A DNA stretch of 32,000 bases, from assembly GCA_964360965.1 (NCBI GenBank), contig CAYHYM010000004.1, positions 1 through 32,000 on the forward strand, read 5' to 3'. The notes beneath the pieces were generated by a model. It did not search any database. It worked only from the letters and a program-made list of their open reading frames with translations, and had not been told where the DNA came from. Origin of the DNA: an uncultured Gammaproteobacteria bacterium. GTDB taxonomy: Bacteria; Patescibacteriota; Microgenomatia; Daviesbacterales; UBA10151. This document shows positions 1-32,000 of this stretch, piece by piece. Position numbers and translations under genes: made by a program. Positions within the stretch are counted from its first letter, which is position 1. The number at the start of each line of letters is the position of its first letter.

Positions 1-567
1 CGGTTTTACATCCAGCAGTATTCCAGTCAACCCATGATTTTCTGACTGAGCTTGTTCAATTCTTGATGCAACTTCCTCCTGCCAATCCTCAGTCTTAAGT
101 GTTAAGGACTGTTCCAAAAAATCCCCCAAAAAAACAGGCAAAGAGCTGGTGGTTAAAAAAATTCTGTCATTTTCTCCCAAAAAGCCTGATATTAACTGTT
201 CCTGTAAGGTTAGCAGAGCAGAAATATCATCTCCCTTTTTTAAAGATACCTCCACCTCACCTTTGCCCAAAAGATATAACACTTTGCCGGAAATGCAAGC
301 CAGCAGCAGGTCAAAAGACTCAATGGAAGAAAGTTTATTCTTTGCATGCTCAAAAGTAGTTTTTAATCTTTCCGCCATACTTCCTTCCGCTTCAAAGAAA
401 AAATCTGAAAAATCTCCCAGATGCTCTCTGGCTTTGGTAAAAGCATCGTCGCAGGAAAGAGATAAAATGCCCAAAAATATGAGGTCCTCGCCTCTTTTGG
501 TAAAAGAGGATAGAGCAGCATTCTCATCCGTATTTATTCCGGTAACTTGAACCAATTTATAGATCAT
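1..567 (-). CDS. Hypothetical protein, C-terminus cut by the window edge; weak PP2C/SpoIIE-like sequence pattern
   Basis: Absent from the ORF track because there is no stop in the window. Hand translation of the reverse strand is open from ATG 567-565 down to base 1. That ATG forms an ATGA overlap with the TGA stop of ORF 564-794. Sequence: MIYKLVQVTGINTDENAALSSFTKRGEDLIFLG...LLLACISGKVLYLLGKGEVEVSLKKGDDISALL...ISGFLGENDRIFLTTSSL. The plus-strand ORFs 99-359 and 149-550 are K/S-rich and look like antisense artefacts. Confidence 0.5.
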   Translation of the reverse strand, partial: MIYKLVQVTGINTDENAALSSFTKRGEDLIFLGILSLSCDDAFTKAREHLGDFSDFFFEAEGSMAERLKTTFEHAKNKLSSIESFDLLLACISGKVLYLLGKGEVEVSLKKGDDISALLTLQEQLISGFLGENDRIFLTTSSLPVFLGDFLEQSLTLKTEDWQEEVASRIEQAQSENHGLTGILLDVKP

Positions 568-794
568 AAAATAACAAACACCAGAATGATCAATCCCAGG
601 GCAAAACCTGCATGAATAATAGATATGGCTTTAACAACAGGAGACAGTGGCGCGATTAAGGTTCTACTCATCAGGTCAACCTGACGGAAAATAATCAAGG
701 CAAATATAACGTAAAATAGCAAAATTAGCAAAATACCAAGGCGAACATACGGCAGTAAAAACACCAGGTCCAAAAAAGGGGGGTTAAGGGGCAT
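564..794 (-). CDS. Small integral membrane protein, hypothetical (two hydrophobic helices)
   Basis: 76-aa ORF with two long hydrophobic stretches (LGILLILLFYVIFALIIF and AGFALGLIILVFVIL). It overlaps both neighbouring minus-strand genes, which is an operon-like arrangement. Confidence 0.6.
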   Translation of the reverse strand: MPLNPPFLDLVFLLPYVRLGILLILLFYVIFALIIFRQVDLMSRTLIAPLSPVVKAISIIHAGFALGLIILVFVIL

Positions 795-1338
795 TGGGTC
801 CTCCCAAGTTATGTGATAAATCTAAAATTATGTCTGCCACTCTGGTGGGGTTGGGCACCTTATCAAAATCCATACTTACTTTTGATCCTGCTGTCTGGAT
901 AAAAACATCGCCAAAATTAAAAATCACCCCCATTAGACCACCCACAGACCCGGATGCTTCCTGAATAGATTGCAAAGGGGCCAAATCCACATTTTTTAAA
1001 AGCAGGGAATGAAAATCTATATCAATCACTCTTTTGTTGGTAACTATATTGACATTAAAATACCAGCCCAAAAAACCTTCAAAAACAATCACTCCCACCA
1101 AAAGATAGTTAAGTATTAAAAAAGCGGCTGTAAAGTTAACAGGCAGGGCAGGCAGAGCTTGGCCTAAAAGGGAGGCTATTTTGGGCAAAAAAAGAGGTAA
1201 AAATGCCAAAATAACAGCAGAAAATATCCAGGATAAATTGGTGATAAAGTGAGGCCTAAGCAGCAGGATTATTTTTTCATCAGGATCCTGCCCCTCAAAC
1301 TGACAGTTTTGAGGTTGTTCCAGATAGGATGGGAACAT
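784..1338 (-). CDS. Membrane protein with a C-terminal bacterial PH (YdbS/YdbT, DUF304)-like segment
   Basis: 184-aa ORF. It has two TM helices (WIFSAVILAFLPLFL and FTAAFLILNYLLVGVIVF). These are followed by IVTNKRVIDIDFHSLLLKNVDLAPLQSIQEA...GDVFIQTAGS, which fits the bPH pattern. The call is by motif only. Confidence 0.6.
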   Translation of the reverse strand: MFPSYLEQPQNCQFEGQDPDEKIILLLRPHFITNLSWIFSAVILAFLPLFLPKIASLLGQALPALPVNFTAAFLILNYLLVGVIVFEGFLGWYFNVNIVTNKRVIDIDFHSLLLKNVDLAPLQSIQEASGSVGGLMGVIFNFGDVFIQTAGSKVSMDFDKVPNPTRVADIILDLSHNLGGPNAP

Positions 1339-1361
1339 ATGGGTTTAGTATAGCACCAGTG

Positions 1362-3083
1362 TCATTTTCTTTCCACATTAAACAATGGCCCCACAATTTG
1401 AATATTAGCCGGAGCCCTTAAATTAAATCTATTTTTAAAATCAGCTCCAGAAAAATTACTTGTGCCCCCATCACCTGATATATTAACCGAAGTGGTGGCT
1501 CCTGCCCCAAAATCCGCAGAGACTGACACAGATGAAATATTATTGTAAGCAGTCACTCCTTTATTCCTTAACTCTTGTTTGACTTTTTCTTCATCCCAAT
1601 TGTCAGTGCCTGCAGGATTAGCTTTATCTGTCTGATAAAGATGCTCTGTGGTGGAAGAATCTGCCTTAACTAAAAGCAGGGTGTTGACAATGTCTGCCAC
1701 TTCTGAAGCTTTAAGCCAGGCAGTTTTATTATACTGTGCCCTGGAACCCCAGTCACAGTAAAACCAGGGCGAATCTTTATCATAAGCTCCGGCTTTAAGA
1801 TCATCAAACCCTGAAGCATTGCCGGAAACAGTATCAACTCCATGTTTGGTCCAGGAAGTTGAGGACCAACCTATTTCCCCCGATGAGAGAATATAACCTC
1901 CGTGGGTGGAAGAATACCAGGCTTTCACAGGGCTACCACCAGTTACCATCACCCAACCCCGGGTATCATTAACTGCACTTTCCCAAGCCCCGCCTTTTGG
2001 ATCAGACTTAAAAACCTGACATTGTTCGCTGGTGCAAATAGAACCTGCACCATTATTGGTATAGGCCAACCCGTAAGAGCGGGCTGCCACAGCTTGAGCT
2101 TTTAGTGCCTCCGGATGAAAACTATTGGGCATCTCATAAATTCTTTTGACATAATCCTCAATGGAGCCGGACCAACCGGTGGTAGTGGAAATTTGGATGT
2201 TGGTATCATAATCTTTTTTAAGTTCAAAATTAGCATAATAGGCATTAAGAATTGTTTCGACATTTTGGCCGCTTCTGGCTCTACCATCTGCCCCAAACTG
2301 ATTCATGCCGGTCCTATTAGGCACTCCATAAGTAAAAAGGGCGAGCCTGGGGGAAAAACCAGGATCTTTATCCCGATCATCCACACAAGCGCCTAAAGTG
2401 GCAGCTGACCTGGATATATTAAGAGAAGCCAGTCTTTGAGATAAGATTTGTTGCTGTCTGGCTGTTAGTTGGACAATTTTACTGGTCAGCTCTGCTTGAT
2501 AAGCCTTAGCTTTACCAACCTCACCTCCCAAAAATTTAGCATTTTTATCAACCTGAGCTTGAAGAGAAGCCAGAGCAGATTTATCAATTTCTAACTTTTC
2601 TTTCTGCTTTAGCAGATCCAACACCTCCCCGGTGATGAGGGAGATAATCTGTCTGTCTTCTCTGGTGGCTTTTTGCCGCAAAGATAACTCTCTAAATAAA
2701 TGGCTGGGGTTTTGAGATGATAAAATTACCAGCAAGGGTGAGGATAAATAGGTACGGATATAATATGAGCGGACTCTTTGCTCAAGCAGGGCTTGTTGAG
2801 TAATAAGTTTTTCTTCTCTTAATTTGAGCTCTATTTGTTTTTTGCGGATGTTGGTTGAGAGCAAATCCAAACTGGCCTGAATTTGGTTAAGCTGTCTTTT
2901 TAAACCCTCCAGCTGTCCTTCCAGGGGTTTGGTAGCAGAAATGGACAGCTCACGGGCTTTATTTAACTCATTAATTTGCTTTTGTAAATCCTCTATTTCA
3001 TCAGCCTTGACAGGGGTAAGGGTATAGGGTATAGGGTATAGAAAAACAAATAATAGAAATAAAAAAAGAATAATTTTTTTCAT
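1362..3083 (-). CDS. Secreted SpoIID/LytB-domain cell-wall protein with a long N-terminal coiled coil
   Basis: 573-aa ORF with an N-terminal signal/anchor (MKKIILFLFLLFVFLY). A coiled-coil region of roughly 200 aa follows (QKQINELNKARE...LEGLKRQLNQIQ). The SpoIID/LytB hallmarks AQAVAARSYGLAY and WYSSTHGGY are present. Confidence 0.85.
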   Translation of the reverse strand: MKKIILFLFLLFVFLYPIPYTLTPVKADEIEDLQKQINELNKARELSISATKPLEGQLEGLKRQLNQIQASLDLLSTNIRKKQIELKLREEKLITQQALLEQRVRSYYIRTYLSSPLLVILSSQNPSHLFRELSLRQKATREDRQIISLITGEVLDLLKQKEKLEIDKSALASLQAQVDKNAKFLGGEVGKAKAYQAELTSKIVQLTARQQQILSQRLASLNISRSAATLGACVDDRDKDPGFSPRLALFTYGVPNRTGMNQFGADGRARSGQNVETILNAYYANFELKKDYDTNIQISTTTGWSGSIEDYVKRIYEMPNSFHPEALKAQAVAARSYGLAYTNNGAGSICTSEQCQVFKSDPKGGAWESAVNDTRGWVMVTGGSPVKAWYSSTHGGYILSSGEIGWSSTSWTKHGVDTVSGNASGFDDLKAGAYDKDSPWFYCDWGSRAQYNKTAWLKASEVADIVNTLLLVKADSSTTEHLYQTDKANPAGTDNWDEEKVKQELRNKGVTAYNNISSVSVSADFGAGATTSVNISGDGGTSNFSGADFKNRFNLRAPANIQIVGPLFNVERK

Positions 3084-3276
3084 AAATTTTAAGGTTTTAA
3101 ACTACTAATAAGCTTATTCAACATCTTTTGAACCTCTGTAAGTAAATCGCTAATTTCATTAAATTCTTTCATAGTTAAAAAACCTAATTCTTTTGTAAGC
3201 GGTTAACTGTTGATAAGAAGTTAGCATAGGTTTATTTTACACTAAACCCTAGACCCTAGCTTATCTTTGTGCTAAG

Positions 3277-3300
3277 CCACAATTAGTTACATAATTGTGG
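3277..3300. promoter_or_regulatory. Perfect 9-bp inverted repeat (CCACAATTA-N6-TAATTGTGG) 14 bp upstream of the first pilin-operon start; candidate operator
   Basis: Read directly. CCACAATTA (3277-3285), GTTACA (3286-3291), TAATTGTGG (3292-3300). It is flanked by direct TAAGC on both sides, and the ATG is at 3314. A possible TTGTGC-17-CATAAT promoter overlaps it. Confidence 0.3.
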
Positions 3301-3313
3301 TAAGCTAGATTTA

Positions 3314-4552
3314 ATGTCCAAATCACTATTAAATATCTCCACATCTTTGTTAATTATCCTGGGGTTGTTTATTTATTACGCACCAAATATTGAGGCTGCT
3401 TCTGGCACGTGTATCAATAAAGATAGAAAGGGGGTAATTATTTCTACGGCCATTTGGCCAGATGATGTTCTTATTAATTTGTCAGTAAACGTCACTGTTC
3501 AATTTACCAATCAAACAGTTGCGGGTAAATACTTTGTTATCCTAAGCGACGGTAAACCAATTGGCGCCCAAGACTACTCATCTCAAATAGTTGATCTTAC
3601 CACAAGCCAGCTACGAAATGGAATAGAAGTGACTTTCCCTATTGGTCCTGTTACTGAGTATAGAGATTCTTACTACGTCAAACTACAAAGAGAGGGGTTT
3701 GGAGATATTTGTGAGCCTAGTAATTTAGGCACTATTGCAGTAGCTAACATCAGCGATAATAAGCTAAAAAAAACTCAATGTTCCATCTCTGTTCCCGGCA
3801 ATATTCAAATAGGTGATAACTTAACCATTAAATATAGCGTTTCCAATCCTCCCTCTGAAAATTCCAGATTTATTCCCCTAATTTTTAAAACAAGTAATTT
3901 TGCCAAAATGCCTACAGGTGTTTATAGAGCAACCGGGGCTCCCTTGGGAGATTTTGCCAATACCTTAATCACCCCAAAATACTTAAAACAAGACCAGGTA
4001 ACAGATCTAACCTTTCCCACTGATACAGGCACATTTAATCAAATTGAAAATTTTACAGCAGCGATGGCAGTTCAGGATGACTCCTCGGTACCAGGAGATG
4101 AAGCTAGATTATATATTTGTAAATCCGCTAATTTTAGTACCAGTAATAACCCTACGACTCCTGCCGGAACTCCTGCTACATCTGCACCTGCTGGTTTTCC
4201 AAAAGCCGGTACTGGATCAGGGGGAGGAGAAAAATGTACTTCAGGGTTTTTAGATGAAAAAAATAATCCTGTGCCGGCAATAGATACTGCCATAGGCTGT
4301 GTGCCCACAGAACCGGTGGCTTTTATCAAGGCTTTTTTGCGATTTACCCTGGCCACTTTTGGAGGGATAGCCTTTTTAATCATGGTAATGGGAGTATTTC
4401 GGATGATCACCTCTGCCGGTAACCCTGATGCGCTGAAAGCAGGACAGGAAATGTTTACCAGTGCCATTATTGGCATTTTATTTATTATCTTTTCCGTACT
4501 GCTTTTACAAATAATAGGAGTTGGTATACTAAATATACCTGGATTCAGATGA
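3314..4552 (+). CDS. Secreted large-domain protein fused to a C-terminal TrbC/VirB2-like (T4SS pilin) two-helix module
   Basis: 412-aa ORF with a signal peptide (LLIILGLFIYYAPNIEAAS). A soluble, Cys-containing region of roughly 300 aa follows. A P/T/G-rich linker comes next (NNPTTPAGTPATSAPAGFPKAGTGSGGGE). The C-terminal module is AFLIMVMGVFRMITSAGNPDALKAGQEMFTSAIIGILFIIFSVLLLQ, which matches the motif shared by the four downstream pilin genes. Confidence 0.8.
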   Translation: MSKSLLNISTSLLIILGLFIYYAPNIEAASGTCINKDRKGVIISTAIWPDDVLINLSVNVTVQFTNQTVAGKYFVILSDGKPIGAQDYSSQIVDLTTSQLRNGIEVTFPIGPVTEYRDSYYVKLQREGFGDICEPSNLGTIAVANISDNKLKKTQCSISVPGNIQIGDNLTIKYSVSNPPSENSRFIPLIFKTSNFAKMPTGVYRATGAPLGDFANTLITPKYLKQDQVTDLTFPTDTGTFNQIENFTAAMAVQDDSSVPGDEARLYICKSANFSTSNNPTTPAGTPATSAPAGFPKAGTGSGGGEKCTSGFLDEKNNPVPAIDTAIGCVPTEPVAFIKAFLRFTLATFGGIAFLIMVMGVFRMITSAGNPDALKAGQEMFTSAIIGILFIIFSVLLLQIIGVGILNIPGFR

Positions 4553-5220
4553 AACTAATCGCCCAACAAATTCCCGGAATTCCATATTTATTAAACTGTA
4601 ACCCGGTCAATCAAACAGGCTGTCCACCTGGCCAGAGCGTGCCCAGGACTGGTGCTTTAAATTTTACCAGCCTGGGGGATTTTATCTTCGGACTCTTAAA
4701 CATTGTCTTTTCCATTGCCGTATTTTTGGCCTTTTTCTGGCTGGTGTGGGGAGCTTTTCAATATATTACCTCAGGAGGGAATAAGGAAAGATTGGCTGCT
4801 GCCAGGGCCAGAATCACCTGGGCCATTGTGGGATTACTGCTGGTGGCAGTTTCCTTTCTAGTAGCCCAATTTTTGGCTCAGGTTTTACCTCCCCAAAAAG
4901 GAACACCAATTTTGTCAGTACCGACCGCTTATGCTGCTGTTGATATTGGCAAGGAGTATGGTTTTGGAGATATCCGGTCTTTAGGAGAAGGGGTCACTAA
5001 ACTGGTTGCTCCCACCTTTTCCATTGCCACCACGGTGGTGATAATATATTTTTTAATGGGAGCTTTTAAATTTTTAACCTCAGGAGGGAATAAGGAGGCC
5101 ACTGCTTCTGCCCGTGGTATGATTACCCATGCCATTGTGGGATTTATTATTTTAATGTTTGCTTTTTTGATTTTACAATTTATTCCACAAGCTTTTGGCT
5201 TAAATTTTTCGTTGTTTTAA
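4549..5220 (+). CDS. Tandem double TrbC/VirB2-like pilin (two pilin modules in one polypeptide)
   Basis: 223-aa ORF whose start forms an ATGA overlap with the upstream stop. Module a is FFWLVWGAFQYITSGGNKERLAAARARITWAIVGLLLVAVSF. Module b is IIYFLMGAFKFLTSGGNKEATASARGMITHAIVGFIILMFAF. Confidence 0.85.
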   Translation: MKLIAQQIPGIPYLLNCNPVNQTGCPPGQSVPRTGALNFTSLGDFIFGLLNIVFSIAVFLAFFWLVWGAFQYITSGGNKERLAAARARITWAIVGLLLVAVSFLVAQFLAQVLPPQKGTPILSVPTAYAAVDIGKEYGFGDIRSLGEGVTKLVAPTFSIATTVVIIYFLMGAFKFLTSGGNKEATASARGMITHAIVGFIILMFAFLILQFIPQAFGLNFSLF

Positions 5221-5714
5221 TGATAAAAAAAATAGTTATTGTAATTTTAATAAATGTCTTTTTGGGATTAGGGACATCTTCTGTCTATGCTCTTCATGTG
5301 CCACCCGGCGCTACTTGTAATCCAATAGACCCGGCAGATCATTGTAACATTGGCTATTCTTGTCTACCGGTAACAGGTACTCCGGGCCACCAATGCTTAA
5401 GACCCCAATCCACAGACACCATTGGTAAAATCAGTGCACCATTAGCCATACAAGCTTTGGGTATAGGTAATATAGGCATCAGCAAATTTTTAAATAATTT
5501 AGTCACCCTAATTTATATTTTAGCCACTGTTGTTTTAGTCTTTATGTTTTTATGGGGATCTTTGGAGTGGTTAACATCAGGAGGGGATAAGGAAGCTGTA
5601 GGAAGAGCCAGAGGCAGGATTATTAATGCCCTGGTGGGAATTATTCTTTTCGGGGTGGCTTATGCCATACTGCGGCTGTTGGGAACATTTACCGGCTTTA
5701 CATTTTTCCAATAA
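5220..5714 (+). CDS. TrbC/VirB2-like pilin with a Cys-rich N-terminal head
   Basis: 164-aa ORF with a TAATG start/stop overlap. It has a signal peptide and a 4-Cys segment (CNPIDPADHCNIGYSCLPVTGTPGHQC). The pilin module is VFMFLWGSLEWLTSGGDKEAVGRARGRIINALVGIILFGVAYAIL. Confidence 0.85.
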   Translation: MIKKIVIVILINVFLGLGTSSVYALHVPPGATCNPIDPADHCNIGYSCLPVTGTPGHQCLRPQSTDTIGKISAPLAIQALGIGNIGISKFLNNLVTLIYILATVVLVFMFLWGSLEWLTSGGDKEAVGRARGRIINALVGIILFGVAYAILRLLGTFTGFTFFQ

Positions 5715-5715
5715 A

Positions 5716-6465
5716 TTAAGAACCTCCTCCATAACGAGGTCCTTGCCCTCCACCGCCGCCTCTTCTACCCTTTCCGAAGAATCTGATAACTCTGATAACC
5801 AGGTTCATCAAAAATACCGGTATTGCTATAACTGCTACCAAACTGCCTATTACAGCAAGAATGGCGCCTGCGGATATACCTACAGTCTTTCCTATCTCCA
5901 CCACCATCTTGGGTACACCACCTGGTGAGTCAGGTGCTATTTTACGGCCTTCTATATCTTTGATAAATTCAGCCTCATACTCTTTAGCTTCTTGCTCTGT
6001 CTCCTGTCTTGCCCGCTCAAATGCCTTTTTATTTTCTTCCTGCTGTTTTGCATCAGCCTGAGCAGTTTTTTTTGATTGTTCCCAGATTACTCGCTGCTCA
6101 GGGGTCATTTTTTCCAGTAGCTCCATTTCATATGGAGTGAGTGTGGGAACCCTTTCAGGAGTGGTTACCCCTGGCCTTTCTGTTGCTCTGAGTGTGGAAG
6201 TTTTTGTTTCCACTATCTGAACACCAGCTGGTTGTTTTGGCGCCTCTCCCACTACTGGTGCGGGTTGGCTGGTAGTGTCAGCACTAAGATCCAGACAGGC
6301 AGCTGAGAAAAATACCAAACCCACCATGGGAGCTAATAAGGCTACTCTTGAAGCCGGGAGCGCTTTTCTGGTTCTTACCACAATATCATCTGCCGCTACT
6401 ATGGCGCTGGATGGTTCTATCAACTCATTTAAAACTGCTGGTTCTGTTTCTTTCATATCATCCAT
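5716..6465 (-). CDS. Hypothetical membrane protein with a charged coiled segment and a Gly/Arg-rich C-terminal tail
   Basis: 249-aa ORF. It has two hydrophobic segments (VALLAPMVGLVFFSAAC and GAILAVIGSLVAVIAIPVFLMNLVI). There is a K/E/Q-rich middle region, and the tail is GKGRRGGGGGQGPRYGGGS. The overlapping plus-strand ORFs are shorter and low-complexity. Confidence 0.6.
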   Translation of the reverse strand: MDDMKETEPAVLNELIEPSSAIVAADDIVVRTRKALPASRVALLAPMVGLVFFSAACLDLSADTTSQPAPVVGEAPKQPAGVQIVETKTSTLRATERPGVTTPERVPTLTPYEMELLEKMTPEQRVIWEQSKKTAQADAKQQEENKKAFERARQETEQEAKEYEAEFIKDIEGRKIAPDSPGGVPKMVVEIGKTVGISAGAILAVIGSLVAVIAIPVFLMNLVIRVIRFFGKGRRGGGGGQGPRYGGGS

Positions 6466-6766
6466 TCTTAGGTCCTTTTAAAGTTTCCAGATAATCTTTT
6501 TTAAAATTTTCCAATTCATGCAAAATTTTTGTCTGAAGAGATGGAATCAGACTGCCTAACATATTAATTATCACCTTACCGTCTTTCTGCTTAGTAATTT
6601 TCCCCAGTTGTTCTGTGGTAAGATCAGCGGAAAGCCTTAATAACACATACTCGCCTATTTTACTGTTTAAATGCTGCCGCATCTTATCTGTCTCCTCTGT
6701 TGATTGAGAGACGGTATTAATATTCAAAAAAATAATTGGATCAAAATCTTTTAGACTAATCAACAT
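6458..6766 (-). CDS. Hypothetical small soluble protein
   Basis: 102-aa ORF directly upstream of, and overlapping, the start of 5716-6465. A strong promoter-like element is upstream. No family was recognised. Confidence 0.55.
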   Translation of the reverse strand: MLISLKDFDPIIFLNINTVSQSTEETDKMRQHLNSKIGEYVLLRLSADLTTEQLGKITKQKDGKVIINMLGSLIPSLQTKILHELENFKKDYLETLKGPKNG

Positions 6767-6783
6767 ATTAATCCTATAGATAT

Positions 6784-6811
6784 ATTATACCACAAATTTA
6801 GCACTTGACAA
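6784..6811 (-). promoter_or_regulatory. Sigma70-like promoter for the minus-strand pair: TTGTCA-16 nt-TATAAT with TG extension
   Basis: Reverse-strand reading: TTGTCA (6811-6806), a 16-nt spacer ending in TGG, then TATAAT (6789-6784). A 17-nt leader containing AGGA precedes ATG 6766. Confidence 0.4.
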
Positions 6812-6834
6812 ATAGATAACTTACTGCATATGAT
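6805..6834 (+). promoter_or_regulatory. Sigma70-like promoter for the second pilin operon: TTGACA-18 nt-TATGAT
   Basis: TTGACA (6805-6810), 18-nt spacer, TATGAT (6829-6834). ATG is at 6846, so the leader is very short. Confidence 0.4.
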
Positions 6835-6845
6835 AAAATTAAGAT

Positions 6846-7226
6846 ATGAAAAAAGTTGCCTCAATTTTCTCTGCCTTTGGTTATCTAATATCTGCAGGAG
6901 CAGCTTTTGCTCAAACCATTACCATTGAAAGACCTGAGATCAGCGGCAAAAAGGTGGGCTTTTTAGATGTCAACCAATTCATCAAAAATGGGGTGACCCT
7001 GGCTTTTATTATTGCCCTGGTGATTGTTTTTATTATGCTGGTGTGGGGGTCAATTCAGTGGATTTTTTCCGGAGGATCAAAGGAGAATCTGGAGGCTGCC
7101 AGAAATAGAATCATTCACGCTCTGGTAGGCTTGGCTATTTTGGCGGTGGCTTTTGCCATTATTCAGCTTTTTGCCACCTTTGTGGGTGTTAATCTACTTG
7201 ATCTAAAAGTACCATCTCCAATATAA
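6846..7226 (+). CDS. TrbC/VirB2-like pilin
   Basis: 126-aa ORF with a signal peptide (ASIFSAFGYLISAGAAFAQ). The pilin module is VFIMLVWGSIQWIFSGGSKENLEAARNRIIHALVGLAILAVAFAII. Confidence 0.85.
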   Translation: MKKVASIFSAFGYLISAGAAFAQTITIERPEISGKKVGFLDVNQFIKNGVTLAFIIALVIVFIMLVWGSIQWIFSGGSKENLEAARNRIIHALVGLAILAVAFAIIQLFATFVGVNLLDLKVPSPI

Positions 7227-7235
7227 TTTTAGAAT

Positions 7236-7520
7236 ATGGGGCCACCTGAAGCTGGTTTAACTCAAATTGAAGACACTTTTAAAAATGCCATCTCTGTTTC
7301 AGTGGGACTGGCTTTTGTGGCTTTGGTGGTGGTGCTGATCTGGGCAGGCATTAAATTTTTAACCTCAGGAGGGGAGGCTAAAGCCCTACAGTCTGCCACA
7401 CAGACCGTCACCTGGGCTCTTCTGGGAATTTTATTTCTGGCCATAGCCTGGCTGGTGTTGCTGCTGATTAAAATCTTTACCGGAATAGATGTGACAACTT
7501 TTAACATTCAGGTTTTATAG
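7236..7520 (+). CDS. Minimal TrbC/VirB2-like pilin (two helices, no obvious signal peptide)
   Basis: 94-aa ORF with the module VALVVVLIWAGIKFLTSGGEAKALQSATQTVTWALLGILFLAIAWLVL. Confidence 0.75.
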   Translation: MGPPEAGLTQIEDTFKNAISVSVGLAFVALVVVLIWAGIKFLTSGGEAKALQSATQTVTWALLGILFLAIAWLVLLLIKIFTGIDVTTFNIQVL

Positions 7521-7568
7521 TATCAACGTATGTTGCAAAATAACCATTAGTTGTTTTAAACTTAAATT

Positions 7569-9164
7569 ATGTCTGTTAAGAAATTAATCTTCAGCTTAGC
7601 GGTATCTTTGGCATTTCTTTTGCTACCTGCTACCAACCACCAGCTATTAACTATCTCTGCTCAAACTACCACTTCCTCTGCCACTGCCTCTACAGCCATC
7701 AAACCATTGGGCATAGTCAGCTTTCAATCCCCACAATATATCAACCTGCAAATGATAAACCTGATGCACTCTGCCAGTTGCTTGATAAGCGGCATCTCTC
7801 CCATAAACCAACCTTGCGTGGAATACATTGGGGGTATCCCCGTACTTTCCTCTGTTAACCTATCAGGCGGTATGTTGGGTACTATCAGCACAGGATTGGC
7901 ACTACTTTATACAAATCCTCCCATCAAAAGCATTGAATACCTGGGTAGTATAGGGGACAGTTTAAGTTTTTTTGAAGTTAAACAGGCCCAAGCTCAGGTG
8001 GGAGGCTCTGGCAGCAAGGTATTATCTCCGGTTTTGGACCTTTGGAAAGTTTCAAGGAACATTGCCTATCTAACTATAATGATCATTTTTGTGGTGATTG
8101 GGGTGATGGTGATGTTTAGGAACAGAATCAATCCTCAAACAGTCATCACAGTCCAGGCAGCCCTGCCAGGCCTGGTGATTGGACTCATACTTATTACTTT
8201 CAGTTATTTTTTGGCAGCACTATTGGCAGATATTGCTTTTGTGGGCTCAAATATAGTCGGCCATTATTTTACCATTGCCCAAAGTCAAGCCATCTCTGTC
8301 AAAGGACCGGTGAACACTCTAGAAAACGAAAATGTCTTAAGTATCTTTAGCAGATTTTTTAACACCACCTCCAAAGAACAGTTTATTCCCCTATTTGACA
8401 CCATCTTTAAAAACCTGCCCACACCAGCCGCTTTAGATATTTTGACTCCTGCCCGTATGTTTACTTATGTTATTGTGGGAATGACTAACCAAATATTAAC
8501 CTTAACTGGTATATCCTCTATACCTGTAGCAGGCACTGCTACAGGTATATTTACAGGTATTAAAGGACTAACAGATGCACAGGCTACAGGATCATTTTTA
8601 GTATGGCTGATCTTAATACTAGTACTGATGTATTCCATGTTTAGAGTACTTTATCGTTTGATAATCAGTTATTTAACCATCATCTTTTTAACCATCACCG
8701 CCCCTTTTCATTTTTTAATTGCCGCTTTCCCGGGAAGACAAGAGGTGGTGACTGTTTGGGCCAGAAACATGCTGGCCAATATCCTGGTTTTTCCCGGAGT
8801 GTTGGCCATATTTTATTTTGCCGGCTATCTGATGGGGCCCACATTATTAACAAGCGCCGGTGGAGCAGGAGGATTAACTCTTAGTGATCTACTCAATATT
8901 AACAATCAATTGGGTGTGGCAGGAGCAAAAACACTGCCGCTTTTGGGAGGATTGGATCAAACAGTGATCCAGTTAATTCTGGCTTATGGCGCGCTGATTG
9001 CCGCACCAGCCATTCCGGAAATTATCATCAATGCCATAGGTAAAGTTGGTCCTGCCGGACAGACCATTGGTAGAGAGGTGACTGGAGCTATACAAAGCGG
9101 CAGAGGATACCTGCAACAAGGAGCCGGGGCAATTGGTGGAGCCTTGGGAGGCGGTAGACGTTAA
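7569..9164 (+). CDS. Polytopic membrane protein, VirB6/TrbL (PrgH/ConG)-like by topology and context
   Basis: 531-aa ORF with a signal peptide and several long hydrophobic helices (IAYLTIMIIFVVIGVMVMF, LVIGLILITFSYFLAALLADIAFV, FLVWLILILVLMYSMF, LTIIFLTITAPFHFLIAAF, ILVFPGVLAIFYFAGYL). The C-terminus is Gly-rich. It sits directly after the pilin genes. The assignment rests on architecture and synteny, not on a diagnostic motif. Confidence 0.55.
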   Translation: MSVKKLIFSLAVSLAFLLLPATNHQLLTISAQTTTSSATASTAIKPLGIVSFQSPQYINLQMINLMHSASCLISGISPINQPCVEYIGGIPVLSSVNLSGGMLGTISTGLALLYTNPPIKSIEYLGSIGDSLSFFEVKQAQAQVGGSGSKVLSPVLDLWKVSRNIAYLTIMIIFVVIGVMVMFRNRINPQTVITVQAALPGLVIGLILITFSYFLAALLADIAFVGSNIVGHYFTIAQSQAISVKGPVNTLENENVLSIFSRFFNTTSKEQFIPLFDTIFKNLPTPAALDILTPARMFTYVIVGMTNQILTLTGISSIPVAGTATGIFTGIKGLTDAQATGSFLVWLILILVLMYSMFRVLYRLIISYLTIIFLTITAPFHFLIAAFPGRQEVVTVWARNMLANILVFPGVLAIFYFAGYLMGPTLLTSAGGAGGLTLSDLLNINNQLGVAGAKTLPLLGGLDQTVIQLILAYGALIAAPAIPEIIINAIGKVGPAGQTIGREVTGAIQSGRGYLQQGAGAIGGALGGGRR

Positions 9165-10855
9165 AAGCTCTTAATCACTTTTTGCCAAATAAATTTCCCC
9201 ATTCCCTTAAACAAGAATCCATCAACCAACCATACCCCGTTAACAAAAAAGTTTGTTCCTGCAGAAGCATTAAAATGTCTCATTAAATCCTCGGCTTGAT
9301 CCTCACCAGTAGCTCCCTTTGTCTCATTAATTGCCCAGTAAAATTGTGGTCTACCCCATCTATTATAAGATTTGGTGAATTCATTGCGAAGTTTTAGTAC
9401 TCTTTGGCCCTCATCTGTATTAACATAGTTTAAAATCTGTCCCAGAACAAAGGCTCTGACTTTTTGTGGTTCTGCAGCACCATAATAGCTCAGAGAATTA
9501 AAATTACCAGCAAGCTCATTAAATGATTTTACTATATCAGGCATATTCTTTTCAGGATCATCCAAAGCTCTAGCAGGTGATATCAGGGGACTGTTAATAA
9601 ATCCACCAAGAAGTTTATCTACTAAATCGTTTGTTCCATTAACAATTACAGACCAGCCGTAAAATGAGGTGTCCGGATTATCTTTAAGTTTATCGCGTAA
9701 CTCAAGCAGATTTTTACACTTGAGAAAATAGCTTAAAGATCTGGCATGGGTATCAAAGGCCCCAATCAACTGTCTGGCTTGAACTGCAGAATGTTCTCTA
9801 CTTGCCAAAAACTCCGGGGTAAATATCAATTTGGTCCAAAGATAGGGGGAATTGCCTGATAACTGAGAATATTTACTCCTATCACTACCACTATATTCAA
9901 AGTGGTACGCTGGATTTGCCCATTGATTAACCCACTCTCTCCAGTACAGATTATTTGTCATATCTATTTTTTGACCCTTAAATACATTATTTAAAATTTG
10001 CTGTTCAACTAATTCTCCATCTTTTGTCAGGGGACCAGTAAAACGGGTGATGTCTGCGGTGGCTATATATAACCTGTAAGTTAACACAGCAGCCAATTCA
10101 GCTTGTTTTTTATCTAAACTTTGATTTTTTTGCAGTTGTTCTGATATTTGGTTTATTATCATCTCTTTTTCTTTATCACTTTTTTTATAACTTCTAAAAA
10201 CCTGGCCATTACTTTTTTCCACCCACTCAACTCCCTCTCTGACTCCCTCTATATCCCATGTCCAATTAAATGCCTCTCTAAATATAACAGCTGCCACCAA
10301 TTCTGCAAATTTTGGTCCAGCTCCAAAATTAACAGTCCACTCTGCACCACTCAGACATGCTCTAACCATGAACATCTTTTGTGCTTTTTCTATTTCCTCT
10401 ATTTCTTTTTCACCAGCACCTGATCCCATTTTAGCACTCACCAACGTATCAAATAATTCCTGATATTTATTTATCTCAGCCAGAGGTGACATGTCCTTCG
10501 CGCCTACAATATTAGGCATACGGTCTTCTAATCTAATGATTAAAGCATCAGCTATTTTCTTAATTTGCTCTGGTGTCTGATCTGGTCTAAATGGACCAAG
10601 ACCTGCAAACATCTCTGCCCCACCTTCCATCCTGGGTATTCTGGCTACTTCTTGACCGGTTTGTGGATCAAAATAAACATGGTACTTCCCTTCTACTTTA
10701 GAAGGATAATCTACCTGGGGATTTAGTTCTGGAGAACGAGTCGCCCCCACAACACTTTTTCCTGCTTCAGGAACCACCTCTTTTACTATTGGAGTAGGAT
10801 TAGGTGATTCATTTTCCGGACTATCTGATCCCTCTGCCATAATCTCTCTAGCCAT
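9161..10855 (-). CDS. Hypothetical soluble protein, no recognisable family
   Basis: 564-aa ORF with no signal peptide or TM helix and an acidic, disordered N-terminus. Its stop overlaps the VirB6-like stop within the tetranucleotide TTAA. Confidence 0.65.
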   Translation of the reverse strand: MAREIMAEGSDSPENESPNPTPIVKEVVPEAGKSVVGATRSPELNPQVDYPSKVEGKYHVYFDPQTGQEVARIPRMEGGAEMFAGLGPFRPDQTPEQIKKIADALIIRLEDRMPNIVGAKDMSPLAEINKYQELFDTLVSAKMGSGAGEKEIEEIEKAQKMFMVRACLSGAEWTVNFGAGPKFAELVAAVIFREAFNWTWDIEGVREGVEWVEKSNGQVFRSYKKSDKEKEMIINQISEQLQKNQSLDKKQAELAAVLTYRLYIATADITRFTGPLTKDGELVEQQILNNVFKGQKIDMTNNLYWREWVNQWANPAYHFEYSGSDRSKYSQLSGNSPYLWTKLIFTPEFLASREHSAVQARQLIGAFDTHARSLSYFLKCKNLLELRDKLKDNPDTSFYGWSVIVNGTNDLVDKLLGGFINSPLISPARALDDPEKNMPDIVKSFNELAGNFNSLSYYGAAEPQKVRAFVLGQILNYVNTDEGQRVLKLRNEFTKSYNRWGRPQFYWAINETKGATGEDQAEDLMRHFNASAGTNFFVNGVWLVDGFLFKGMGKFIWQKVIKSF

Positions 10856-10891
10856 CTTCCTTTCCTCCGTCTATAGTATATTATACCATAC

Positions 10892-11755
10892 TTATGGCTT
10901 CCAACCGCATTGGGGACAATTGGTTAACTGCCCTGCCTGAATTTTTTTCACTTCTTCATCATTGGCCACCCAAGAACATATGTTACAACAAATCTCAGGA
11001 CAGTTCTCTGAGGAGTTGGAGTGGGCCAAAAAGGCCTTAAAAGCAGTTAATCCATCCATTCTAATGGGACAGCTGATAACCACACCCTGTCCAAACATAT
11101 CTCTTACTTGTTCTGCATTAAAAAAGCTATCATAGATCCTCTCAGCTTGTTCCAAAGCTTTTTCTTGATCTTTTAAATCCTGACCTGTTTTTATCTTTTC
11201 CCAAATCTCCGGAGCTACAATTAACTCTTTGAGGGTGTCTATCCAATCCCCGGCGCTGAAAATTAAAGGAGTAGATCTGACTGAATTTAAGCTCAACAAA
11301 AGAGGCCTATTTTGACTTCGCTCAGCCAAAGCTTGAGCCCGCTCCAAACAATCCTCATATCTTAAGTTTAATATGATGGCTCTGTTAAGCAACCTTTTTT
11401 GACTGTTTGGGTGTAAAATTTCACTAATAATTAGTTTAGATGTGGGATAATATACTGAGTCCTGAGGACTGATCCAAACCGCTGCACCTGCCTCACTATC
11501 CCTAAACCATCTATTAATAAAATCAAAAGCCTGACCTTCTAATTGACCCACCAAATTATCTCTTTTAATAATACTGGCAACTTTACATTCCGCGGTTGGG
11601 GAATATAAATCACCATCTTTATCTTGCACAAAACAGTAAGCATCGGGAGATCTTCTTGATTCCTGGAGGCAGGAGGTTATCTCCGGGATCGCTTGTGTTC
11701 TATTATCTTTCCAGGAAGGAGCGAAATCTTTAATTAATGTATCAGCTTCAAGCAT
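10892..11755 (-). CDS. Hypothetical protein with a C-terminal Cys4 zinc-ribbon-like motif
   Basis: 287-aa ORF. Its C-terminus reads CPEICCNICSW...(about 20 aa)...CPQCGWKP. No other family was recognised. Confidence 0.65.
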   Translation of the reverse strand: MLEADTLIKDFAPSWKDNRTQAIPEITSCLQESRRSPDAYCFVQDKDGDLYSPTAECKVASIIKRDNLVGQLEGQAFDFINRWFRDSEAGAAVWISPQDSVYYPTSKLIISEILHPNSQKRLLNRAIILNLRYEDCLERAQALAERSQNRPLLLSLNSVRSTPLIFSAGDWIDTLKELIVAPEIWEKIKTGQDLKDQEKALEQAERIYDSFFNAEQVRDMFGQGVVISCPIRMDGLTAFKAFLAHSNSSENCPEICCNICSWVANDEEVKKIQAGQLTNCPQCGWKP

Positions 11756-11897
11756 GTTAGCGTCCTGCGACGCACCAGACAGTGCATCGTCATGAACCTT
11801 ACATGGTTCGTCACCGCTTAGTCAAGATATCAATCATAAGTTATTAGTTTAAAACTGATTGTCATAGATTGCCCTATAATGATACTTTTTTAGGCTC

Positions 11898-11926
11898 TTG
11901 CACAGTACTTTTTCACATTGTATGAT
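11898..11926 (+). promoter_or_regulatory. Candidate promoter TTGCAC-17 nt-TATGAT for the VirB4 operon
   Basis: TTGCAC (11898-11903), 17-nt spacer, TATGAT (11921-11926). The likely ATG at 11936 is only 9 nt downstream of the -10 element. Confidence 0.35.
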
Positions 11927-11935
11927 CGTGTGAGT

Positions 11936-12925
11936 ATGGAACCGCATCCCATTCCCCAAAATGTCACCTCGTTTGAGTTTCATCTGGTGGGTGACATGAC
12001 CTTAAAACAATTTATGTTTTTATCATCAGGTTTGGGGGTATCTTATCTGTTATTTGTTTTTCTCTCTCCCCAAAACCCGTTTCTGGCCTATCCTTTAATT
12101 CTGCTGTTTTCCTTTTTAGGAGTGGCTTTTGCTTTTATGGGCATTGCTGACCGGTCTTTAGATCATTGGCTTTGGGTTTTCATCAAAGCAGTTTTCTCCC
12201 CCACCAAAAGAGTCTGGGGAAAGGCAGGTAAATCGTATGCTCAAAATAACCTGTTTTCCCAAAGGAGCGCTTTTTTTAACCAGGTAGTCCAAACATCATC
12301 CTCCCCTTTTGAGCCAATAACCTCTCCTGTTGCTCAAACAAATGTCCAGCCCCTGCCCACAGAAGAGGAGCTGCAAAAAACAGTGACTTTGGCCAGAGAG
12401 GCCCAAAGTTTGCAGACTAGAATTATTGAATCAGAAAGACAGCTGGAAAGCATCAAGGTCACTCCCCAAAATATTTCACCCCAGCAAATTGAGGCAACCT
12501 TATCAACCTTACAAAAACTGGTCACTGAAACTTCCGGTATTAAAGAACAACTACTCAGAGCCACTCACCAAAAAGAGCAGCCAAAGCCTTCTGAAGTCAA
12601 AATCACTCCCGCCTCTTTTCAAAGACCAATACAGGCGGTGCTAACTTCCCTGCCCAATGTGATAAATGGTGTTGTCAAAGATGCTTTGGGCAATTTTTTG
12701 GAAGGGGTGGTGGTGGTAATTTATAACAAAGAAGGCCTGCCAGTCAGAGCCTTAAAAACCAATAAACTGGGTCAGTTCTCAGGCTCCACCCCCTTGCCAA
12801 ACAACAGTTACAGAATTGAACTGGAAAAGGATGATCTGTTATTTGATATTTTGCAAATAGATTTAACAGGCCTGGTTTTACCTGCCATGGAAATTTTATC
12901 TAAAAAAAGGGTTTTTCAGACATGA
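11936..12925 (+). CDS. PrgI/VirB3-like T4SS membrane protein with a C-terminal CarboxypepD_reg-like beta-sandwich
   Basis: The ORF track starts at TTG 11918, but ATG 11936 (MEPHPIPQNVTSFEFHLVGDMTLKQFMFL...) matches the usual PrgI-family N-terminus. Two TM helices follow. The C-terminus (INGVVKDALGNFLEGVVVVIYNKEGLPVRALKTNKLGQFSG) fits the carboxypeptidase-regulatory-like fold pattern. Confidence 0.65.
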   Translation: MEPHPIPQNVTSFEFHLVGDMTLKQFMFLSSGLGVSYLLFVFLSPQNPFLAYPLILLFSFLGVAFAFMGIADRSLDHWLWVFIKAVFSPTKRVWGKAGKSYAQNNLFSQRSAFFNQVVQTSSSPFEPITSPVAQTNVQPLPTEEELQKTVTLAREAQSLQTRIIESERQLESIKVTPQNISPQQIEATLSTLQKLVTETSGIKEQLLRATHQKEQPKPSEVKITPASFQRPIQAVLTSLPNVINGVVKDALGNFLEGVVVVIYNKEGLPVRALKTNKLGQFSGSTPLPNNSYRIELEKDDLLFDILQIDLTGLVLPAMEILSKKRVFQT

Positions 12926-13641
12926 ATACCACCCAGCAACATCTTCAGATGGAGGATATAAAAGATGATCTGATGATTTTGAAAAATGGCGGAGCGGCTT
13001 TGATTTTACAAAGCTCAGCTTTAAATTTCGGGCTGTTATCAGAGGTTGAACAACACTCAGTGGTGTTGTCTTTTGCCCAGATGCTCAATTCCCTGTCTTT
13101 TCCCATCCAGATTATGATTTATTCCCAAAGGCTCAATATTAACTCATATCTTCATTTGTTGGAGCGAGCCCGAACAATGCAGAGGAATCCCCTTCTTTCT
13201 CAAATGATTGACCGTTATAAAAACTTTGTGACTCAGGTTATTAAAGAAAATGATGTTTTGGATAAAAAATTTTATGTCATAGCCTATACCTCTTCTTTGG
13301 AGATGGGATTTGGTTTTAAAAATAAGGAGGCAAGATTAAAAAGAGCTCAAGCCATACTTTGGCCAAGAAGGGATCAGCTGATAAGGCAACTGGCCCGAGT
13401 GGGGCTAAAAGCAAACCAGCTGACCAGCCTGGAAATGCTGCAGCTTTTATATGATATTTATAACGGGGCGCAGCAGGATGTTCTACAAATTCCTCCTGTC
13501 AAACTTTCTCCCCCTCCACCTCCCCCAAACCCACCCCGGCCAAATCCAGTTCAAACAGCAGCTGCGCCACCTTCGCAAACTATTATAAATCAACCTAAAA
13601 ATCACCCTTTTGTGGTGGAGGAACTGGAGGATAATGTTTAA
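12922..13641 (+). CDS. ATPase-less protein resembling the N-terminal domain of Gram-positive VirB4 homologues; proline-rich C-terminus
   Basis: 239-aa ORF with an ATGA overlap upstream. DIKDDLMILKNGGAALILQSSALNFGLLSEVEQHSVVLSFAQMLNSLSFPIQIMIYSQRLNINSYL resembles the N-domain pattern of Tn916 Orf16-type VirB4 proteins. There is no Walker motif. The tail reads PPVKLSPPPPPPNPPRPNP. Confidence 0.5.
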   Translation: MNTTQQHLQMEDIKDDLMILKNGGAALILQSSALNFGLLSEVEQHSVVLSFAQMLNSLSFPIQIMIYSQRLNINSYLHLLERARTMQRNPLLSQMIDRYKNFVTQVIKENDVLDKKFYVIAYTSSLEMGFGFKNKEARLKRAQAILWPRRDQLIRQLARVGLKANQLTSLEMLQLLYDIYNGAQQDVLQIPPVKLSPPPPPPNPPRPNPVQTAAAPPSQTIINQPKNHPFVVEELEDNV

Positions 13642-15364
13642 GGGCACACCCCAATTAACCCTGGAGGATATCATCGCCCCCCAAGAACTGGAGATTGATT
13701 TTAATCATCTTAAAATCAATGACAGATTTTACCGCACCTATTTTATCTCCAGCTACCCGCGATTTGTGGAGCCTAACTGGCTGGAACCTTTAATTTCTTT
13801 TGACCATTCGCTTTTTATCTCCATGTTTGTCTATCCCACCTCATCCAGGGGGGTGCTGGATGATCTACGGCGCAAAATTGCCGAGATGGAAGCCACCATA
13901 GAAGGTGATGTTGAGCGTGGACGGGAAATTGATCCAACAGTCAGAGTGGCTTTGGAGGATGCCCAGTCTTTACAGGAAGAACTGGTTAGGGGGGTGGAGA
14001 GATTTTTCCAGTTTGCCCTCTATATCAGCGTGCCTGCCCAAGATAAGGAGGATTTGCAAAATACCTGCCAGCTTTTTGAATCCACTGCCTCCTCTTTGTC
14101 TTTGAGCGCCCAGCCAGCCAGCCTGCAAATGGAAGATGGCTTTAAATCCAGTCTGCCTTTGGGATCTGACCTGTTGTATCTGACCCATAATATGGACACC
14201 CCAGCTCTCTCCACCACTTTTCCTTTTGCTTCGTCGGAGCTGACAGCCAATGAGGGAGTGATGTATGGCATCAATGCGCATAATGACTCCCTGATTCTTT
14301 TTGACAGGTTTTCTTTAGAGAATGCGAATTCAGTGGTGTTTGCCAAATCCGGCGCGGGAAAATCATATTTTGTTAAACTGGAAATTTTAAGGTCTTTAAT
14401 GTTTGGCACGGAAATTTTGGTGATTGATCCTGAGAATGAATATTTAAACCTGTGCCAGGCAGTGGGAGGCGAATATATTAACTTTTCCGCCACCTCTGCT
14501 GTTAAGATCAATCCTTTTGATCTGTCTTTAAGCTTATCTCCTGAGGAAAATGAGCTGGGCAGAAAGATATTATCTTTGACCGCCTTTTTAAAACTGGTGT
14601 TGGGCCAGCTAAACCCCCAGGAGGCGGCCATTTTGGATCGGGCTTTAAAACAAACCTACAGGTTAAAAGGCATCACTGATGACCCTAAAACCCAAATTCA
14701 GCCCCAGATAAGCACCCCTTTAATGGAGGACCTTTATAAAATACTCATCGGTATTGAAGAAAAACCGGCTCTGGATCTGGCAGCACGCTTAGAAAGATTT
14801 ATCAAAGGCTCGCTGACCGGTATTTTCTCCTCTCACTCAAACATCAATCTGTCCTCCTCTTTCACTGTTTTTTCCATCCGGAATCTGGCAGACCAGCTGC
14901 GGCCTTTGGCCATATTTATGATCCTGGAATATATCTGGACTAAAATACGCTCACAGCTTAAAAAAAGAATCCTGGTGGTTGATGAAGCCTGGTATTTGAT
15001 GAGAAATGAGGATTCGGCCAATTTTCTGGTGGATATTGCCAAAAGAGCCCGTAAGTATTTTTTGGGACTGACCACCATCACCCAGGATGTGGAGGATTTT
15101 TTAGGTACTGACCGGGGCAAAGAAATCATTGCCAATTCCTCCATTCAGGTACTTCTTAAACAAGCCCCATCATCCATTGAAAAAGTGGGGGGGACATTTA
15201 ATCTGTCAGAGGGAGAAAAAAGGCTGCTTTTATCAGAAGGGGTGGGAGAGGGACTCTTTTTTGCCGGCAATACTCATGTGGCCATGAGAGTGGTGGCCTC
15301 ACCAGAAGAACACAAATTAATTACCACCAGTCCGCAGGAAATATTGGCAAGACAAAACATTTAG
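13634..15364 (+). CDS. virB4: VirB4/TrbE/CagE-family T4SS ATPase
   Basis: Walker A is FAKSGAGKSYF (about 14341-14373) and Walker B is RILVVDEAWYL (about 14967-14999). The N-domain (YRTYFISSYPRFVEPNWLEPL) is typical of VirB4. The preferred start is ATG 13634, preceded by GGAGG (13626-13630) and overlapping the upstream stop. The track start 13610 is in the same frame. Confidence 0.9.
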   Translation: MFKGTPQLTLEDIIAPQELEIDFNHLKINDRFYRTYFISSYPRFVEPNWLEPLISFDHSLFISMFVYPTSSRGVLDDLRRKIAEMEATIEGDVERGREIDPTVRVALEDAQSLQEELVRGVERFFQFALYISVPAQDKEDLQNTCQLFESTASSLSLSAQPASLQMEDGFKSSLPLGSDLLYLTHNMDTPALSTTFPFASSELTANEGVMYGINAHNDSLILFDRFSLENANSVVFAKSGAGKSYFVKLEILRSLMFGTEILVIDPENEYLNLCQAVGGEYINFSATSAVKINPFDLSLSLSPEENELGRKILSLTAFLKLVLGQLNPQEAAILDRALKQTYRLKGITDDPKTQIQPQISTPLMEDLYKILIGIEEKPALDLAARLERFIKGSLTGIFSSHSNINLSSSFTVFSIRNLADQLRPLAIFMILEYIWTKIRSQLKKRILVVDEAWYLMRNEDSANFLVDIAKRARKYFLGLTTITQDVEDFLGTDRGKEIIANSSIQVLLKQAPSSIEKVGGTFNLSEGEKRLLLSEGVGEGLFFAGNTHVAMRVVASPEEHKLITTSPQEILARQNI

Positions 15365-15379
15365 TGGTAACCTAAGGTT

Positions 15380-17368
15380 ATGGCTGCCAGAGACACCCAA
15401 CTTTTTAGACTGCTTTTTGAACCCAATGGAGTGATCGTTCAGTTTTACAAAAATCCCCAAACAGCTTATGTGGTGGCTGGTGGACGCTATTTTAGTAAAA
15501 GAGCTACTCTGAGACTGCTGCGTTTTCTACTACCTGGCTATAGAGTCTATCAAGAGGATAATCAGCTGGTTGAACAATTATACAGAAATCAGGCTGTTGA
15601 TTTTAACATCAAAAGTTTAACATTTTACACACCAGAACCCATCCTATCAGAATTTGCTCACAATCAGTTAGAAAAAATAGACCAACTACCTATTGAAGTC
15701 AGAGAACAAACTCAAAACCTATGGGCAGAAAGGTGGCAACTACCACAAAACCAAAAAGAAGTTGATCTTCATTATTTACTGAGACTTCCCCACCGAATCC
15801 CCATAATAATAAAAAGATTAATTATCCATAACATCCCCCCATTAAAAGCGTTGAGGTATTATCAGGTTAAAGCACAAATTTTTGCCAAAAGACTTCTCAG
15901 AAGAGTTATTACAACAAGACTGACTACAGGTTTAATTGGGGCGGGGATAGGGGGTGGTCTGGCAGGACTACCCGGAGCATTAATGGGGGCTGCTTCAGGG
16001 TGGTTTGCTCCCTCTTTTATTGCCGGCGGTGGTGGTAGTTTACTTTTCAGGATAGGTGGACTTTTGACGGGTGGGGGCAGCAATATTTTATTGGGGCTGG
16101 GTAGATTGGCTCTTGTCTCTTTCCCTGTTACAGCTGTGGTGGTGGCTGTAGGACTGACTGTATTACTTATTATTGTTGTTATTATTTTACCCACCGCCCA
16201 ACTAACTCCATCTCCTATTGTCGAAGCTGGATTGGTTGGCAATCTTAACAGTTGCCGGTTTACCAGGGATGCGGTGTTAAGACCGGTTAAAAGCGCCGGG
16301 CTTTTGAAAATTTTTCAAGAGGTAGCTGCTCAATCCGGGGTTCCCGCATCAGTGCTTGCTTCGGTAGCCATGCATGAAAATCCCATTTTTACATCTTCGG
16401 CCGAAGATAGTCACGATGTTTTTGGTAATGTTGGTTTTAGTGGCCTGGATTGTTTACCGCATTTTCCCACCTCAGATACCGGAGCTTTGGGACTGATGCA
16501 GGTACAGCCTCCCAAAAATATTCACGATCAAATCAAGTCAAAAGCAGTACCCTCTTTTGAAAAAGTAGCAGCTTATTCTGAAACCGGGGTAACAATTGGC
16601 GCACAGTTTGTGGGTAAAACTGCAGATTCTCTAACATTTCAGGATTTTTGCGATATTAGAACCAATATCTACCTGGGGGCTGGAGTTTTAATCAGTAAAA
16701 ATGGCGGTAAACCACCTGCCACTCCAGATGAGGTGGAGGAAGCTGTCTGCCGTTACTTTGGAGGAAGCTGTTTTTACCCTCATCCTGTAAGTGGACCGTA
16801 TCACTATGGTACAGAGGCCAGAAAAGATTTTGACAGCTGCCAGCAATTATTGATAGCTTCCACTGCTTGCCCGTCACAGGGGGGAAAGATCAAAACACCA
16901 TCTTATCAAATCAATCCCTCTATTGGCCACTGCAGTCCATTTTATGGAGTATGCCCTACCAACAGTCGCAGAGCCAAAGCCATTGATGTGGATACCAGAG
17001 GACAAGATATCATCTTTCCCACCATTTTAGGGCAAAAAGTAAGTTGGCAGTACCTAACACAGTTCTTGCTTAATAAATCAGGTGATTGTGAACTGGGGCT
17101 TTCTTCTTGCGGGATTGGGGTGGTCTTCCAAACCAGTGTGGACACTGATACCTGGGTACTACATTTACTTCATCTGGACAGTAACAACACCCTGTCCTTT
17201 AAGCCAGGATTATTGGCTGATTCTGGAACGGTTGTTGGTAAAACCATCCCCGGGGTTTTCCTGCATGTTAACATAGGCAAGAATATTAAAAACCCCGACA
17301 GTCCTTCCGGGGGTGATAAAGACTTAGATCCTGGCTGGATAGCGGCAGATTTTATGTGTAACCAATGA
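15380..17368 (+). CDS. Membrane-anchored T4SS cell-wall hydrolase (PrgK/CwlT/VirB1-like): SLT lytic transglycosylase domain plus a degenerate M23/LytM-like domain
   Basis: 662-aa ORF with a cytoplasmic N-region of about 180 aa. The TM region is Gly-rich (GLIGAGIGGGLAGLPGALMGAASGW...GGGGSLLF). The SLT pattern is AMHENP...GALGLMQV...NIYLGAGVLI...CRYFGG. The C-terminus has the M23 layout (AIDVDT...WVLHLLHL...GVFLHVNIG), but the first His of HxxxD is missing. Confidence 0.75.
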   Translation: MAARDTQLFRLLFEPNGVIVQFYKNPQTAYVVAGGRYFSKRATLRLLRFLLPGYRVYQEDNQLVEQLYRNQAVDFNIKSLTFYTPEPILSEFAHNQLEKIDQLPIEVREQTQNLWAERWQLPQNQKEVDLHYLLRLPHRIPIIIKRLIIHNIPPLKALRYYQVKAQIFAKRLLRRVITTRLTTGLIGAGIGGGLAGLPGALMGAASGWFAPSFIAGGGGSLLFRIGGLLTGGGSNILLGLGRLALVSFPVTAVVVAVGLTVLLIIVVIILPTAQLTPSPIVEAGLVGNLNSCRFTRDAVLRPVKSAGLLKIFQEVAAQSGVPASVLASVAMHENPIFTSSAEDSHDVFGNVGFSGLDCLPHFPTSDTGALGLMQVQPPKNIHDQIKSKAVPSFEKVAAYSETGVTIGAQFVGKTADSLTFQDFCDIRTNIYLGAGVLISKNGGKPPATPDEVEEAVCRYFGGSCFYPHPVSGPYHYGTEARKDFDSCQQLLIASTACPSQGGKIKTPSYQINPSIGHCSPFYGVCPTNSRRAKAIDVDTRGQDIIFPTILGQKVSWQYLTQFLLNKSGDCELGLSSCGIGVVFQTSVDTDTWVLHLLHLDSNNTLSFKPGLLADSGTVVGKTIPGVFLHVNIGKNIKNPDSPSGGDKDLDPGWIAADFMCNQ

Positions 17369-17375
17369 AAAGCCA

Positions 17376-17822
17376 ATGAAAAAAGTAGTTATAGTTTTTA
17401 TAATCATCTTTGCTATTATATCCATAACCAGAATTATATCCATAAACAGATCTGTTTTTCTAAAACCAGAACAGCTACCCACTGTTGCACCAGAACAATT
17501 AAAAATTATCTCCACCAACCCCCACCCCCTGGATGAGGCAACCATTCTACCCACCCAAAATATTGAATTTACTTTTAATAAACCCCTGTTTAGAAGCCAG
17601 TTTAAACACAAGTTTGATCCGGACATTGAACATGAGGTAGAAGTTATTGACGGCCGGGATAAAGAGTTTGGACAAACCTTCAAAATAGTTTTTAAAAAAC
17701 CACTGGAACTGGGCCTGGGATATGCTTTATTTGTATTTACCAACACTAAAACAGAGGGGGGTCTATTTTTAGATAAAGAGTATGTTTTCCATTTTCAAAC
17801 TATTAAATACAAAGGCTTTTAA
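17376..17822 (+). CDS. Membrane-anchored Ig-like (SbsA/Big_5-type pattern) protein, hypothetical
   Basis: 148-aa ORF with an N-terminal TM helix (VVIVFIIIFAIISI). The sequence LKIISTNPHPLDEATILPTQNIEFTFNKPL...FKIVFKKPLELGLGYALFV...FHFQT fits a bacterial Ig-like pattern. It is the last gene of the VirB4 operon. Confidence 0.55.
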   Translation: MKKVVIVFIIIFAIISITRIISINRSVFLKPEQLPTVAPEQLKIISTNPHPLDEATILPTQNIEFTFNKPLFRSQFKHKFDPDIEHEVEVIDGRDKEFGQTFKIVFKKPLELGLGYALFVFTNTKTEGGLFLDKEYVFHFQTIKYKGF

Positions 17823-18994
17823 GAAAGCTTTACCGGCATCAGGATATATTCCAAACCCTCAACTCCCACCGGCCGGATCAGGCAGGCTGACAAGGATCCG
17901 GAAAAATTAAGGGTTATTTTTGAAGAAGGCGCGTTTGATATAGCATCAATTAAAAATCTGGCATTAAAGGCAATGGTTAACCCGTCACCTGAAACATCAG
18001 CTTCAATTTCATTTTGCTGGCTGCCCAACTCTTTAGCAGAGGAGCTCAATACCATTTTATCTTTTTCCAGTTTAAGCACAATAATATTGGCTTCGTTTTT
18101 GGCAAATACCGCCGCCAGTTTGACAGCCACCAGCATCTGCTCTTTGTTAATGATGGCAGTTGTTTGAATTTGGGTGGGGATAATCTTCTCCCAGGAGGGG
18201 AATTGTCCTTCTATCAACCTTGAGGAAATGATGGTTTCTCCGATATGAAAGATGATCTGATTTTGGCTGGAGATGTCTTTAATAACCACCTCATCAACTC
18301 CCTCCTCTGAAATGATTTTTAAAACCTCTTCCAAAGTTTTTTTGGGTATCAGGCTTCTAAACCCTTTGACGGAGTTTATCCCGAGCGGCTTGTCCTGAGA
18401 TTTGTCGAAGGACTTGTCCTGAGATTTGTCGAAGGAAGTCAAGGGACTCAGGGCAAGCTGTATTTGCCTGTGGGCCAGCCTAAAACCGTCAGTGGCCACA
18501 AAATCAAGCTTACCAGCGCTGCTTTGGGTTAACACTCCTGTTAAGGTAGGCCTTCCTTCATCGGTGGCCGCAGCATATAAAATCTGGGCGCAGGAGTTGA
18601 GCATATTCTTGGGCAAACTTATGCCTTCACCCCCTCCCACAGGAATTACCGGAAATTCAGATGAGGATCCTGCTGAAATCGTGGCCTGGAATTTTCCCGC
18701 ACTAACAATTAAGCTGTTTTGATTTGTGGAAATGTCGATTTTTGGCTCTTTTAAAGAGGTTACTACCTCGAGGATGGTTTTGGCAGGAACCACAATCTCA
18801 CCAGGCTCTTGAATTTGCGCCGGGACAAATTTAATCACCCCAATTTCTAAATTGGTGGCAGATAACCTGACCTTAGACCCCTCTGTGGTAAAAAGGATAT
18901 TTTCCAGTATAGGGAGTGTTGATCTGATACCTGTTGATCTGACAACTGTTTGTAAGGGTGGAAGTAAGTCTTGTTGTAATATAGTAAACTTCAT
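17819..18994 (-). CDS. dnaN: DNA polymerase III beta sliding clamp
   Basis: 391-aa ORF. MKFTILQQDLLPPLQTVVRSTGIRSTLPILENILFTTEGSKVRLSATNLEIG is a canonical beta-clamp N-terminus. It lies downstream of dnaA. Confidence 0.95.
   Translation of the reverse strand: MKFTILQQDLLPPLQTVVRSTGIRSTLPILENILFTTEGSKVRLSATNLEIGVIKFVPAQIQEPGEIVVPAKTILEVVTSLKEPKIDISTNQNSLIVSAGKFQATISAGSSSEFPVIPVGGGEGISLPKNMLNSCAQILYAAATDEGRPTLTGVLTQSSAGKLDFVATDGFRLAHRQIQLALSPLTSFDKSQDKSFDKSQDKPLGINSVKGFRSLIPKKTLEEVLKIISEEGVDEVVIKDISSQNQIIFHIGETIISSRLIEGQFPSWEKIIPTQIQTTAIINKEQMLVAVKLAAVFAKNEANIIVLKLEKDKMVLSSSAKELGSQQNEIEADVSGDGLTIAFNARFLIDAISNAPSSKITLNFSGSLSACLIRPVGVEGLEYILMPVKLS
18389..18436. repeat. Perfect 2 x 24-bp tandem direct repeat inside dnaN (encodes SFDKSQDK twice)
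   Basis: Read directly. CTTGTCCTGAGATTTGTCGAAGGA occurs at 18389-18412 and again at 18413-18436. Confidence 0.95.
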
Positions 18995-19440
18995 GGTTTT
19001 TTAGCAGTTATAAACTTTTGTATTTCCTCTTCGGTAACTTTTATCAATCTAAAATTAACCCTTCCCTCTGTTATCAGGTTTTTAATATGTTTTTCTTCTA
19101 CTGTCAAGTCCCCTAATCCTGATTTAACTTCTATAAAATCTATTTTTTGATTATTTTTAATGCCAATAAAATCAATTGGCCAGCCTAAAGGAATAATCCG
19201 GTCATAATCATAACGCAGCTCAGCGTATATTAACAGTTCAGCCATTTTTCCTTTTTGAGGGTTAATAGATCCTTGAATAGATTGCAGTATTTTACCTGGT
19301 AAATCCTGTATAATTTTGTAAATTTCTATAAAATCAGTAGTTGTTTGGGGAAGGGATTTTTGGTGTAATCTTCCTAAAAGATAAGCTACTACAATTGCTG
19401 ATAAAATAATAATAGCTAAAACCAAGTTAAAGTTATCCAC
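18991..19440 (-). CDS. Membrane-anchored PD-(D/E)xK nuclease-like protein related to archaeal Holliday-junction resolvase Hjc (COG4741-like)
   Basis: 149-aa ORF with an N-terminal TM helix (LVLAIIILSAIVVAYLL). The motif AELLIYAE...PIDFIGIKNNQKIDFIEVKSG fits E...D...E-x-K. Its stop and the dnaN start form an ATGA overlap. Confidence 0.5.
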   Translation of the reverse strand: MDNFNLVLAIIILSAIVVAYLLGRLHQKSLPQTTTDFIEIYKIIQDLPGKILQSIQGSINPQKGKMAELLIYAELRYDYDRIIPLGWPIDFIGIKNNQKIDFIEVKSGLGDLTVEEKHIKNLITEGRVNFRLIKVTEEEIQKFITAKKP

Positions 19441-19609
19441 TATTATGTTCGATTATACTACAATTTAATAATAATAGTAGTAAATAATATAGTTGGTGGA
19501 TATGTTGAAAAGCCTAAAAATGATGCTGGAGATTCGCATAAAATTTGTGTTGAAAGTAGGTTGATTTCTTGTTGATAAGTTGTGGAAAAGTGACTTATCC
19601 GGTGGATAA
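19441..19609. other. Candidate oriC half: AT-rich stretch plus a cluster of DnaA-box-like 9-mers between dnaA and the nuclease/dnaN genes
   Basis: The AT-rich run is 19441-19492. Matches to TGTGGATAA are GGTGGATAT (19495-19503), TGTTGATAA (19570-19578), TGTGGAAAA (19581-19589) and GGTGGATAA (19601-19609, inside the dnaA 3' end). Confidence 0.45.
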
Positions 19610-20926
19610 ATTATTTTTGACTTCCCCCAGTATCCGCTGGACATCTTTGTCAGTGTCTGCCAGTTTTTTTATTTTATCCCTCCCATGCATGACAGTGGTA
19701 TGGTCCCTGTTGCCTAAAATTTGTCCTATTTTTTCAACTGTTAAATTTAGGTGCTCGCTTAAGATAAACATAGTTATATGTCTTGGTAGAACCAACTCTT
19801 TTTGTCTTCTTGATCCGATCAAATCTTTTTGGCTTAAATTAAAGTAATCGCAAATAGTTGTTAAAACAAGTTTTGGGTCTACTTTTAGATTATTTTTGGG
19901 AGTTGTTTGTAAATGCAGGCTGATATTTTCGGTGGTTGGGGGTAAGTTCTGGGTCTTTAAAATCTGCAAAATCTGAACAAGCCGCCCCTCCAGCTCTCTG
20001 ATGTTTGTATTATATGATGAGGCCAAAAGCTGTAGCGCTTCCTCTGATAAAACCGCTCCCTGCTGCAAACATTTGGCGCGCAGTATGGCAACTCTGGTGT
20101 CAAAATCAGGCGGCTGGATATCAATCATCAGCCCTCCTGCAAAGCGTGATTTTAGCCTGTCCTCAAGTTTTGCTATCTCATTGGGAGAGCGATCTGATGT
20201 TAAAATAACCTGGGAATTTTTTGAAATTAGCTCATTAAATGTGTGGAAAAACTCTTCCTGTGTTCCCTCTCGTCCTGAAAAAAACTGGATATCATCTATC
20301 AGTAAAACATCCAGGGAGCGGTATTTGGCACGCAGAGCACCCATCTTGTGTGTTTGTATTGCTTCAACATAATCGTTCATAAATTTTTCAGATGGAGAGT
20401 AGATAATTTTGATGTGTGGTTTTTTGTCAAGGATGGCGTTGCCAATGGCAAGCATCAGGTGGGTTTTGCCCACCCCTGTGCCGCCATAAATAAAAAGAGG
20501 ATTGTAAGATAAGCCTGGATTTTGAGCCACAGCCAAAGCTGCCGCATATGCCACATTATTGGATAACCCTACCACAAAATTTTCTAAGGTGTATTTGGGA
20601 TTAAGCGAGTGGGAGGCAACAGGCTCAATAATCTGGAAAAAATCCTCCTCTTTTTGGTCAGAAAATTTCTCCAACATCCTCACAGTTAAATCAATCTTAA
20701 CCTTTTGGCCTAAAAGCTTTTCAAAGGTGCGCTCAATTAACTCCAGGTGCCTTTGGCTTAAAGTTTCTTTGATAAAGGCGTTATGGGCAGACAGAGTGGC
20801 AATTCCGTTGTTAAGTGATTGTAGGGCGGTTTTTTGGAAAAAGGTTTTAAAGTTGGCAGCAGAGACCTGCGGCTTGATGCCCTCTAAAAATTTATGCCAG
20901 AGCTTTAAGTTGTCCATGTTGTCCAT
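19595..20926 (-). CDS. dnaA: Chromosomal replication initiator protein DnaA
   Basis: 443-aa ORF with the AAA+ Walker A (GGTGVGKTHLM) and Walker B (VLLIDDIQF). The C-terminal DNA-binding signature GNRDHTTVMHG is present. Confidence 0.97.
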   Translation of the reverse strand: MDNMDNLKLWHKFLEGIKPQVSAANFKTFFQKTALQSLNNGIATLSAHNAFIKETLSQRHLELIERTFEKLLGQKVKIDLTVRMLEKFSDQKEEDFFQIIEPVASHSLNPKYTLENFVVGLSNNVAYAAALAVAQNPGLSYNPLFIYGGTGVGKTHLMLAIGNAILDKKPHIKIIYSPSEKFMNDYVEAIQTHKMGALRAKYRSLDVLLIDDIQFFSGREGTQEEFFHTFNELISKNSQVILTSDRSPNEIAKLEDRLKSRFAGGLMIDIQPPDFDTRVAILRAKCLQQGAVLSEEALQLLASSYNTNIRELEGRLVQILQILKTQNLPPTTENISLHLQTTPKNNLKVDPKLVLTTICDYFNLSQKDLIGSRRQKELVLPRHITMFILSEHLNLTVEKIGQILGNRDHTTVMHGRDKIKKLADTDKDVQRILGEVKNNLSTG

Positions 20927-20935
20927 CAGGATAAG

Positions 20936-21000
20936 TTATCCACAATTTAATCCACAAGTGAGTTTTCCACAATATAGAGAAACTATTAAAAAGTGGATCA
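20936..21000. promoter_or_regulatory. DnaA-box cluster in the dnaA/rpmH divergent intergenic region
   Basis: TTATCCACA (20936-20944, perfect consensus), TAATCCACA (20948-20956), TTTTCCACA (20963-20971), and AGTGGATCA (20992-21000, reverse orientation, 2 mismatches). Confidence 0.6.
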
Positions 21001-21006
21001 AAAATT

Positions 21007-21036
21007 TTGACAAATCCCAACAAATTCTGGTAAAAT
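21007..21036 (+). promoter_or_regulatory. Candidate rpmH promoter: TTGACA-18 nt-TGG-TAAAAT (extended -10)
   Basis: TTGACA (21007-21012) and TAAAAT (21031-21036), the latter preceded by TG at 21028-21029. The rpmH ATG lies 6 nt after the -10 hexamer. Confidence 0.45.
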
Positions 21037-21042
21037 TAAAGC

Positions 21043-21180
21043 ATGCCAAAAAGAACCTACCAGCCTAAAAAATTAAAAAGATTAAGAAAACACGGGTTTA
21101 GAAGCAGAATGGCAACCCATGATGGTGCTAGAGTTCTAAAAAGAAGAAGAGCCAGAGGTAGAAAAAGACTAACGGTATAA
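21043..21180 (+). CDS. rpmH: 50S ribosomal protein L34
   Basis: Below the ORF-track size cutoff. Hand translation gives [45 protein letters not shown]. This is the canonical L34 sequence in the canonical position before rnpA. Confidence 0.95.
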
Positions 21181-21187
21181 GGTTTTC

Positions 21188-21277
21188 GTCATTCCTGCGA
21201 ATGCAGGAATCCATTTAACAAAAAACGTAAACCCATGCCGCTCAAGTTAATTGGATCCCGACATTCGTCGGGATGAC
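21188..21277. mobile_element. MITE/REP-like palindromic element of about 90 bp between rpmH and rnpA
   Basis: Hairpin 1 is ATTCCTGC-GAAT-GCAGGAAT (21191-21210). Hairpin 2 is ATCCCGAC-ATTC-GTCGGGAT (21255-21274). The left 25 nt and the reverse complement of the right 25 nt match at 19/25 positions by hand alignment. The outer ends are GTCAT...ATGAC. Confidence 0.45.
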
Positions 21278-21283
21278 ACCGCT

Positions 21284-21691
21284 ATGTTACCTAAAACCAA
21301 AAGACTAAATCTCAAAACAGATTTTAAATGGGTGGCCTCTGGTAAAAAAATAGACACTAAGTTTGTCAGGCTTTTTGTTAAAATGGGAGATCCTTCGACC
21401 CATTCGATTAACACTCAGGGTCGTACTGAGTGGAATCGAAGTACGACTCGCTCCGCTCGCTCAGGACCTTTGGTTGGGATTGCTGTTTCAAGTAAGTCTT
21501 TTAAAAAAGCAACTCAGCGCAATAGAGCCAAAAGACTTACCTCTGTCGCACTTGAATCACTTTATCCTCTTCTCCCTTCCCGCTTAAATATTGTGGCCCT
21601 TCCCAAAACTGCCATAATTGGTGTAAAATCACAAGATGTGTTGTTGGACTTGATGAAATGTTATGAAAAAAATACTGATTGGTTTAATTAA
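21284..21691 (+). CDS. rnpA: Ribonuclease P protein component, carrying an internal insert of about 27 aa
   Basis: MLPKTKRLNLKTDFKWV... and ...GIAVSSKSFKKATQRNRAKRL match the RnpA pattern (RNR-KR motif). It lies after rpmH. The track start 21251 (MDPDIRRDD...) lies inside the hairpin element and is rejected in favour of ATG 21284. Confidence 0.85.
   Translation: MLPKTKRLNLKTDFKWVASGKKIDTKFVRLFVKMGDPSTHSINTQGRTEWNRSTTRSARSGPLVGIAVSSKSFKKATQRNRAKRLTSVALESLYPLLPSRLNIVALPKTAIIGVKSQDVLLDLMKCYEKNTDWFN
21389..21469. repeat. GC-rich 81-bp in-frame insert with nested inverted repeats inside rnpA
   Basis: It encodes DPSTHSINTQGRTEWNRSTTRSARSGP between the conserved FVKMG and LVGIAVSSK segments. TTCGATT (21403-21409) pairs with AATCGAA (21434-21440). 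CACTCAG (21412-21418) pairs with CTGAGTG (21426-21432). My hand count is 44 G+C in 81 nt. Confidence 0.5.
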
Positions 21692-21863
21692 TTTTTATCA
21701 AAAATTTCTCTCCTTTGACAGAGGTATGCTGGCTATTTTTGCTCCAGGAGGTGCTTGCAGATTTAGTCCCAGTTGTTCAGAATACACAAAACAGATGATT
21801 AGGGGGTTTGGGGTGTTTAGGGGAAGTTGGCTTGGTATGCAAAGAATCTGGAGGTGCAGATGA
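21663..21863 (+). CDS. yidD: Membrane protein insertion efficiency factor YidD
   Basis: 66-aa ORF with the CRFSPSCSEYTKQMI...RIWRC signature. It sits between rnpA and yidC. Confidence 0.85.
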   Translation: MKKILIGLINFYQKFLSFDRGMLAIFAPGGACRFSPSCSEYTKQMIRGFGVFRGSWLGMQRIWRCR

Positions 21864-22702
21864 GTGGCATAGGCGATATTTTTAATTTAGTATTCTTTGG
21901 ACCGGTTATAAATGCTTTGGTGCTGATTTACCAGGGATTTTCAGCTTTGCATATCACAGGAGCCTTAGGTTTTTCCATAATAATCCTGACTGTCATAATT
22001 AGGCTTTTGGTTTGGCCGTTTATGAGTAGTCAGATTAAGGCCACCAAAAAAATGGCAGATTTAAAGCCACATCTGGATGAATTAAAGAACAAGCATAAAG
22101 ATGATAAACAGGCTTTGGCACAAGCCCAAATGGCTTTATATAAAGAACATGGAGTCAATCCCGCAGGAGGTTGTCTGCCCGCCTTAATTCAGATTCCGAT
22201 TTTTATAGCTTTATACCAGGCCATTATCAACATCTTGCCCGGAGCTGGTGGGAATATTGATCATATTAACTCTTTACTCTACCTCACTCAACTTAAACTG
22301 CCCTCATATCTTGATCCTAATTTTCTTGGCCTTAATCTAGGGCTTAAGCCATCGCAATTTGTAAGCCACGGAGTATTGTTGCTGCTGGTGCCTGTTCTGA
22401 CAGCTGGTTTAACTTTTGTTCAATCAAAAATGACTATACCAAAACCGATAAAGCACCATAAAGATGAGCTCCCCAAAGAGACAAAAGAAAAAGAGAGTTT
22501 GGAAGATAGCATGGGGGCAATACAATCTCAGATGGTTTTTTTAATGCCCATCATGGTTGGTTATTTTGCCTTTTCTTTTCCCATAGGACTGGCAATATAT
22601 TGGAATACCTATACAATACTTGGGATTATCCAGCAGTATAAAATTACCGGCTGGGGAGGGGCTGCTGACTTCATCAGCAAATTTAAGGCAGGTTCTCGCT
22701 AA
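21860..22702 (+). CDS. yidC: Membrane protein insertase YidC (short, Gram-positive type)
   Basis: The sequence LVWPFMSSQIKATKKMADLKPHLDELKNKHKDDKQ...YKEHGVNPAGGCLPALIQIPIFIALY is diagnostic. The preferred start is ATG 21860, which forms an ATGA overlap with the yidD stop and has GGAGG at 21850-21854. The track start 21827 is in the same frame. Confidence 0.9.
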   Translation: MSGIGDIFNLVFFGPVINALVLIYQGFSALHITGALGFSIIILTVIIRLLVWPFMSSQIKATKKMADLKPHLDELKNKHKDDKQALAQAQMALYKEHGVNPAGGCLPALIQIPIFIALYQAIINILPGAGGNIDHINSLLYLTQLKLPSYLDPNFLGLNLGLKPSQFVSHGVLLLLVPVLTAGLTFVQSKMTIPKPIKHHKDELPKETKEKESLEDSMGAIQSQMVFLMPIMVGYFAFSFPIGLAIYWNTYTILGIIQQYKITGWGGAADFISKFKAGSR

Positions 22703-22721
22703 TCGCCCGAACAATAAAATT

Positions 22722-23189
22722 ATGGAAAATCAACTATCAGAAGTGCTTGATAATCTTTTAGGATTACTTCTTTCGGAAGGCGCTTATGAAATTGGTAAAG
22801 ACGAGAATGGAATAAATGTGGTTATTACCACAGAAGATGCTGGCAGGTTGATTGGTACAGGAGGGGAATTTTTAGAAGCCCTGCAGCTGATTGTTTCCCA
22901 GATATTTACTAAAAAGATGGGTAAATTTGAAAGAATAATTATAGATGTTTCGGGCTGGAGGAAACAAAGAGAGGAAGATCTTAAAATAATGGTGCAGGAT
23001 TGGGCTAAACAGGTGTTGGATTCAGGTCAAGGGTTTGATCTTGAACCAATGAATCCCTGGCAAAGAAGAGTTGTTCATCTGGCTGTGCAAGAGGTTGAGG
23101 GAGTTGAATCAGAAAGTGTGGGTGAGGGAAGAGACAGGCATATTGTCATAAAACCAGCTGGTAAGAAAACCAAACAGATTAAAAAATAA
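22722..23189 (+). CDS. jag: Jag/KhpB-like RNA-binding protein (KH plus R3H domains)
   Basis: The C-terminal R3H pattern is LEPMNPWQRRVVHLAVQEVEGVESESVGEGRDRHIVIKP. It lies after yidC as in most bacteria. The preferred start is ATG 22722 (MENQLSEVL). Confidence 0.8.
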   Translation: MENQLSEVLDNLLGLLLSEGAYEIGKDENGINVVITTEDAGRLIGTGGEFLEALQLIVSQIFTKKMGKFERIIIDVSGWRKQREEDLKIMVQDWAKQVLDSGQGFDLEPMNPWQRRVVHLAVQEVEGVESESVGEGRDRHIVIKPAGKKTKQIKK

Positions 23190-23222
23190 AATTATGCATT
23201 GCGGTTAGACTAGAATGGGATT

Positions 23223-24443
23223 GTGCAAAAGTTATTAAAAATTTCCCAGCAAACTCTATGGCAGATTATAGGCAAAGTGGTCTTTTCCCTGGCCACTTTT
23301 ATCATCCTGGCTTTGATTGCCAGAAATTATGGTGAGGAAGGAACAGGTGTTTTTACTTTAGCGCTTACCTATTTGGCCATCTTTTATCTTCTGTCGGACT
23401 TTGGATTTAATGCCCATGTTCTTAGAAAAGTCAAAAGGCAAAACTCAAAAGTCAAAAAAGAATGGCAAAAACTTTTAGGAACAAGAATTTTATGGTCTGG
23501 AGTTTTAATTGTATTGGCCATAGGACTACTTCCCTTTTGGCCATTTACAACTCCTGAATTTGCTCAGGCTGTGGTCATGGGAGCTTTGGCAATTATGGTG
23601 ACAGGCATATTTGTGACATGTAATTTAATTTTTCAAAGCAGTTTGCGATATGATCTGTCAGTTTTAGCCTCAAGTTTAGGGACAGTTGTTGGTTTGGCAG
23701 TGTTTGGCTATCTAGTCTTATCAAAATATCCGGTACCAATTTTACTACTGGCTCATTTTTCAGGTTGGTTGGTGATAACAGTTGTAGCAGTTATATTACT
23801 CAGGAAGATGGTTCGATCGCTATCCCCTATCTTCGATATTCCATATACCATAGACTTATTTAAAAAGTCCTGGCCCATTGCCGCAACACTTACTATAAAT
23901 GTGGTTTATTTTAGGGCTGACTCTTTTTTAATTGCCTATTTCAAATCTGTTTCGGAGGCAGGAGTTTATAATGTTGCCTACTCTGTTTTTCAATCAGCCC
24001 TGGTCCTACCCACTTTTATTATGAATGTTTACTACCCGATGATGCTTAAATCTTTTAAGGGCATAAAATTTGTGGCCTTAGGATTGTTGGGTTTGGCCTC
24101 ATTTGGAACAGTCATCACCCTACTCCTCTCTCCCTTTGTGGTGAATATTTTAACAGGAGGCGGATTTTTTGGATCCGCCCAATCTTTACAAATATTATCT
24201 TTGGGATTCCCTGCCTATTTTTTATCCGCTCTTTTGATGTGGGTTTTAGTGACTAAAAGTAAATATAAAACTTTGCTGATTATCTACTTGATCGGACTTT
24301 TGGTGAACTTGAGCTTAAACTTTATTTTTATCCCACAATACTCATTCATGGCTGCATCCTGGATTACGGTAATTTCCGAGTACTTAATTTTGGTGATGCA
24401 AACAGTGGTATTATTGTTTGAACGAAGTGAGGACACTTCTTAA
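23223..24443 (+). CDS. MOP-superfamily (Wzx/polysaccharide-biosynthesis type) flippase
   Basis: 406-aa ORF with a GTG start and about 12 hydrophobic helices. The N-terminus (QTLWQIIGKVVFSLATFIILALIARNYGEEGTGVF) is typical of oligosaccharide flippases. Confidence 0.7.
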   Translation: MQKLLKISQQTLWQIIGKVVFSLATFIILALIARNYGEEGTGVFTLALTYLAIFYLLSDFGFNAHVLRKVKRQNSKVKKEWQKLLGTRILWSGVLIVLAIGLLPFWPFTTPEFAQAVVMGALAIMVTGIFVTCNLIFQSSLRYDLSVLASSLGTVVGLAVFGYLVLSKYPVPILLLAHFSGWLVITVVAVILLRKMVRSLSPIFDIPYTIDLFKKSWPIAATLTINVVYFRADSFLIAYFKSVSEAGVYNVAYSVFQSALVLPTFIMNVYYPMMLKSFKGIKFVALGLLGLASFGTVITLLLSPFVVNILTGGGFFGSAQSLQILSLGFPAYFLSALLMWVLVTKSKYKTLLIIYLIGLLVNLSLNFIFIPQYSFMAASWITVISEYLILVMQTVVLLFERSEDTS

Positions 24444-24453
24444 AAATATTAAT

Positions 24454-24870
24454 ATGAAACTGATTATATATACAGATGGGGCATCAAGAGGTAATCCAGG
24501 CCATGCCTCATATGGTTTTACCATCTCTGATGAAAAGGGAGAGTTGATTTATCAGGAAGGGAAATATATTGGTATAGCCACCAATAATGTGGCTGAATAT
24601 ATGGCTGTTTTAAAAGCGCTAAAGTATGTGGAAAAAGAATTTTCGAGCAAAACCCCTGTTCAGATAGAACTTTTCGCAGACTCAATGCTGGTTGTAAAAC
24701 AGCTTTCAGGTCAATTCAAACTTAAAAATGAAAAGCTTAAAGTTTTTTTTGATCAAATCAAAATACTGGAACTTTCTTATGAAAGGGTTTTTTACAACTA
24801 CATTCCCCGCCAGAGGAACAAACTGGCGGATAAATTGGCCAATCTGGCATTGGATCTTAAGCTACATTAA
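24454..24870 (+). CDS. rnhA: Ribonuclease HI-family protein
   Basis: MKLIIYTDGASRGNPGHASYGF...NNVAEYMAVLKAL...FADSMLVV...NKLADKLAN carries the DEDD residues. The preferred start is ATG 24454. Confidence 0.85.
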   Translation: MKLIIYTDGASRGNPGHASYGFTISDEKGELIYQEGKYIGIATNNVAEYMAVLKALKYVEKEFSSKTPVQIELFADSMLVVKQLSGQFKLKNEKLKVFFDQIKILELSYERVFYNYIPRQRNKLADKLANLALDLKLH

Positions 24871-24956
24871 ATTACTATCAAAATCCTTCGACTTGTATAC
24901 AGTTTGTCACCTTTTATCTCTCTTGAATTATCCAAAGTTAATGATACTATTTACCC

Positions 24957-27785
24957 GTGAGCGATGATAACAATAATATCAGCCAGAAAAAGGGCATTTT
25001 GCTTGCACGAAATACCCCTATTGCTTTAGTCGTGGGCGCTGCTGGTTTTTTAGGATCGCATCTTGGAGAGATTTTATTAAAAATGCGTTTGCAGGTGTTG
25101 GGGGTGGATGATTTTTCAACAGGAGTCAGAAGTAATTTGGATGAAGTAACCAGGAATAAAAATTTTCATCTTATATCAGCCGGCATTGAACAACTTTCCT
25201 TAAATATTCCCAGGTTGGATTATATTTTTATAGTGGCAGAGGGGGATTTTCAGATAGAAAAGATTTTAAAAATGGCTACTTATTATAAATCAAAAATTGT
25301 CCTTGCCTCATACATAGAGTTATATGATCGGGAAAAAGAAAAAGAAAAAGAATACAACTGGTTTAAGACTGCTGAAATAAAACTGGCCCGTCTGGCCAAA
25401 GAACATAAATTAAATGCCAGGGTACTCAGGATGGCAACTGTCTATGGCCCCAGAATGCGCTTTAGGGGGTCAGATCCTATGGTCCGTTTAATAAAAGCAT
25501 ATCTTTTAGGACAGTTGCGCAGTGAAACTGAATTTGAGTTTTCCACACGGGCGCTTTTTATTGATGATGCGCTAGATCTTATGGTAAAGAGCATATTATC
25601 AGGCTCAACAGCTCTAAAAATTTATGACGGGGTGTTACCTGCTCCCATAAAACTCTCAGAAGTAAAGCAAATACTGCTTGAGCCAATCTGGTATGAAAAT
25701 AGGGGATTTAAACCCACCCCCCTACCTTCCTGGCCAACTCCAAATTTAGCCAAAACCCAAACAGAGCTGCGCTGGCAGCCCAAGATAGATCTGGTGGAGG
25801 CTTTGAAAAAAACTGTCAATTTTTTTCAGGATTATCCGGAATATGTTCCTGAACAAAAAGAAGATGAAGATCAATGGGAAGCTCCAATAGAAGCTCCAAT
25901 GGTTAAAATAGAACAAGATCAACCAAAAAAGGATAGAAAGGGCCTTAAAAAAGATTTTAAATGGCCGTTTGACAAACAGGCGGTGTTTGTGTCCGTAGGA
26001 CTTATGATAATCTTCTATGCAATTTTTTTTCCGCTGATATCTTTGGCAGTGGGAGTTTTTACTTTTAAGTGGCATCTGTCCCAAGCTTACTTTGCTTTAA
26101 ACAAAGGGAAGTATGAAGCCAGCCTTAATTTTGCCACCCAAAGCAAAAAAGGAGTTGATGAAACAAGTATGTTTTTGGATCAACTCAGACTATTGGAAAA
26201 AATTGGATTATTTACCGTTCAGTTTAGGGTAGCTGATAAACTGGTTAATATTGCCACCCTTACATCTGAGGGTGCCATTCATGCTATTTTGGGTACCAAA
26301 GCGCTGGATGAAAGCTTAAGGTCTATCAGCGGAGAGAGGAGTGGTTCTCTAGAGGATTCACTTGATCTCACAAATTTGGAAATGGCGGAGGCAGAGGAAA
26401 AATTTTCTCAAGCTTTGTCTCAAATCTCAACGATAGATCTATCAAAAAATCTGCCGACTATTTTGACTAACAGGATAAATACTTTAAAAGACCGGCTGGT
26501 GATTTATACTGATATTGCCAGAAAAGGAGCAGTTGCCAGTTTGGTTTTGTCTAAAATGATTAGTCTTGATGGTAAAAAAAGCTACCTGGTGCTTTTGCAA
26601 AATAATATGGAACTACGGCCGACAGGCGGTTTTATAGGGTCTTTAGCCCAGATTGATTTTGAAGGAGGTAAACTTAAGAAATTACAAGTTAATGATGTTT
26701 ACTCAATTGACAACAATTTAAAAATACATGTTGAACCCCCAAAAGAGATTAAGGAGGATTTGGGTCAAACAGACTGGTTTTTGCGCGATTCCAATTGGGA
26801 GAGCGATTTTCCCACTTCAGCCACCCGGGCAGAGTGGTTTTATGAGAGAGAAACAGGGGTCAGGGTGGATGGGGTAATAGCTTTTGATATTTCAGGGGTG
26901 GCAGCGCTGCTTAGGGTTTTGGGGCCTCTGGAGCTGACTGATTATCATGAGAAGATTACTGCCGATAATTTATTGGAAAGGGTAGTAACTCAATCGGAAA
27001 AGAAGAATTTTTTGACAGCCCTATCTACTGCTTTGTTTAACAAACTATTTTTTGTGCCAAAAACCAACTGGCCGGAAGTTTTGGGAGTGTTGGGAAAATC
27101 ACTGGAAGAGAAACACGCCTTAATCTTTCTTGATGACAGGAAACTTTTTTCCTACATGGTAGCTCAAAATTTAGCAGGAGTGTTGCCCAGGCCGGCAGCT
27201 GCTAAAGATAGTGAGATTGATGATTTTCTGGCAGTTGTTGAGGCAAACTTAGGCGCTAATAAGGCCAACTATTATCTTGACAGAAGCTATTTTTTAGAAA
27301 CAGTGATTGACAAAGAGGGGGAGATTAGTCACAGATTAAGGATCAGTTATACAAACCACAGCCCTTCCAATACTTTTCCTGCAGGTAAATATAAAAATCG
27401 GTTGAGGATTTATCTGCCTTTTGGCTCAAAAATCAGCCGGGCGCTGTGGGGGGAAGTGGATGTGACCAAAGACTTGTCTCCTTTTGCAGATTATGGCAGA
27501 TCAGTTTATTCAATACTTTTGCTACTTGATGAAAAAACAACTAAAAATTTAGTGCTGGATTATCAGCTGCCCCCAAACATCCATTTTAAAGATAATCAGG
27601 CTGTTTATAAACTGGATGTTATCAAGCAGGCAGGGACGCTGCATGATCCCTTAAATTGGAAGCTAACCTACCCGATCAATATGCAAGTTGTGTCTACCCA
27701 AACGGAAAAGATAGGCCCGCAGGAGTTAAATATTTCAACAGATCTGTCAAGGGACAGAAGTTTTGAGGTGGAATTTAAAAAGTGA
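24957..27785 (+). CDS. Fusion protein: N-terminal SDR-type NAD-epimerase/dehydratase-like domain, TM helices, C-terminal DUF4012 domain
   Basis: 942-aa ORF with a GTG start. The Rossmann motif is VVGAAGFLGSHLG and a YNWFK (YxxxK) motif is present. The TM region is VFVSVGLMIIFYAIFFPLISLAVGVF. The DUF4012 hallmark LLQNNMELRPTGGFIGS is present. Confidence 0.8.
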   Translation: MSDDNNNISQKKGILLARNTPIALVVGAAGFLGSHLGEILLKMRLQVLGVDDFSTGVRSNLDEVTRNKNFHLISAGIEQLSLNIPRLDYIFIVAEGDFQIEKILKMATYYKSKIVLASYIELYDREKEKEKEYNWFKTAEIKLARLAKEHKLNARVLRMATVYGPRMRFRGSDPMVRLIKAYLLGQLRSETEFEFSTRALFIDDALDLMVKSILSGSTALKIYDGVLPAPIKLSEVKQILLEPIWYENRGFKPTPLPSWPTPNLAKTQTELRWQPKIDLVEALKKTVNFFQDYPEYVPEQKEDEDQWEAPIEAPMVKIEQDQPKKDRKGLKKDFKWPFDKQAVFVSVGLMIIFYAIFFPLISLAVGVFTFKWHLSQAYFALNKGKYEASLNFATQSKKGVDETSMFLDQLRLLEKIGLFTVQFRVADKLVNIATLTSEGAIHAILGTKALDESLRSISGERSGSLEDSLDLTNLEMAEAEEKFSQALSQISTIDLSKNLPTILTNRINTLKDRLVIYTDIARKGAVASLVLSKMISLDGKKSYLVLLQNNMELRPTGGFIGSLAQIDFEGGKLKKLQVNDVYSIDNNLKIHVEPPKEIKEDLGQTDWFLRDSNWESDFPTSATRAEWFYERETGVRVDGVIAFDISGVAALLRVLGPLELTDYHEKITADNLLERVVTQSEKKNFLTALSTALFNKLFFVPKTNWPEVLGVLGKSLEEKHALIFLDDRKLFSYMVAQNLAGVLPRPAAAKDSEIDDFLAVVEANLGANKANYYLDRSYFLETVIDKEGEISHRLRISYTNHSPSNTFPAGKYKNRLRIYLPFGSKISRALWGEVDVTKDLSPFADYGRSVYSILLLLDEKTTKNLVLDYQLPPNIHFKDNQAVYKLDVIKQAGTLHDPLNWKLTYPINMQVVSTQTEKIGPQELNISTDLSRDRSFEVEFKK

Positions 27786-27837
27786 GGCTTTGCCTCATCT
27801 CCTGCATGTGAGAAAACAAGAAAAGATAACACTGACG

Positions 27838-27866
27838 TTGCTTGTAAGATTAGTTTGTGGTAAATT
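27838..27866 (+). promoter_or_regulatory. Candidate promoter TTGCTT-17 nt-TGG-TAAATT upstream of rplY
   Basis: TTGCTT (27838-27843), 17-nt spacer ending in TGG, TAAATT (27861-27866). ATG is at 27879. Confidence 0.3.
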
Positions 27867-27878
27867 ACCTTGACCTAT

Positions 27879-28649
27879 ATGGACAGATTAAGTTTACATG
27901 CCGAGGAGAGAATAATTCTTGGTAAAAAAGTAAAAAGGTTGCGCAAAGATGGCCTTTTGCCTGGCCATGTCTTTGGCAAAGGACTGGAAGGTGAGACGGT
28001 GGCTGTTTCTTCTCGCGATTTTCTAAAGACCTTCCACCTTGCCGGAGAAACCGGATTGATAGATTTAAAGATTGGCAAAGAAAAGGTCAGGCCGGTGCTG
28101 GTTAGGGAAGTGCAGTATGATCCTGTGTCAGGTCATCCAATCCATATAGATTTCTACCAGGTTAATTTATCAGAAAAAGTTAAAGTACCTGTTCCTTTGG
28201 TTTTGATAGGTGAGCAGCCGGAATCAGTTCATTTGGGTGAGACAATTGTCCTGCAAACTTTAAATGAGGTGGAAGTAGAAGCCCTGCCCACAGATTTGGT
28301 GGAAAAAATAGAAGTGGATATTAGTCCTCTTAAGCTGGTTGACGATGCCATTACTGTGGGACAGCTCAATTATGATCGAGACAAACTAACCATAGATGCC
28401 GGTCCAGAGGAGATTGTGGTTAAACTGGCCCCGGCTGTGACTGCCGAGATGGAAAAACTTTTGGAAGAGCAGGCTGCTGAAACAGCTGCGGCTGCTGTTG
28501 AAACTGAAGAAGAAGGTGCTCCGGCAGAAGGTGAAGCAGTGGAAGGTGCAGAAGCTGCGGAAGGTGCACCAGGAGCTGAAGTTCCAGCTGGAGAAGAAGT
28601 CAAAGCAGAAGCTGGAGAGCCAGCCCAGCCTGAAGAAAACCCCCAATAA
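27879..28649 (+). CDS. rplY: 50S ribosomal protein L25/general stress protein Ctc with a long acidic Ala/Glu/Gly tail
   Basis: LSLHAEERIILGKKVKRLRKDGLLPGHVFGKG...IHIDFYQV matches L25/Ctc. The preferred start is ATG 27879; the track uses TTG 27870. Confidence 0.88.
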   Translation: MDRLSLHAEERIILGKKVKRLRKDGLLPGHVFGKGLEGETVAVSSRDFLKTFHLAGETGLIDLKIGKEKVRPVLVREVQYDPVSGHPIHIDFYQVNLSEKVKVPVPLVLIGEQPESVHLGETIVLQTLNEVEVEALPTDLVEKIEVDISPLKLVDDAITVGQLNYDRDKLTIDAGPEEIVVKLAPAVTAEMEKLLEEQAAETAAAAVETEEEGAPAEGEAVEGAEAAEGAPGAEVPAGEEVKAEAGEPAQPEENPQ

Positions 28650-28732
28650 GAACCCTCGCTTTGCTCGGAACCTTGCCCATTTGACTTCGTCAAAGGGTAA
28701 AGCGGGTAATTTGCGTTAATTTTGCGTTTAAT

Positions 28733-30907
28733 TTAGGCACGAGGCCAATCAGAGATCATTATGGATTCCCCTTTATGAGGTAGTTTTTGCCATAATTCTT
28801 CTGTAATAAAGGGCATGAATGGATGAAGCAGTTCTAGGCTGGTTTTGAAAACATACTCTAAAACAGGTTGAGCTTCAGCTCTTCTTTCTTTGGTAGATTC
28901 AATATATTTATCTGCAAACTCATGCCAGATAAAATCATATAAGATATTGGCAGCATCATGGAATCTGAAAGCTTCCAAGGCTTTAGTAACCTTTTCAGTA
29001 GTTTCTGCTAATTTTTTAATAATTTCTTTATCATCAGCATTGTCATTGCGAGGAGTCTGCGACGAAGCAATCTGGATTGGAGATTGCCACGGTCGCCCAG
29101 GCGACCTCGCAATGACGTCTTTATTTGGATTAAACTCAATGATGAAGCGGCCAATATTCCAAAGCTTATTGGTAAAATTTCTCATAGCCTGGAGTTTAGG
29201 ATGAGACAGGGATTGATCATGGCCCAAAGCTGTGCCGTAAATTAGAGCCATCCTGGCTGCATCTGCCCCGTATTGATCTGTAACTTCTAAGGGATTGACT
29301 ACGTTATTTTTAGATTTACTCATTTTTTTGCCTAAAGGATCTAAAACCATGCCATGTAAAACAATATCTTGAAAAGGGATTTTGTTGGTAGCGTATAAAC
29401 CCAGCATGATCATTCTGGCCACCCAGAAAAATAAAATTTCTCTACCTGTTTCTATAATTTGAGTTGGATAGAATTTTTCAAAATCTCCGCCAGCTGGCGG
29501 ATTGGTGGTCTGCAAAGTAGCGAAGGTCCACTGACCTGAAGAAAACCAGGTATCAAAAGTGTCTTGATCCTGTTCCAGGGTGGAGTCATTACAAGAGCTG
29601 CATGTATCCGGCTTTTCACCTTCAGTAACAGTCCATTTTTTGCAAGAATCACAATACCAGGCAGGAATCTGTATTCCCCAGATAATTTGCCTGGAGATAT
29701 TCCAATCCCTGATATTTTTAAGCCAGTTAAAGTAAATTTTGGCAAAATTTTTGGGATAAATTTTTATTTTCCCAGATTTTACTGCCTCAATTGCTTTTTT
29801 TGCCAAAGGTTCAACTTTTATAAACCACTGCTCCAAAGGCAGGGGTTCAATTACATTTTTACACTTATAACAAAGGCCAATTCTGTGTTTGTATTCATAA
29901 TCAACTTTTTCTAAAAGTTCTTTTTGCTCTAATTCTTCTACAACTGCCTGTTTTGCCGCTTTCACACTCATTCCGGAAAACTTTCCCGCACTAGCATTTA
30001 ACCTTCCATCAAAGCCAATCACCTGAACAATAGGTAGGTTATGGATTTGAGCTCTTGCAAAATCATCCATGTCATGGGCTGGGGTAAGTTTGATAATTCC
30101 TGTTCCAAAAGTAGGATCAACAGTGTCATCCGCTATAATTTTCATCTCTTTGTCTGTTAAAGGATTTTTTACTTTTCTACCTGTATACCGGGAATTTTTC
30201 TTATCTTTTGGGTTAATAGCCAGATAGTCATCAATCATGATTGGCTCTGGTCTGGTGGTAGCAATAACTAAATATTCTGGCTCGCCAGCTTTGCTGTTAA
30301 TTAGTGGGTAGCGGACATAATATAGCGGATCTTTTCTTTCTTCATAAACTACTTCTAAATCAGAAAAGGAGGTGCCATTTGTAGTGCAGTAATTAACCAA
30401 TCTTTGGGTTCTGTAAACCAATCCATCATCAAACAGTTTTTTAAAGGTTTTGTAGACAACTTTGACAATATCAGGATCAAGAGTAAATTTTTGTCTGGAC
30501 CAATCAAGAGAAAACCCCAGTCTTTTGAGTTGCTGTTCCATATTTCCTCTATTCTCTGCCACAAAATCCCAAATCATCTGATAAAGGGTGGTTCTGTCGT
30601 AATCAAATCTGGATTTTCCTTGATTCTCAAGATGTTTTTCAAAAACAAATTGTGTTTCAAAACCGGCATGGTCTGCTCCGGGCAGCCACAAAGTAGCTTC
30701 ACCTTTCATCCTATGATATCGGATGAGAATATCTTCAATGGTATACATGGCATGGCCAAAATGTAGGGGGGCATTGGCATTGGGTGGAGGTAAGATGATG
30801 GTAAAAGGTTTGCCATCAGGATTTATTTCAGGCTTAAAATAGCCTGCCTTTTCCCAAAATTTGTACCATTTTTGTTCAACCTTAGTTTGATTATAAACTT
30901 TGTCCAT
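28733..30907 (-). CDS. valS: Valine--tRNA ligase (short form lacking the C-terminal coiled coil)
   Basis: The HIGH region is PPPNANAPLHFGHAM and the KMSKS motif is GKKMSKSKNN. The editing and anticodon-binding patterns are present. The likely start is ATG 30907 (MDKVYNQTKVEQKWYKFW). TTG 30943 and ATG 30913 are in-frame alternatives. Confidence 0.95.
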   Translation of the reverse strand: MDKVYNQTKVEQKWYKFWEKAGYFKPEINPDGKPFTIILPPPNANAPLHFGHAMYTIEDILIRYHRMKGEATLWLPGADHAGFETQFVFEKHLENQGKSRFDYDRTTLYQMIWDFVAENRGNMEQQLKRLGFSLDWSRQKFTLDPDIVKVVYKTFKKLFDDGLVYRTQRLVNYCTTNGTSFSDLEVVYEERKDPLYYVRYPLINSKAGEPEYLVIATTRPEPIMIDDYLAINPKDKKNSRYTGRKVKNPLTDKEMKIIADDTVDPTFGTGIIKLTPAHDMDDFARAQIHNLPIVQVIGFDGRLNASAGKFSGMSVKAAKQAVVEELEQKELLEKVDYEYKHRIGLCYKCKNVIEPLPLEQWFIKVEPLAKKAIEAVKSGKIKIYPKNFAKIYFNWLKNIRDWNISRQIIWGIQIPAWYCDSCKKWTVTEGEKPDTCSSCNDSTLEQDQDTFDTWFSSGQWTFATLQTTNPPAGGDFEKFYPTQIIETGREILFFWVARMIMLGLYATNKIPFQDIVLHGMVLDPLGKKMSKSKNNVVNPLEVTDQYGADAARMALIYGTALGHDQSLSHPKLQAMRNFTNKLWNIGRFIIEFNPNKDVIARSPGRPWQSPIQIASSQTPRNDNADDKEIIKKLAETTEKVTKALEAFRFHDAANILYDFIWHEFADKYIESTKERRAEAQPVLEYVFKTSLELLHPFMPFITEELWQKLPHKGESIMISDWPRA
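29042..29116. mobile_element. 75-bp palindromic element with perfect 12-bp terminal inverted repeats, inserted in frame in valS
   Basis: GTCATTGCGAGG (29042-29053) is the exact reverse complement of CCTCGCAATGAC (29105-29116). The inner pair is GCAATCT (29067-29073) and AGATTGC (29081-29087). The length is 75 nt, or 25 codons, and it is translated as part of ...DVIARSPGRPWQSPIQIASSQTPRNDN.... My hand count is 44 G+C in 75 nt. Confidence 0.7.
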
Positions 30908-30939
30908 CAGCATAAGTATAGGGTGCTTGTAGTAGTTGG

Positions 30940-31329
30940 TCAACGATGACTATGCCGGGGTACTGGTTTAAAAAAGATTTTATTTCTTTCTTTTTGAGAA
31001 AAGGGAGTTCTCCAGGTGGCAAACTGTAACTGTTCATCAACATCTTCAAAGGCAACAGTCATAGTGTTATGAGTACGGTTTAGAAAGACTGTTCTAAGTC
31101 GGTAAACAGCGCCTGGTTGATAGGGAGTAGCTGGTTTTTTATTGGCATAAATATACTCATCTCTTCCAGGTATTTTAATAGTGACACTATTCAAGCCCAC
31201 TATAATACTATTACCTTTATCTTCATAAATAGTATGCACTACCCTCACATTAGGCTCTTCTGATTCTGGTTTATCCCAAAGTTCAGGATTTATTTGTCTT
31301 GCTACTTCACTAATACCTTCAATATTCAT
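30940..31329 (-). CDS. Hypothetical protein
   Basis: 129-aa ORF between tsaD and valS on the same strand. No family was recognised. Confidence 0.55.
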   Translation of the reverse strand: MNIEGISEVARQINPELWDKPESEEPNVRVVHTIYEDKGNSIIVGLNSVTIKIPGRDEYIYANKKPATPYQPGAVYRLRTVFLNRTHNTMTVAFEDVDEQLQFATWRTPFSQKERNKIFFKPVPRHSHR

Positions 31330-31330
31330 T

Positions 31331-31359
31331 TTTTATAAAAAATAACCCCAGAAGGGTTA
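31331..31359 (-). terminator. Weak candidate intrinsic terminator after tsaD
   Basis: Reverse-strand reading: TAACCC-TTCTG-GGGTTA (31359-31343), followed by TTTTTT-ATAAAA. The stem is only 6 bp. Confidence 0.3.
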
Positions 31360-31395
31360 ATTTAAGTATGATTATATGATTTAGGTTCATTATTG

Positions 31396-32000
31396 TCAAG
31401 CGAGGGATAAATTGGGATCTGCCTGAAGTTTTAAAGGATTTGGGATGGGTTTTTGGAAAAATCCAGCTGCTGCAATCATGGCTCCGTTATCTGTACACAA
31501 GTCTGGTGGAGGAATATATAATTTAATATTTGAATTCAAACTGTCCACTGTAACCTGTAACCTGTCAACTAACTTTTTATTTGCAGCCACACCGCCGGCA
31601 ATCATGATATTTTTCACAGGATGAACTTTTAATGCCTGGATTACTTTTTCTACTAAAGATTCAACTATGGTATTTTCAATAGCAGCAGCCAGATCTTGCT
31701 TCACCTCCGAGGAGTCAAAGCCCACCTCGGAGGTGTGTACCAGGTTTGCTACTGCAGTTTTTAAGCCTGAATAAGAGAAATCAAAATCTTTTGATCCCTT
31801 CATAGGAATGGGAAGTTTAAATCTATTTGGATTACCTTTTTGAGCCAGTTTGGAAATTTCCGGTCCTCCTGGATAGGAAAGTCCTAATAATCTGGCACAT
31901 TTATCAAAGCACTCACCTGCCGCATCATCCCTGGTGCCACCTAAATAATCATACTTGCCATGACTGGTAAAAAGCACTAAATCCGTATGCCCACCTGAAA
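31396..32000 (-). CDS. tsaD: tRNA N6-adenosine threonylcarbamoyltransferase TsaD (Kae1/Gcp family), N-terminus outside the window
   Basis: The reverse frame is open to the window edge. It reads SGGHTDLVLFTSHGKYDYLGGTRDDAAGECFDKCARLLGLSYPGGPEISKLA...CTDNGAMIAAAG, which is diagnostic. Confidence 0.9.
   Translation of the reverse strand, partial: SGGHTDLVLFTSHGKYDYLGGTRDDAAGECFDKCARLLGLSYPGGPEISKLAQKGNPNRFKLPIPMKGSKDFDFSYSGLKTAVANLVHTSEVGFDSSEVKQDLAAAIENTIVESLVEKVIQALKVHPVKNIMIAGGVAANKKLVDRLQVTVDSLNSNIKLYIPPPDLCTDNGAMIAAAGFFQKPIPNPLKLQADPNLSLA

Follow-up and report, generated by a model that had tools for sequence, protein, structure and literature searches.

The locus at positions 3314-17822 of the window, as we call the whole 32,000-nucleotide stretch of DNA that was analyzed, lies in the genome of a Daviesbacteria-like Microgenomate and consists of two operons in the same orientation. 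Operon 1 comprises five pilin genes, which together carry six VirB2-like modules, followed by a gene for a polytopic VirB6-like protein. Operon 2 encodes a PrgI/VirB3-like protein, a TrsD-like protein, a VirB4 ATPase, a membrane-anchored hydrolase with SLT-like and LytM-fold parts, and an Ig-like anchored protein. Four minus-strand genes (5716-6766 and 9161-11755) split the operons. GC content is uniform across the locus (0.40-0.46), except for the first 1-kb bin (0.35), which spans the intergenic region 3084-3313. All elements listed in a preliminary description of this DNA were found where it had placed them. The features of the locus and of the adjoining origin are as follows.

3314..4552, plus strand: pilin 1, 412 aa; signal peptide, ~300-aa ectodomain, Pro/Thr/Gly-rich linker, and C-terminal VirB2-like module (TSAG loop)
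4549..5220, plus strand: pilin 2, 223 aa; two VirB2-like modules in one ORF, four hydrophobic helices
5220..5714, plus strand: pilin 3, 164 aa; signal peptide, Cys-rich N-terminal segment, and one module, recognized by Pfam PF18895 and by motif
5716..6766, minus strand: two genes inserted within the pilin array, one for a membrane protein (249 aa) that contains a charged coiled region, the other for a protein of 102 aa
6846..7226, plus strand: pilin 4, 126 aa; signal peptide and one module (FSGG loop), recognized by PF18895 and by motif
7236..7520, plus strand: pilin 5, 94 aa; bare module without signal peptide
7569..9164, plus strand: polytopic VirB6-like protein, 531 aa; about seven hydrophobic segments
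9161..10855, minus strand: soluble orphan of 564 aa, occupying the hypervariable slot that separates the two operons
10892..11755, minus strand: soluble protein, 287 aa, with C-terminal Cys4 zinc-ribbon-like motif, divergent from PrgI
11918..12925, plus strand: PrgI/VirB3-like protein, 335 aa; two-helix N terminus, long linker, C-terminal beta-sandwich-like domain
12922..13641, plus strand: TrsD-like protein, 239 aa; free-standing counterpart of the VirB4 N-terminal domain
13610..15364, plus strand: VirB4 ATPase (NF045971 and P-loop_TraG)
15380..17368, plus strand: VirB1-type wall hydrolase, 662 aa; SLT-like motifs and M23/LytM fold
17376..17822, plus strand: membrane-anchored protein, 148 aa, with weak Ig-like (Big_5) match; last gene of the operon
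17819..20971, minus strand: replication-origin block, with dnaN (17819-18994), a TM protein with Endonuc_Holl-like domain (18991-19440), and dnaA (19595-20926), by Pfam
19433-19609 and 20936-20971: DnaA-box clusters, part of the origin block

A motif scan combined with alignment identified exactly six two-helix modules in the five plus-strand pilin genes, the number given in the preliminary description. They share the loop consensus (W/M)G..(W/Y/F)(I/L)(T/F)S(G/A)G, and any two modules are 14 to 45% identical. The check that had been proposed against Pfam T4SS_pilin (PF18895; cut-off, 26.6 bits) succeeded in part. Pilins 2, 3, and 4 passed (51.4, 42.1, and 33.9 bits), but pilin 5 (26.2 bits) and pilin 1 (just 14.3 bits, the weakest of the five) did not. 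The C-terminal module of pilin 1 was recovered by an HMM built from the remaining five, scoring 35.7 bits against 9.9 bits or less for shuffled sequences (n = 1,000). Pilin matches to TrbC/VirB2 (PF04956) were subthreshold (13.9 to 15.8 bits). The hydrophobic segments of pilin 1 span residues 2-24, 338-356, and 377-411; its N-terminal part had no homologue by tblastn in 80 related loci, and the ectodomain is lineage specific. Pilin 2 matched PF18895 over two stretches and its halves match two separate neighboring ORFs in relative L004. It also scored 40.8 bits against the NCBIfam Mbov_0395 pilin-like family, just over the cut-off of 40. Orthologues of pilin 5 occur in L004 and L008 (65% identity).

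The pilin array is unbroken in relatives L004 and L006. Here, the two inserted genes encode proteins with no Pfam match above noise and no homologue in the 80 related loci, and positions 6784-6834 contain a strong pair of divergent promoter-like sequences. The other two minus-strand genes occupy the slot between the operons. The 564-aa orphan lacks hydrophobic segments, showed no Pfam, PDB, or hhalign similarity, and was its own sole match among 5.8 billion clusters. The 287-aa protein had no Pfam or PDB match, and position-equivalent homologues are found in L001 (31% identity) and L047. In every related locus, a slot adjoining the machine holds large, soluble, signal-less, extremely fast-evolving proteins. 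Their recurrence offers weak support for a role of the machine in protein delivery, and it is also possible that they are unrelated to secretion.

The 531-aa protein at the end of operon 1 had no Pfam match, although its family is large (3,311 cluster representatives at 50% identity). When its AF2 model (pLDDT, 71) was searched against the PDB with Foldseek, four of the five best matches were R388 TrwI/VirB6 (probability, 0.66 to 0.69; E = 0.2 to 0.7). By hhalign, the family aligned with the position-equivalent protein of a Pontibacillus cluster over 325 columns (probability, 80%; E = 1.4e-5), and that protein itself matches Pfam TrbL/VirB6 (E = 2e-4). Three individually weak signals thus support the view that this protein is the VirB6 "missing" from Microgenomates.

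The preliminary assignments of PrgI, VirB4-N, and VirB4 held up in operon 2. The PrgI-like protein, which probably starts at ATG 11936 according to independent gene calls, matched PF12666 (39.4 bits), with a weak CarboxypepD_reg match at residues 249-303. Both of its ends are conserved in 72 of the 80 loci, and an Embleya homologue is likewise long (349 aa). The TrsD-like protein, present in 75 of the 80, matched NCBIfam TrsD/TraD (E = 8.5e-5) as well as two VirB4 models over their N-terminal part; its Pontibacillus homologue was found at E = 7e-28. Independent gene calls also place the VirB4 start probably at ATG 13634, where the gene would overlap the stop codon of TrsD. VirB4 exceeded the cut-off of the conjugative-transposon model NF045971 (379 versus 325 bits), matched Pfam P-loop_TraG (E = 1.7e-28), and has legible Walker A (KSGAGKS) and Walker B (LVVDEA) motifs. 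It shares 54 to 77% identity with CPR homologues, compared to at most 37.6% with any plasmid VirB4 (monoderm, CD1110 family). This pattern agrees with a published tree in which 2,425 of 2,474 CPR VirB4s form a single clade nested in MPF-FATA (PMC12102498).

In the 662-aa hydrolase, a folded domain at the N terminus is followed by a Gly-rich region that includes a transmembrane helix, then by an SLT-like core (290-490) and, at the C terminus, by a domain of M23/LytM fold (495-660). The protein itself had no Pfam match. The earlier reading as an SLT- and M23-like enzyme is borne out by its family, which conserves HE(S/N)...TGALGLMQVQ...YLGAGVL and in which 3 of 24 relatives weakly match SLT, and by its AF2 model (pLDDT, 77), whose C-terminal domain matches M23/LytM peptidases. 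Because H-V-N replaces the HxH motif and the HxxxD histidine is missing, this LytM-like domain may be noncatalytic. In relatives, the domain is exchanged for CHAP or canonical M23. Among 53 scanned ORFs (the window's own and the first large plus-strand ORF past VirB4 in 52 related loci), 12 carried canonical M23 and 3 carried CHAP. The 148-aa protein that follows has the anchor described previously, an N-terminal hydrophobic segment, and occupies the same position in six Daviesbacteria-like loci; the one basis for calling it Ig-like is a weak Big_5 match (E = 0.05).

As had been described, the locus ends against dnaN and dnaA. DnaA boxes are in excess (23 observed versus 9.6 expected), the sign of the GC skew switches between ~15 and ~20 kb, and the box clusters and skew switch lie 1.6 to 3 kb from the operon end. 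The order PrgI-TrsD-VirB4-dnaN-dnaA is conserved in ~60 of 80 related genomes (PrgI, 72; TrsD, 75; VirB4, 80; dnaN, 60; dnaA, 61; yidC, 49; jag, 45), which argues for a vertically inherited chromosomal system rather than a mobile element. Neither relaxase, VirD4, nor integrase was found in the 32-kb window or the 9.6 kb past its right end, confirming their reported absence from the window, and no tRNA was found. The other window ORFs are housekeeping genes, and the 9.6 kb on the right is chromosomal and free of transfer genes. We identified no VirB8-like component and detected no homologues of VirB5 or VirB7-11. Searches by tblastn with three T4CP sequences gave no match in the window or its extensions. 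Effector export by a T4SS normally requires a coupling protein; the lack of one in the locus speaks against protein delivery. The label "coupling-protein-less" is shown to hold for the window and the 9.6 kb beside it. A T4CP-like gene lies immediately beside PrgI in 7 of the 80 related loci, and 2,918 Patescibacteria genomes in a dataset of 3,035 carry VirD4-like genes, mostly distant from virB4 (Quinonero-Coronel et al., PMC12102498).

We consider it likely that 3314-17822 is a member of the Patescibacteria T4SS clade: monoderm, MPF-FATA derived, chromosomal beside oriC, vertically inherited, and nonmobile. Wang et al. 2023 and Quinonero-Coronel et al. 2025 have described this "Patescibacteria T4SS," including its pilin arrays, missing relaxase, and proximity to dnaA (PMC12102498, PMC10633639). 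The locus resembles the published systems (SEML1_0006-0019; 3,035-genome survey; PMC10633639, PMC12102498, PMC12857230) in having a VirB4 with MPF-FATA affinity, a free-standing TrsD, PrgI/VirB3 and VirB6-like proteins, wall hydrolases encoded after virB4, and a divergent VirB2-like pilin array; like them, it lies beside dnaA/dnaN and has no local relaxase or T4CP. Published CPR arrays hold 2 to 11 genes at a mean identity of 25%, against six modules at 14 to 45% here. In published HMM searches of Microgenomates, VirB6 was "scarce" and PrgI in most cases not linked to virB4, whereas here both are present and linked. The locus further differs in its two-module fusion pilin, its pilin with a ~300-aa ectodomain, and the hypervariable slot that separates the pilin/VirB6 operon from the VirB4 operon.

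Among Gram-positive MPF-FATA systems (pCF10 Prg/Pcf, pGO1 Trs, pIP501 Tra, and C. difficile CTn2 CD1110/CD1115), we find the same PrgI, TrsD/TrsE-type VirB4 split, polytopic PrgH/VirB6-type protein, and membrane-anchored hydrolase joining SLT and peptidase (cf. PrgK, TraG, and CwlT), without VirB7/9/10. Those systems have relaxase, oriT, T4CP, and surface adhesins on plasmids or ICEs; the present locus is chromosomal at oriC, lacks these locally, and has a pilin array. The preliminary statement that Gram-positive T4SSs normally lack VirB2 pilins was too strong, because pilin-bearing relatives occur in Bacillota. One, on a Pontibacillus sp. ALD_SL1 megaplasmid (NZ_CP062975.1, ~351.8-361.4 kb), shows the same order of two PF18895 pilins, TrbL-like, PrgI-like, TrsD-like, VirB4 (CD1110 family; 37% identity to ours, E = 8e-125), and M23 hydrolase, with no relaxase or T4CP annotated within 12 kb. 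In contrast to our locus, it lies in Bacillota on a large replicon typed as nonmobilizable, not at an origin, flanked by chemotaxis and flagellar genes, and with just two pilins. We found no mention of it in the literature examined. The transfer region of Bacillus cereus pJ62_2 (NZ_AP022966.1) has a PrgI-like gene, VirB4, and an SLT/C40 hydrolase, immediately preceded by a VirB2-family pilin that scores above the cut-offs of PF04956 (41 bits) and PF18895 (35.6 bits). That system differs in its unsplit full-length VirB4, VirD4 (CD1115 family), TrbL, and plasmid location, and its pilin, too divergent, gave no match to the six-module HMM from our locus.

More distant likenesses extend to Mycoplasma ICEs, whose Mbov_0395 pilin-like family admits pilin 2 and whose Mbov_0397 (VirB4) model scores our VirB4 at 272 bits, under its cut-off of 590, and TrsD at E = 3.8e-7; unlike our locus, these elements are mobile and encode a DDE recombinase of their own. 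With Gram-negative VirB/D4 systems (A. tumefaciens VirB and R388 Trw, whose TrwI/VirB6 gave the 531-aa protein its best structural match), the locus shares a two-helix VirB2-type pilin and the inner-membrane logic of VirB3, VirB4, and VirB6, but not VirB5, VirB7-11, or above-threshold PF04956 pilins.

It is possible that the machine, in the manner of ComB or Ced, takes up host DNA or nucleotides to supply a bacterium that does not synthesize its own. CPR bacteria do not make nucleotides, relaxase and T4CP are missing from the locus, and a review names the T4SS as a candidate route of nutrient or DNA import on the grounds that S. epibionticum can do without competence (PMC11665869). VirB4 does resemble the archaeal import ATPase CedB, but at 53.5 bits, far under the model cut-off of 700. 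The ComB-type VirB4_CagE model gave 121 bits against a cut-off of 643, the best matches were conjugation-type CD1110 and Mycoplasma ICE VirB4s, and the window encodes no ComEC, ComEA, or DprA-type partner. Only 37 CPR VirB4s fall with archaeal ones in the published tree, and the main clade lies apart from them (PMC12102498). Overall, we regard uptake as unlikely. Somewhat less probable still is a purely adhesive organelle, in which the VirB4 machine builds a host-holding filament and translocates nothing. The six pilin modules, the large ectodomain, the Ig-like anchored protein, and the lack of a coupling protein in the locus would suit such a filament, and F-like T4SS pili have known roles in adhesion and biofilm formation (PMC12491478). 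Against this reading, type IV pili already serve CPR attachment, as shown in Saccharibacteria (PMC10633639 and papers cited there), while the full VirB3/VirB4/VirB6/VirB1 translocon set is kept and the T4CP-like ATPase found beside PrgI in some relatives suggests substrate handling.

A conjugative or decaying integrative element, with relaxase, coupling protein, and integrase beyond the window, is very improbable. Its VirB4 does exceed the cut-off of NF045971, an Embleya relative has a T4CP and a relaxase-like gene directly after VirB4, unlike our locus, and the DNA examined extended past the window to the right, not the left. Yet the same site is flanked by dnaN-dnaA-rnpA-yidC-jag in ~60 of 80 genomes whose VirB4s are 54 to 77% identical, GC is uniform outside the first bin, there is neither tRNA nor integrase, and the 9.6 kb on the right is chromosomal. 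A common site in close strains, free of flanking repeats, is already largely established. In 3,035 CPR genomes there are only 109 relaxases, 15 of them near virB4 (PMC12102498). The core of the preliminary description, namely that a CPR genome carries at its origin a chromosomal T4SS of monoderm type that has VirB2-like pilins and is not self-transmissible, is consistent with all tests and with the literature (PMC12102498, PMC10633639).

By analogy with characterized T4SSs, PrgI and TrsD would dock VirB4 at the membrane, VirB4 would extract the two-helix pilins and feed them onto a VirB6 platform, and the hydrolase would open the peptidoglycan. The product would be a short heteropolymeric pilus or conduit, probably decorated and given contact specificity by the ectodomain-bearing pilin 1. 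Pilus formation and function are thus proposed from related systems. Describing such loci as uncharacterized is out of date: essentiality in Southlakia epibionticum, distribution, pilin arrays, relaxase absence, and dnaA linkage have been published. Epibiotic growth of S. epibionticum requires the homologous SEML1_0006-0019 cluster, pilin array included, but not comEC (PMC10633639, PMC12857230). Since the system and its headline oddities were published in 2023-2025, the locus is a well-preserved further example of a pilus-gene-carrying CPR T4SS and not a discovery. It adds a VirB6 candidate, a fusion pilin, an ectodomain pilin, a hypervariable slot, and pilin-bearing relatives in Bacillota. 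From Saccharibacteria genetics and the CPR lifestyle, we infer that the machine of this member of the Patescibacteria T4SS clade would serve host-cell interaction rather than self-transfer. Our leading guess is contact-dependent protein delivery to the host, with uptake of host macromolecules as the main alternative.

The window encodes a new, well-organized member of the T4SSs of the Patescibacteria (CPR) clade with some unreported details, and it is of a kind that has already been published. Its gene set, gene order, conservation, and local lack of DNA-processing genes were observed directly. A first gene group on the + strand, defined by the ORF listing and family scans, consists of five pilin genes followed by the gene for a 531-amino-acid (aa) polytopic protein. 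A second operon had been described as encoding PrgI/VirB3-like, VirB4-N-like, and VirB4 proteins, and profile searches upheld each of these assignments.

Features of the T4SS locus, with window coordinates, strand, and basis of assignment
3314-4552, + strand: pilin gene 1 (412 aa); C-terminal module, local HMM
4549-5220, + strand: pilin gene 2 (223 aa), two modules; PF18895, motif scan
5220-5714, + strand: pilin gene 3; PF18895, motif scan
5716-6766, - strand: 249-aa and 102-aa genes that interrupt the pilin array
6846-7226, + strand: pilin gene 4; PF18895, motif scan
7236-7520, + strand: pilin gene 5; PF18895, motif scan
7569-9164, + strand: polytopic VirB6-like protein (531 aa); weak fold match, position, hhalign
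9161-11755, - strand: 564-aa and 287-aa genes between the two gene groups
11918-12925, + strand: PrgI/VirB3-like protein; PF12666, 39.4 bits
12922-13641, + strand: TrsD-like protein; matches to NF041427 and to the N-terminal part of VirB4 models
13610-15364, + strand: VirB4; NF045971, 379 bits (cut-off, 325)
15380-17368, + strand: predicted VirB1-type hydrolase (662 aa); family motifs, AlphaFold2 fold
17376-17822, + strand: anchored Ig-like protein (148 aa); weak Big_5 match

A motif scan identified exactly six two-helix modules in the five pilin genes, two of them in the 223-aa protein, in agreement with the count in the preliminary description. The module loop reads (W/M)G..(W/Y/F)(I/L)(T/F)S(G/A)G, followed by K/E and A/R-rich residues, and identity among modules ranges from 14 to 45%. 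When compared with PF18895 (T4SS_pilin; cut-off, 26.6 bits), three of the genes scored above the cut-off, one was 0.4 bits short, and one was recovered by a local HMM (51.4, 42.1, 33.9, 26.2, and 14.3 bits). Specifically, when the other five modules were built into an HMM, the C terminus of the 412-aa protein scored 35.7 bits, with 1000 shuffles reaching at most 9.9 bits. The window pilins did not attain the gathering threshold of PF04956 (TrbC/VirB2; 13.9 to 15.8 bits versus 27.9 bits). The score of pilin 2 does reach the cut-off set by NCBI for its pilin-like family from Mycoplasma ICEs. What looked like a split of pilin 3 in a second assembly proved to be no true variant but the product of a run of N and a 7-nt gap.

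The 223-aa pilin is a four-helix tandem whose halves correspond to two adjacent ORFs in a related locus (L004). The 412-aa pilin comprises a signal peptide, an ectodomain of ~300 aa, and a Pro/Thr/Gly linker ahead of its module; no homologue of the ectodomain was found in related loci. Both ends of the pilin point outward in solved conjugative pili. If the termini were also outward facing here, a tandem pilin would be feasible topologically, and the filament would be decorated by the ectodomain. Together, these two pilin architectures limit the ways in which a heteropolymeric pilus could be assembled.

Pilin-bearing relatives of the locus also occur outside CPR. The megaplasmid of Pontibacillus sp. 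ALD_SL1 (L090; NZ_CP062975.1, locus 7032-17024) encodes two PF18895 pilins, a TrbL-like polytopic protein, PrgI-like and TrsD-like proteins, a CD1110 VirB4, and an M23/NlpC hydrolase. The order, pilin-pilin-TrbL-like-PrgI-like-TrsD-like-VirB4-M23, is the same as in the window, and neither a relaxase nor a VirD4-type coupling protein (T4CP) is annotated within 12 kb. Chemotaxis and flagellar genes flank this cluster. On the Bacillus cereus plasmid pJ62_2, a 104-aa pilin (L092, 10601-10915) that lies next to PrgI-like, VirB4, SLT/C40, VirD4, and TrbL genes passes the thresholds of both PF04956 and PF18895. This result links the two families, and VirB2-family pilins therefore occur in Gram-positive transfer regions. 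Because of these two plasmids and the Mycoplasma-ICE match, the statement that Gram-positive T4SSs lack VirB2 pilins is too strong. CPR pilins need not be borrowed from diderm systems; the Bacillota relatives suggest that pilins were present in a monoderm ancestor.

The protein encoded after the pilins had been called VirB6-like. Its polytopic character (seven hydrophobic segments) and its position were borne out, but a match to a TrbL/VirB6 profile was not. Direct searches of Pfam, NCBIfam, and PDB with the 531-aa protein returned no usable match, the PF04610, PF19597, and PrgH profiles matched neither it nor the 50 relatives scanned, and a search of PDB with the family profile was empty. The family contains 303 close homologues and 3311 representatives of 50%-identity clusters, and its distant members gave sporadic, weak matches to TcpE and TrbC-like hairpins and none to TrbL in Pfam. 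When we compared the AlphaFold2 model (pLDDT 71) with 350,542 PDB chains using Foldseek, chains of TrwI/VirB6 from R388 ranked 1, 2, 3, and 5, as statistically weak matches (prob 0.66 to 0.69, E = 0.2 to 0.7). With hhalign, the family profile aligned over 325 columns with the position-equivalent 779-aa Pontibacillus protein (prob 80%, E = 1.4e-5), which matches Pfam TrbL/VirB6 at E = 2e-4, short of Pfam's cut-off; the comparison with the B. cereus TrbL was negative. Although none of these lines is strong on its own, the VirB6 role is probably taken by the 531-aa protein. The candidate family matters because VirB6 was "scarce" among Microgenomatia in a published survey, whose authors suspected that it had diverged extremely (PMC12102498). 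With more than 3,000 cluster representatives, this large Pfam-invisible family is probably the VirB6 that published HMM surveys of Microgenomates have missed. Hint/intein-type domains were seen in 3 of 40 family members in an alignment of the relatives (A2; best E = 7.5e-5).

Both Walker A and Walker B are readable in VirB4. Independent gene calls in another assembly from the same sample suggest likelier starts for PrgI (11936) and VirB4 (13634). Scanning genomes with VirB4 yielded 586 confirmed loci, and the best 80 of these were from CPR genomes or mislabelled CPR metagenome-assembled genomes (MAGs) with 54 to 77% identity, the closest being from Daviesbacteria (76 to 77%). Many of the related loci, including L001, L007, L011, and L013, were deposited as "uncultured Gammaproteobacteria" or "Pseudomonadales" MAGs; since they carry CPR-type loci that are 55 to 77% identical, these taxonomic labels look wrong. 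Among 72,556 plasmids, the best VirB4 identity was 37.6%, with monoderm hosts. Grouping of the window's VirB4 with CPR VirB4s, nearest to MPF-FATA, is supported, a placement that leans on a published phylogeny (PMC12102498). The protein is far below the cut-offs of the ComB4/CagE-type model TIGR00929 (121 versus 643 bits) and the CedB model (53.5 versus 700 bits), and we rejected both a Ced-type and the previously proposed ComB-like uptake reading, in part on these scores.

The gene downstream of VirB4 is best read as encoding a predicted bifunctional hydrolase of the VirB1 type. Its 662-aa product has 24 relatives, all from CPR metagenomes, that share an invariant core (residues 290 to 490) with the motifs HE(S/N), TGALGLMQVQ, and YLGAGVL, which we take to be classical motifs of family-1 lytic transglycosylases. 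Within the family, Glu333, GLMQ, and the YLGAG-type motif do not vary. No usable match came from direct searches of Pfam, NCBIfam, and PDB with the 662-aa protein, Pfam SLT matched 3 of the 24 relatives weakly (best E = 1.4e-4), and a search of PDB with the family profile gave only low-complexity noise, such as ribosomal L19. The AlphaFold2 model (pLDDT 77, with domains above 85) consists of a folded N-terminal domain, one transmembrane helix (approximately residues 248 to 269), a helical domain, and a C-terminal beta domain. In Foldseek, the last of these matched the M23/LytM peptidases ShyA, Csd3, LytM, and lysostaphin (prob ~1, E = 1.5e-3 to 3e-2). The SLT+M23-like architecture proposed in the preliminary description is suggested by an M23/LytM fold and SLT-like motifs, but the HxH motif, which most relatives keep, is degenerate (H-V-N). 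Because the histidine of HxxxD is also missing, catalysis by the LytM-like domain is uncertain. In relatives, the C-terminal domain is replaced by CHAP or canonical M23. We scanned 53 ORFs, namely that of the window and, from 52 related loci, the first large ORF on the + strand downstream of VirB4, and found 12 canonical M23, 3 CHAP, and 2 NAGPA proteins, along with 15 cases where the ORF was dnaA itself. The 945- to 962-aa proteins of L015 and L022 are transmembrane CHAP hydrolases according to Pfam. Just upstream of the first pilin gene and divergent from it, another gene (1362-3083, - strand) encodes a 573-aa secreted protein that combines a SpoIID domain with a long coiled coil (weak PcsB-like match) and is a possible additional wall-remodelling factor.

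The locus had also been reported to abut dnaN and dnaA, which our results confirm. The T4SS operon ends 1 bp within the dnaN stop region; DnaA boxes, of which there are 23 versus 9.6 expected, form clusters at 19433-19609 and 20936-20971; and the + strand GC skew switches at ~15 to 20 kb from negative on the left to positive on the right. The rest of the window contains dnaN, an Endonuc_Holl-like membrane protein gene, dnaA, rnpA, yidC, and jag, along with other housekeeping genes (a flippase, RNase H, an epimerase/DUF4012 protein, L25, valS, and tsaD) and no tRNA. Using tblastn, we compared window proteins with the best 80 VirB4 loci. VirB4 was found in all 80, TrsD in 75, PrgI in 72, dnaA in 61, dnaN in 60, yidC in 49, and jag in 45. 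Gene order was constant: pilin array, VirB6-like gene, a variable 2 to 8 kb, PrgI-TrsD-VirB4, a variable 0 to 6 kb, dnaN, and dnaA. Such constancy across related loci argues for vertical chromosomal inheritance and not mobility.

Several other features of the window are recorded here as side observations. Between dnaA and dnaN, a 149-aa protein (18991-19440, - strand) combines an N-terminal hydrophobic segment with an Endonuc_Holl domain, which is related to archaeal Holliday junction resolvases; it is kept in the same place, with 65 to 69% identity, in 7 Daviesbacteria-like loci. Transcription of both T4SS operons runs toward the putative origin and so meets the leftward replication fork head-on. 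Between 9 and 15 kb the + strand has a negative GC skew, and the convergent arrangement of VirB4 (+) and dnaN (-) recurs in related loci. The head-on orientation nuances a published gene-dosage idea. Adjoining the polysaccharide flippase gene, a 942-aa fusion (24957-27785, + strand) of an N-terminal NAD-dependent epimerase-like Rossmann segment with DUF4012 probably acts in envelope glycan biosynthesis.

A mobile element would be expected to have linked transfer genes, and the preliminary description had noted that VirD4, relaxase, and integrase were absent. This holds for the window and for the 9.6 kb to its right, which are covered by a contig from the same sample (L087) that adds only chromosomal and toxin-antitoxin genes. 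That stretch includes Fic/MazE and PIN toxin-antitoxin genes, a PDDEXK nuclease, a class-A beta-lactamase-like gene, and a glutaminase-ankyrin fusion, and it lacks transfer genes. Across these 41 kb, no relaxase, T4CP, or integration/replication module is linked to the T4SS, and tblastn with three T4CPs gave no match in the window or its extensions. Given this absence and the conserved chromosomal synteny, we rejected a conjugative element (ICE or plasmid) and consider a mobile element of any kind very unlikely; the earlier description of the locus as chromosomal and not self-transferring stands.

Between the two operons lies a hypervariable slot (9161-11755). In all 23 related loci (within L004-L079) in which the VirB6-like gene and PrgI could both be seen on either side, the slot contained one or more opposite-strand ORFs, which were 527 to 1337 aa long in 22 of them. 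A hydropathy scan found a hydrophobic segment in just two of the slot ORFs scanned, and none had a Pfam domain. BLASTP, iterative HMM, and hhalign found next to no similarity among the slot proteins, and profile searches of PDB with them were negative. The window's 564-aa and 287-aa proteins had no usable match in direct Pfam, NCBIfam, and PDB searches, and the former is an orphan among 5.8 billion protein clusters. Where flanking VirB4s are 71 to 82% identical, slot proteins range from unalignable to 63% identical; their being unalignable between genomes with VirB4s that are 71 to 77% identical points to fast evolution. In 7 of the 80 related loci, all Microgenomate, the slot holds a T4CP-like ATPase gene divergent from PrgI (L021, 5574-7766, - strand; L026, 5567-7738, - strand; and tblastn matches in L027, L033, L036, L062, and L080) with TrwB_AAD_bind, DUF87, and TraG-D_C domains. 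This gene is missing from the window and its closest Daviesbacteria relatives, and its position in the window is occupied instead by that of the 287-aa zinc-ribbon protein. One tentative reading, which we regard as rather unlikely, is that the slot is a cargo bay for T4SS substrates (effectors) or novel substrate-processing proteins that diversify with host range. If it were true, this same host-contact interface would also have been adapted in individual lineages through the ectodomain pilin and the fused double pilin.

The preliminary description, which called the function and pilus composition of such CPR loci uncharacterised, was essentially right in its interpretation of a system that is not new. 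In S. epibionticum, Wang et al. (2023; PMC10633639) described a cluster (SEML1_0006-0019) that is closest to Gram-positive conjugative T4SSs, includes an essential pilin series, and has no recognizable coupling protein or relaxase. By Tn-seq, it is essential for epibiotic growth, which is known for S. epibionticum only (PMC10633639). Quinonero-Coronel et al. (2025; PMC12102498) surveyed 3,035 CPR genomes, in which 2,425 VirB4s formed one clade nested in MPF-FATA, with TrsD, PrgI, and VirB6 near virB4. The survey reported 441 VirB2 arrays of 2 to 11 genes (mean identity, 25%), especially in Microgenomatia and Saccharimonadia, just 109 relaxases, and VirD4-like genes in 2,918 genomes that were rarely near virB4. 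It also placed virB4 close to dnaA/dnaN/rnpA in Microgenomatia and Paceibacteria (PMC12102498). A 2025 review restates these points and speculates on a pilus conduit (PMC12857230), and a 2024 perspective calls the role of the CPR T4SS completely unknown (PMC11665869). Every headline feature of the first finding had therefore been published.

By analogy with characterised T4SSs, PrgI and TrsD would anchor VirB4, which would dislocate pilins and polymerise them on VirB6, and the hydrolase would breach the wall. Saccharibacteria genetics suggests that the machine serves host interaction. Among its possible roles, we favour contact-dependent protein delivery, of which the slot proteins are a weak hint. 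Import of host macromolecules ranks next, followed by pure adhesion. For protein delivery, the orphan soluble proteins of the slot offer testable substrate candidates. The window reveals no new system; it provides a clean Microgenomate example with all core parts in one place, and the Patescibacteria T4SS that it represents is among the few machines shown to be essential for an epibiotic lifestyle in a huge, mostly uncultured branch of bacteria.

Follow-up and report, generated by a model that had tools for sequence, protein, structure and literature searches.

A 75-bp palindrome within the valS gene of a Candidatus Daviesbacteria (CPR) bacterium is likely to be an inverted pair of CGTC-tagged REP hairpins (Ssn-related-motif-like) that would have been inserted, or rearranged in place, within a surface loop of the encoded enzyme (ValRS) and tolerated there. 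The element is a member of the known and very widespread CGTC-tagged REP / Ssn-related hairpin superfamily and not a new kind of system; what is modestly new is its hairpin subtype, its occurrence in a CPR bacterium, and the hotspot in the loop, described below. The superfamily includes Rickettsia RPE-4/-6 and the Neisseria dRS3/NTS repeats (Di Nocera 2013, BMC Genomics 14:522; PMC3733652). Within the window (the whole stretch of DNA analyzed, 32 kb), the relevant features are as follows.

28733-30943, minus strand: valS (valine--tRNA ligase), by its match to T. thermophilus ValRS 1gax (E = 2e-161)
29042-29116, no strand assigned: the whole 75-bp inverted pair, two CGTC-type hairpin units with tags facing outward; 25 valS codons
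29041-29074, plus strand: unit A; tag TGTC, stem half ATTGC, GAGGAGTCTGCGACGAA (GTC-TGC-GAC mini-hairpin), stem half GCAAT, tail CTG
29075-29079, no strand assigned: spacer between the tails of units A and C, which together with the tails makes the apical loop GGATTGG
29080-29117, minus (coding) strand: unit C; tag CGTC, stem half ATTGC, GA, hairpin GGTCGCC-TG-GGCGACC, GTG, stem half GCAAT, tail CTC
about 21187-21278, no strand assigned: a second CGTC-type pair, of the classical (sister) subfamily, tags outward, between dnaA and rnpA

The palindrome is confirmed as a genuine in-frame insertion, and its earlier description fully holds in this respect. Its ends, GTCATTGCGAGG (29042-29053) and CCTCGCAATGAC (29105-29116), lie 51 nt apart and are complementary at 12/12 positions, and the self-complementary inner core GCAATCT-GGATTGG-AGATTGC occupies 29067-29087. 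The element is 58.7% G+C and the window 40.5%, in agreement with the estimate of about 59% against AT-rich flanks in the original prediction. Translation of 25 codons within valS had also been foreseen, and the element indeed lies inside the minus-strand ORF 28733-30943, where it reads ...DVIARSPGRPWQSPIQIASSQTPRNDN... and falls at roughly residues 600-624 in P0001, a database protein of 726 aa whose start is 10 codons inside the ORF. As proposed, it is placed just after the NKLWNxxRF motif: the insert follows NKLWNIGRF, in a variable loop of the anticodon-binding helical domain, and SPGRPWQSPIQIASSQTPR is its predicted tryptic peptide. In a structure model of ValRS the insert is coil with pLDDT of 41-44, flanked by two confident helices, and the 25 inserted residues are predicted to form a disordered surface loop. 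The insert would be tolerated because the reading frame is kept and 25 disordered residues are added; it may be neutral cargo with no function in aminoacylation. An intron, an intein, and translational bypass were rejected, because the frame stays open and there is no sign of removal, and integron attC, CRISPR, and terminator were each considered for the 75-bp element and rejected. A search of Rfam with region 28700-29500 (E <= 10) returned noise only and no relevant match, and full-text literature searches with the exact DNA and peptide strings of the element found nothing relevant.

The claim of a MITE-like element with 12-bp terminal inverted repeats fails on anatomy, since the supposed terminal repeat covers no more than the outer portion of two inverted hairpin units. 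Each arm is a self-contained unit of ~35 nt, and the arms are inverted relative to each other. Comparison with relatives gives a general unit composed of a YGTC tag, a 5-bp stem ATTGC/GCAAT, a purine-rich internal loop (GA/GAA), a second variable hairpin, most frequently of the form GC-GNA-GC, and a tail starting with C. Modal unit length is 26 nt, with middles GCGAAGC, GCGCAGC, GCGTAGC, GCGGAGC, or longer arbitrary hairpins. The base preceding GTC is C or T in 185/197 units (164/170 in a second set of relatives), and outer stems vary in a compensatory manner around a constant GAGCGNAGCGA core (ATTCT/AGAAT, ATCCC/GGGAT, ATCCT/AGGAT, ACCCT/AGGGT, and ACTCT/AGAGT). Tails are CTG and CTC in the valS element and mostly CCA or CTC in relatives, among which the first C is conserved, though this is partly imposed by the search pattern used. 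Tags-outward is the commonest arrangement of close pairs (22/31).

As DNA, the 75-bp element folds at -25.3 and -23.1 kcal/mol on its two strands (z ~ -5.3). Unit C, which has the CGTC tag and lacks the GNA triloop, folds at -9.4 kcal/mol (z = -2.7), and the predicted fold of unit A alone under standard DNA parameters is no better than that of shuffled sequence. We are aware of nothing to show that such parameters account for the added stability that sheared G.A pairs and GNA triloops confer.

Membership in a repeat family with recurring ends, implied by the original prediction, is borne out well beyond this genome: the unit was found in >120 viral contigs and the pair in >120 genome stretches. 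In viral contigs the units are single, paired, or in other arrangements; solitary units, head-to-tail units, and units in the opposite order are all found. Genomes with the tags-outward pair include Bradyrhizobium, Sphingomonas, Rickettsiales, Coxiellaceae, Pedobacter, Flavobacterium, Chloroflexi, Planctomycetota, Microcoleus, Berkelbacteria, and other Patescibacteria. Unit sequence is nearly identical across many bacterial phyla and phage-like contigs; for example, unit A has 97% identity over 33 nt to a site on a Halomonas megaplasmid. Between and beside the units in the fetched loci we found no transposase or nuclease, only phage structural or regulatory ORFs. The exact 12-mer of the ends occurs in the window only at those two ends, and no further copies of this hairpin subtype are present elsewhere in the window.

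The second pair in the window, detected by a generic tag-plus-hairpin scan, consists of CGTCATTCCTGCGAATGCAGGAATCCA (+) and TGTCATCCCGACGAATGTCGGGATCCA (-). Its 8-bp stems and 4-nt loops fit the four described CGTC families, which have a continuous 8–9-bp stem beginning with A-T, T-A, a 4–5-nt loop, and a tail consensus of CCA (PMC3733652). The first unit has a DNA fold of -7.8 kcal/mol (z = -5.0). A unit of this spacer matches one inside the tsaD gene of another locus, L001, at 26/27 bases, differing in the first tag base (C vs. T); a near-identical unit at non-homologous sites in two genomes would count for mobility. In-frame copies of CGTC type were found in two Daviesbacteria genes, valS and tsaD.

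Alignment of ValRS orthologues, the check named for the 25-residue insertion, agrees with it: many Daviesbacteria orthologues have a short loop with no such sequence, and a minimal loop of 15–17 residues is found in many. Of 120 ValRS orthologues from Daviesbacteria, about 1/4 have CGTC-type inserts of several subfamilies in the same loop, and many of the rest lack them. Hairpin units of the form YGTCAT...ATC are present in the valS loop of the window and of L001, L003, L325, L326, L327, and L328, where they vary in order, orientation, and subfamily, while the loop of L004 is empty. In L001, the closest DNA-level orthologue with an insert, the units are arranged AATGAC-GTCATT, with tags at the center. 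The 32-nt core of unit A is identical to a unit in the L001 loop. As an argument for constraint this 32/32 identity is weakened, since identical runs of 20–38 nt are also present between the two loci in conserved valS regions. Insert peptides of the orthologue loops are mutually unrelated; their sequences follow from the DNA repeat, which is read in two or more frames. In a UPGMA clustering the insert-bearing orthologues are scattered among empty-loop sequences, an ordering too star-like for counting gain events. We found no near-identical empty valS allele, and the exact boundaries of the original insertion are therefore unprovable. ValRS matches in metagenome contigs were distant only (39–50% identity) and included no Daviesbacteria; used as background (982 kb), these contigs gave ~5 convincing units, one of them in the same ValRS loop. 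This one ValRS loop has repeatedly collected CGTC-type repeats, a hotspot that we regard as modestly new.

Related repeats offer a candidate mechanism. Tagged hairpins of Neisseria and Wolbachia are cut as ssDNA by small GIY-YIG nucleases, Ssn (Chenal 2025, Nat Commun 16:2388; PMC11893778). These single-domain enzymes bind and cut tagged hairpins as ssDNA only and on one strand only; cutting needs GTC before the stem, binding needs C after it, and Ssn genes are flanked by their hairpins (PMC11893778). By analogy, the valS units may act, or may once have acted, as ssDNA hairpins for an Ssn-type nuclease. As to how the element moves, we infer that units would spread and be reshuffled via ssDNA cutting and rejoining or via recombination between copies. 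The SRM pattern of Chenal et al., HGTCWYN(0-2)YYVSBRHN(0-5)WNVSBRGN(0-2)RNCYNB, has no match in the window, including its four units, nor does it match the canonical 26-mer of the valS-element subtype. We found no Ssn/GIY-YIG gene in the 32-kb window or in ~1.1 Mb of fetched CPR DNA, Daviesbacteria loci included (phmmer with three queries, a weak test), and Pfam identified no GIY-YIG domain in eight small ORFs of the window. The sole GIY-YIG gene in the fetched loci (regex and phmmer) is in an unrelated locus, L097, where its two frameshifted halves have no Pfam match singly and match PF01541 at E = 4.6e-11 after frameshift repair; CGTC-tagged hairpins lie on both flanks of this gene.

A bolder extension, which we offer tentatively and consider rather doubtful, is that CGTC/Ssn-type hairpins may genuinely target the anticodon-domain loop of Daviesbacteria valS, and tsaD as well, instead of simply surviving there after random insertion. 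Several subfamilies would then enter there or replace one another by site-directed ssDNA cut-and-join at existing GAC/GTC tags, and 'ATTGC-GA-[GC-GNA-GC]-GAA-GCAAT' would be an undescribed, cross-phylum, phage-carried subtype with its own nuclease partner.

Other explanations must be weighed against an inverted pair of CGTC-tagged hairpins. Perfect 12-bp inverted ends, small size, G+C content above the surroundings, and the same ends in other genomes are all compatible with a conventional MITE, that is, a deletion derivative of an IS whose 75-bp block is moved in trans by a DDE transposase. However, a target-site duplication is absent (flanks AGCATT and GTCTTT), the arms also occur alone, in tandem, and in reverse order, including at the same locus in L001 and L003, and inside the two arms lie hairpins unrelated to each other, with no shared MITE body. 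We know of no IS with the ends of the valS element. Moreover, no transposase gene accompanies the units in the fetched loci, and Di Nocera et al. found CGTC repeats to be without a linked transposase (PMC3733652), which together make an origin as a MITE quite improbable. Slightly less so, though still unlikely, is a regulatory function at the RNA level, with a hairpin in valS mRNA slowing ribosomes, setting mRNA stability, or giving an RNase site. The mRNA hairpin of the original prediction is possible given the strong RNA fold of the element (-39.9 kcal/mol, z = -4.5), and many REPs have been argued to be transcribed and to act as RNA (PMC3733652). Yet orthologues work without the insert or with inserts unrelated in sequence and order, Rfam yields no match, the commonest 26-nt form is invariant in strand-specific DNA-type motifs (the GNA triloop, with any N, and the YGTC tag), and SsnA fails to bind the RNA form of its repeat (PMC11893778). 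Because of the GNA triloop, the G/A-rich internal loop, the strand-specific tag, and this published enzymology, the evidence appears to point to ssDNA, over an mRNA hairpin, as the relevant form of the units.

Selection could instead have acted on the protein, with the 25 residues serving, for example, as a new tRNA- or partner-binding loop of ValRS, and selection favoring a longer loop might, in principle, explain why about one Daviesbacteria orthologue in four has an insert there. This we judge very improbable, given that the insert peptides are unrelated and follow the DNA repeat in more than one frame, that the segment is predicted to be disordered, and that many orthologues have the minimal loop. 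Finally, finding a perfect 12-bp inverted repeat inside 100 nt is by itself no rarity: 31% of Markov-simulated windows contain one, as would suit a chance palindrome, or an assembly artefact, in a naturally variable loop. That reading is already refuted, and we give it next to no weight. An independent assembly (L329) has 100% identity over 3841 bp, the 75-bp element included, and hundreds of unrelated contigs contain these ends and this unit architecture; it is because these ends recur in viral contigs and genome stretches that the element lies beyond chance.

Selfish palindromes in protein genes, known from Rickettsia, are thus present also in tiny CPR genomes, where at least one loop of an essential enzyme owes much of its variation in length to CGTC-type inserts. 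For annotation and alignment of aminoacyl-tRNA synthetases in metagenomes, such 'low-complexity' peptides are repeat-derived and not lineage-specific protein features. Filled, empty, and rearranged sites at one locus also provide a natural series for working out how CGTC/Ssn-type hairpins move, and a very common hairpin subtype is added that current search patterns miss.

Among known systems, REPINs/BIMEs share with the valS element two inverted REP hairpins that form a larger hairpin, a proposed ssDNA biology, and a short conserved tag beside the stem. However, their tag is GTAG whereas here it is YGTC, their partner is a Y1 HUH transposase, the RAYT (TnpA-REP), and not a GIY-YIG nuclease, and REPIN families are lineage-specific whereas the valS-type unit hardly varies between phyla; in the gene tables of the fetched loci we noticed no Y1 transposase. 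Rickettsia palindromic elements are likewise palindromes that interrupt essential genes without shifting the frame, and their translation gives the protein an additional loop. The classic RPE-1 type, at ~100–150 bp, exceeds the valS element in length and is specific to Rickettsia, whereas the valS element is in a CPR host and its unit subtype spans phyla; Di Nocera et al. place RPE-4 and RPE-6 among the CGTC-type units. The Neisseria NTS/dRS3 repeats have the same CGTC-AT...hairpin...AT-C(Y) architecture (CGTCATTCCCGCGMAVGCGGGAATCYRG in NTS), are oriented and often paired, and share with the window units the GTC before the stem and C after it that are critical for SsnA. In Neisseria the role of SsnA is to limit natural transformation (PMC11893778), a role not transferable to a CPR bacterium without evidence.

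The closest comparison is with CGTC-tagged REPs as a whole. The valS units differ from the described families in that an outer stem of 5 bp, followed by a G/A internal loop and another hairpin, takes the place of the 8–9-bp stem; their peptides (VIARS..., ...IASS.TPRND) are absent from the published intragenic list, and Patescibacteria/CPR are not among the five phyla listed (PMC3733652). Nonetheless, the superfamily's tag, an unpaired CGTC with variants TGTC and CCTC directly 5′ of the hairpin (PMC3733652), is present as unpaired YGTC in both units (CGTC in C, TGTC in A), along with an AT-initial stem; the short unpaired tails, with C first, may match as well. Both are dispersed over many phyla, mostly as inverted dimers with variable spacers, and the peptides RHSELVSGS, VIPAKAGI, and WxPDQVRxD (e.g., WTPDQVRGD) of known CGTC repeats also occur in Daviesbacteria ValRS loops. 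Both also have in-frame copies in housekeeping genes with no linked transposase, which in the published superfamily include Ile- and Gly-tRNA synthetase genes (PMC3733652).

The palindromic element in valS is real, was well described in the original prediction, and is of a kind already known:

29042-29116, inside minus-strand ORF 28733-30943 (valS): 75-bp palindromic segment

The terminal 12 bases (GTCATTGCGAGG and CCTCGCAATGAC) are perfectly complementary and GGATTGG is enclosed by an inner complementary pair (GCAATCT/AGATTGC), so both the inverted ends and the self-complementary core are present as described. G+C content is 58.7% (about 59% was predicted) versus 40.5% for the window. The other G+C peak near valS is the Ala/Glu/Gly-rich acidic tail end (...AAETAAAAVETEEEGAPAEGEAVEGAEAAEGAPGAE..., ~55% G+C, 28380-28650) of the L25/CTC ribosomal protein gene (27870-28649). 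ORF 28733-30943 encodes a valine--tRNA ligase (match to T. thermophilus ValRS, 1gax, E = 2e-161) whose closest database relatives carry the name Candidatus Daviesbacteria, and it reads through the segment in frame as 25 codons (peptide VIARSPGRPWQSPIQIASSQTPRND), as proposed. The suggested mRNA hairpin is possible: the segment is predicted to fold strongly as RNA, and also as DNA on both strands. A 12-bp inverted repeat alone is not improbable, because 31% of simulated windows contain a perfect one. Recurrence of the repeat units elsewhere dispels leftover doubt over the reality of the element, and a second assembly, obtained independently from a different sample, has the same sequence across 3841 bp, element included.

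Comparison with orthologues bore out the proposed insertion. Across 120 aligned ValRS orthologues (62-77% identity) the stretch from NKLWNIGRF to the conserved DDKxIL motif ranges from 15 to 56 residues, and many have a minimal loop (e.g., IIEFKPEDSKTEISDHK); the element is an insertion into a variable loop. A few orthologues (P0007, P0030, P0031) carry a different 13-residue insertion, LMPYQNSEA[ST]ASL, directly after NKLWNIGRFI. In an AlphaFold2 model (mean pLDDT 85.9) the 25 inserted residues form a coil (pLDDT 41-44) between two helices of the anticodon-binding helical domain, 571-593 (with a short helical turn after it, 598-601) and 626-647, and the predicted placement after the NKLWN motif in this domain is therefore correct.

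Orthologous loops show that the repeated object is a single hairpin unit. In the window, the coding-strand sequence is GAC, GTCATTGCGAGG-TCGCCTGGGCGA-CCGTGGCAATCT - CCAATCC - AGATTGCTTCG-TCGCAGACT-CCTCGCAATGAC, AAT. The window's right-hand 32 nt (AGATTGCTTCGTCGCAGACTCCTCGCAATGAC) are also present in the valS loop of one Daviesbacteria relative (L001, 76% protein identity), where they are directly followed by a different, oppositely oriented unit, GTCATTGCGACCCCGGACTTGATCCGGGGGAAGCAATCC, so that the "ends" are central. A second relative (L003) has one unit, then 24 nt, then GTCATTGCGAGCGAAGCAAAGCAATCT, and a third (L004) has none. The repeated object is therefore a ~26-47-nt unit of the form (C/T)GTC-ATTGC-GA-hairpin-GAA-GCAAT-C(T/C). 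The earlier reading as a MITE-like element holds in that the ends recur as a repeat family, but MITE anatomy is rejected, since the valS element consists of two hairpin units and the L001 arrangement puts the "ends" in the middle. Immediately downstream of valS, L003 has a gene with 23S_rRNA_IVP/bAvd Pfam matches (2387-2758).

The units share a conserved architecture. In a set of 185 units, the 26-mer GTCATTGCGAGCGAAGCGAAGCAATC is the most frequent form, and the middle is always self-complementary, being either GC-GNA-GC (N, any base) or a longer arbitrary hairpin. A pyrimidine before GTC (185/197) and another after the final C are conserved though not imposed by the search pattern. The commonest close arrangement (22/31) is an inverted pair with its tags outward, spaced by ~25 nt and mostly extended by CCAG...CTGG, and the valS element has this same architecture. 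Outer stems vary in a compensatory manner around a fixed central GAGCGNAGCGA (ATTCT/AGAAT, ATCCC/GGGAT, ATCCT/AGGAT, ACCCT/AGGGT, ACTCT/AGAGT); the hairpin itself, not sequence alone, is therefore conserved. As DNA motifs, tandem G.A pairs and GNA triloops with a sheared G.A closing pair (d(GCGAAGC), for example) are of unusual stability. Their stability suggests that single-stranded DNA is the relevant state of the units and may explain the low stability predicted for small units under standard DNA parameters.

Units are extremely widespread, as a genome search for the ends, suggested at the outset, revealed. At least 120 viral contigs match the pattern GTCATTGCGA-N6-34-GAAGCAATC, and at least 120 stretches among one-genome-per-species contigs contain a tags-outward pair. 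Hosts of pairs among the matches listed include Alpha-, Gamma-, and Deltaproteobacteria (many Bradyrhizobium, plus Sphingomonas, Rickettsiales, and Coxiellaceae), Bacteroidota (Pedobacter, Mucilaginibacter, Flavobacterium), Chloroflexi, Planctomycetota, Cyanobacteria, Zixibacteria, and Patescibacteria including Berkelbacteria. Units also occur on Halomonas, Nostocales, and Methylocystis plasmids and in Helicobacter canis prophages. Three phage-like contigs (L020, L041, L124) have five or six units apiece; the six on L020 all share one strand, and a lone small or medium ORF occupies each of three gaps between successive units. Several subfamilies (ATTGC, ATCCC, ATTCT, ATTCC) are mixed within single viral contigs, namely L020 and others such as L045, L060, and L068.

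Within Daviesbacteria, units cluster in valS and its essential neighbor tsaD. Using a library of unit-derived peptides built from non-Daviesbacteria loci only, we found 22 exact 7-mer matches in 2775 positions of the ValRS loop versus 1 in 80,084 in the rest of the protein. At ≥6/8 identity, a looser cutoff that carries some background, 32/120 orthologues match in the loop (5.5% of 8-mer positions, versus 0.24% elsewhere in ValRS). Orthologues with inserts are mixed among empty ones, and neighboring sequences differ in subfamily. Across 131 kb surrounding valS in Daviesbacteria, units lie in valS at 7/8 loci (picked partly for inserts), in tsaD at 3 loci (two positions), and at only two to four sites outside these genes. 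About five convincing units were counted across 982 kb surrounding distant ValRS genes, and one of these, too, is in the ValRS loop. In-frame CGTC-type pairs in tsaD occur in three relatives (L001 peptide, e.g., NVIPANAGIQ...LDPRLRGDD):

L001 8621-8695
L326 715-788 and 963-1030
L327 7488-7566

The window stops short of the N-terminal part of its own tsaD. The window also contains:

21187-21278: second CGTC-type inverted pair, classical (continuous-stem) subfamily; CGTCATTCCTGCGAATGCAGGAATCCA, 44 nt, reverse complement of TGTCATCCCGACGAATGTCGGGATCCA
13693-13726, minus strand: A+T-rich hairpin with full CGTC-type layout, TGTC-ATTGATTTTAA-GATGA-TTAAAATCAAT-CTC, 11-bp perfect stem

The spacer that contains the pair, with dnaA (19595-20926, minus) on one side and rnpA on the other, is likely the origin region, and the ORF caller runs rnpA through the pair (MDPDIRRDD...). 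The A+T-rich hairpin, close to the 5′ end of ORF 13610-15364, may be either a diverged unit or a chance occurrence. A perfect 14-bp palindrome with a 3-nt loop (TATACCTGTAGCAG/CTGCTACAGGTATA, 8519-8549, within ORF 7569-9164) is unrelated to the CGTC family, and small ORFs at 5220-5714 (E = 1e-10) and 6846-7226 (3e-8) match Pfam T4SS_pilin.

The clustering fits random insertions that survive at permissive sites only, as argued for Rickettsia. It also fits true targeting, or replacement where a tag is already present. A near-identical classical unit (26/27 bases, the lone mismatch being the first tag base, C vs. T) is found both within tsaD of L001 and between dnaA and rnpA in the window, and copies therefore reach nonhomologous sites.

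The CGTC tag led us to the "CGTC-tagged" REPs of Di Nocera et al. 2013 (PMC3733652), which have a CGTC/TGTC tag, an AT-initial stem, and a 3-nt tail (~CCA), are mostly inverted dimers without an associated transposase, occur in five phyla with in-frame intragenic copies, and include Rickettsia RPE-4 and RPE-6 and Neisseria dRS3. That paper also lists CGTC-type dimers in isoleucyl- and glycyl-tRNA synthetase genes. The published peptides (RHSELVSGS, VIPAKAGI, WTPDQVRGD, and others) are of the same kinds as those in other Daviesbacteria ValRS loops (SHPELVSGS...MLKQVQHD, SVIPGDKPGIQ...WIPDQVRNDK, ...ILRFTQDDK), as borne out by DNA of four relatives (L325-L328). Our results extend in-frame CGTC/RPE-type repeats to CPR bacteria and flag a hairpin subtype that is very common and missed by current search patterns, and the many natural variants of the valS locus are useful for studying repeat movement.

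In Neisseria the repeat (NTS, CGTCATTCCCGCGMAVGCGGGAATCYRG) is the target of a small single-domain GIY-YIG nuclease, SsnA, which binds and cleaves it, and together they limit natural transformation (Chenal et al. 2025, PMC11893778). SsnA cleaves only single-stranded DNA, forward strand only (RNA and duplex DNA are nonsubstrates); cutting depends on the three bases preceding the stem and binding on the C that follows it, and ssn genes typically have repeats on their flanks. Stems of the four published CGTC families run unbroken for 8-9 bp; in the ATTGC subtype the outer stem is 5 bp long and is followed by an internal loop and then another hairpin. Its peptides are absent from the tables of PMC3733652, the search pattern of PMC11893778 matches 0/4 of the window's units, and searches of the window and the retrieved CPR DNA, a weak test, turned up no Ssn gene. 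Given these departures, we file the valS element as a CGTC superfamily member on its tag, its hairpin, its tendency to pair, and its occurrence within genes, and less firmly on its tail, and we infer that it is linked to an Ssn-type nuclease. A single GIY-YIG gene was found in this analysis; it lies at an unrelated locus (L097, ~10.45-11.0 kb), encodes 99 aa in a single domain (frameshifted in the contig; Pfam match obtained after frameshift repair) and has CGTC-tagged hairpins on both sides (e.g., CGTCAGCCCGGGCTTGACCCGGGC), a layout that agrees with the published repeat-ssn-repeat arrangement.
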